Positions 1 through 62,992 are shown, counted from the first letter of the whole stretch. The stretch is 62,992 nt of DNA, filler included, from Hausera hauseri (GCA_046269625.1; 9 parts of 9 records of this genome joined end to end with filler, not necessarily neighbours in it); one strand, 5' to 3'. Program-made: numbers and translations. Notes: generated by a model from the letters alone, not told the origin.

Positions 1-75
<75 letters not shown>
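1..75. repeat. (TCA)n trinucleotide microsatellite
   Basis: Perfect TCA run from the window start to about 75. Confidence 0.97.
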
Positions 76-89
76 ATGCGGCAAGTCAA

Positions 90-1079
90 TGCGTTATAGA
101 TTGACATAATTCGTTAGATTTATACGGACAATCGGATTTTGCACTATCGAAATTCAACTTCCCCTCTGAACCGGTGAAATTTATAAATGGTATGAAAATA
201 AATTACATTTTGTCTCACGATATCACGTCAACTGAACCATATAATCTTCAGAATGAACATAATAAACTGTGGGCCGGAAACTCTTGTTTTACGAGAGACT
301 TGAGTAAGGGTAGAAAAGAAGACCAAATCCGTTTTATGCTAAAAGATGGAAAAGTACGTTTTGATTATAAAAGTGAATTTACTGTCCACTTCTAATCCAT
401 TGAAATGGCGAAAAAATCCGGATTTCAAAGTACAGAAATCATAGGTAGAAGTATTTTTGCTGATGATTGCATTGTGCAAAATACAAACCTAGGAACATCT
501 GTGTACATTACCTTTAGAGGATAAAATATATCGACGGTGTTTGATTCAGGTATACTAATTGACGATAATGTCTATTATTAATCTGTAGCGGATCTCTGTC
601 GAAACTTTTCCGCTAAAAATTACAAACATTTACTTAAAGTTTTTACGTCAGATACAAATAGATACATAACATTCAAATTGAATACAGATGTAGTCGAAAT
701 TTCGTTGCACAAAGTTTTGGCTATGGTATTGGGTTTCGAAAAACAGAGGTTTAAGACGAATAAGACACATCTTGCAACACTTAAACCAAAACTGAAAAAT
801 GGACTATATCAAATGTACATTTACACGAAGGTCATACAATTGATTTTTGTCGGTGGGGTACGTGTACCGCTACTCCGTGCAATTTGTCCGGAAAGTAACA
901 GGTATACTGCTAGTGATAATATCACTATCAAATTCTATAACCCTATGTACCTACCCATGGCATCTGCATCTATAATCAATGTTGAAGAAAACATCAAACG
1001 TGACGCGGGTTACTTTGTTGAATTTCCATACGGTACCACAACCTGTCTAACTTTTCATTTCCGTCGAAAATATGATTGA
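90..1079 (+). pseudogene. Polinton minor capsid protein (penton, PX-like), fragmented
   Basis: The C-terminal ORF 678-1079 has YQMYIYT..I....VGG...PLLR.I...F.NP.Y.P...G..V.F....T..TFHFRR, typical of Polinton penton C-termini. An N-terminal remnant LDLYGQSDFALSKFNFP lies near 106-166. Confidence 0.8.
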
Positions 1080-1444
1080 TTCTTAGCTCTTTTCCATTTA
1101 CAGTAAATCTCACCACGGCGGTGAACTGCCATACTTCGTTGGTAAACATTACGGTTCTGGGTGGTTGCGTACAATGGAACATTTACAATCTCCTGTACTG
1201 AAGCGTATTGGAGCCGTTGCGGTAAAAAGAGCAAACGATGTTCTGAATGAAATCAAATCGATTCTACCATCGTTAAAGGAACACGCCTTGGCAGAAATAA
1301 AAATGTTGCACCAGGAATCGTTTAATCAGTCCAAAAGCATTTCACTGGCAGTGGCTTGAGGAAACGTGGTGATGGTGGTAAACGTAGATCAGCATCTAGC
1401 TTTTTAATCATAAATAAACGTAGTCGTCGCATGATTTTCGATTG
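1072..1444 (+). pseudogene. Polinton small core/virion protein (Gly-motif, basic C-terminus)
   Basis: Reading through one stop gives HGGELPYFVGKHYGSGWLRT...PVLKRIG, with an Arg/Lys-rich tail in a shifted frame. It sits between penton and MCP. Confidence 0.6.
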
Positions 1445-1457
1445 ATTGAAAACAAAA

Positions 1458-2480
1458 ATGGCATCTGCAAAATCTGAATTGCGTATATTTGGCAAAACCA
1501 CTCCACAAGTCATTATTAATAATGCAGCATTTGAGGAAATGAACACCGTTGATTCTGTTTCAACTGACGACAACATTGACATTCAATTCAATGTAATTGC
1601 ATCGGACAATGAATTTTTGGATTTGAACAATACGCTACTCTATGTAAAAGTCATTGTTAAAAAGGATGCATCAACGGTTCTTGCTGCAACAAATATTGTC
1701 ACAGCGACCAATTATTTTTTCCTCACTCTGTTCCAGAAAGCTTCTCTGACTCTAAACAGTGTTAAAATTGAAGGAAATACCAGTCTATATAGTATGAAAA
1801 CTCTACTTGGAACGGCTTTGAATTACAGTGCAGGCATGAAAACGACTTATTTGAAAGCCATAGGATACGATACCACAGCAGCAAACCAACAGACATGGGT
1901 GGCAGAATCAAAAGCACTTACAATGTGTGGACCGCTGTATTTTGACTTTTTCGATCAGCCGAAATATCTAATACCCAATGTTAAAACCCTGATTCGACTC
2001 AAACGCAGTGATAATGTTTTTATTTGAAAACCATAGTTGCCAATATTAAACCTATACTGAAATTTACCGAGGCACGATTATATGTACGTCGTGTAAAGTA
2101 GAATCATTTGTGCTCATGGGACATCGATTGCGTCTGGCAAAATGAAATACCTGTTATCTATTACAACGTACAGAAATCGTGTTTTACACCATACCCAAAG
2201 GTTCGATATCGTTTTATAAGGACGCACTGTTTGGTGACATGCGATTACCAAAATTTGTGCCTGTTATCTTTCAACCGACTACTGAACAAACCGGTAGATA
2301 TACCACCGTTTCAGAAACGTTTACAAATAGCAATGTAAATTGTATCAGTTTGGGGAAAACGCGGATTTCGTTGAGATGTATAAGCAAAATATCGAGACCG
2401 ACGATTATGTTTGCACACACATGTAATCTATCATGCGCAAGATGAGTTTGCTAAATAAAAATGTCAACAATGGCATATCG
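1458..2480 (+). pseudogene. Polinton major capsid protein (double jelly-roll, PY-like), frameshifted and 3'-truncated
   Basis: MASAKSELRIF..TPQV.I...IQFNV......LDLNNTLLYVKV.V, then PLYFDFFDQPKYLIPNV..LIRLKRS, and in shifted frames EARLYVRRVK and FYTIPKG...LFGDMRLPK. Confidence 0.88.
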
Positions 2481-5269
2481 ATGGATTTGTTGAAGTGCGC
2501 CTGTGGTGTCCACTGCTGCCGGTGCCCTTTGGCCCATTTGGTTGGGCACGGCCGGGCGTCCGCTATCGCCGCGTCGAATCAATAGTCGGGTCCGACTCTT
2601 CGCTTTAAGAATCTCATCCATCATATTTCGACAGGCAATGTCTCGCAAAGGTCTACGTAAAAGTATGTTAGTCGAAATTTGTTGAAACAAATAAATCAGT
2701 ACAGAATTGATTTGAATTTACACATCGACGATAATAATTGTCCACAATATCAGTCGTTTTCATCAGACTTTAAATTAAACATTCTATCTGTTGATGATGA
2801 TTTGTTTTGTGATATACATGACTAAGCGTTACCATTAACAAAAGAAATCGTGCATTCTTTCATTAATGAACTAGACCTAGAATTATCGGTACAAACGAAT
2901 CTCGTTGAGCATTCAGTTGAAGCTATAACACAAGATTCAACAAATGTTACAGTAAAAGTAGATAGAAAACTCAAAGCTGAAATATTGACACATTCGAAAG
3001 GAATTCCTCGAAAAAAAGTCCAATAAATTCGTTTAGAGAACCAATGTCGACGACTTTGTCAGGAGTCGCGAGTCATCATTGTCATCCGTGGACAAAGCCA
3101 ATGAATAATAACAAATTACCAACTCCAGTTGCAAGTAGATATAAAGAATTTTCTGTGAAATCTCTAACAATAAAAACAATCCAAAAACTGAAACAACTGA
3201 TCTACAGCGACCGGCTTATAACACCAGTAAAAAGCCAAAAGCCCATCAACTTTCAACATTGGAAAAAGAAATAAAAAAAGTTCTACCAAAAACTCTAAAT
3301 TTGAACACCACTATCAGCACAATTTCAACTATTTTAACAAATCCAACGGAGTTGTTATCGACTTTTATTGAAGAGCGAAATGCTATTCCGAAAACGTTAA
3401 GTGAAAGTAATAAGACTATTCCACCGCAACAGTTTGACGTGGTAAAAAGCATTGATACTCCCTATACGTCTAATAAGAAAACAATTTCAAAAAAAGACCA
3501 ACTTCTAGTGCTACATTCGGCAGTGGCACAAACGTTCCAAAAAACGAAAGATCCGACAATATTTGGAAGACTTTAATAAAAAATTAGAGAAGCTAATAAA
3601 AGAAAATCAATTGTTTAATTACGTAATTTCAGACCGTAAGAATGACGTATGTAATAGGTATAATTACATTTTCTTTTTAAAGCACTATGGAAATCTCGAA
3701 TGGATCACAGAACATTACTTCGAATAAACGTCAGGTCGTGTACCAAACGGATTTTCCCTTACCACGCAATGCCGATGAAATCGAAGTAACAGGATATCTT
3801 AAACCGGCGTCGAGATTAACGTCCTTTGTTAAGAAACCGTCAAAATTGCCGAAATGTATTCCACGAAAAACCAAAGTTCATTCACCAAATAAAGAGAAAC
3901 ATTCACCTTCATACAAAGGAGACAAATCAACAAACAACGGAAGGAAGCAGTCCAACGATAACTGTGCAAAACATGATTTAAAAGCCGATAAAATAAAAAA
4001 ATTAAAAGTCCACCACGAAAAATGTATTGCCCACAGAGTTACACCAAAAATGATGTCGTGTTATCACCAATTAAGTCGACGTCATCTCTGAATTTTTCAA
4101 AATCATTAGGTTGGTCAACACCGCGTAAACAACTTGATGAATTATACCAGTTTGAACTTTTTTGATGATGACGTATTTGATGATGAATTTGAACCCGTTA
4201 ACCGACAAGCAAACAGACGTATCGACGATAATTGTTAAAGATGGGGGACGGACAATTTTATCCAGTCTTAGCTTCGATATAAATGATAAAGATTTTATTA
4301 AAGAAACCATCGAATAATAGTGTTCAAATTGAAGTTGGAATTTTAAGAAAAGTTGGTGTGCCGGATTTATTGACCCTTTTTTGTGACATTTTTATAATTG
4401 TACAAAAAATGTTTTGTTTAAAAATTCAAGAATAAAATTTTGCATTTTTCATTTTGCATTTTCCAGCCATTTTATTGTAAGAAATTTAGTTTTGATTTGA
4501 TTTTACCATTACTAATTTGAATTTATCGTATGGTGGTTTTCAAAAATTTTATATCGTACAGGATATGAATTACGTTCAGCAGAATGACATTATCCCATTT
4601 GCGTCTGCTGATCGTCTTCCTATCGTTAATGATTATTTCGTTAAATTTCTAATTAAATTTGATGAACAAGAAGCGCTTTCTATGCCAACGGAAAAGTTAA
4701 CAGAAGGGCTCATGGCTAAAAAGTTTTTTGGGAGTTATGAATGTTGAACTGGAAGTATTCGAGGATATTTGTGCGACGTTGATTACATTTTGTTTAGGAT
4801 GAGTGATGGATAATATTACTCAGGACGTGACGAGAGTCTGGCGTCATATCATACGAATCGAATATCTAGGTGATTCGAAAGTCACTCTCAGAAAACGAAT
4901 TCTAAAAATATTTTCTGTGTCTGGTTGTTTAGAAACGATCAACTGCCAGGGCGTTATGCATCACCAACCATTGTTGACAAAAGATAATCTTCTGTTAAAA
5001 AAATAATACCGCCTATCTGCTCTTTACGTTTGTCCTGGCTCCTGATTATGACGTTGAACAGTCTCAGCTACCTCAACAGGGAAACCTGAGATTAAAAGGT
5101 CACTTTGCTAAAGAGCTGGAACAGTCTAACGTCATGTACATTTATGGCGTATTTGATGCCGAAGTGAAAATAACTAAAAATGGAACCATCATTACATGAA
5201 TAAAATCTAATGTCATTTTACCTAGTATCAAGAAGTAATTTATTATTATTGTGCATTAATAAAGTTTTA

Positions 5270-5600
5270 CATCAATCACTTTGGGAACCTGCTCTTGGGT
5301 GTGAAATTTCGCGGTTTGTTTCCACTGGACTGTGTACAACGTGACTTACGACAAACTGGTGGTTTTGTTGTCAATACACACGTCATCGTTACATGGCAAA
5401 CCTCGGATTGCTGTGTACTTACATCCTACCGTCGTTAGAGTATTCGATCCACTCGGATTTTACTACCCCTCATCGTTAGTTTCACAAATTGAAAGGCAAT
5501 CACATCATCATGTTGAATGGAATCGATTTCATTATCAATATCCAATGACTATACTATATGGACAATATTGTGGCTTACATTACAAACACTTTTGTAAACA
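5270..5600 (+). pseudogene. Polinton adenain-like cysteine protease, inactivated
   Basis: FRGLFPLD...FVVNTH / SSLHGKPRIAVY...FDPLG...N....Q.P....YGQYC. The expected G-x-HW His and C-G-x-Y-C catalytic Cys are substituted, and there is one frameshift. Confidence 0.8.
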
Positions 5601-6229
5601 ATGGACGCTGAAAGTTTTGTGTTTTGAACGCTTCTGTGACTTTAAAATCTATTATTTTGTTGTACTGTTATCATGTGTAATTTCATTTTAGTGTCCTTTT
5701 ATATAACTATTAGTTTATTTTACTATAAGATTTCAACGCGTTTCATATTCGCGAGTCATTAGTCTGTGTCAACCCTTTGATGGTCTCATGACGGTCATTT
5801 TCATCATCCTGATCAATCCTTCTTCTGCTGAGTAATTGGTTCATGCATGTGGTTTGCGTGATTTCTAATTTATTAAACTCGGACTTAGTTGTCCAACAGC
5901 ATAAAATAAAACTAATTTAGACTTGATTTTAAACATTTTCATATTTTGTAAACATTTTAATGGACAAGGTACGAAATCTGTTCATGACAATATTACATCA
6001 TGTATTAACTATATTTCATTATATGGTAAACAAATAAGTCCAATTTTTTAAAATTCTAAAATCTTATTTAAATAATGAAAATAGAACACGAATCACAGAA
6101 TCTTTTTGTATAAAGACGTTTGCTCCAAATCTTTTTAAACAGATAGATTTTGTGATAACTGTTTTTCTGTTTCGTGATAAATTTACAATTAATAAAGTAT
6201 TTCACGGATTCGTTTTGCTACATTTTTAT

Positions 6230-6329
6230 NNNNNNNNNNNNNNNNNNNNNNNNNNNNNNNNNNNNNNNNNNNNTTAATTAATTAANNNNNNNNNNNNNNN
6301 NNNNNNNNNNNNNNNNNNNNNNNNNNNNN
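6230..6329. other. Artificial contig spacer N44-TTAATTAATTAA-N44 (also at 14774-14873, 23135-23234, 28152-28251, 34718-34817, 42893-42992, 47827-47926, 57592-57691)
   Basis: Eight identical 100-bp spacers whose 12-mer gives stops in all six frames. Confidence 0.99.
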
Positions 6330-6690
6330 AGTGCATCGCCTACTGCACACGCCTGTACATGTGCCATTTTGATATCATTGATTTAAAATTTATAGCGGAA
6401 AGGCCTGTGGCGGCTCTTACCCACTTGCGAATTATTCGAAAACCAATTAATCGATTTAAATTCTAACTGCACACTTAGATACAACATCAAGTGCACTACC
6501 GATTGCACCCGGTCTCGGGTGCTAATTATCGATTTTTCAAAAATCCAATATGATTGATTTTTGCACACTTGCACATGTGCTGCACACTTGCACTTGCACC
6601 AATCGATGTGCACTCATGTGCCCTATCGATTAGCACAAAGTGCAGATCGATTCAATCAATAGTGCACTGTGCAGCGATCGATTTGTGATA
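6330..6690. repeat. Cluster of TGCAC/GTGCA and ATCGAT motifs, probable DNA-transposon subterminal region
   Basis: About 14 TGCAC/GTGCA and about 6 ATCGAT words in both orientations within about 360 bp. Confidence 0.5.
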
Positions 6691-8652
6691 AACCAGCAAT
6701 TAACAATTTTCAAGTCCACAGAAAAATGAAAATAAATTTAATCATCGTTCGAAATAATTTCATGTCTTGTGATGTTTATTTTATTGGAAAACGACAGTAA
6801 AAGAACGTTTGTTGTATGATAATGACCAATAAAATTTATATTTTGTGTAGAGTGGTTTGAAATTTAAACGAAAAATTAATTTTGTGTATTTCTTTCAATT
6901 AACAACGTATGGATAAACTTTACGAATAAGTGTGCTAATTTCTCATTGGTGTATGAGTTTTCCCTGTCTTAATGCGCTAACGGGTTGTATTATTTGTTAA
7001 AGATGCTGTTGGAACCCAATTGTTTAGTTGGGCAATCCGGTCTATGTCAAGAGGTTTAAGTTGGGAAGTCAGACGGGTATAAAGTTGTATATAGTGTATA
7101 TATTAGATTGCGTGTGCGTTCATATGGATTGAATGGTATGTGTGAGTTTTCGAGATTGTAGGTATACTGTGTATGAAATTTCATGATTAAAATGTTAGTT
7201 TGTCTGAAGTGGGTATGTTTAAACGAAAATGTAAGTGATTAAAGATGTAACGAAGGTGTGTGATACGAAAAAGAAACGTGTTATGACTAAGCGTAATTGT
7301 AATATGATTCCTGGAGGTATTCGGGGAACCGGGAGATGGGGGCGACCGATGTCGACGTATTTAGAAGATGATATCACCATTATGTTGAAAGCTAATATAC
7401 GAACATTTTTACGAACTCCATTGAACCTAATTAAGGAGTATTAAACGCAAAAACAGGAATCATGCTATGCAACGGGAATAAATCTGAAAAAAAGACGTCC
7501 AAGTGTTAGACAGTAAACTTGTTATTTCATTACAACACGATCTAAATCGAATTTTGTCGATGACTTATTATACATAAATGCAGATTTAAATGTGAGACGA
7601 AAATGGGGAGACGACATACGACTATACTGAGTGTCATCGGTACACTGAATTGCCCTCGACCAAGCCGAGTTCCGAGCCAAATGATGATGACAAAAGTTGG
7701 TGGACTGATTCAGAGTTATCGGCAGGAAAATTGAGCAATGTTAAGACGAGATCAGAAAAAAGCATGGTTAAGCAGAAAGGGCGAAAGAAGAACTCGACGG
7801 CAATGATTGGGATGATGATATTAGTGATGAATAAAACGACGGGGTTTAAAACCAGGGATTGGTTCCCCTATTATAAAGGAAGAGTGTATTAATCCGCGTG
7901 GGTCAGTCTCACCATCTACTCAAAACGATCATGGGGGTTATGAGACGGATTCCAATGTAGAAGAATTCTATAAATTTTACGTTACGAGTCCCACAACAGA
8001 AAAAAGTCAACCAATCCCATTCTATTCTCTTCTAACTATTCGATCGGAAATGTTTAGCAAATTATGTTTGTAGAGATTGAATAATTAGAAATGATAGGTA
8101 GAATTCCTGTATTATCGCTACCTACGAACAAGGACAAAATAATAGGTAGAATTATTATAATATTAATATTTACTTGCTCATTAGTATTTGTGTATCTATC
8201 TAGGTGTCCCCGATGATTCATAAGCTAAATGTTTAGTCATATATATCACCTTGTGTATTATCATGGTGATAAAGAATAACACAAGAAAAAATCAAATCAT
8301 CCAAAAATTGATTAAAATTTAATTTAAAAATGAATACGACTGATCAGAAACTTCTGAATGAGCATAGTTCCAAAATGTTAAATTATGGATCAAATAGAAG
8401 ATATATTCATAAACATTATGCATATATTAGCAGAAAAGGGTCCGGAGACTATGCCTATAAAATCTCTTCAATTGAATTGATAGCAAACAGCGGAAAAAGG
8501 CTGACAAGAAGTATTGTATGAATTTGTCCCAAATGTCTCTTTCCAAATCACAAACGTTGAACTATTCCTTAATCAGGATAATCGTGAGAAATATAGCTAA
8601 TTATGGTATTGCAAAGAAACTTTTAAAAACTAAAGATGTAATTAAAAGATAA

Positions 8653-9231
8653 ATGTTGTACTTTTATGAGTTGAAAACAGCTAAAGGTGATTTTAATTAT
8701 ATTGTTGGTTATCACTTTCATTCTCTTGTAAACGTTCACGACAACCCCGAAGACTCAGTCATAAACTACCATACCGATAATCATAGTCGAGATATTATGA
8801 GATTAGAGAAAACCGAGACGTTGACGTTGAAAGAAAGGATCAAAGGGGATGTTGATGTTGGGGATAATCAATTGTCAAATGATGACGAAGAGAACGTTGA
8901 TGGAAAGGGACTAATTTTCTACAAATTGAATGCGGTTAGAGGTGTTTGTAATTATATTGTTAGTTGTCGTTCGTATTTTCCTGGTTTGTTGAATGTTAGC
9001 CGGAGTCATGATGTTGGGGTGTATGATAAATTCAGCATGTTTGCGAAGATGCTAATAGTTAATGGTGGAGATATTCACCCGTGGAGCAGCACCTCGAGAA
9101 TAATGGCCCTGTATGTTTGTAAAATTAACATAGATGTATTTTTATATGATTATATATTGAATAAACGGGTTTTGGGATTAAAACAGATTTACAAATGGGG
9201 CTCTACAAGATCTGGAAAGAAAGAGGGATGA
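8653..9231 (+). CDS. Hypothetical 192-aa protein with an internal duplication, upstream of BEL gag
   Basis: LYFYELKTAKGDFNYIVGYH is echoed by LIFYKLNAVRGVCNYIVSCR. Co-oriented with ORFs 9195-9593 and 9607-9957. Confidence 0.4.
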   Translation: MLYFYELKTAKGDFNYIVGYHFHSLVNVHDNPEDSVINYHTDNHSRDIMRLEKTETLTLKERIKGDVDVGDNQLSNDDEENVDGKGLIFYKLNAVRGVCNYIVSCRSYFPGLLNVSRSHDVGVYDKFSMFAKMLIVNGGDIHPWSSTSRIMALYVCKINIDVFLYDYILNKRVLGLKQIYKWGSTRSGKKEG

Positions 9232-10025
9232 GGGATAAAGAAATTTGTGATAAGAGATCAACGGGAATTAAAGGTATGATTTATGTAGTATGTATAAAGA
9301 AAAGAATACAAACATACAAGAACGAGATTCATATGTGTGATAATGACATTCTAGTAAATTTATTGTGTAAAGAGGAAATAAATCTTTCATATGGTAGCAG
9401 AGCGTGGCTTGTGCTCTGCACAGTGATTCGCGGACACAAACCATGTAAAGCAATCGCCTTTCGAAGTCCTTATGTCCATCTCCTCGTTTTCGGATCTTAT
9501 TCACTCCATTCGAATGCTGAAATAAAAGCGGCAATCTTCTGTAAAGTATGCACGGTTATGAGCTATGAGGAAATGAAGAAAAAAATGCCGTGACTATCTT
9601 ACAGAAGTGAAGCAAAAATTGGGAGTTACGGAACCTTGTGCTGAGGGCGATAAAAATTTAAAAAAAAGGGTTTCTGATGTTAATGCCTCTAAACGAATAG
9701 AGAATAGACATCAATGGACAAAGTCGTTGGTAAATGACCGGAAAGAAGTATGTTTTAAAAGGTTCTTGTTTGAGACAAGTTACCCTAAAACATTAAATGA
9801 ATCACAGGAAAACATTGAATATTTGAAATTTGAAGCTGCTGAAAATAAAGTTAAAAAAATCGGTCAAGAACCACAAATTACTGATGTAAATCCAGAGAAG
9901 GCATTGGACCTTGTTGAAGATGGCAGAGCTGAAGGAACAAAGTTACGGTTTAGATAAAAGGTAATTGAAGTAGGAAAGGTAAATGAAAAAATATAAACAA
10001 AAATTCGGATGTCCGAGCTGAAGAA

Positions 10026-10247
10026 ATGGGAAAACAGATAATCATGCGTAGCGGCGGACGAAATTCCATGGCAGATTCAACTGATATTCAATCATATTAT
10101 AATCTGATCGGCATTGTAAAGAGAAACTTGAAAATTAATGAGGAGTTTATTTTATTACATGCTGGAAGGCCGCTACGGACCGATGGAGAAGTGAAAAATC
10201 TAAAACACGGTTTAACAATTCACTTAATGTTACGGCTAAAGGGAGGA
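10026..10247 (+). CDS. Ubiquitin-like domain (74 aa, ends LRLKGG) at the head of BEL Gag
   Basis: FILLHAGRPL...TIHLMLRLKGG matches ubiquitin LIFAGKQL...TLHLVLRLRGG, and the length to the diGly is ubiquitin-like. Confidence 0.8.
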
Positions 10248-11560
10248 AGCGAAATAATGGCGGACGAATTTGAAGAACGTATTTCCGAACGATGAAGACC
10301 TATAAACGAATTGACGTTGATTAGAAGGAGATTGATAGACGTAAATTTGAACGAACATGATTACGACGTATTCTACCAAAGTTATGAAAAGTTTCTCAAG
10401 CGTCCAAGAGGAACTGTGTTCATTGACAACCGCAGCTAGAAAATTAAAAAGGGAAGAGAACGTAACACTACTGGAGAACGAAATAGAGAAATTAGACGAG
10501 CAGAACGAGAAGATCAATACAATCATTCACGAAAGAAGCCTAAGGGAAAGCAAATCGGCGATTAATACAATAAACGGTGTGAATAGTGACACGAAAGAAA
10601 AGGTTATATTACCGAAGTTACAAAAATTAGAACTTCCAAAGTTTGGCGGTATAATTACAGAATATGATAAATGGAAGAGAACGTTTGATACTTGCCTTTA
10701 TAGGATGCCAATGTATGATATCTAGAAACAATTACTATTGAATCAGCGTCTTTGTGGAGAGCCTATCTTTCCATAATTTTGACCTATCTGTAGAAGGTTA
10801 TAAAGCTGCGATGGAAAAGCTTGACTCCTATTACGGAGGGGAACAACGGTGTTACGCCGCCTTTATGACCGAGGTTATGCGCTTCAAACCAATCATAGAG
10901 GAAAATATCATAGGTCTATACCGGTTTCTTGCATTGTTAGATGATATAACGGTACGGTTAGAAAATTTGGGGAGGAAAGAAGAATTAGGTGGAGGACTGT
11001 TGTATCAAAGTTTAATGGAAAAGACATGGGAAAGACATGTTGCTGAAAAGAAGTTGAATCGAAGAGTTGAGGAGTTGAAAATATGGGTAGAGTTGGAAGC
11101 GAGTGTTCGAAGGAATACAACTGAAAGAATCAGAGGCATAAATACCTTTAACCCAGGGAGAAATTATGATTCCAATCGGACGAACAACGAAAATAGGTTG
11201 ACAGTCGGAAAACGATTTATTGCTCATAATAAAAATCATATATCTTCTAAAGAATATGAATCTCAAAGGAAACCACAGGAGAGTTTTTATGTGGACAAAA
11301 ATATTAACGGGAACGAAACACCAATTCCAAACAAAATTGGAAAAGGTAACAGTATTGAATCAATGAATAAAGCCAAAAAACAAATGTGTTGGGAGTTCGA
11401 GAGAAGTGGAAATTGTAAATTTTGAAATAAATACAAATATCTATATATCAGTGAGGGGAATAGTAAAAAACAAATGTGTAAATATTACGTGGAAGGAAAT
11501 TGCAATTATGGGGAAAATGCCGCTACGTTCATGATCCACCGTTGAAGAAAAATACATTTA
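10248..11560 (+). pseudogene. BEL/Pao Gag (DUF1759-like) with tandem CCCH zinc fingers
   Basis: KLQKLELPKFGG....Y..W...F, then Y..A...L...YG. Finger remnants at 11387-11532: CWEFERSGNCKF*NKYKYLY and CKYYVEGNCNYGE/CRYVH. Confidence 0.8.
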
Positions 11561-11699
11561 AAAGAAACAAGAAAAAGACTTTTACAGTGTATGAGGTGAC
11601 GAAGAACTAGAAAAAGAAAAGGGTAATTGCGGAGATGATGTTGTGGAGAGGCAAGTTAACTCTTATGTGACTCGACGATCAGAAGAGGCCCCAACACCG

Positions 11700-14600
11700 A
11701 ACAGGATAGCCTTACGTACTCTGGACGTGTAGTTAGAGAACGGAGATCGGAAAATAAAAGTGTGCATGTTATTGGATGACGCGAGCATAGAATGTTTTGT
11801 AAAACACTGTCGCGGAACAATTAAAATTATTGGCACTCAGGAAAATGTATCTGTCATGGTGGTAGGTGGAAAGACAACTAAGTCAAACATGGAACGGGTG
11901 AAGATGAATTTAGGATGTAAGAGTGGAAAGGTTAATATTCAATTTGAAGCATTAGTTCTCCATGATCTAACTGGAAGAATGATGGCTGTAAATTGGGAAA
12001 TCGCGAAAAACAAATGGCCGCATTTTAGAGATATAAAGTTCGCCTCTCAAAAATCGCCGAAGTCAGTTAATGGAATAATCGGTGCAAATTATATGCTTTT
12101 ACATAGGTCTATAAAGGAAATAGCGGGAATGACAAGCAAACCTGTGGCCAGATTGACTCCACTTGGATGGACGTCTGTCGGGATGATCGGGAATGAAAAG
12201 AAAACGGTAAGAGCCAACTTTGTTAGAACTTTATAGACCAGAACTGATGAAATACAAGAGGATTGGAACAAATTATGGGAAGCAGAACAGGGATTCCAAG
12301 AAAGACCGGAGTTAAATAACCTAGATGTTAAATTATTAAAGAGAGTGACGGACGAAATAAAATATGAAAATGAAAGATTTAGTGTCAAGTTGCCTTAGAA
12401 GGAGAGATACAACCAGATATCAGTGGGTTTGCCTCATCATGGATGGCAAAAATAAGACTGGATTTATTAATAAAGAAACTAAATAAAGACATTAGAGTCA
12501 AGGAGTAGTACAAGAAAGTCATTAAGGAATACGAGGAGAAATCGAATATATGAGAAATATCGAAAAAAGAGGAAAAGGAAACAAAGTGGTTGTTATCACC
12601 ATTTCTTGTAGTCAAATTTGATCGTGATACCACCAAATATCGGATAGTATTTCATGCAGCAACGAAGAATAAAGGAAAGTGTTTAAATGACTTCTTGGAG
12701 GTTGGTCCAAAATTACAAACTCGACGTAGTTGACATTTTAATCCGAATGCGTCACAACAAGTATGTTTTAATTTTCGATATACATTAAATGATCCTCCAA
12801 ATTTTAGTGGATCCGGCAGATAAAAATTACTTACGTTTTTTATAGAAGAAAACTGATCAAGAATTTACCCATAAATTCAATATATTAGTGTTTGGGTTGA
12901 ACAGTTCTCCTTTTTAGCACAGTTGGTATCCAGAGTTAATGCGGAAGGATTTAAAGAGGCTTATCCGAGACCAACAGAGACCATAACGTGCTCTACATAT
13001 ATGGATGACTGTATAGCCCGGTGTCAACAGAGAAAGCAGTAGTAGAACTATATCACGGACTGAATTTAATATGGGACAAAGCAGGAATGGTTCCACATAA
13101 ATGGAAAACCAACTCGGAACGACTTGTTGCTGAAATCCCACATGTAAGGCGATCGAATGAATATAATATATTGGAAAAAATACAATTTTTACAAAGACGT
13201 TGGGCATATAGTGGGAAGTAGAAAAGAACAAATACTCGTTCAATAAAAAGGTCATAACTGAAGACGACAGAGAAAAGAACATTACTAAGTGCGGTAGCCA
13301 AAATATACGATCCGTTGTGGTTCTTAAGTTGATAAACAATAACTGGGAAAATGATGATACAGTAGTTATAAATTGGAAATTATGGATGGAACCAAAAGCT
13401 ACTAGATGAAATAACAAAAAGATTAAAATTTTGGATGGAACAAGCTTACTTATTGAATGAAATAGAGATCGAAAGGTACCTAAGAGTGGACAAAGACGAG
13501 AACTGGGACTTACATATTTTTGTGACGCCTCGAGATTAGATTACGGCTCAGTAGGTTATGTCAAAACAAGGAAAAATGACGGGAATTTTTTCACGACATT
13601 AGTAGCAGCTAAAGCGAAAGTAAATCCAGTAAAATCGATAGCGATACCGAGATTCGAGTTACTGGTGGCCTATGTGGGAGTCAAATTGAAAAGAAGATTA
13701 ATAAAAGCTCTGGAAGGGAAAAATGAAAAAGTCACATTCTGGACAGATAGTAAAAACGTGCTACACTGGATCCGAAATTGCAGTAAGCACTACAAGACAT
13801 TTGTCGCTAACGGTATAGCGTACATACAAGTATTTTCTTCAAATGCTCAATGGAAATATATAAGAACAAGCGAGAATCCACGGACATATTGTCATGAAGT
13901 CAATCCATACGAGAAATAAAGAGGAATCCTAGTTGGTGGTATGGACCAAAATTCTTGTGCGAAGATGAAGTTAGTTGGTTGGAACAACCTCAAGAATTTT
14001 TGAAACAAACGGATGTCGAAAGAAGAAAAGATACCGTTATTCTGTTCACATCGTCAAGAAATGGATACAATCAAGAAGTAGAAATAAAAAGTTTTTTGAT
14101 GAGTAATGATGAAAATAAAGCCATCTTAATGAGCGAAAAGTCCCGGTGGCAGAATTGTGTTGAATGGAAAATAGATCAATTAACACAACAAAAAATAAAC
14201 ATAACCGAAGCAAATCCGTCATACTTTCGAAAACAAAGCAGAAAAGGAACTTATAAAATCAGATCAAGAACGAGAATTTCGAGTGGAAATAAAGTTATTC
14301 AAAAAAGGCTATAAATAAAAAATCCAATATCCAAGGCAGACCCGATCTTAGACACCGAAGGCATCTTACGGTCCAACAGTCGATTGATTACGACGCTATG
14401 GCTGAGCTGGGAATTCAAGTACCCAATAATACTATCACCAAAAAGTCAAATCACGAAGTTAATAATAGAAAATGTACATTTGAAGCTGAAACATGTTGCT
14501 GGAATAAACCATCAGGTAGCTGAATTGTCTCAAAGATTTTGGTTTCCAAAATGAGGAAATTAGTAAAATCGTATCAAAACTACTGTAAAACATGCCAAAG

Positions 14601-14773
14601 AGAAAGAACTAAAGGAATACGTGTTAAAATAGCACCTATACTATCATTCAAACTTCAGCTTCCTTTAAAAGCCTTTGACAAGATAGGCGTAGACTTTGCA
14701 GGACCGATAAATACCAAACATTTAATAAATTTCGAGAAGGATGATTTTACCAAGTCATGTTCATGTAGTGTTG
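11700..14773 (+). pseudogene. BEL/Pao Pol (protease, RT, RNase H, integrase N-half)
   Basis: LLDDAS and ARLTPLGW (PR). KYRIVFHAA, CLNDFLEVGPKL, FGLNSSPF and TYMDDC (RT). LHIF/CDAS, FWTDS..VLHWI and SENP (RH). H..H...C..C and GVDFAGP (IN). Confidence 0.92.
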
Positions 14774-14873
14774 NNNNNNNNNNNNNNNNNNNNNNNNNNN
14801 NNNNNNNNNNNNNNNNNTTAATTAATTAANNNNNNNNNNNNNNNNNNNNNNNNNNNNNNNNNNNNNNNNNNNN

Positions 14874-15070
14874 AATACTGCCAGCCCTCCGGGAACAGAA
14901 AAATGGCCACGCGCAAAATCCCGAATGCACCCAGTTTCATGAGCACGCCTGCATGAATCATGCTTACCGACGTGGGTGCTGCCACATGACCCACGGGCGA
15001 CCATGTGTGGAACGGCCAGACACCGGCCAGGATGCCAAAACCCAGGTAGAGAAAAATAAAGGCAAATTTT
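14874..15070 (-). CDS. nuoM: Bacterial NADH-quinone oxidoreductase subunit M, internal fragment
   Basis: GFGILAGVWPFHTWSPVGHVAAPTSVSMIHAGVLMKLGAFGILRV, GC-richer than the flank. This is a bacterial-type motif, not the mitochondrial ND4 HxWLPKAHVEAP. Confidence 0.88.
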
Positions 15071-15619
15071 GGCTTCCACCCATTAAGGAAGGACAGACCT
15101 TGACTAAAGAAAGAGATGGCCATTCCCAATGTGTGTTAACACTGCAACAACCAGCATGGCAGCAGTATATTTCAAGATAAACAGAGATTAATATCTGAAT
15201 CTCTTATAAAAGAGAGGATATTTCATTGCAACAATTCTAATGACTTAAATCTTAGCATCAAATCCCAATGTCATAGTCACTACATCATAAATATCTCTAA
15301 AAATGAGCAGTGTCTTATCTACTGTATTGGTCATTAAGCTAATAGTTCTCAAATAATACAAAAGCAAATGAAACGGAAAGACTAGAAATGAGCCCAATTT
15401 AACAGAATTATCTAGGTAAAAGATCAACAGTTAATATTCTTGTTCAAGCTCCAACATGCCTGAACTACCCAAGATTCATGAGGAGCAGCTGTATCAATAT
15501 GCTATAGAAATAAGGGACTGTCACCAGTGCCAAGCAAATGAATTGTTTATACTGAAATAGCATATTTTTTTACATACAAAATATGTTAACTATATACATA
15601 AAACTAAGTCAAGCTCAAG

Positions 15620-16560
15620 GATTATAAGATATTGAAGCAATCAATACTTCGTGTTGCCGCCTTTGCAAGAAACTACGGCCTGGACTCGTATCTGGCGCAA
15701 TCTCTGAATTCTCGCCAACTAAATAGTGTTCCATTCTTCTTCGGCAAACGCCCAGAAGTCATCTACGCTCTTGGGATTCCTGGCCTTCATTTTTTCTTCA
15801 AGTCATCCCATAGGTTTTCGATCAAACTGAGATCAGGATTCTGGGCGGACCATTTTCCCAGCTGTCTAATCCTATTCCTTTGCAGGTAGTGTTTGGCAGA
15901 GGCATATTTGTGACAACTGGCATTATCTTGGAATATGAACTTTCCCGTACACAATATCGGTAAGACGAGGTCGAGAATTCCCTGGTACTCTTATGAATCC
16001 ACATTCCCGACTCAGCGTACCAGGTAACGTACATCATCAAATCTAATACCTCCGCAAACCATGATCGATCGGGAATATTTCATTGTCTGTGTGGTCATGG
16101 ATGGTTTAATTATTTTTATATCAGCTCTTCGGACATGTGCTCGGCATTTCGGATACAGTTCCAACTTGCATTCGTCGGTAAATGCCACTCCAGCCCATTG
16201 CTGCTGCGTCCATCCCGTTCTGGCTCGACACCATGCAAGCCGCTTTTTGATTTGTTTTGGCTTCAGGAAAGTTTTTTTTCACCGCAACTCTCCCAAATAA
16301 ATTGTTGCGTCTGAGGCATCGTTTGATGTTGTCACCGGACACCGTATGGCCATCTGGCAGCAAATTTCTTAACTCGTTTGCTGTAAGTTTCGGATTTTGT
16401 CGCGACTTTAATACCAGGTACTTCTGCATTTGGAGACATTTTCCTTTTCCGACTTGATTTTGCCAAATCCTGTATTCCTAGTCCAGTACGATGTTTTTTA
16501 TGAACTTGCTGCACTGTTCATCTTGATATTTGCAACTTTCGGGCAATTGACACTTGTGAA
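15620..16560 (-). mobile_element. Tc1-family transposase pseudogene
   Basis: RKRKMS...YLVLKSRQNPKLTA.EL......VS...IKR.LR..NLFGRVAVKK, then FTDECK in a shifted frame. Confidence 0.8.
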
Positions 16561-16959
16561 TTTGCTGTCCTTCCTAAGTCTACAATTTCCTGTCGTTTAT
16601 GTCGTTTATGTATCATTTATTTAGCCATATTCTGCCGATTAAGCTACATTAAACAACTTTTACCACATTTGCATAGATAGAAATATATGAAAACATGGTA
16701 GTATACAATATTATTACTTACCGATCAATTATTTCATCTCAGTTTGAAATACTAACCATGACTATTCTTCCAGCTGTCACATGCTCAATATATATGCACG
16801 ACTATATTTACCTGCTTGCACATGACTTTTATCTCTCTCTGCTTATTATAATGCAATACATACTTGTCCTTCTATATATACATATAGTCCATCTGTAAGA
16901 CTCCTCAACTTTTGAACTTGGGACATTGTCTCTATGTGTATAGTTGGCTGTTATACATG

Positions 16960-17673
16960 CGTTATGTTTCGGTAGGCCCTAAGCAATACCCGAACTATAA
17001 CAATAACTTCAACTTTAAGACAAATTTAAAAGAAGGAACGGATTAACGTTCTTGACTAATCGTTTGTGTCTAGATTTTAAAATGCAGGTACTGTATGCGG
17101 TTCTCTGAAAAATTTGATTCCGACTCCTACTTATTTACGTTTACGTAAGAATTTAGGACATTCTGAAACTCAAACCTCCCGTCAGGGGCGGTGGAAAATT
17201 ATTAATAAGTTTTAAACATACACAAAAATATATTATTACAACAATGAACAAACCATTACGGCGCACAGGTCGTCAAGGAATAATTATATCGGCTTTCTTG
17301 ACCTTGAATTCCTTAGACACAAATCGTTTTCGCTCTCTAGTTTTCACTCTAAATTCTCTCTCGACATTCTGAATTGGCTGCTTATATATACTTATCAGCC
17401 CATGTAATTTCTCTTGACCTACTTTGAAACCAATTTACGTATAATTTTTAAGCATTTTATAATAATTCCAGAACATTACACAATACTTTTTAATCATTTC
17501 TTAGATGAATGTAGGCGTAATTTCTCTTTCTGCTTATTTCATGTTCTAGGTCAAATCTATTTCTGATTAAACAATTTCATGATATTTCTTAAAAATATAA
17601 TTTTAAAATATGATCTTTATACATTTGTACATGTCTTACACTTTTTCACTATTTCAAATGTCCCTTTACCACA
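16960..17673 (-). repeat. Putative 3' LTR
   Basis: On the minus strand it starts TGT immediately after a purine tract and has a TATATATAAG box near 17385. The distal end is a guess. Confidence 0.45.
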
Positions 17674-20600
17674 CTTCTCCTCCCTGAGTGGCAACCTCGG
17701 ATGTGCCAATTCCATCAGAAGAGAAGCCACGGTTATAGGTTCTCTGTAATAATTTCAGCCGTCTTCGTAAACGTGCTTGTGAGTATGTCCAGGGGTTAGG
17801 TCCCAATGAGTAACTAGTCCTTGGTCGCTCCGGTCGTATGTTTATGGTTCGGTTGCTTTCACTATTAGTAAAATATGGTAACTTTGTAGCTTTGGCCAGA
17901 CGCACTTTGCATTCTCTAACGTCCAAGTCTATAGACAGCTCCTACGATATTTGTCTGCAGTCGGTGTTTAATAAAATCACGTGCCCTTGATTTAGACTCG
18001 CTTTACAAACAGGGCATTCGTCGACCTTTTCCAAGTCCAGGTTTGCATCAGCCACAATTTCAATTTGTTCCATTACCACGCCCTTTGAATTCTGGTATAG
18101 GTATCCAAATAATTCTTTTTGTTTGCGTCGAATGAACTTTATCTGGGGTCATTTTATACGTCGAACAGAGTCCATTCAACGACCTCTTCTTCGTCTAGAT
18201 AGGGTATGCCCATCTGCTTATACTGTCGCTTCATCTGTATTTTCACTGGGGCATCTACCGGTACCGTTATTTTTTGTTCCAATTCTTGAGCGGCAAATGG
18301 GTGCCATGTACTTCCTATATCCGAATTTTCTCTGGTACAGGGGTTTTCATGTACTTTTCGTTTGAGCGTGGTTTGCACATAGAAGAGTGCCTCTTTAATT
18401 TTTCCATGAAGGACATATTATGCCATTACTAAGACTTTGAGGAGTGTCATTAAACTGACTATTTCCTTTGGGTTCACTAGTTTTCAGCAAACCATTCATC
18501 TCTGTCATTCTGGTTTTCCTTGCTTCCTTTTCCTGAGTTCTAATCGGCTGTTCATAAGAAGTGATTTTTGTTCTCTTTGTTTCCTGTTTGCTGCGTTTTT
18601 CGGTTTTCTGCCGCTTTGGATTTGTCTTGGGGGTTATTAACTGGATTTCTACTTGGTTTTTGATTCTGGCTTCTGTTTCGTTTAGGTTACCTCAACTTAC
18701 TTGATTCGCTGGAGAACTGGTACTAGGCAATCCATATTTTGAAAACGGCCAATATTTTTGTTCTTACTCCGTACTATATACTCAAAAAGGGGAGACGTAT
18801 ATTTTTCTGTTTCCCTTTTAGCTGTCCTTTCCTTCTTCTGCTTATTTGATTTATGTTCTGACGTTACTGGGTGTTCGTTTTTCTCCAGAGATTTGGCTGG
18901 AATCGAAATTTTTTTGTATGACTGTGAAATGTGAGAAGAGCTGCCGTTGGAATTTTCTTTACTTACTATTGTAACTTGAAAATTATAATCGTCCTTGGGA
19001 CTGATTAATCGTTTCGGAGAATAAGTACAAAACTCTCGTTTATATTTTTGACTCAGTTTCGTTGGCTCCGAGGTAATATGGAGATTCTGTATTGGGTTTA
19101 TTGGCAACTATTCGTGATCCAAACGTAGAGATGCATAAATGTTTCTTAGGTACTGAGTTCGCTGACTTTCGATTAACAACTTCGATAACTTAAAATATAT
19201 GTCATTAATAGCCTCGACCATTAATATGAAACGAGAGCCTTCTGCGACAGGCTGCAATAGATGACCACTCTTTTTTGTCAACAATTGGTTAATATGGGTA
19301 GTGACTGTGGGGTGTTGTCCCATTTCTCGAATTTCGGCCAAGATTTTTCGTTCCATCTCGAATTTATCGAGAATATTTTCAACTTCGTAACCGACAATTA
19401 CGTGTCTCTATAGAAAATGATTAATTGCCTCCCGGAACTCAGGGTAATCTTTTCTTTTAGTTAACTGCTCCTTTCAGATGCAAGTGGAGTCCTTTATATT
19501 CATTCTAAGTGCAATCTGTTTACTCATTATCTCCGTTCCATTGATATCGCGGATCGAAATTTCAAGAGGGGTACACTCCATCCTTCTTGGTTTTCCACGC
19601 AGTTCACGACTAGAATTCTGGCATTTCTTCTATCTGGAATTAATCTATATGAGCCGTTACAATCTTTTATATCTTTTTCGTAAGGTCGCTGTCTGCATTC
19701 TAATATCGGTAGTGGTTACACTGGTGTGGTCCGATAAGTCATTTCTATCATTATCAATGTAGGAATATCACCCATTCCAACTTCCAAGGCTTAGTTCATT
19801 AGACTGAAACTGTACAGTTCGTATGTGCTACATCTCCATTGTTGCCTTTTGTTTACACTTTAAGGCTGGCCAACTCTTCTGTATTTTAGTTCTCCTTCAG
19901 CTGCGTGAATGAAATGCTTAGGGCGAATATACGTGCCGCCGAATCTTTCTTCATAGCATGTAGACAAATTATCCGATTTTCTTGGGTTATCCATTTTAAA
20001 CCGTTTGGTATCTGATTTTCTCGGTTGATTTCGATGTAGGATTCTGCTTTGAATTTTTCACTAATTTATATGTAGAAACCTTTCGATAGGAAGTAAGTAT
20101 AGTGGTATGTTGTTGAAGGAAGTCTGGTTGGGATTCTAATCCGATCATTTTCACCTTTTCCTCTATATTTACAATTATAAAAAATAAATAAGGATTAACC
20201 TTAAGGCAGATCATTGTTTTGAAATAAAACGTCATTCCTGTCTGATAATAGGATAAACTGATCTGTAATTGTCAAGTGATTCTATAATAAATATCGTTTA
20301 TAAACTCCCTTTCCCTTGCTTTCCCATTTCCGATTTTATGACGCTTAGAATATATTTTGGAAATTACGACAATGGTCGCAATTATCATTACAAGAAAGAA
20401 CACTGACAAGCTTGTAATCGGTTAGTTCGGCAAAGTTGTTAATTCGGTCGACTTTTCAGTTGTAATTGTATTTGTATCTTCATGTGGTTCTGCGTGAACT
20501 TCGCTCAATATTTGCCACGTAAAGTCTTGTCTTTTGGTCTTTTGCGGAAATTTGTATAACATTGTCGTATAGCCGTCACAATAATTTACAATGAATTTCA

Positions 20601-21645
20601 TGGCTACCTTTCTTTAACACTAAAACTTGATTAGTATGCAAAGTTCTACATTCAATTTTAACTTCGTAATTTAATTTCTTTTCAACGGAAAGCATGATTT
20701 TATAATGAAAAGTACTTAATAGGTATATCTTCTAATTCTCCTTTAGGCATCTTACTTGAGGTGACGACATTAGTAATAGTACTCGGAACAATAATCAGTT
20801 TTCTTGCAGTTACTTCTAAGGAATTTTCCATATTCGATCTTTCGGTTAATAGCTTTTTAGGTGAATGCTTGATTTACCGATCCGAATCCTATATAGATCG
20901 AGATGTATCTTGAATTTGTGGCAAATTGTTACATTACATCATGGAATGGGTCTCCTGTATCCGACATAACAATAATTCACTGAAGTAGTTGACTTCTTTA
21001 CTCGTATGAACTAAATGGAAATTTGTCTGTTGCTGGTTAGCGTTCTCTTGGTTTTTATCTAGATAAATCCAATTTGATGTCCTTAGAAACCTCGATTATA
21101 TTATCATTTAACATTTGCTTTTGTGGATTTGTGGTCTGGACCATCTAGTCAATTCTTGCTTCATTAATTCGATTTTGGGTTAATATAGTTAATCTGCACT
21201 GTGGATCTACTTCGGCCTGAATTTTATCTAGGTTTTGGTAAATCATGCAATATGTGTAAATGTACGATTATCCGCAGTCTACGTCACAACACCATTGTTG
21301 AACTCCTTGTAGGAAATCAAAGATCTGTGTTTCATTCTTGACTTTCTCTTGGTGCACTGTCTGAAAGTGTATGAAATCTCTAGACGGCTTGTCTGCCTTA
21401 AATGCGACACACTGGGTATGATGGACGATTTAATAAGGTTTAAAGGACCGTAGATTTTCCATCTCTTTTTGCTTTTCTTTTTTTGGTTAATCTTCGTTGT
21501 ATTCCGCTTTTACACATTCCTTAGATATCTTCTACAGATGACTCTCCCATATCCATTGGGTTTTTACTCTTGGTACATATGGAGCGATTAGTGATTTGCA
21601 CATACGACATCGGTTGAAGAAGTTTATTGAAGAAGTTTTCATTTC
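17666..21645 (-). pseudogene. Post-integrase accessory ORF: signal-peptide remnant, Cys-containing ectodomain, Thr-rich stalk, TM helix, DEDDh-like domain, long tail
   Basis: Manual read-through gives SLIAPYVPRVKTQW (about 21553-21594), TNTITTEKSTELTT, TM ITSLSVFFLVMIIATIVVI-SKIYSKRHK (about 20335-20420), and an exonuclease-like stretch IPD...ILVVNCV / LEISIRDINGTEIMSKQI...FREAINHFL*RHVIVGYEV (about 19320-19655). Confidence 0.65.
17674..17685 (-). promoter_or_regulatory. Polypurine tract
   Basis: Minus strand AGGGAGGAGAAG|TGTGG, overlapping the end of the last ORF (QGGEVW*). Confidence 0.65.
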
Positions 21646-21689
21646 TCTTTAGCTTCGATTCTGAGTTTAATTGTAAGAAATCAAATTTT

Positions 21690-22520
21690 AGCTTTTATTT
21701 AACCTTATTTTCGTTTTAACAACTCTTTGCACTGATACAACTTCTCCTTTATTTTTTTTGCTAATACAAACTGTAGTTAGTACGGGTAAGTTTCAATGAT
21801 GTGCCCTATTTGGCGACTGTATAGTGTACATAAATTCAGTTTTCTTTTTCTAAATCGTGTGGTTTAGCTTTTTTGTCATACTGCTTTTCAAATTGTTCTT
21901 GGTATTCTCAAGATAACTCTTTTGCAAACCCCAACACTTGTAATCTCGTCTGAAGTACTTCCACGACGTTCTTCTCCAAGTCTTCAGGATTTATCGTATA
22001 TGGTGTCATTCCTAAATCTGCTGGTAATATCGTTTTACTCCCGTACATAATAAAAGTAGTGTAAATCCAGTCACGGGGTGTGGTGTCGCGTTAATAGCAA
22101 ACTGCGTGCCTTCCAAAAATTCATTCCAATCTTTCTCGTCTTTTGCTAGTATCGTTTATAGAATTCGTATAACCGTTGCGTTTATTCGTTCGACCATTCC
22201 TTTACATTGAAGTGATAGGCTGTCGTGGTTAATCGTTCAATCTCAAATATTTAGGTGACTTTATCAAACAGTTCACATGTAAAATTCCTTCCTCGATTAG
22301 TCAAAATCTGTTCGAGAGGTCCTTATCTGAAGATAATTTTTCCTACTGCGGTTTCTGCCAGTTTCAGCCTATTGATCAATTAATGCTATTAGTTTTACAA
22401 AATTAGTTAGACGGTCAATACATGTCAAGATGTATTTGTTACACTTTTGAGTCGTAGGTAACGGTCCTACAATATCCATAAACATTGCTTGCATGGGTCT
22501 GTCCGAAATGTCGGCTACAA
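21690..22520 (-). pseudogene. Gypsy-type integrase core and C-terminus
   Basis: RPMQAMFMDIVGPLP...KYILTCID, TTAYH/QCKGMVERIN, KDWNEFL..TQFAINATPH..TGFT, KQYDKKAK. Confidence 0.88.
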
Positions 22521-22558
22521 AATGTCGCAGTTTTCTTTGATCCGTTTATTTGTTTCAG

Positions 22559-22654
22559 TTGGTGAAACGTGTATATAAAGGTATACCTCTCCAGCTGAGA
22601 GGCCAAGTTTGGGCCTTGCTTTTGGACATAGAAAAAGTGAAGCAAGAAAACAGA
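22559..22654 (+). CDS. USP6NL: Exon of a USP6NL/RN-tre-like TBC RabGAP (vertebrate-like)
   Basis: Acceptor TTTGTTTCAG followed by [31 protein letters not shown], matching the [19 protein letters not shown] motif. No clean donor site seen. Confidence 0.72.
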
Positions 22655-23234
22655 AGCGGAAACAAGGGACGGATAGAAATGAGGGAAGAAACATGTAGTT
22701 GGTTTAAAACATGCAGCAAATGTTTGAGTTGATGGAGCTTAAGGTTCTCTGATGATGTTGCCAATAATAAAACCCTCTTTTTCTTTATGCTGATGCTGGA
22801 TTTGCTGTGGCTGAAAAGAAGTAAATTCCAAGAAAACAATTTGATTCTTAGACATTTAGCTGTCTCTGTGGCAACATGTTGTTTTCACTGAGCTGCAGTG
22901 TGATTTCGACAAGTTCGTCTGAAGCCAACATCTAATTAAAACATACTCTTGCTGTTTGCAGACTATCCTTTCTCCTTTTTTGATGTTTGACACCATGCAA
23001 GATATTTACAGAAGTTAGGCATTTTAAACAACTTTTGTCATGTTTTATTTTATTTTTCTTTCTTTTGCTTTGCAAAAGCCTACATTGCGCTGTTTGGTTA
23101 AGCCATTGATAGATAAAAATGAAGAGTTTGCACTNNNNNNNNNNNNNNNNNNNNNNNNNNNNNNNNNNNNNNNNNNNNTTAATTAATTAANNNNNNNNNN
23201 NNNNNNNNNNNNNNNNNNNNNNNNNNNNNNNNNN

Positions 23235-24182
23235 TTATGTCCTTCTTATTTAATTTTGTTTTAGCTTAAGCTATTTCTTTCAATGAAAGGTAGATACCTT
23301 TATAATTGATTTTAGACATTTCCTAATTACATTCATTAATCGTTCCGATAATTTTAAATCTCATCATTTCTTCAGGGTTTTCTGAATATACTACCGTTGC
23401 TACTTCTGTCATCTTTACTTCTTTAGCTCCTTCTTTATAGGTCGTGGTCTCTTTTCGGCTGTTCTTCCTATCGATTTATTGAATTTTCTTTATTTTAGCA
23501 ACGTCAAATGGCATCTATTCAAGGGTACTTCCCAAGTCATCTTAGATTCTCCAGTATCACATTCCCCATTTTCGTATTCACACTCACTCATTGTTGTCAT
23601 GAGTTTAGTTTGTGAGTCAAATAATTTTTCATATTCCTTCAATTGAACTTGGTAGTCTACGATGGCTACTGTTCTAGGTGCAGTGGTACCTCCAACATCG
23701 TAATCTACTCCTTTATAGCTGCCATCCTTTGTTTTATCTATTCTTCCAGCTCTGAAGATTGGAGTATATTTTATTTTATTTTGTACTGCTGGTATCTATG
23801 TATTTTGTATTGTTATGACTCTTATTTTAAACGCGTCTTGACAATCCGCACGTGATATTATTATCGTTTCGAAAGGCGTTGTTTGTTCAATAATAGCGGA
23901 ATTCCCAGAATATTATGCACAATTGAATAGGAAAAATGATTTCTTTACATAACATTCTCTGATTTTAGCCATGATAAATTCTGACTCCTGGTAGACCCAA
24001 TAACTATGGCCGTTAGTTGTTATTAACTGTTCTGGATCAGCTTCCGGGCATTTTTCCAGATCCACCAGGGAGTACTTTTGTCCTTCTTTAGGCTTCAAAC
24101 AATCATAAGCCACTATGCCCGTTGCCTTAGGCATGCAAATGGATGTTATTAATAACAATTGTAATATCTCCATAAATGACAT
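23235..24182 (-). pseudogene. Chuvirus-like (class III) envelope glycoprotein, N-terminal half
   Basis: Signal peptide MEILQLLLITSICMPKATG, then IVAYDC.......SL.D...C...VYQ......IRECYV......NC. Read-through continues ISRADC, DGSYKGVDY, CEYENGECDTG..MTW.....C, a Cys pattern like chuviral G. Confidence 0.75.
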
Positions 24183-24378
24183 TCCGCCTAGGCCGTTTTA
24201 TAGCACTAGGTGAAGTTGTGATTAATCTTTCATGCGACCCTCCTCCGGGTCTTATCCTACCATTCATTAAACTTGGTACTCATCCACCTCTGCATTGTAC
24301 CCAACTCTCCAAAGTATCTCGTAATATCTTAACTGTTACTTTTATGTTTCGTTCAATTTCATCCAAATTTTGTGTTTG

Positions 24379-25711
24379 TTAGTTAATCACGATTACTTTA
24401 TATAGCAGATAAGCGACGGCTGTTACGACTTTTTCTCTAGTGATTCCTGTGGCAAACATTTTTTCTAATATGTCTTGTTCGTGTAGCTCATTAATTCTCT
24501 CTTCATTAATATTCTCGTAGAACTGTCTGATAACTCTTAACATGCCATTACGCAGCGTCTGGAACAGTTCATCGGGGATAGTAATTTGCATATCAAATAA
24601 TGTAAATGATGTATGCAACTTTGCTAGTAACGTTCTTAACAAGAGTTTTATGTCTATTGATTCTGGCGTTGTATCTGTTCCTGCCAGTAATAAACGCAGT
24701 ACTATTTCCTCATTCCTGTCTCTTTTACTTCGTATATCACTTATTTTAGTCCCTTTTGGCTGTCCTCTTCTTTTAGTTTCTGTTTGTACCGTAACATCCT
24801 GCGTATCACCGGTAGGTTGCTCTTCTGCTTCCGGTGGTTGTAGTTCCCTCATTATATTGTCTATTGTTTCCTCCGTTCTTGCGTCAGGGTGTACCTCTGT
24901 TATCCTAATTGGGCTGTATTCTCTCACTTCTACAACCAATTCGTAATAATGTATCGTAACCATATAACGTTCTTCCATAAAAACGTAGTCCGTATACCTT
25001 CTCTTTGTAGAACGGTTTTACTTTTTCGATCTTTTCCCTCAACGTTAGTATATCATCCGCTTCATTCATTCGGATGACTCTCATATCTTGATTTCTCTCT
25101 TTTAACGTTATTCTTACTGATTCGTTTCTTCCCGTCTCGTCTTCAGCTACCTTGGCCAGTATCGTCCGTGCTATTTCTCGTATTGAACTGGTATCGTGGG
25201 CGAATAGTTGTAATTGGAATAGAATTTCGTTTATCTTATCTACAGATACTATACTATCTATTAGTTTTAATATTATACTTGTTGCTTGGTTTACGTCAAC
25301 TATATTCTCAGAATCAATAGCAATAACTGCTTGAATACTGTCATTTTCAGCATCTAAGTCTACCTCTATATCGTGCATTACCTGTTCAATCACGGTTTCA
25401 TCGAATATCTTTGTAGGTTGTACTGCCTTTTCACTTTCTTTTGATGCCAATTCGCCTTGCTTACTTCTTCGTCCTCTTTCCTTTTGTTCCGCATCGCTTT
25501 TATCCACAAAAGTTTCTCTAAATTCTACTTCTTCTATTATCGTTTTTTTACATTTCTTTCTTCCTTGACGAGGTTTTCCTCCTTTTAACTTCTCTTCCGT
25601 TACATAAGCACTGTTTTCTCTCAATCTTTTCTGTTGGACTCCATAATCCTTTAATTCCATATCCAACTGCGTTCTAATATGTTGAGATAATATATCATTA
25701 ACACGATTCAC
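24379..25711 (-). pseudogene. Helical, charged linker region between gag and glycoprotein (ORFs 24905-25711 and 24379-24978)
   Basis: Two long overlapping co-oriented ORFs, probably one frameshifted reading frame. No domain recognised. Confidence 0.55.
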
Positions 25712-25797
25712 ACTTTCTTTCTTTTTATCTTCCTTCTTTATTTCATATTCGTTATCCTCAGTCTCATATTCCTTATCCCATAATTCATCCGAGATAG

Positions 25798-26782
25798 CTA
25801 ATGTGTAATCTTTTTTTGTTTATTGCCGTTAGACTTTGCCGAACCTTTTTTTCTTGACCTACATGCCTTTGCTATGTGGCCATATTTGTTACAGTTAAAG
25901 CATTTTAACCTCCCTTCCGAATTTATATTAGGTAGCGCCCTTCCGTCCTTTGTTGAACCATTTTTCTTATATGATTTTTCTCCATACTTCTTTAATTTAA
26001 ACCTCACCTTCTTTTCTACATCTTTTTCAGCCTCTGTGGCTGACGTCTGTGAGGGACTTCGGTTTCCATCGCATCGTTGATACTTCTGTGTACTATTGTT
26101 CCTTCGTCTATCATAATTATTATTATCGTTTCTTGACTTTGTCCACCAATATAATTCGGCGTCTCGTTCAGCTTTTCGTGCTTTCCTTATTGCTTCTTGA
26201 AATGTAGGCGTGTCAGATTGTAGAATTGTACTTCTTAACTTTCCTTCCAACCCATATTGGAATTGAGCCAACAGTGCATTACTTCTTATTACTGCATCAG
26301 GATAGGCCCTTGCGGCTCACTTTTCCAGTGCACAGACAAAATCCTGGACTGTCTCATTCTTTCGTTGCCTCCTTCGTATAAATTCTTCTATCCTCCCTTT
26401 CCAAAGAGATCAACGAGGAACTTTTGAGGTAACTTACTTTGACAGTTTTCCAATCCTTTTTGTCTTCTTCTGGCATCTGGAAATAAATCGTTAATGCAGT
26501 TCCTTTAAGATGGAGAGGTAACCTCTCCATTCTTTGTTGGTCATTCCATCCGGAACTTTTTGGATACACCTCATATTCCATAATAAAATCTTGTACATCT
26601 TCCTTTCCTGAAAATTTCTTCATGGGTAAGGTGAAGTCAGCTTTAGACTGTATCACCTGTTCTACGTTATGGTCGTTTCGAGCCATTTTGTTTTCTTCTT
26701 CTTCACTTAGATTATTCAAAAATTCCAAACCAAATGGTACATTATCGTTCGTTCTAAATGGTTTGCCTTTACCGGTCGTCAT
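25798..26782 (-). pseudogene. Gypsy-type Gag with CCHC knuckle, frameshifted
   Basis: KFSGKEDVQDFI..YE......GW.......LPLHLKGTA, QFQYGL...LR, and CFNCNKYGHIAKAC. Confidence 0.9.
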
Positions 26783-26834
26783 TTTGCTGCTTCTAGGTTC
26801 CTTAACTTATCTAAAGGTTTCTTTATGCGAGAGG

Positions 26835-26852
26835 TCCCTGGTGACGGCACCA
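26835..26852 (-). promoter_or_regulatory. Primer-binding site, tRNA-His type
   Basis: Minus strand TGGTGCCGTCACCAGGGA, 3 nt after ...GAACA and 5' of gag. It resembles the tRNA-His complement TGGTGCCGTGACCAGG. Confidence 0.75.
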
Positions 26853-26855
26853 GAT

Positions 26856-27114
26856 TGTTCAATCACCATTAATTACTTCGGGAGTGACTTCAACTTAATT
26901 TAATTAATTGGTAGAACAATCGACGTACTTTCATCTATATGTTCTGGATAAGGATGACATGTAGTGTAACTCTGGGGATCTTACCAACTTATAATTAGGT
27001 GATGTGTGAGGGGGAAGGTAGAGACTGTTATACTTTATTTACTACGGTTTAATATCTTATAAATTTATTTAACTTTATTCTGGCTGTCGTCAGGAAGGGT
27101 TGACCTGGACGACA
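26856..27114 (-). repeat. Putative LTR (about 259 bp, TGT...ACA)
   Basis: Its end abuts the PBS. Its start (TGTCGTC...CCTGACGA...ATAAAGTTAAATAAAT) resembles the sequence following the PPT at 60439. Confidence 0.55.
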
Positions 27115-27639
27115 AATGATATCCGGATTACTTAGAATTTATTTCATTATTTATTTACTTATGGATAAAACTAGAACGATAACGTTTCTCTAATACAAAA
27201 ATGTATATATGCAATCCAAGATAATAAATAAGATATGAGTACCATCAAAATACGTTAACAATCATCAATTAACAAAATCCCATCAAATAAAATACTTACA
27301 CGAAGACATGATGATATCGATAAGTAACGAATTTTTCTTCTTATTATTTTACATGAAACACTACTACGTTGTATAGTAATTTGATTTATTACTCGTAATA
27401 ACAACTGCTATATCGTTCATAAAATTGTGGTTAGTTAAAATAACAGATGGCCAATACAAAAAAATAATCCACTACTTCACATATCAAAATAGTAGTTAAA
27501 ATGAAGTCGCATAAAAAATGTCATATGTGGTTTATTGTTTTCACAGCAATTTGAGATAGTAATTAAATAGAGTCACATGTGGTTTATTGCTGATTTATTC
27601 CACAGAATCGTCGGGGATTCGGAGAAATTGTCCCGAATT

Positions 27640-28151
27640 TGTTATTGGTCGAGTGATAGGGGCATGTGTATGAATTTATCTGTGGTTTTCGATTTATATC
27701 GGATGGATTCTGGTTCGTAAAGTTCATCATCTATGACGATTGTTTCATCCACCTGGAACTTTCGCTTTCTGCCTCATAAGGATGCTGTTGGTGCTGTTCG
27801 CACGCTATCAGAGGTCGTACTTCGTGTGATGAGTTCGTCATTCCATTTTAACTGTCGACAAATCGATTGATAGCATTTTACCAGCGCGGTACTAAGAAGA
27901 GGAAACGCCTTCGTATCATAGAATTTCCAAGCAAGTTCTTTATACTTACTTGCTGTTATTTAGTATTTACGGATCACCTCTTCGTGATATAATATATCGC
28001 GAACTCCGGCAATCCGCCAAATAGGGCACTTGAAATGATTGATTATCATTTTCATTACGTCGACTCCGATTACTATTCTATCTGTAATTACTTCTGCTAC
28101 TTTCCGGTGGAAGTTTATAGAATCGATTTGATTATTGATATTTACTTCTGC
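27640..28151 (-). pseudogene. C-terminal part of the DEDDh-like accessory ORF
   Basis: EVNINNQID...ITDRIVIGVDV...HF..PI..IAGVRDILYHEE aligns by eye with EADIIGQLD...LTGKMIIGMNV...HFS...I..ILGIKDLLYAQE in ORF 60939-62981. Confidence 0.7.
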
Positions 28152-28251
28152 NNNNNNNNNNNNNNNNNNNNNNNNNNNNNNNNNNNNNNNNNNNNTTAAT
28201 TAATTAANNNNNNNNNNNNNNNNNNNNNNNNNNNNNNNNNNNNNNNNNNNN

Positions 28252-28720
28252 CTGTTTTGATTCAACCCGCTTTTACGAATTTCATATACATATTCTAACG
28301 TAGTTTTGTCTTCCCACCACTGGGCCTTAATTTTTGGTATGTATGAGGCAATTAATGATAATGCTAATATTATCTGCATGAAAAATTTCTATGTTATTCT
28401 CTTATCCTGATTTTTCTGGGGTTCTTATTATTGCAGCGTAAATTGTAACGTTTATTTGGTTTTATTTCACTTTTAACAACTGTTTATACTGATACAACTT
28501 CTTCTTTTCCGATTTTGTTGATATAGACTAATTGGCGTGGTTCTAGTCTATATCTAGCCCTTGCCCGGTAGGAGTAAATTTTAATTACGTACCTTTCTTG
28601 GCTACTGGATAGTGTACATAAACCCAATTTCCTTTTTCCAAATCATGAGGTTTTGCTTTCTTACCTTATTACTTTTTGAATTGTTCTTGATATTCAAGTG
28701 ATAATGTTTTCTCAATCTTT
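28252..28720 (-). pseudogene. Integrase C-terminus followed by a signal-peptide-bearing ORF start
   Basis: Nucleotide similarity to 21700-21930. From 28379 it reads MQIILALSLIASYIPKIKAQWWED, homologous to SLIAPYVPRVKTQW. Confidence 0.7.
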
Positions 28721-28729
28721 CACAGTAGT

Positions 28730-29225
28730 TGCAATAGATCAGAAAGATTGGGATGAATTCTTAGAAGGTACTCAGTTTGCAATTAACATGACACAACATT
28801 CGGGCACTGGATTCACACAATTTTTATGATGTATGGAAGAGAAGCAATATTACTGAAGGATTTAGGAATGACACTATGTACAATAAATCCTGAAGACTTA
28901 GAGTAAAACTTCGTTGAAGTAATATAGTCGATATTGCAGAAGTGTTGAGAGATTGCAAACGAATTATCTCAAGAATACCAAGAACAGTTTAAAAAGCAGT
29001 ATGACAAGAAAGACAAACCGCATGATTTAGGAAAGGGAAATTGGGTTTACTTACAATGTCCAGTCGCCAAGAAAGCACGTCATTGAAACTTACCTGTACT
29101 GGGAGAGGATAGTACAAAATTATCAGTACCACACCAACTACAGTGTATATAAACAAAGATGGTAAAGAAGAAGTTGTGTCAGTGCAGAGAGTTGTCGAAA
29201 CGAAAATAAGGCCGAATATTCAAAT
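28730..29225 (+). pseudogene. Integrase C-terminal fragment, same family, opposite orientation
   Basis: KDWDEFLEGTQFAINMTQH..TGFT and EYQEQFKKQYDKK.KPHDL. Confidence 0.8.
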
Positions 29226-29230
29226 ATTTA

Positions 29231-30028
29231 TTAGAAACATCTAGCATCAAACCATCCACTAGGCGTAGCATCGTAAACTGCTTCTGGAGGTCCTCCTGTA
29301 ATCCATTCCGAATAGCAGTTTAAGCTTTTGTACACAACCATGGGGAGTAAGAAGGTACCGGTTGCATTACCACAAGACATTATACTAATACATGTTTTAT
29401 AATGTTGGATTTTACGTTCCACTATGTTAAGCCCATGTCGATACAAAATCTTTTAGGTCATCACAGACATTAGTTTGATCGAAGTTATATATGTTTTCAG
29501 CTGGAACAGCACTTAATGTCTCCTTCGGTTCATCAAAAAATAAGCATACACTTTCACGTGATAATTCTTATCTTGCTGGCTTCACATTACCATTGATTCT
29601 TTGAGTTAAGTTGGATCGCTTCATGAAACACATTGGCCAGTCAATTCCAAATAAATTATTTTTGAATCGTGAATCAGTAATGTCTAATTTATCAAAGTAA
29701 GATTTTATTATTAATCGTACATCTGTCATCAAATGGAACCTTCGATTGAAACAAACAGTTAACAGCTTTTGTAAGATGTGTTTAATTGTTCACTCAACTT
29801 TATTTGACCTCCAGTCTTTAAAGTGTGTAATCCATCCACTTTGTTGTAAAGAGTTCCATTTGGGATATTATAACATTTACTAACTTTTAAAATACTTATT
29901 TGTTTAGAATTCACCTTTGCAACAGCTAATTGCAGATTTTCTTCTATATAATTCGTTGTATATTCTCTTCTGCCTGTCGTCCTTTTATAATTCCTCATTT
30001 TCGCAGTAGCTACAATACCAAATACCAA
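29231..30028 (-). mobile_element. pogo-like (HTH_psq / DDE_1) transposase pseudogene
   Basis: MRNYKRTT.R..Y.EENLQLAV..V....SI.K....YNIP..TL, then IYNFDQTN, and ISIMSCGNATG..L.PMVVYK...W..GGP..A.Y..TPSGWFD. Confidence 0.85.
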
Positions 30029-30079
30029 ATCAAATCAAACGGTATCAAATATAAACGTATTTTCATGGAATACGTGCAC

Positions 30080-32482
30080 TAAGGCCTGCCGAACCGTACG
30101 TTTTTTCAAACCCGGTTTTCCGTTGCTGAAATTATTGAAAACCGGGTACCCGGTTCCGACCCGGTTCTGAGAAAAGCTGAAAAAAGGAAAATTTTTTAAA
30201 TAAATATTTAATTTATTTTTCAAACAAAAAAATACAAAGAACAGTTATCAATTATTTATTTTCCGATTTAAAGTGTGATCTCAAAAAGGATAACATATCC
30301 AGTGTGTCATCGTTCAAGGATGATCTTATTTTTGTAACAATACGTCCACACCCAGAGAAAACTCGTTCTGACTGTACACTTGCCGGTTTTATTGATTTTA
30401 AATTATTGTAACATCTTTCGAGGTTTGCCCCTCGGCTGCCTTCGACCTCAAAAATTGAAATTTCCTTTTTGATTATGTTTGTAATACTTTTGGATGTTCG
30501 GTTTTTAGCAATAATTTTACAATTGTTGTCCTTTTCTATGGCATCGTCTAGTCTTTCTCGTAAGGTCATGTTACGGTTGTCTTCGTGAAGGACTTCGTCT
30601 TGCGATTCAGAATCAGACAAGTTGTTGTTATCGGACAATGTTAATAGCTTAATTACCATAGATGTAATAGCTGCCTTGGGTAAACATTCAAATTTTAGTA
30701 ATGGATCTAAATCGGCATATTCTTGGTTTTGTTTGTGCAAAAATTGCAACAAACTTGATGCGTTTGTTCGTCGCTCGTTTATTCGTCTCGCAAGCGATTT
30801 CTTTAATCGAATAGCAAATTCATTACTACCCAAATTATTGAACATGAATGAAATTGTTGTATCAGCAGAAAGTAATGTCGCATCGTGACGACATAACGCA
30901 TCGACACCTAATTTCACAGGTTCAAGTGTCGTTGCCAAATTGTGAATTTTACAAAATTCGTCTTCTTCAAATGACCAGTTTGACTTCAGATCAATTAAAG
31001 CTTTGAGCGTGCAGCTTTTAAGTTCATTAAATCGTTGTAACATTAAGTAGAGACTATTCCAACGTGTCTTTACGTCAATTTTCAAGTGAATTTCTTTTCC
31101 AAACTCTTCTTTTACATATTTTTGTAGCAGATCATTTTTAGTGGGTGATTTTCGGAATAATTTTACTACAGACCTGACCTTTTCGATCAATGAGTGGAAT
31201 TCAGGCACCAGTTCCGGCTCAACCGCAATATTTTCAACTAGAAGTCTATCGTCCGACTCAGAATTATCGTCAGATTCATCGCATGAGTCAGAATTATTGT
31301 CACTAACATCAATTTGTTCATTGGGTAAAGATATTGGCTTTTTGTACAACACATCGGTAACTGCCAGATGAACTGCATGGGCGAAGCAAAGTTGTTGTTC
31401 GCAAGAAAGTAATTTTCCAACTTTTTGCATCACTGAGGCACCGTCAGTTGTGACACATATAACGTCTTCATGCAAATTGATTCCAACAATTTCCAATCTC
31501 TCCTCTAGAAGTTTGATGCAACTTTCTGCTGGCAGTGATCCTTGTATTCGGATCAGACCCAAATTCCAAAATTCACCTTTAATGTGCACGTTAACGTTCA
31601 AATAGCGACGGTTTCTAATGGATGTCCACTCGTCGAACGTAAGACTAAATCGTTTGCCTTGAGACTTCAAAGATTGTAATTCAACCTTGTACTGTTGCCG
31701 GATTTTTCTACCATAATTCATAACAATGTTTCGAATTGTATTGGCTGACTTTGGTACATCAAATTGTCGTGCTAACAGCGATTTGCGCATCTCGGAAGAT
31801 GTAATGAAAACACTGAACGGCAAACCATCAGCTGCAGTCATACGGGCCAATACAGCTTCCATTGAGTTGTCATGTGCAATGAAATAGTTTGTGATGGATG
31901 ATTTTGATGCGGAACGCTTTTGTGATGGTGTTTCATCTGCTGTACTTTCAGAAGCAAGTCTCTTTACTGGATTTGAAAGGACAGAATGAACTGATTTCAG
32001 ATGCTTATGTAAGCTACCTGTTGATCCGCCAGATGTCTTCAACACTTTTCCACATATCTTGCACTGGGCAGATTGTCCAGATGTTTCACGTAGAAAATGC
32101 TCCCACACTGGGGTTTTATCAATGACACTTTTCTTCATCGCTTCGAAATTCGGCATTGGGGTTATTTTATTTCTGTTAAATGTAAATCTAAATTTTGTTT
32201 ACACGAAACGATCAATGAGCAAATCAATTTCAATTAGTCATTTTTCTAAATACCATGTTGCTATGTTTGATATTATCTACACGTTTCTTACAGTGGAAAA
32301 GAAAAAAAGCATAGATTTACAATGAAAAAGTTTTAGACAATAAAATTTCAAATACAATTGTACAATTTTTTTCGAAACCGTTACCCGGTTCTGAGATCTA
32401 GTCGGAACCGGGTGAACGGTTCAAGGAATATTACCGGGTACCCAGGTAACCGGATACCAGGGAACCGGGTCTGCATGCCTTA
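30080..32482 (-). mobile_element. Full-length hAT DNA transposon
   Basis: Imperfect 17-bp TIRs (TAAGGCCTGCCGAACCG and reverse complement TAAGGCATGCAGACCCG), ACCGG/CCGGT/GGTACC subterminal repeats at both ends, and an uninterrupted transposase. Confidence 0.9.
30252..32156 (-). CDS. hAT transposase with BED zinc finger, 634 aa, intact
   Basis: VWEHF...C..C...L.KHL...H (BED), FSLTFDEWTS, TTDGA, CFAH..HL, DVKTRWNS, and ASVQSERVFS (catalytic E and dimerisation domain). Confidence 0.96.
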   Translation of the reverse strand: MPNFEAMKKSVIDKTPVWEHFLRETSGQSAQCKICGKVLKTSGGSTGSLHKHLKSVHSVLSNPVKRLASESTADETPSQKRSASKSSITNYFIAHDNSMEAVLARMTAADGLPFSVFITSSEMRKSLLARQFDVPKSANTIRNIVMNYGRKIRQQYKVELQSLKSQGKRFSLTFDEWTSIRNRRYLNVNVHIKGEFWNLGLIRIQGSLPAESCIKLLEERLEIVGINLHEDVICVTTDGASVMQKVGKLLSCEQQLCFAHAVHLAVTDVLYKKPISLPNEQIDVSDNNSDSCDESDDNSESDDRLLVENIAVEPELVPEFHSLIEKVRSVVKLFRKSPTKNDLLQKYVKEEFGKEIHLKIDVKTRWNSLYLMLQRFNELKSCTLKALIDLKSNWSFEEDEFCKIHNLATTLEPVKLGVDALCRHDATLLSADTTISFMFNNLGSNEFAIRLKKSLARRINERRTNASSLLQFLHKQNQEYADLDPLLKFECLPKAAITSMVIKLLTLSDNNNLSDSESQDEVLHEDNRNMTLRERLDDAIEKDNNCKIIAKNRTSKSITNIIKKEISIFEVEGSRGANLERCYNNLKSIKPASVQSERVFSGCGRIVTKIRSSLNDDTLDMLSFLRSHFKSENK

Positions 32483-33748
32483 GTTAGACAATTTTAAAAA
32501 ACGCCACGGCATCACGTTTAAGCCGATCCAGAGCGAAGCTGGAGCGGTAGATTCATAATCTCTTCTTAGGTAGCAACAGCAGATTCTTCGGCCATTACTC
32601 ACACAGTTCTTCGCAGACAATGTCTTCAATCTGGACGAAACTGGACTCTTCTGGCAACTACTTTCGGACAAGACAATGGTTTTCAAGGGAAAGCAGTGTA
32701 CAGGAGGAAAAAAAAGTAAGCAAAGGATCACTCTTCTGGTTGGGGAAAACATGAGTAGCAGCAAAAAGTTTCCTCTTCTGGTGATTGGCGCTTCCAAAAG
32801 ACCTCGTGCCTTCAAGAACAAGGAGACCCCGGTCGAGTACAAGGAGAACTCAAAGACATGGATGACAGAGAAGTTTTCGAGGAGATATTGCGTGCGTGGG
32901 ACGGACGACTTGGCCAGCGGGAACGCAGAGTGCTGGTCTGTCTTGATAACTTTGCTGGCCACCTTCCAGAGCTCCAGATGAACAACATCCGACTAGTCTT
33001 CTTCCAACCCAACACGACAGGCAACTCGCAACCAATGGATCAAGAAATCATAGAGAACCACAAGCACCACTACAAGAAGCTCCTGCTATGCCGCCGACTT
33101 GAGGCCATGGATAAAGGAAAGGAGTTCAAGTTTACATTCCTCGACGCTTTACACGTCGTCCGGCGTGCTTGGTTGCAGGTCAGCAAGTCGACGATCAGGA
33201 ACTGTTTTGCTAAGGTCAAGTTTATTGAAGAGGAGATTCAAACTGAAGTACAGGATGCAGAGCTGCTCGATATCTGGGAAGCTCTGCCTGCTGAGGAAAA
33301 GATGTACGAGAACGAGGAGATCGACCTGTCTGACTTCCTCAAAGCTAATGAGCGCTTCGCGACTGGCGGGTCTTTTACACTGGAGGAGATTTCGGAGGAG
33401 ATGCTATGCGGTGAAGAGCTGGTGGAAAGCAAAGATGACGATATAACTGTTGAGGAGGAAGTCGTTTTATTCGAGGAAGCTCAGCGCGCTTGGAGCACCG
33501 TACGGAAGTTCATGCAACTGAAAAGTGAGAAGCCCGGTGTGATGTTAGCGTGCAATCAGTTGGATAACGAGATGCACGTGATCGGCCAAAAGAAAATGCG
33601 CCAGACGACGATTCTTGAGAGCTTTGGGCCGATAAGTAACTTGAGAAAATAAATCCGCTTTTACAAACCCTCGTTACTATGCCACTTTCTCTACTATGCC
33701 ACTATTGCTCGGTCCCGACAGGTGGCATAGTAACGAGATTTGACTGTA
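32483..33748 (+). mobile_element. Tigger/pogo element, 5'-truncated by the hAT end, frameshifted transposase, right TIR plus TA
   Basis: LDNFKKRHGI, FNLDETGLFW, GGKKSKQRIT, NSKTWMT / LDNFAGH, PNTT...QPMDQ. Terminal GTGGCATAGTAACGAGATTTGACTG-TA, with internal inverted copies at 33670-33705. Confidence 0.9.
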
Positions 33749-34169
33749 CTCACAAGAAACAGAACAGGGTTTTATGGGAAAAATTATTTTGCATACAAAA
33801 CTAAGATTATGTAATATGGAATTCTAAATGTTACATCATTTCGCACTTCTTCACTTTTCCTCGTATCATGCAGAGGAATTTTGAAAATTCATAAAATTTT
33901 TGTTTCTTTTTTCAACTAATATTTTACTAAATTGGATTTCCAGTTTGTCATTCATGTTATGTCAAAGTATAATGTATTCGCCTAATCATCAGCCACATGT
34001 TATGAGTCAAATATTAGACGGATATTTATTAGGTCTACAAAACATCAACAAAACACAATTAGTCAAACATTAACTGTCGAGAAAAAGGCTCAGATTTTGT
34101 TAATTCATAAAACAGAGAAACGCATTCGAAATCCTTAACTTCTTAAAACTAAAAATGAAAGAATGTTTC

Positions 34170-34345
34170 GAGATCGCTTACTGGAGGAATGGTCGAAAAT
34201 CGCATCGGAGTCTACAATGACTCGACGTTTGCAAGCTGTCTTGAATGATAATGGTGGTCACACAACTTACTAAATGCATGTATTTGTTTTTTTAATACAA
34301 TAAAAATATTTTCGTTTTGTCCGGATACTTATGACTGCTACTGCA
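34170..34345 (+). mobile_element. Tc1 3' fragment
   Basis: LLEEWSKI...MTRRLQAVL..NGGHTTY*, followed by a TIR-like end ...ATACTTATGACTGCTACTG. Confidence 0.65.
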
Positions 34346-34380
34346 TCTACGATTTATTAGAATAAATAGAAGAAACTTAC

Positions 34381-34479
34381 ACCTTGTTTTTTACCAGTAA
34401 AACACTTTCCTTTAATGAGCGCTTCCAATACGTCAGTAGAATTTCCACATACAGCATAGTGGATGGGTCTCCATCCATT
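34381..34479 (-). CDS. 99-bp exon encoding one ankyrin repeat (host gene)
   Basis: TTCAG| NGWRPIHYAVCGNSTDVLEALIKGKCFTGKKQG |GTAAGT: exactly 33 codons, phase 0-0, with a G-x-x-P-I-H-x-A motif. Confidence 0.85.
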
Positions 34480-36747
34480 CTGAATTATTAAACATTCCTT
34501 TAAAAATACTGTCAGAAGTTTTGAGTGTTACAAACATGTATAAGATGTGCAATTTCACTTGTTAAAATACAAATTACAAAATATCTATCAGATTTTCGTT
34601 GATATTCTTATAGTGTAATAAAAGATTTTCATAATCACACTTGTTTCCAAGATGAGAGGTTCTTATGTTAAATATATTACGTTAATAACCTGGAAAATAA
34701 AAATAGTGGAGTATCACNNNNNNNNNNNNNNNNNNNNNNNNNNNNNNNNNNNNNNNNNNNNTTAATTAATTAANNNNNNNNNNNNNNNNNNNNNNNNNNN
34801 NNNNNNNNNNNNNNNNNTATTCCTATTGGTTTCCTTCCTTCCCGGGGGGGTTGACGCCAAGTCCTCCCTTCCTACTACTAACAAACTAGACGCAGTCTAT
34901 TTCCTAAAATTACTGTGATGGAAAAGAAAAATGCAAAGATTAGAGAAAGAATACAAGTAAGGACGAAACTTTGAATGTTGAAACAAGCCCCAGATGTTTC
35001 TATTATTGAAGTGTAGGTCAATGAAGTTCCAGATGTTTGTGATATATGACAAATTTCATTTTTCGTGGCTTTATGTTGTTTAGATTTAGTATAAATTATA
35101 TCTTAAACGTAATAAATGTTTGTGGTTTTTAGTAATATTTAGTAAAGCTTTTCTATGAGAAATAAAATTCAGTATTGTTTTCATAAATAATTACTTGAAA
35201 CATAGTTTCGCAAATAAGTTTTGTAAATTTGTTTGTAGTTTGAGTTTGAATAAGCGCTAAGTTACGTTTGTATACTAATGTGTATATTTCATATGGTTAT
35301 AAGTAATAATATTAATATACGCATTTGTTATTTCAATAGACACTCACTCAAGAATTACAAGTACCGATTTGGCGAACTGTAAGCAAGTCAGATTTTAGTC
35401 CTACAACTTCAGCAGCTCTAATTATTCTTCGCAAATGATCACGTTTTTGCATTTTTTTATTTAATCTTCTTTTAATAGTTTTCAAATAATTTCTTTTGGT
35501 ATTCGACGTCCTAATTGTTTCACCACTTACTGCAGGTTCTGTAGAATCTCAATCCTGCAATACACATATCAAATCTAAAAATAAATCATAACCATAAGAC
35601 ATCACAACTAGTCAAAGAGGACCAGACAGTCCTTGACTGTTCCACTGTCGATCATAACAACTAGTGTCCAGTCACAACGAGCCAGGAGCACCCGCTAACA
35701 TCCTTCAAACATCATTTAGTATATATTCAACTCTTAATCTCTGCGATAGATGGACCGCGATTTTTCATTCTTTTGAAATTGATTTGGCAATTCGCAACGG
35801 CTTTTGAGCAAGGTTTTCAGTGTTGCGAGATAGATCTCATTCGAATTCTCTTCAACTTTAGGCGGCGTTTGTTTTGATTTCATCGTCATATAATATTGTT
35901 GACTTCCATTCATCTCATTGATTCTAACACAGTAGCGATCCGGAGTTCGTTAACTGATCCCAGTATATCTGACAAACCCCTCTCGGTCAGCCTCAACGAA
36001 CCTGGAACTTCTGTCAAATATTCCGAGCATTCTTCGACATATATTTCTGGTCTATAGCTGTCTCGTTAATAGACCTAGAACCCCTTCTCATCGATCAAGG
36101 ACAAGTAAACACTACAAGCAACATCTTGTTACATCATGCAGTAAGCTAGGATTAATTCCGACCGTGACAACATTCACCATGACAACATTTAGTCATACCT
36201 GCAGTGTGATTTATTCAAAGCCCCGATCGAACGAGAACAATTAATCCACATCTCAAGAAATACCGGGTGAGATTTTAACCATCTAACTATTCAGGTGATT
36301 ATTACGCCATGAGTAACATTTCGTCATATCATTCAGTAAGTTCGTAACAACTTTTACCGAACAAATGAAGGGCGGAAACATATATTATTTCCTTTGAGCG
36401 ACATCTTAGGGAAACACCGGACAGTATCTATACTTGTGAAGTCACGACACTTAGATCTCCATTCCAAAGACCATTTCCGAGTTTCAATAAGTATGTATAT
36501 ACATGGACATTCTATACATTTATGTATGTTAACCACGCACATGCACACATACTGTATTATAAACTTTTTATTCAACTATTTCTCTACCATATACATCCGT
36601 TGAGAACATAAGGAACACTGATAATAATCTCTATTCAAGGAACTATTATCGTTTACTAAACATTATTCATAGCAAATAAGTAACAAAAATGAATGATAAT
36701 TGTTTTGTGGAAATATATGGAAATGGATAATAGTCATTGTTCGATCA

Positions 36748-36861
<114 letters not shown>

Positions 36862-36979
36862 TTACTACTCGTTGGTAGAATGACGTCTGGAAAATGCCTC
36901 ACTCTCTCTCTCAGCCCGGAGGGTTGTGGAGTCAATGAAGGAAGGTCAGATATTGTTAATTCAACACAAGAACTCCAGA

Positions 36980-38878
36980 TTGCTAATTCAAAAAGATGGA
37001 AGAAAATGTTTTGAGTATTTTTTCCCTCTTTTTCGAGGAATAGGATAAACTGCAAAATGTTGATCTACCAGATCGACTCCTACTGTCATATTGCTCTAAC
37101 TAATAACTAATTCTATTGACTGGTTTGTGTGAATTGTCGATAACAAACAAACGTCTCTTTTGTGTCTCCAACGCAATGCAATTATTTTATTTTTCCGGAA
37201 GGCAATTCTTTCCCTCCGGATTAAATTTTTGTGCAAAAGGATGGCGATAGACCTTTTTTATTTTTTTTAATTATCCCATATTTTTGGGACACTAAAAATT
37301 CTGCTAACTGAGAAGTAGGTTTCATTCAAATAAATTATTATTGACCACTTTTTGATTCACACAACGCAAAAATTTTTATGCCAAAACGCGCCATTTTTAT
37401 TGCTACATATTGCCGCCACCCTAAATTTTATTTACTTTTGAATTCCGGTGCGTATTTGCATCGTAGAGTTCATTATTTAATTGGCTATTGTACGCACTAG
37501 AAGTACTAACCTCATTTGAAAGTCACTGGTGGGGATGTCAATTAGTTTCATCACAAATAAATAAAATATACAAATTCATTGTTTATAAATAATCCAAAAA
37601 GGTGCAAAACACTTCACTAAATCACTTTTACCAAAAGAAGAAGTTTGTGCCGTAATTTGGAATCGTTCTGATGGTTGTTCGAAAGGTGGTGCAGATTGAA
37701 GCTCATGCCAGTCCGTCGGATTTATTTGATTTGCAGGTTGGGGTGGTGCATCGTCTGACTCCGTGCCAGTTGAATCTCCCAATATTTCAATGTCGTCATC
37801 TTCTGTTTCGTAGTCACTGCTTTCAATTTCAGTTTCTATCATATGAAAAATACCGTTGTGAACTCGACAAAATTTAAACGTCAATTTGTTTGTGTCATCT
37901 GAAAAACAGAATATACGGCTTGCGGCCATCGGCGTGTAGCACTTTTTTTTAATAAAACCGTAGCATAAAATCAGCCACCCTTGTCAATACCACCCTTATC
38001 CGAAGGATAATTTCCGAACGGTTTTTCAAGTCATTTTCGTCGGTAACATCTTGCTTGTGAAATGTGGACAATAAATAGACAATTTTAGATGGTTTTGATT
38101 TATGCCATCCCTTCAGCAAATTCCTTCGGTATTTCTCTTCTGTTTCCGTTCATTGTACCAACAAGAGTAATATCCTGATCCAAAATATAGTTGCATTCAT
38201 TTCATAACAACATCATGCGCCAATCTTCTTTCAGGCCTGTCTTCTTTTTCAACATACGGAATGAAAAATAACACACAAACCGTTTTTGAATCGCATATTG
38301 CGCAAAATTTAATGCTGCACCGATATTTTCTTGAAAAAACTGATCATCTGTGTTTACAAAGCCGTGAGGAAAGTAACATTTTTGACAGTTGTTCATAGCT
38401 TGCTCCCACACATCACGAATAGCGCAAAATTTGTCATCCTGTTTTCTTCTTGCAGGTGAACATTTATCATAGAATCGCAAATATTGTTCAATGCTCTGAA
38501 ATCTAGTTCGACCTATGGTATCTTGGCCTCTTGCATGCATCAAACCATTATACGCTTTACGTTCATCAACTGTTAGGCTGAAATATTCATCATTTTGAAC
38601 TCCAGATTCTGCTACAGTAAACTGGAGGTTCTGGAGAGGTTCTTATAATCGAATGGCTCAAGAAATACGTCTTCAACATCCTGCGATTCTTGCCAGAATA
38701 AAACGTTTGGGACCACCTTTCTCCCGAACTATATTGTGCATTGGAAATTGATTTTTCTCTTGCGTTGAAGGACAGAAAGTTACTAAACTTCGGATTGTCA
38801 TATTTCGATACGCTAACGCTACAACAATGAAACCATTTAACAGCGGTCAATTGACTGGCATGTTAGTTCCAGGGTTAA
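36980..38878 (-). mobile_element. Decayed or rearranged piggyBac element(s)
   Basis: RTRFQSI..YLRF.D....R...DKF.AIRDVWE....NC..CY.P and RFGIKIFALCES. The minus-strand TTAA-CCCT terminus is at 38878-38871. Confidence 0.78.
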
Positions 38879-39361
38879 GCGGATACACACTCAATCTACT
38901 GTTTATCCATTGAATTCCGTGTGTGACAGAAGGGTCATTATTTTTCCACTTATCGTTTAAAGTCAATAAACGAACCCAAACCTTCGTCTAAAATGTAATG
39001 CCAAGACCATCATATTGACTATTCTGCACTTTACCGTATATTCCAATAAATTGTGGAGAGCATTTAATGTGAACAAAAATATCTGAAATTTTATTGAACT
39101 CTGACTATGGCAATTAGTACTACGACTTGAGGTAAAACTCAAACGACTTGCTCTATTGTCTCCGAAGACAAAATCATTAACCTGTTTACCGAATCAATGC
39201 ATAAATTACATATAATTATTTATTTTCTCTTCCTGATTGCTTTTGACGGCACATATATTCGACTTCCTTTACAGTTCTATGGGAAATAAATGTTTGTTTT
39301 TTGGAGCATTATTTTCTGTTTAAATAATAATCGATTTGTACTTGTAATAATAATAATAATG

Positions 39362-40115
39362 TACAGGGTTCGGCCGAAGTTTTATCGCGTTTTTTGCACA
39401 AATTTCCCCGCTCTTAAAATTAGCAGATTTTTATATGAAACATGTTTCTAATGCGGTTTTCCGTCCTCTTTCGAACAGTATATAACATGTATTGTTAATT
39501 GTTAGCAATACGAGTCTGCTCATTTACAAGCGGGACAGTCGAAGGCTGCCATATCGAGAAGGTTCAAAATCAGCATAAGGATTGTTTAACGACTTTCAAA
39601 GCAGTTGAAGGAGGCCAGAAAATCACGAAGACCTCGAACCGTGAACACTGTTCGGATGTGGAAAACTATCAAACAGCGAATCGATCGTGATGACGAAAGA
39701 AGCTTGAATCAAAAAAGAATAATTCCTTAGTGATGCGTCGAAAGAAAATCGACTTCAGAAATGCAATCGTCGCCTTCAATATTTCAAGACGGTACGTTTT
39801 GAGGATATCATGTGGTCTGATGAAAAAATTTTTACACTCAAAGTGGCTCACACCGGTCCAGAAGAACACGTTAAAGCGAAAAATTCGTACAAAGTGGTTC
39901 TCGAGAAAGTTGTGATCCCTTGGAAGAGAAAAACCTTTCGATGATTTTTCAACAGGATTTGGCGCTTCCCATGGTATAAAATCGACAATGGCTCTGATGC
40001 GACAAAAATTGCCCTCCAATTTCACGAAAGAAGATTGGCCTAGCAATTTGCCAGACCTCAACCTATTGGATTTTTCGATACGGGGCTGCTTCGAGGAAAG
40101 TCCGAGGTGCAAGGA
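39362..40115 (+). mobile_element. Tc1/mariner (maT-like) remnant
   Basis: TA-CAGGG start, WSDEKIF, QQD, and WPSNLPDLNLLDFSI.G across frames. Confidence 0.7.
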
Positions 40116-42992
40116 AATTACTAATTAATAACAATAATAATAATGTATCTACATGAATTGTTTAAATAAAACTAGAAAAAATTTTCAGTAATGAAGGAAA
40201 TGATTGTAGACAAAATGTATATCCCAGTCTCTATCACAGCGCATATATAATGTATCAGAACAGAGTCTGTTATTAGTTATTATGTCCGGTTGTTTTAATG
40301 ATATGCTCATGTCGATTTTATTATTCATCTAGGCAATTCTCACCTACATTATTTATACGAATATGTATAAAATTCGAGTGGTAAACAGAATCGTAAATTA
40401 TCTACCTTCCATATATGAAAAAAGTATGGATAATACATTTGCATCACTGCAGTTCATTGTGTAAATTGCCTTAGTAACGAACTGATACATGTTCGCTTCT
40501 CCAAATATTATTGTCTTATTTTCTGAACAAATGCTTGGGATTGTTTTTTGGATTTTCCGTGTTTAACTTTTTTCAATCTTTTTCTGGTTTTAGAATAGAA
40601 TTCATTTTTTCGTTCATTTCATTGTAACTGAGTTTTTCATATTGGTAAATTTTTCATGGTAACAATGATGCAGAAATGGGCAGGGCGAATATGATGCTTA
40701 TGATGGATAACGTAAATAATGAACAATAGTTAGGTTCAACGTTTTTTCCTTCATAAAATTCGATTTATTCGATTCAATTAAATGTTTGTAAATGTTATTA
40801 AAAATTTGCATTTCATGTCTATAAATGTCCCATAAAATAGACTGAGGGCAGAATATTTCAGACTGTCGAATGAAGTTCATTCCGAGTAAATTAGTTTTTT
40901 TTGCAGCCGAAATCAAGTTGAGTAGTGGAACACACTTCGTCTTTTGGTGTTCTCTTCAACACTCTCTTTGATGTAGTCATGTCTAAACGCTTTTTCGTTT
41001 CAAACTCGAATGTCAGAAACTACTCCGAACGGACGTCTCTTGGCATAGTATGGTTCAATTTGAAATATCTGGCACAATATGGGGTGGGTGTCATTAATGA
41101 TGAGTAATAAATTCAATAGACAAATTTCGAATGTTACAGCACTTTGACACCTATTCAATCATTCCGTTTCGAATATCCACAAGAATTCGTTTTTGGATAA
41201 TGCTCATTTAGCACGATTTATGTTAAAATAAAAATTATTCATCTAAAAGTCGAATGTATTTCTTCAAAAATGTGCTGACACATCTCAGGGCTAAACTCCT
41301 TGCACCATACTTTCTGAACAGCAACAGTGAGGTCAGCGTACCCAACACTTCGATGTTCCCTAACGCCAGCCAGGTCTTAACAGTTTTTACTTGATGGCAT
41401 GGTGCTTCTCTTCTTCTTCATGCTCTTCTATCTTCACAAAGGACAAAGCACAAGAGTTATTGGTATTTCACTCTATTCAAATCTCCAATAAATAATTTAG
41501 TTTAGTGATACGGCCGAAAAACTAATTACTTATGAGCTCACTTAAGAGAAACCTCGCCAAAAGGAAATCTTAGCACCAAAGCTTCTATTTAGTTATCCGT
41601 CACTGACAACAAAGTGTGGCAATCCACGGATAGTTCACCATTAGTTACTAACAATTTATTTAGTTATCAAAGATTTTAGAGCTCTTTTAAATGACAATTT
41701 AAGTATATAAAAATATATAGAATAGGTGTGACCCACTTGTTTGTTGTTTTTATGTCGACATCGAAGAGGTTCAAATCAAAACTTTATTCGCATATACAAA
41801 TTTTATTCTATAACGTGTCATGCGAGTGTAGTATCTTGTTTTAGTGCAATAAGCTTTTTGCGTGCGTATGATGAAACATACAGCATATATATATATATAT
41901 ATCAATAATCAGTAGAAAAAGTTTAATTAATTTCAGATGTCTCCAAACAATAGCCATTCCCATACAACCGCGCAACGAAAGGAGCTCAAAGAAAACAAGC
42001 AACAAACTGCTAATTTCAAAAAGCAATCGAGTCATTGCAATAAAAAGGAGAATCTAATTATCCCCAACACTTCCATGGCTTAATTCAGCCTGCTCGGATA
42101 TAAACTATTAATTTATTTTGTTATTTTTGTTCCAATTTTATTTTTGATGAGGTTGAGTCAGTAAGATAAACAGTAGAGTAACAATTTGATACAATGTTCT
42201 CGTTTGGCAATAACTATATAATCAAAAACGATGATAAATTATATCATTTGATAAGTTTGAGATTCAAAGGAAGTTTGGGTCCTCGTAACCCTAAACTTAT
42301 ACTTTTTACTTAATTCAGATATAGCCTAGAATTTTTCCTTCCTCTAAGGCTGTGAGTTTATTATTTGTTCTTAAAAGCAGCCTGTGGGGCCTGCTTATAG
42401 TTTCAATTATTCTTAGTGTGAATACTGTTCAGGAGGTACACTGACGGTTTTATTCCCTTTATTTTATTGGGATTTTAGTGATCGATTTCTTAATACCGGT
42501 TGAAAATCGGGACCTTTTCATCAATCTAATTAAACTTAAAATAAAACTTCTTAATTAATATTACACTACAATTAAAAATGAGGAAAAAGATAAAAGTTTA
42601 ATGAACATTAAAATGAGACCATAAGAATACCAAAAAAACAAGAATAAAATACCTTACGCGAAAACCTCGACATAATGGCGATTCTAAAAATTATTTTACT
42701 ATGTGCGTCCTTTACCCGAAAAGATCACTATATATATATACACATTCAGGGGTGGCAAGGAAATTACAGACAATTGAAAAATGATAAGAAAATGAATCGG
42801 ATAAATAAAAGTAATTATAAATCGTGCAAAATAAAATTCCGAAGTAAATCAAATAAATGAAGAATAATCGTCATAAATCGTGTACATATAATNNNNNNNN
42901 NNNNNNNNNNNNNNNNNNNNNNNNNNNNNNNNNNNNTTAATTAATTAANNNNNNNNNNNNNNNNNNNNNNNNNNNNNNNNNNNNNNNNNNNN

Positions 42993-44253
42993 ACAAGTAT
43001 TCAGCACAAATTATGAAAATTATTTTATATCAGAAAAGGAGATCATACAGGCAGATAACTTGCCAGTCAATAAAGTCCAATTAGTGAACATCGCTGATTA
43101 TATCGTCAATAGAGATGACTTCTTATTTTATCTCACCCACAAAACGATAGAAGAAGTGTATTCCGAAACAATACAAAATTTTTGTAAGGTAAATTTTGAG
43201 ACATTAAGGAATCGACTGGCTATCTATGCTTCAAACCCGGAAATGATAACAATAACATTACCATTCGGTGAAGGAATTCAGGGCAGAGTCTTAGGAGAAG
43301 TGTTGTTTACCTACAAATGTAAGAGAATAAAGTTACCATTAGTTACTGGTACCCCATGTTACTCAGAAATACCAGTTAAGTATAAAGATGAAACTCGGTG
43401 TGTTCAACCAATAACTAGAGTATTATTGGCACCACACACTATACCAACAAAAATTCAAAATTGTACAGCAATGAACAAGCCATTTATCAAATACGATAAT
43501 TAAGACTTGTAGGTTAGACTACCTGACAGAGACAGAGTAAAGGAAAAACCCAAGAAATTAACAATGACTAATCTTCGACATGCTATCGAAACGAACATGT
43601 TTACTGATGTATCAAAGTCAGCATTGTATGATAAAAAAGAAATCGACTCATTTGTAAAATTTTTGGCATATCCAGGACATCAAGAACAGGTGGTAAATAG
43701 AGGAATACATAGAGTAATTGATGATTCTGTTGGATAAGGAAAATGGAATCGACTGTGGACACCCAATACTTATACAAAAATAGTTTCCAGTTTATGGCAC
43801 AAAATGTGGGGTGGATTTCTAAAATTTGGACAAGTGGCCTTAGGATTTCTTGCCATTTATTTCATCATGCAAACTTTGAAAGTCTGTATCAATTCTGTAC
43901 TGAATGCCTATGAAATTTATAACCTGACTGTGTTATCATTGAACATAATCCGTTCTCTATTTTCCCCTCTAGGCAAATTTATTAAAGCATACCATGAGAA
44001 ACAATGGCGAGGGAAATTAGAAAAACATGTGGACTATAAGACGGACAAACCAATATTGAAAGATACCTCATCAAGTTCAGATGACAATTCCCCAGGAAAT
44101 TACTCAAAACCAGGGATGTCAAAGAAAAAGAAACGAGAATTAAAGGGTAATCGCAATATATCAGATGCACCATATGAAAGTAAAAAGTTACCAAATCTAC
44201 CTGACCTAAATGATCCATCTGCAAAAAAGAGAAGATTACGTACGGTTAGGTAA
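42993..44253 (+). pseudogene. Chuvirus-like class III glycoprotein, C-terminal half with TM anchor and basic tail
   Basis: VY......FC......L.N.L.I...NP......GEG......GEV...YKC.........CYSEIPV.Y......QPITRVL, then WGGFLKFGQVALGFLAIYFI...LKV.IN..LNAY.IY. Confidence 0.8.
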
Positions 44254-44689
44254 AATTCCTAAATATTCACAAGAGGAAATATTACACTCCATTATTACTC
44301 AGAGTATGGAAAGAAACCGAATATCTTTTCCAACGTCTTCCAAATTGGGTGCAATACCACCTATACCCTATTATCGAATAAAGACAATAAAACCAACGGA
44401 TGACCTCAACCCTGACCAAGCAAATGATAAAAAGTCACATTATCTGATTTCCACGGTAGGGCCCAGTGATACACATCAAAGCATAAAACAACTCATCAGT
44501 TGCTATCTAGACTTAACAACATACAAACAGCAACCAAAAGACCCGGAAAACGATACGCAATCATTAGACAGTCTAACGATTATATTATCTAATGGAACCA
44601 AAAATGTCTGTGCCGCCAGTTATACTCTGATGGAACTACACAGCCGATCATAATGACGTACTAACCTTTCTCGAATTGATAATAGATAA

Positions 44690-47600
44690 TTGACGTCATA
44701 CGATGGTTCACTTTGGCACATTTGATATAAACGCAATGGCAGATACAAGAGCCAGTGTTTCATTAATTGAAAAACATGCGATACCAAACGAATATCAGTC
44801 ACAAATAAAATTGGCCTCTAAGGCATGTATGGGTACGACTTCAGCTTTTTAGCAGTGCTTAAAACCATATGGGTATTGGAAATGCGAACCTATAATTTGT
44901 GGTAAAATACTAAAAGTGACTTTATATGTGATGGCAACTCTAGATCCCCGATGTATTTTAGGAATGAATGTATTAAGAAATGTGGAAGGATTTCACATAA
45001 ACTTGCAGTCGAGATCGCTTTGTCCAAATAATGAGGATATTCCAGATAAATACGATAAAACGGACACTTGGATAGGACATTTAGAGAACATACCACCTAA
45101 TTCTAGGATGGTCATACACTCTAGAACAATGTTTCCAGATAATAAAATAATTGAATTTATACCACGGACATTTCAAAATTGATTGTTGTTACCACATTAC
45201 TGTGTCAATGTAAATGGAGGAATAATTCCCATTGAAGTCTTGAATTTATCCCTAAATACATCACAATATTTGCAAAAATGAAATGGGGTCAAGCGTATGA
45301 AACTCTCCGTCAACCTGAATATGACAATAAAATCGCAGTAATCACCATAGATAAGGAAAATGAAGCAGATGATATATTCAATGTTGTTCTTACTAAAGCA
45401 AAGAAAAAGCTATCTGTGGAATACCTTGAAAACTTTTCAGATCTCATCCGTGAATACACTGATATATTTGCCAAAAGTGAAACGAACATTGGACGAACTG
45501 ACTTAATCGAGTTCAAGTTAGCATTCATGATGGATCCTCAAACTGGAAAGGAAACAGACTTACTCCGACAGCCAATACCAAAATGGTACCCACCTCCAAA
45601 ATCACTTCAAAAGGAAATTGAGGAGCAAATACAAGCCATGCTAGAAAAAGGCATCATTGAACCAAGTCAATCGCCATGGCCATTGCCTATAGTTATGGCA
45701 AAGAAAGCCAATACTACGAAACACACCGTTTATGTGTAAATTATGTTACACTGAACAAACATCTCGCAAATCATGCTTACCCAATGCCACGAATACGAGA
45801 TATTATTGACGAGTTAAAAGGATGCAAGTACTTTACCACTTTGGATCTACAAAGTGGATTTGGGCAGATTCCAGTAGCCGAAAAGGATCGTTGGAAGACT
45901 GCATTCAAGACACATGCAGGCGTTTATCAATTCACTCCTATGCAATTCGGACTAAAAACAGCACCTACATTTTTCCAGGAATTTATTAGACTTGTCTTAA
46001 AAGGGGTACGTGGACTATCATGCATAGGCAATATTTTAATAGCGTCAAAAACATGGTCGGCACACTTAGTCGAATTGCGAGAAGCATTCGACCGAATCAG
46101 AATGGCTAAATTGAAACTAAACCCAAAAAATACGAATGGTGCAAAACTGAAGTCAGATATCTTGGATTTGTTGTCTCAAACCAAGGTATATCAACCAGTC
46201 CAGATTTAATATCCCAAATCCCGGAATATCCCCCACCAACCAACGTACCTGAGATGCGAGCTAGGTTAGGATTAGGAGGATTCTATGCTACGTTTATTGA
46301 AAACTTTGTGGAAATTAATCAACCTCAGTATAAAGTACTTAGAAAGGATCAAAAATGGGAATGGACGGAAGAAAACCCAAAGGCATTTAACGAAATAAAA
46401 AGACGCTTAGTATCAGCACCCATACTACGATATCCGGATTTTTCACTTCCATTGATCTTGAAAACCGAGGCTAGTATCAAAGCTATTAGCTACATTTTGG
46501 CACAACAGTGTCCAGAAGAGACAACTGAGCATTGTATTGCATATGGAGGACGACGTTTAAATAAGGCAGAAAGGAAATATTCTACCAAGGAATTAGAATT
46601 ATTAGCAATACGCGACGGATTGCGACATTATGAATATTACGTCTATGGTCATAAAGTTATAATATTTACGGACCATAAAGCACTGCTCTCTTTGCGTTCA
46701 AACAATAGACACGTATCAAGTCGACTCCAAATATGAAAGTTAGAGCTTCTGAATTATGATATTGAATATCGATATCAACCAGGAAAGGATAATGGAGACG
46801 CAAATTCAATCACTAGATTACCTTACGAAAATATAGTTGCTGCAGTTTATAAACCACAAGACAGAGAAGAATATAAACAATTAAATGAGAAAATTATTAA
46901 TGATATGTTACAGGAACAGAGACAAATACAAGTTCAAAATATTGAAACTTTACAAAATCAAGATCCATTTATAGTCCAAGTCAAACACTTAATAAATGGT
47001 CATATGGACGATCAAGTATAAAGTCACACTCAGAAATTTTACGAATAATATAAGGAACAATTAGACATTAAAAATGGAATACTAAAACTTAAAGTTGGTG
47101 AAAGAAAGCTAATCATTGTACTCAATTCAGAAATCAAAACAGTTATGCTTCAAGAACATGATTCACACCTGGCGAGACATCCGTCGTTAAACAAGACTTT
47201 GAAACGCATCGTTACTAAATATTATTGGCCGCAAATGAACAAATATATTGAAGGGTGGGTACGTTCTTGCAAAATGTGTGCTACTAGGGACATTAGAGGA
47301 TTTCGTGTAAAATCCCTTTTGGGAAGCCTTCCAGAAGCACGACAACCTATGGAAGTTTGTTCGATGGACATTTCGGGACCGTTTCCAGTATCTGAATCGG
47401 GATACAAATACATTTTGTCACTTGTTGATTACTATTCTAAATATGTTGTTCTAATACCTTTGAAAAATATGACCAGTCATACAGTAGCCAAAGCATTCTT
47501 TTACGATGTTGTAGCCGTATTAGGCAGACATATAAAGTTATTGACTGACCGCGCACCATATTTTATTAGTGAATTCTTCGACAAATTATCAAAGATATTC

Positions 47601-47826
47601 CAATGTAAACATCTATTGACAATATCCTACCATCCGCAATGTAATGTTATGGTCGAACGAATGAATCGGACCATTCAAGGTATCTTATCAACAAAGGTTT
47701 CACATGACCAAAAGGACTGGCACCTACATCTTAAAACAACGGTCTTTGCAATTAATACTACGCCTACGAAAGGTACTAACCATTCGCCATTTGAACTGAT
47801 GTTTGGCCGCCTACCACTTCTACCAT
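44690..47826 (+). pseudogene. Gypsy Pol: protease, RT, RNase H, integrase
   Basis: ADTRASVSLI and ILGMNVL (PR). GIIEPSQSPW, FTTLDLQSGF.QI, FGLKTAP, with YxDD decayed to CIGN (RT). TEAS, YST.ELELLAI, FTDHKAL (RH). H....H...C..C, DISGP, TDR, YHPQCN.MVER (IN). Confidence 0.95.
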
Positions 47827-47926
47827 NNNNNNNNNNNNNNNNNNNNNNNNNNNNNNNNNNNNNNNNNNNNTTAATTAATTAANNNNNNNNNNNNNNNNNN
47901 NNNNNNNNNNNNNNNNNNNNNNNNNN

Positions 47927-60938: not shown

Positions 60939-62992
60939 TTAACTGGTTGAGCTGGTATGCGATTCGACATTAATGTCATTTGAACCGGTTAAGTCGCCGG
61001 TATACGATTCAACACCTCCCTCCTTTGATGGTGCTGTCCCCAGCACCAAAGGGTATGTTTTGAGAATGCCGTTGGAGTATTGATAGTTGGCCGAATGGAT
61101 ATTAAGCCAATGTCCTTTGTGTTGGATTTTCTTTTTAAGCGTAATAGTTTCTGCTTTTGTATACTTCTTTTTGTTCGGTTTTTTTATAATATTGGCTATG
61201 ATTGATTTAGTTGAATCATCGTAGGAAGTATGGGGTTGCTGTATTGCAAGAAATGAATTCGTAGTCTCCGTAATTGAGATAGATTGATCTGAGAGGTCTT
61301 CAATATCCATAGATGATGTGGCTGGCATAGATTGTTCCGTATTTTGGGAGGCCTCTCTTATTTTCTTATAAATTTTTAGCATCGTTAGAGCTTTTTTATT
61401 TGTTCTTTGAGGGTATTCTCCATCATTATACTTTATTAGAATTTTTGCTTCAGTCAATTGATTATCTGGATTTGTTTCCTGGGCATAAAGAAGGTCTTTA
61501 ATTCCTAATATAGCATTAATATCGAAGAGAGAGAAGTGGAGGTTGTTTTCATACACATTCATCCCTATAATCATTTTTCCAGTTAATTGCCGTCTGATTG
61601 TAGGTTCCGCCTCATATTGATCAAGTTGGCCGATTATATCGGCTTCTTTTAAATTCGTTATTCGACAATTATAGTTATCAACGCGATTTCGTGGGCAGAT
61701 AACCTGGTTATACAAAATATTTCCAGCTAGGTCCATAATAGTTATTTCGATAAGTGTTTGCTCTTTTGAACGGATGGGTTTCATTAAATACACACCGTTT
61801 ACCGCCATGATAATAACATCTTCATCGGGAATTTGTAAGGATCTAGAGAATGATACGCCTCGTTCCAGTTGTGTTCTATCTGGTAACGGTATAGAGTAAT
61901 TGGTAGGTTTGGGATACTCAAGATGCGGAAGTGTTTCTCTTCGAGTCACCTCTAGATAGATTACTGGTGGGGGTCTATTATGAGGTCGTAAGATTATTGT
62001 AGCGTTTTTATAGAGACGCTGATCAAGCCGGATTGTTGTGAATGGTATGAGATCCACTGTATCTACCATGTCGTTTAAATGGGCCCGGCTTTTTATCTGG
62101 ACAATTTCTTTCACGGCTGAAATATAAACTGAAGTGGTACGATTGGAGAGATCGATAATATCGGATAGCTTAGTTGAGGCAGTGGGTAATTGAATTATAA
62201 GGCCGCTTCGCTGGGTGACCAGATGGCCTTTTAGATTATTTGGAATCAAGGAACACTTTCCGTAATATACATAGTCTTTCTGCATGGTTGCATTGAGATT
62301 GGTGATGATGTTAAAGTAAAATGATTTGGGTCTGTCAGCCATTTCTGAACCTTCTTGAACTGAAAGAGAATATATCAATATAAGATATAGAAGTGTTTTA
62401 GGAATAATATTTTGGTGGGTCGTAATGATTTTGGCGGCCCAATTTTTGATATTTACATCTTTTTGGTTGGTTGCAAGAAATTGTGCAACCTGGTCTTGTA
62501 TGTGAGTGCACATATATAGTGCAACATTTGATAACGGCTGTAATTGCCGTTCGAAATTTGTTGGCTTTTTAGCCTGGGAAAGGGCGTCTATATCTTTAAT
62601 TAAATCTTCATCTTGGGATCCCTCCCTTAATAATTTTAATTGTTGTATCATTTTTCTGGTCTTGCGCATTCTACGTCTTATTCTAGAACAATGAATTATT
62701 ATCGGTAGCAATATAATTATTAAAACTAGGAGAACTCCTAGGGTGATAACCATCCAAAGATATCTGTTAGAATTTTCTATTAGAATTTGTTTGGTGGTTG
62801 TTTTTATAGCTTTTGTCGTGACAACCGTTGGTAATTTTAACGTTTTTTCCAGTTTTTTGACAACTTGTAAAGTCTGTCCGTCTTCGTCCAGTTCCGTTAT
62901 GATTACTTTATAATACGTATTGGCTTCCAAAGGCATACAAGCTGATGTGGGCTCTTCCGGAGTTAAAACTCCTTCGCTCATGACTTTGTGAT
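60939..62992 (-). CDS. Type I membrane protein with cytoplasmic DEDDh/REX4-like pseudo-exonuclease (retroelement accessory ORF), 5'-truncated
   Basis: FN3-like LEANTYYKVII, Thr-rich stalk, TM YLWMVITLGVLLVLIIILLPIII and stop-transfer RIRRRMRK. Then EITIMD..G.ILYN..I.P...V.NY...IT.L.......L.GK.IIG and ALTMLKIY at about 61360-61835. The frame is open to the window edge. Confidence 0.78.
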   Translation of the reverse strand, partial: HKVMSEGVLTPEEPTSACMPLEANTYYKVIITELDEDGQTLQVVKKLEKTLKLPTVVTTKAIKTTTKQILIENSNRYLWMVITLGVLLVLIIILLPIIIHCSRIRRRMRKTRKMIQQLKLLREGSQDEDLIKDIDALSQAKKPTNFERQLQPLSNVALYMCTHIQDQVAQFLATNQKDVNIKNWAAKIITTHQNIIPKTLLYLILIYSLSVQEGSEMADRPKSFYFNIITNLNATMQKDYVYYGKCSLIPNNLKGHLVTQRSGLIIQLPTASTKLSDIIDLSNRTTSVYISAVKEIVQIKSRAHLNDMVDTVDLIPFTTIRLDQRLYKNATIILRPHNRPPPVIYLEVTRRETLPHLEYPKPTNYSIPLPDRTQLERGVSFSRSLQIPDEDVIIMAVNGVYLMKPIRSKEQTLIEITIMDLAGNILYNQVICPRNRVDNYNCRITNLKEADIIGQLDQYEAEPTIRRQLTGKMIIGMNVYENNLHFSLFDINAILGIKDLLYAQETNPDNQLTEAKILIKYNDGEYPQRTNKKALTMLKIYKKIREASQNTEQSMPATSSMDIEDLSDQSISITETTNSFLAIQQPHTSYDDSTKSIIANIIKKPNKKKYTKAETITLKKKIQHKGHWLNIHSANYQYSNGILKTYPLVLGTAPSKEGGVESYTGDLTGSNDINVESHTSSTS

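Follow-up and report, generated by a model that had tools for sequence, protein, structure and literature searches.

Among the described elements that bear on the present material, the planarian Burro/GYPSM1 elements encode an Env with matches to mononegavirus-type fusion proteins, placed in frame between Gag and the protease, and they furthermore have a ubiquitin/SUMO-like domain ahead of Env and a TRAF cargo (PMC6431247). Errantiviruses with the order GAG-ENV-POL and an ENV of the HSV/gB type have likewise been reported from Platyhelminthes, Nematoda and Bryozoa (PMC13524379); these are annotated with three ORFs only, the words 'exonuclease' and 'accessory' have no occurrence in the main text of that study, and eight of its nine flatworm rows are without a called LTR or PBS. 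As for accessory genes, the LTR elements Juno and Vesta of bdelloid rotifers have a DEDDy ORF3, with small TM ORF3s in sister families (PMC5408684), and gypsy elements of orchids carry an AlkB m6A demethylase (PMC9289625). Here we describe fragments of elements that combine a fusogen with a second membrane protein and a gene of predicted AlkB-like and ISG20-like folds.

The window and its copies

The window, i.e. the whole stretch of 62,992 nucleotides that was analysed, is made up of nine contigs with N-spacers between them, and the retroelement pieces named in an earlier sequence-only reading are confined to five of these: C3 (14874-23134), C4 (23235-28151), C5 (28252-34717), C7 (42993-47826) and C9 (57692-62992). 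The DNA is AT-rich, and the other contigs hold remnants of DNA transposons and of a BEL/Pao element, besides a GC-rich repeat ORF that is unrelated. Element frames are mostly broken, the exception being an open frame of 683 codons in C9. The five linkages that the sequence-only reading described within single contigs are all present, about where it placed them, and its notion that the copies are diverged subfamilies agrees with the finding that only 53 of 159 integrase positions are identical between C3 and C7, and 9 of 28 in the overlapping part of G between C4 and C7. Judged from such comparisons the five contigs are diverged subfamilies, with about 30-50% protein identity, and not a single copy. 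C7 and C4 furthermore belong to repeat families, since thousands of diverged contigs of run X1 map onto both (7,344 placed on C7 and 7,958 on C4), a sign of numerous relatives though not of intact copies; the run may stem from the same sample as the window, and its contig depths are not copy numbers. No X1 piece among those listed spanned the end of a window contig. In our reading the window likely contains decayed pieces of an enveloped, Burro-like Ty3/gypsy element that is represented by several subfamilies. The AT-rich DNA and the set of transposons point to an invertebrate host, and to judge from the relatives described below this is likely a flatworm.

Gag, the class III fusogen and pol

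The 5' part of the element is found in C4, where exo gene, LTR, PBS, gag and G follow each other on the minus strand (23235-28151). The gag (25798..26806, minus) is broken, contains a CCHC knuckle (zf-CCHC, E 2.1e-5) and matches the Gag of the related locus L007 (E 3e-12). It is separated from G by a linker (24379..25797, minus) with a helical region and a weak ubiquitin-like domain at 25147-24908, for which Pfam ubiquitin is below its cut-off both here (E 0.067) and at the same position in another related locus, L001 (E 0.0056). The linker stretch 24741-24382 might be likened to BCL2, but the candidate BCL2-like and dUTPase-like stretches had no match in Pfam or PDB. Beyond the linker lie a signal peptide and the N-terminal half of a class III G (23235..24182, minus), broken and cut off by the contig end, which is matched by Pfam Monjiviricetes_fusion (E 1.4e-7 and 2e-4) and is 35% and 32% identical to L001 residues 535-836.

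The C-terminal half of G is found in C7 (42994..44253, plus), with Pfam fusion-protein matches of E 2.4e-20 and 1.1e-14, 28% identity to L001 residues 812-1151 and a TM at 43834-43890. G is here linked to pol (42993-47826, plus), as Pfam finds G and then RT, RNase H and IN; the pol itself (44727..47826, plus), consisting of a protease remnant, RT, RNase H and IN, is broken and cut off by the contig end, and is 27-40% identical to L001 residues 1458-2452. The class III fusogen is hence located between gag and pol, gag preceding G in C4 and G preceding pol in C7 and L001, and the order PR-RT-RNase H-IN of C7 and L001, with IN last, is that of Ty3/gypsy elements (Metaviridae). A word-based protein search with the C7 piece of G gave no match, and no outgroup pol was found in scans of viral contigs or in a first metagenome scan.

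A second membrane protein after the integrase

The 3' part of the element is found in C3, in which IN, a signal-peptide-like remnant, ectodomain, TM, exo gene and PPT are all present in this order (17666-22520, minus). The integrase remnant (21690..22509, minus) is followed by the remnant of a second membrane protein (20272..21640, minus), which has many breaks and consists of a signal-peptide-like start homologous to that of C5, an ectodomain, a Thr-rich stalk, a TM at 20418-20362 and a short tail. C5 likewise links IN to a signal peptide (28252-28720): the integrase C-terminus is followed by a signal peptide from Met 28379 before the contig end cuts off the feature (28252..28722, minus). The signal peptide of C5 has its own Met and is in a frame different from that of the IN end, and fusion to Pol may therefore not be general, or else the C5 copy has decayed. 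The end of the protein is found in C9 (62343..62990, minus), in frame with the exo gene, and comprises a C-x2-L-x3-T-x-Y-x-V motif, a Thr-rich stalk, a TM at 62750-62694 and a tail. The motif ahead of the stalk is common to C9, L001 and a further related locus, L008, and presumably recalls an FN3 signature.

By hydropathy the second membrane protein would be a type I surface protein. It is poorly conserved, the L008 and L001 versions being 18% identical over 345 aa (E 3e-6), and a word-based protein search returned only the L008 protein itself. Pfam found nothing in it, fn3 included. A model of the ectodomain built from three sequences is all-beta and poor (pLDDT 45); FN3 proteins are frequent among its fold matches, which are weak, with a best Z of 5.8 and with ASF1 tying with FN3, none of them reaching E 0.001 or Z 6. 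We consider the protein to be real and its fold to be probably FN3-like, and it may be a candidate for an attachment protein.

The exo gene

The gene that we refer to as exo is most fully preserved in C9 (60939..62342, minus), where it starts at Met 62342 with CAG just before it and is recognised by profile and predicted folds, its catalytic residues being lost. C4 retains a DEDDh-like 3' part (27640..28151, minus) with one in-frame stop in each half and no recognisable catalytic residues; a profile of 31 homologues matches it at 28148-27735 (E 2.6e-15), and it is 45% identical to P0001 over 167 aa. The C3 remnant (19108..20148, minus), with an N-terminal beta-helix and a DEDDh-like domain, gives three collinear profile matches spread over three frames (E 1e-3, 1.5e-2 and 7e-4), and beyond it are remnants of further accessory ORFs (17666..19107, minus), where 18148-17945 is weakly RING-like (Pfam zf-C3HC4_5, E 0.026, below cut-off).

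The 31 homologues were obtained with the C9 frame from a search of 1.84 billion representatives and all align solely to its residues 216-605, residues 1-215 being matched by none of them; the recovery of C9 by the resulting profile is partly circular. Pfam RNase_T is found in 11 of the 31, in nine above cut-off, and exo goes unrecognised by Pfam in every window copy. tblastx likewise gave no similarity between C3 and C9, and identification of the gene within the window rests on its homologues and on the predicted fold. A word-based protein search with the C9 ORF produced no match, and the ESM Atlas no usable one.

The structure model, which covers C9 from just before Met 217, has a pLDDT of 76 and two domains. 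Its residues 180-342 match ISG20 (Z 15.7, rmsd 2.4 over 154), and its residues 1-141 match ALKBH6 (Z 11.3, rmsd 3.1 over 139) and ALKBH7 (Z 10.8), in keeping with the beta-helix of the AlkB family. The prediction for the exo protein is thus an AlkB-like beta-helix followed by a DEDDh domain resembling that of ISG20. Of 32 aligned proteins, 15 retain the catalytic D-E...H...D set; the corresponding columns of C9 read A, N, Q and K, and its nearest relative is likewise without the set. The iron-binding histidine of the AlkB HxD motif is His in none of 24 rows in a column that was assigned by eye, another His being present in 20 of the 24.

The sequence-only reading placed exo next after the TM. 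That the two are parts of one protein is not upheld, since exo is a stand-alone ORF without a TM in all 16 related loci (these stem from two assemblies and include near-duplicates) and residues 1-215 of the C9 frame fall outside the homology. TM and exo should accordingly be assigned to separate genes, with C9 as the sole case of fusion or read-through; indeed only there do they occupy one open frame, the TM frame of C3 stopping at about 20272. Hydrophobic stretch 2 ahead of Met 217 in C9 would then be a T-rich acceptor region read in frame and not a TM.

LTRs and priming sites

In C4 a PBS-like sequence (26835..26852, minus), TGGTGCCGTCACCAGG at 26852, presumably of tRNA-His type, is preceded by an LTR (26856..27604, minus) whose CA end at 26856 is 3 nt ahead of the PBS. 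For the LTR start, 27604 is favoured and 27114 is an alternative; one X1 contig ceases to match C4 at 27601, and the stretch 27114-26856 resembles the start of the C9 LTR. No purine tract is found ahead of the C4 LTR. A candidate C-tract at the PPT position (27605..27620, minus) resembles CCCCCGAGATA, directly followed by TG, as found before the LTRs of relatives; it is weak when taken alone, because a loose pattern for the tract occurs eight times in the window. C3 has a PPT (17674..17685, minus) running from 17685 to 17674 with the TG of an LTR start at 17673. In C9, where TM, exo, PPT and LTR-like start are present in this order (60400-62992), PPT and LTR together occupy 60097..60448 (minus), with the PPT at 60448-60440 and the LTR running from the TG at 60439 to a tentative end near 60097.

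The LTR starts of C4 and C9 are mutual best non-self matches within the window. Global alignment of the C3, C4 and C9 LTRs over long stretches is at chance level. When ends were picked by hand, and with the C9 end set 2 nt too long, the C4-C9 score lay above all of 300 shuffles and was reached by one of 1496 unrelated window stretches (1500 minus four self-overlapping rows), so that this LTR likeness lends modest support. No complete LTR pair was found on any contig examined, the PBS being seen in C4 and L007 and the PPT in C3 and C9.

Relatives and the composite element

The locus L001, which was fetched by way of the exo gene alone, contains a single frame of 3012 aa that is open at its 5' end, the end of Gag lying outside the sequence examined. 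The first part of this frame encodes a weak ubiquitin-like domain, a signal peptide, class III G, a TM and two protease motifs, and the second part RT, RNase H, IN, a second signal peptide, an ectodomain, a Thr-rich stalk, a TM and a tail. G and the protease share the frame, hydrophobic peaks are found at 517, 1083, 2614 and 2900, and Pfam matches G (E 8.7e-84) as well as protease, RT, RNase H and IN. To the 3' side are an ORF of 222 aa and a separate exo ORF, the latter 964 nt downstream of the frame on the same strand. In the part of the 16.6-kb L001 record that was examined, i.e. all but 2,168 bases, neither an LTR pair nor a clear PPT after exo was seen.

C4, C7, C3, C5 and C9 align collinearly along L001 at 26-45% identity and in the order that had been proposed for them. 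The composite map of the sequence-only reading is thereby borne out, with G through the second membrane protein in one frame and exo as an ORF of its own, and the gene order of L001 and a composite length of about 14 kb agree with its claim of a family well over 10 kb with glycoprotein genes on both sides of pol. In L008 the second membrane protein is followed by two small ORFs and then exo. L007 has exo, a C-tract, an LTR at 3033-4616, a tRNA-Lys-like PBS and gag, a layout as in C4 which would result equally from a tandem array, from a circle with one LTR, or from an assembly joined at a shared LTR. Furthermore, TRAF/MATH and RING cargo occurs as separate ORFs in the exo-bearing relatives L004 and L006, TRAF/MATH being absent from L001 and the window.

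Expression and possible functions

In related loci the exo ORF is often found behind a splice-acceptor-like site, just as Met 217 of C9 is found behind CAG. Of 40 plus-strand ORFs in the fetched loci, 19 have an early ATG with a TTYAG motif no more than 2 nt away, as compared with 24 of 1394 ATGs overall, a count that is inflated by related loci and by defining ORFs as starting after a TAG. This suggests that exo and the other 3' ORFs are expressed from spliced subgenomic RNAs, spliced in cis from a 5' leader or by spliced-leader trans-splicing, which flatworms are known to use.

In the topology we envisage, the internal signal peptides would direct two passages of the polyprotein through the ER membrane, so that G and the second ectodomain would face the lumen and later the outside, while Gag and Pol would be cytosolic and tethered to the membrane until cleaved by the protease. 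Capsid, enzymes, fusogen and tether would thereby reach the same budding membrane, no separate env mRNA being needed, and the second protein, of type I, could act at the surface as a tether and bring G to a target membrane. The exo product would, like the TRAF, RING and coiled-coil ORFs, be a separate cytosolic protein, likely from spliced subgenomic RNA. With its predicted AlkB and ISG20 folds it likely acts on RNA by binding or trimming, and this might weaken RNA silencing by the host; in the C9 copy binding alone would be left.

The tether function is a tentative assignment to which we give somewhat less than an even chance. Against it may be held that rhabdovirus G and baculovirus GP64 accomplish attachment and fusion in one protein, that the C9 membrane protein runs in frame into exo, and that the TRAF/RING cargo looks like host signalling and would fit a decoy equally well. 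Indeed, the second membrane protein might instead be a host-derived receptor mimic or decoy of the FN3 cytokine-receptor or adhesion type, displayed on the producing cell, with TRAF and RING cargo damping defence or cell death and with G attaching and fusing alone. This is a serious possibility, nearly as likely as the tether because relatives carry TRAF and RING ORFs in the same 3' cassette, and it is furthermore in agreement with weak best fold matches that include IL-3 receptor beta, integrin beta4 and CD45, and with the C-terminal ends ATFV (L001) and GVWV (L008), which we take to fit PDZ-binding patterns. However, in L001 the second protein is in one chain with G and Pol while other cargo ORFs are separate, and its place directly after IN is kept across subfamilies less than 30% alike.

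It is improbable that the main task of the second membrane segment is to hold the end of Pol at the membrane, with the ectodomain as a passenger without a binding role: very low sequence conservation would be as expected, but one hydrophobic segment would be enough for an anchor, and yet a two-domain folded ectodomain, paired cysteines, a stalk and a second TM are kept in L001, L008, C3 and C9. A further reading would be that gag-G-pol elements and exo-bearing elements are unrelated and only occur together among the five contigs, one having inserted into the 3' end of the other at the C4 junction. In its favour, the C4 LTR has no purine tract ahead of it and two possible starts, and X1 cover is thin at 27171-27662 compared with gag and exo. 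It is made highly improbable by the facts that L001 has all parts in one frame plus exo, that L007 shows the same junction, that the LTR starts of C4 and C9 match one another best within the window, and that the integrases of C3 and C7 (33%) are about as close as those of C7 and L001 (34%). Taken by itself, the junction of C4 could nevertheless be a nested insertion.

We are confident that all these genes are those of a single type of element. The tether reading can be extended to a full scheme for a lineage of invertebrate LTR retroelements, in which entry into cells would be by a two-protein machine of a captured class III fusogen and a host-derived FN3 attachment protein, both released from a single polyprotein (Gag-G-Pol-attachment) with two crossings of the ER membrane, supplemented by a spliced accessory suite as in a complex retrovirus, including an AlkB-fold/ISG20-fold RNA counter-defence protein whose catalysis is lost in some subfamilies; taken as a whole, this is rather unlikely to hold in every part. 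If the second protein is a tether, retroelements would have split attachment from fusion independently of paramyxo- and herpesviruses, and there would be a handle on how enveloped elements reach flatworm germ or stem cells. The AlkB-fold/ISG20-fold gene comes in both active and dead versions within a single family and lends itself to testing as a possible RNA counter-defence factor of the element.

Comparison with known systems

Fusion and attachment are split between F and H/HN/G in paramyxoviruses and between gB and gD/gH-gL in herpesviruses. Paramyxovirus attachment proteins are type II beta-propellers, whereas the second protein would here be of type I, resemble a beta-sandwich and be released from a polyprotein with Pol, and the resemblance is an analogy only.

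Comparison with Burro, as the sequence-only reading suggested, turned out to be apt, and in L001 G precedes the protease in frame as published for that element, but the novelty of the arrangement was overstated, G between gag and pol having been reported before (PMC6431247; PMC13524379). The position of Env and the TRAF/MATH and RING ORFs of L004 and L006 are likewise reminiscent of Burro, as would be the weak ubiquitin-like domain before G. The present elements would however be about 14-17 kb (composite about 14 kb, L001 record 16.6 kb) as opposed to over 30 kb in Burro, and one CCHC knuckle was seen in them; BCL2, BIR, ankyrin and dUTPase are features of Burro, and the published layout of Burro names neither a membrane protein after IN nor an exonuclease or AlkB-like gene (PMC6431247). 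The element is therefore filed as Burro-like and not as Burro.

Gene order and fusogen class are shared with the GAG-ENV-POL errantiviruses, and by eye the ENV of Smed_errantivirus_1 resembles G of C4 and L001 (PMC13524379). The uncalled LTRs of flatworm rows in that study would follow if a long 3' cassette pushes the LTR past the 3 kb searched, and such published elements may hence be longer than annotated. As in Juno and Vesta, a DEDD exonuclease is a 3' accessory ORF of an LTR element, but theirs is DEDDy (RNase D-like) and replaces env, whereas here a DEDDh (ISG20-like) domain has an AlkB-fold N-domain and accompanies G. As in the orchid elements, an AlkB-type fold would have been captured by a large gypsy element, but here the HxD histidine appears to be absent (column by eye) and the domain is fused to an exonuclease. 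Our literature search found no paper that describes, for these elements, an FN3/TM protein encoded after the integrase or an ORF of AlkB-ISG20 type, though Grohme 2018, Sacco 2022 or Repbase may do so. The layout around G is thus a known one, and the new parts are the second surface protein and the AlkB-fold/ISG20-fold gene, whose functions we infer.

The element and its relatives

The position of the polypurine tract, 3' of the exo gene and directly before the TG that starts the LTR, is occupied by a C-tract in several of the related loci fetched through exo (L004-L008, L010-L012 and L015), where it reads CCCCCGAGATA followed by TG or similar, and by its likeness to these a candidate C-tract at this position can be placed at 27605-27620 on the minus strand of the window. 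Unlike the C-tract loci, L003 carries GGGGGAGATA before the TG. Upstream of exo, two of the relatives furthermore hold arrays of small cargo ORFs (L004:300-4637 and L006:54-2995), comprising a pair of RING ORFs, several coiled-coil ORFs and a complete TRAF-like protein with RING, zinc finger and MATH domains.

In the intact relative L001 a tandem pair of aspartic protease motifs lies 3' of the fusogen gene G, at residues 1285 and 1463 of frame 2-9037, whereas only a single such motif is recognisable in the contig that runs from G into pol (42993-47826). The stretch 44127-44612 of this contig, which separates the tail of G from the protease, is covered very thinly by related contigs and is either a linker that varies or an insert specific to this copy. 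At 28252-29219 two integrase-end copies, about 74% identical, form an inverted fold-back with its junction at 28721, which represents either a chimera or an inverted insertion.

Probable foreign sequence and other mobile elements

An 87-codon fragment of an NADH dehydrogenase/antiporter membrane subunit (14874-15135; Pfam E 4e-14) at a contig end is probably a bacterial chimera of the assembly; it adjoins a Tc1 remnant. Another organism is likewise the probable source of the open frame of 3221 codons at 47927-57591, which has about 52% GC and long internal repeats and gave neither a Pfam match above cut-off nor a PDB sequence match.

Among the other mobile elements are a hAT transposase with an open frame of 648 codons (30252-32198; Pfam zf-BED and dimerisation domain), the pogo-like DDE remnant that it faces (32574-33652) and a BEL/Pao remnant with DUF1759 and Peptidase_A17 (10351-14773). 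The broken ORFs at 582-2445 found no match in a Pfam search and are, as we presume from inspection by eye, similar to Polinton/adintovirus capsid genes.

Follow-up and report, generated by a model that had tools for sequence, protein, structure and literature searches.

The window analysed here, a 62,992-nucleotide stretch from Hausera hauseri, consists of nine contigs joined via N/spacer blocks. Two of these, contig 4 (23235-28151, read on the (−) strand) and contig 7 (42993-47826, read on the (+) strand), are each under 5 kb, have the same GC content (0.359) and carry retroelement sequence that includes a glycoprotein (G). On contig 4 we found a primer-binding site (PBS) and gag, followed by helical, ubiquitin-like and Bcl-2-like segments, a signal sequence and G:

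26853..28151, (−) strand: candidate 5′ LTR region upstream of the PBS, placed by position only
26835..26852, (−) strand: primer-binding site, tRNA-His-like (11/12 nt)
25801..26806, (−) strand: gag, a capsid-like region and one CCHC knuckle, in two frames (zf-CCHC, E 2.1e-5)
24923..25333, (−) strand: conserved helical domain, then putative ubiquitin-like domain (PF00240, E 0.067)
24283..24552, (−) strand: putative Bcl-2-like domain (BH1/BH2 region) with in-frame stops (PF00452, E 9.9e-5)
24111..24179, (−) strand: internal signal-sequence-like stretch (hydropathy 1.66-1.68)
23235..24110, (−) strand: predicted class III (Monjiviricetes/chuvirus-like) glycoprotein, N-terminal part, family 1 (PF24664, positions 3-226)

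The initial annotation had read this contig as LTR, PBS, gag, linker, signal peptide and G, with no pol in between. The PBS, gag, signal and G were all recovered, and no PR, RT, RH or IN match was found in the ~1.6 kb between gag and G. However, no second copy of the candidate LTR region was found within the window, where only one element end is present, and the ‘linker’ proved to have ubiquitin-like and Bcl-2-like content. The longest stop-free frame of the candidate LTR region is no longer than those of shuffled sequences (1087/2000). The first 12 nt of the PBS match the 3′ end of tRNA-His(GUG), as given in Supplementary file 1 of PMC13524379, at 11 of 12 positions; gag upstream together with a tRNA PBS, as in Metaviridae, is seen on contig 4 alone. 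Its gag matches those of the database relatives P0020, P0027, P0022 and P0014, and that of an independent metagenome contig, L001, at E 1e-24. L001 is colinear with contig 4 from gag through the helical, ubiquitin-like and Bcl-2-like segments to the signal sequence and G, and carries a TGA in frame after Bcl-2 and ahead of the signal sequence.

The ubiquitin-like and Bcl-2-like Pfam scores both lie under the curated Pfam cut-offs. The PF00240 match is stronger in L001 (E 4.7e-5, vs 0.067 in contig 4), and a three-relative profile scored the 24923..25333 frame at 21.2 bits, the best of 500 shuffles reaching 7.8; a PDB sequence search with this piece returned histone H4 and other chance rows, with no ubiquitin among the 60 matches listed. 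The Bcl-2-like piece matches BOK at E 0.077, and the domain is common to contig 4, P0011 and P0017. A profile of three Bcl-2-like rows searched against the PDB yielded exclusively Bcl-2 family members among its 58 matches at E<1. With a low-confidence model of the piece (pLDDT 48), the structure-search rows were again all Bcl-2 family, none significant (no PDB Foldseek match at E<=0.001), and a word-index search of 90 candidates gave no near-length relative. These weak hits, shared with relatives, suggest that the gag-G linker contains putative ubiquitin-like and Bcl-2-like domains.

Contig 7 begins within G and continues through a transmembrane segment (TM) and a linker into a pol with the order PR-RT-RH-IN, as in Metaviridae (Ty3/gypsy):

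42994..44070, (+) strand: predicted class III glycoprotein, C-terminal part, family 2 (PF24664, positions 275-627)
44071..44650, (+) strand: predicted cytosolic tail and coding-derived linker, G to protease (147-codon stop-free frame)
44694..44990, (+) strand: aspartic protease with altered motif (RVP, E 0.002-0.009)
45080..45344, (+) strand: PR-RT spacer, in the place of Burro’s dUTPase-like domain, labelled by position and by eye
45661..46206, (+) strand: reverse transcriptase with damaged catalytic YxDD motif (RVT_1, E 8.7e-17)
46362..46730, (+) strand: RNase H (RT_RNaseH_2, E 4.1e-30)
47127..47826, (+) strand: integrase, zinc-binding and core, cut by the contig end (Integrase_H2C2, E 1.2e-16; rve, E 3e-11)

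The earlier reading of this contig as G, TM and tail running into protease, RT, RH and IN without a non-coding gap was borne out, with the Pfam domains in that order. The G tail, the 147-codon frame and the PR frame mutually overlap, so there is no non-coding gap between G and PR; among 2000 dinucleotide-resampled sequences, 2 had a frame as long, and the 44071..44650 stretch has no Pfam match. The distance from G to PR is ~311 residues, vs 147-390 in six relatives, as measured with a pattern that missed motifs in P0013, P0027 and P0161. When contigs of one sequencing run, which may stem from the source sample, were mapped to contig 7, 7344 of them fell across all 30 bins, most <95% alike, and therefore many diverged copies exist; no single run piece spanned contig 7 among the matches listed. 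Summed depth over the G-PR linker (44127-44612) was 76-155, compared with 2115-11046 across G and pol; although contig depth does not measure copy number, this linker may be present in only a minority of the copies. The PR-RT spacer, which has no Pfam match, aligns with the same spacer of P0012 (E 6e-7). The window pol shares no more than 44% identity with any of the 15 database proteins it was compared with, and forms long branches without supported placement in RT, RH and IN trees of database rows; rows with env before pol form one side in the RH tree only (support 72/59).

A hydrophobic signal-like stretch precedes the conserved AYDC start of G on contig 4, and a similar stretch stands before [AG][YF]DC in 12 of 12 relatives examined. 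With stops read as X, contig 4 G covers the first 40% of PF24664 (E 2.5e-20) and is 23-38% identical to relatives. Contig 7 G matches PF24664 in three pieces (E 2.4e-20, 0.082 and 1.1e-14), has a TM near 43813-43902 (hydrophobic peak at aa 274-303), and matches polyproteins at a phmmer E of 1e-51. An AF2 model of this C-terminal half (pLDDT 78) was searched with Foldseek against BFVD, where 31 matches reached E<=0.001; chu-like G matched at E 5e-14 to 1e-8, and the top rows were G of chu-like and other negative-strand viruses. Against the PDB, herpes gB held the top rows weakly (best E 4e-3), with no match at E<=0.001. VIA-align (wide) gave coiled coils only (Z up to 6.4), a PDB sequence search with G gave nothing meaningful, and ESM Atlas gave no usable match to a 212-aa frame; a word-index search found no longer relative of G among 1225 candidates, whereas the HMMER library search did find G relatives. 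Together, the family match and the structural model support G as a chuvirus-like class III fusogen, the type initially assigned, with a predicted gB-type ectodomain between signal sequence and TM.

Each contig has at least five frame changes, with 6 in-frame stops in contig 4 and ~10 in contig 7. Each junction, gag to G and G to PR, had been placed within a single contig; the domain order agrees, but in these copies neither junction is in one frame. Judged by the frame changes and the loss of the RT catalytic motif, both copies are dead. We scanned 21 long G relatives for domains, and found a protease after G in the same frame in 10. Four of those 10 (P0012, P0016, P0027 and P0032) have G-PR-RT-RH-IN, as does P0161 (4844 aa), and two (P0014 and P0022) have a gag marker before G (E<=0.001). 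P0027 holds Ty3_capsid (E 0.02), zf-CCHC (E 0.003), G, PR, RT, RH and IN in one 2146-aa frame, and P0011 has BCL2-G-PR within one frame. Seven of the 10 best G matches (E<=1e-30) have a protease domain after G, and an eighth has one at E 0.002; of the remaining two, one ends soon past G and the other is a 203-aa fragment outside the domain scan. The single gag-env-pol polyprotein first envisaged is thus broken in both window copies but is likely, given its single-frame order in relatives. Most of the nearest relatives have G before PR, but the lower-ranking P0148 and P0083 carry integrase-side domains before G, showing that this type of G occurs in gag-pol-env elements as well. Viral contigs scanned with the RH frame and with G, and prokaryote genomes scanned with P0012, gave nothing; a metagenome scan gave 1 locus out of 52 pattern matches.

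An unlikely alternative to the polyprotein is that the gag-env-pol order was kept, with env or pol made by recoding (frameshift or read-through) or splicing. Frame changes do sit at both junctions, the single in-frame TGA of L001 lies directly before the signal sequence, and LTR elements seldom make Gag and Pol in equal amounts. The frame changes and stops are not confined to the junctions, however: as in decay, they also affect the interior of gag, G, RT and RH. In P0011 and P0017 a single frame covers both Bcl-2 and G, and in the 10 relatives above a single frame covers G and PR.

It is very improbable that G is instead a chuvirus-like endogenous viral piece or BEL/Pao env inserted into, or recombined with, a gag-pol gypsy element, whether by nested insertion or chimeric assembly. 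Jingchuvirales G fragments often adjoin gypsy fragments without capture (PMC10084718, available in part), BEL/Pao remnants lie on contig 2, and coverage of the G-PR linker is thin. Yet the nearest G relatives (23-38%) are retroelement polyproteins of the same order, stand-alone glycoproteins of ~650 aa reaching ~18-27%; L001 is colinear, the linker is coding-derived, and the two junctions come from two separate families. No LTR- or TSD-like repeat flanking G, the trace expected by the initial annotation from a nested insertion, was found in the window. These observations largely refute the insertion. The contig 2 remnants include a DUF1759 gag and Peptidase_A17, so the Pfam scan was able to see these markers; their absence from contigs 4 and 7 led us to reject BEL/Pao (Belpaoviridae, Anakin-like) membership for both. 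That contigs 4 and 7 are two halves of a single element or family is scarcely credible and, barring misassembly of a contig end, was ruled out, since, despite complementary G parts (PF24664 3-226 and beyond vs 275-627) and equal GC, their G overlap is identical at 8 of 28 aligned residues and blastn found no match between them; the suspicion that they were different copies was correct but fell short, as the overlap makes them different families. With two families and no window copy spanning gag-G-pol, the pol of contig 4 and the gag of contig 7 are unseen.

We consider it highly probable that contigs 4 and 7 are decayed fragments of two Ty3/gypsy-type families with a class III chuvirus/gB-like env between gag and pol, likely Burro-like and expressed as one polyprotein when active. 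The Ty3/gypsy-type pol and gag-env-pol order of the initial annotation stand, on PR-RT-RH-IN in contig 7 and the lack of pol from gag to G in contig 4. In an active polyprotein, we propose, translation would begin in the cytosol, and the ribosome would then be directed to the ER by the internal signal sequence, with signal peptidase cutting immediately ahead of the conserved xxAYDC motif at which G starts. Translocation would carry the ectodomain into the lumen and be halted by the single TM, leaving the tail and PR-RT-RH-IN to be synthesised on the cytosolic face. A similar topology of signal sequence and stop transfer is known from the structural polyproteins of flaviviruses and alphaviruses. 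Gag-Ub-Bcl-2 would remain attached through the cut signal stub, and Pol through the TM of G, until the element’s protease freed them. Capsid, fusogen and enzymes would thereby reach a single membrane in equal amounts, ready for budding, and apoptosis of the producing cell would be dampened by the Bcl-2-like domain. The contig 4 and 7 copies themselves are now capable of none of these steps.

In contig 4, P0011, P0017 and L001, ~25-60 residues separate the end of the Bcl-2-like domain from the signal sequence. We tentatively speculate, as a possibility that is itself doubtful, that the signal sequence of env also serves a captured Bcl-2-like protein as its tail anchor, so that a single cut by signal peptidase would give rise to mature fusogen and to a membrane-anchored anti-apoptotic protein. 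If true, and together with the conserved helical-ubiquitin module, the retroelement would link budding to the control of apoptosis, in compact lineages extending beyond planarian Burro and perhaps in non-planarian hosts. Our literature search found no bench test of such a membrane-spanning capsid-fusogen-enzyme polyprotein with apoptosis and ubiquitin cargo.

The gag-env-pol order, initially thought possibly novel, is already published, and we rejected its novelty; PMC6431247 and PMC13524379, both available in part, describe it for Burro/GYPSM1 and for gB-type errantiviruses, respectively. Burro/GYPSM1, from planarians, are gypsy-like LTR retrotransposons of giant size (Arkhipova and Yushenova 2019, PMC6431247, which also describes Jurka 2007 and Grohme 2018), with an in-frame env between gag and pol reported in 2019. 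Their order is gag, Ubi2/SUMO-like, BCL2, env with mononegavirus matches, PR, dUTPase-like and RT, in an internal region of up to 25 kb with MATH, BIR and ankyrin as further cargo, and decayed fragments are reported from Dugesia japonica (PMC6431247). Comparing published architecture rather than sequences, the window elements share CCHC gag, ubiquitin/SUMO-like, BCL2-like, env, PR, spacer, RT, RH and IN with Burro; the Ubi2/SUMO-like then BCL2-like placement between gag and env is weak but concordant on contig 4, and env lies between BCL2 and PR, as BCL2-G on contig 4 and G-PR on contig 7. Unlike Burro, which has two or three CCHC knuckles, contig 4 shows one; its gag-to-env stretch is compact, with ~2.7 kb separating the signal sequence from the PBS, and no MATH, BIR or ankyrin match occurs in the parts present on these contigs of <5 kb.

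Several other systems pair such glycoproteins with retroelements. Anakin elements are BEL/Pao with a Chuviridae glycoprotein (Dezordi et al. 2020, via the available parts of PMC10084718 and PMC13524379); the glycoprotein family, PF24664, is the same, but contigs 4 and 7 have no BEL/Pao gag or protease markers, and BEL-like P0083 has G after an integrase-side domain, vs env before pol in contig 7. Non-canonical nematode endogenous retroviruses (Sacco et al. 2022, via PMC13524379), metaviruses that have acquired the glycoprotein of an RNA virus and have env and pol in swapped order, are alike in both respects by description only. We know of no ubiquitin-like or Bcl-2-like domains in those nematode elements. 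Chary and Hayashi (2026, PMC13524379) describe chuvirus-like G beside gypsy pol in 114 arthropod elements, and gB-type GAG-ENV-POL Ty3/gypsy elements in Nematoda, Bryozoa and Platyhelminthes, the ‘ancient errantiviruses’ whose ENV is of HSV/gB type; 9 of the elements listed come from flatworms and 10 from bryozoans, with up to 215 copies. These share with the window elements a Ty3/gypsy pol and a class III env, with signal peptide and TM, before pol. The words Burro, Bcl, polyprotein and in-frame are absent from the available text of PMC13524379, and our comparison links Burro with the GAG-ENV-POL errantiviruses, two literatures left unconnected there. Contigs 4 and 7 are divergent new families within this published, little-studied group, to which they add two dead members. 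The GAG-ENV-POL errantiviruses are intact and often multicopy, whereas the window copies are dead, and the intact natural relatives P0027, P0012, P0016 and P0161 are better material for mechanism.

We found that two contigs of the window carry gypsy-like retroelements with a class III, chuvirus-like fusion glycoprotein (G; PF24664) beside gag or pol: contig 4 (23235-28151) and contig 7 (42993-47826). The initial annotation had taken them to carry the two halves of G, possibly from different copies. Contig 4 ends in the same stretch of G in which contig 7 starts, and their identity there is 8 of 28 residues; the contigs thus belong to two different families and do not make up one element. By blastn the two contigs, both of 36% GC, gave no match to each other, and the nine contigs of the window, which N blocks separate, are mutually unrelated. 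Both copies are dead: contig 4 has five frame changes and 6 in-frame stops, contig 7 has five frame changes and about 10 stops, and the RT catalytic motif on contig 7 is no longer intact.

On its minus strand, contig 4 holds the gag side of such an element, with these features:

26835-26852, minus strand: PBS, 11 of 12 nt matching the tRNA-His 3' end (PMC13524379 Supplementary file 1)
24923-25333, minus strand: helical and ubiquitin-like module (PF00240, E 0.067)
24283-24552, minus strand: Bcl-2-like domain (PF00452, E 9.9e-5, under the curated cut-off)

The putative 5' LTR would lie in the 1.3 kb upstream of the PBS, and a second copy is absent within the window. Also upstream of the PBS is a 169-codon frame with two stops (27645-28151, minus strand), for which Pfam and PDB searches gave nothing meaningful. 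The gag is split over two frames (zf-CCHC E 2.1e-5) and resembles the gag of four database polyproteins. The G frame opens with a hydrophobic stretch, present in 12 of 12 relatives examined, followed by the conserved AYDC start of G, and with stops read as X it matches PF24664 positions 3-226 (E 2.5e-20). Between gag and G we found no match to PR, RT, RH or IN. What had been taken for a linker there contains the ubiquitin-like module and the Bcl-2-like domain. The counterpart of the former in L001, a metagenome contig colinear with contig 4, matches PF00240 at E 4.7e-5, and a three-relative profile scored 21.2 bits on the window's frame versus at most 7.8 in 500 shuffles. The Bcl-2-like domain aligns with those of two relatives of G, P0011 and P0017, at the same position before G, and all 58 matches at E<1 of a three-row profile to PDB sequences belong to the Bcl-2 family. 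Its AlphaFold model is of low confidence (pLDDT 48), and the Foldseek rows are all Bcl-2 family, with 0 significant. Taken one at a time these lines are weak; as a set they are consistent.

On its plus strand, contig 7 carries PF24664 positions 275-627 followed by RVP, RVT_1, RT_RNaseH, Integrase_H2C2 and rve. Its G has one hydrophobic peak, at aa 274-303. This is the Ty3/gypsy domain order, and the contig shows no BEL/Pao markers, though the same scan detects them on contig 2. A structural model of the C-terminal half of G (103-row alignment, pLDDT 78) matched 31 BFVD rows at E<=0.001, comprising glycoproteins of chu-like and other negative-strand viruses. Against the PDB there were zero matches at E<=0.001, the listed rows being herpesvirus gB (best E 4e-3), and VIA-align returned coiled coils only.

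The C-terminal half of G was searched with HMMER against 1.84 billion representatives, yielding 498 matches at E<=0.001, of which 10 reached E<=1e-30. We scanned the domains of 21 of the 150 listed relatives, picked mostly by length or high rank. A protease follows G in the same frame in 10, of which four continue through RT-RH-IN and two carry a gag marker ahead of G; in two others, both lower-ranking, integrase-side domains precede G; and nine show neither arrangement at E<=0.001. P0161 (4844 aa) reads G-PR-RT-RH-IN, and P0027 holds Ty3_capsid, zf-CCHC, G, PR, RT, RH and IN within a single 2146-aa frame. L001 repeats the order of contig 4, with one TGA preceding the signal sequence. Since relatives and L001 share this architecture, a nested insertion of G is very unlikely. 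In RT, RH and IN trees (16 rows each, all unnamed) the window's pol sat on a long branch without support, and its identity to the other rows did not exceed 44%.

The same layout has been described in planarians, where Burro/GYPSM1 elements run gag with CCHC, Ubi2/SUMO-like, BCL2-like, env, PR, dUTPase-like, RT, as given by Arkhipova and Yushenova 2019 (PMC6431247); their env matches mononegavirus fusion glycoproteins (PMC6431247). For arthropods, PMC10084718 found no clear gypsy capture. The observation behind the initial annotation held, and so did its structural interpretation; its suggestion of novelty did not. Judged by published description, the elements of contigs 4 and 7 probably work like Burro. 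We place both within the GAG-ENV-POL gB-type Ty3/gypsy kind, to which they add new and divergent members.

The layout of the two contigs is consistent with a single polyprotein that has an internal signal sequence and one stop-transfer TM. Gag-Ub-Bcl-2 would stay on the cytosolic side, held to the membrane by the signal stub; signal peptidase would leave G luminal; and the tail and Pol would be cytosolic, TM-tethered until the element's protease frees them. Flavivirus and alphavirus polyproteins are a parallel for such a membrane-threaded layout. The furin motif R-x-[KR]-R is absent from both G pieces. In the window, P0011, P0017 and L001, about 25-60 residues separate the end of the Bcl-2-like domain from the signal sequence, so the stub could also serve as the domain's tail anchor; that one cut would yield both fusogen and signal-anchored Bcl-2 is possible, if doubtful. 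The main rival to a polyprotein, expression by recoding or splicing, we consider unlikely. On contig 7 the frame of the G tail, that of PR and, between them, a G-PR linker frame of 147 codons overlap one another, although in this copy they do not form a single frame. A frame that long arose in only 2 of 2000 resampled sequences, so the linker derives from coding sequence.

Contig 7 was found in one public run, possibly the source sample (share of words 0.31). There, 7344 run contigs cover all 30 of its bins (404 at >=99% identity, 1056 at 95-99%, 2739 at 90-95%, 3145 at <90%), consistent with an old, many-copy family; none of the listed pieces spans contig 7. Summed depth, which is not copy number, was 76-155 over the linker (44127-44612) versus 2115-11046 elsewhere, and this linker may be specific to a small number of copies. 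It is much more thinly covered by run contigs than G and pol are, and appears to change fast or to be subfamily-specific.

Several relatives carry further domains. P0012, P0016 and P0161 extend beyond IN with a second signal-like stretch, ectodomain and TM by hydropathy, possibly a C-terminal second surface protein. Several aspartic-protease-like domains per polyprotein occur in P0161, P0014, P0016, P0011 and P0022; P0161 has 7 gag-asp_proteas stretches plus ankyrin and C2H2 matches. P0012 (HBK71150.1), a metazoan-type env-pol polyprotein, is recorded at NCBI under a Flavobacteriaceae MAG; its contig is probably a contaminant.

Elsewhere in the window, contig 1 (582-5688) has frames that by eye we take to resemble Polinton/adintovirus capsid and protease remnants; three tested against Pfam gave zero matches. 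Contig 8 (47927-57591) encodes an internally repeated, open 3221-aa protein at 52% GC, without convincing Pfam match, and contig 3 starts with a Proton_antipo_M fragment (14875-15135). These two sequences have a bacterial look, which makes a mixed assembly probable. On contig 9, a 683-aa open frame (60942-62990, minus strand) running off the contig start has a TM-like hydrophobic stretch near aa 78-100, and weak likeness to ISG20-type DEDDh exonucleases (aa 409-482, E 0.04-0.08). The frame also matches, weakly, a segment of P0038 ahead of env (E 0.03-0.08) and may come from a related large element. Contig 2 has BEL/Pao remnants (9987-14311), recognised by DUF1759 and Peptidase_A17; a ubiquitin-like piece (E 0.029) stands directly before gag. 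Transposase sequences of several types lie at 30255-33649 (contig 5), 38205-38642 and 16124-16477, including an open 648-aa hAT with BED finger and DDE_1, DDE_Tnp_1_7 and Tc3-type pieces.
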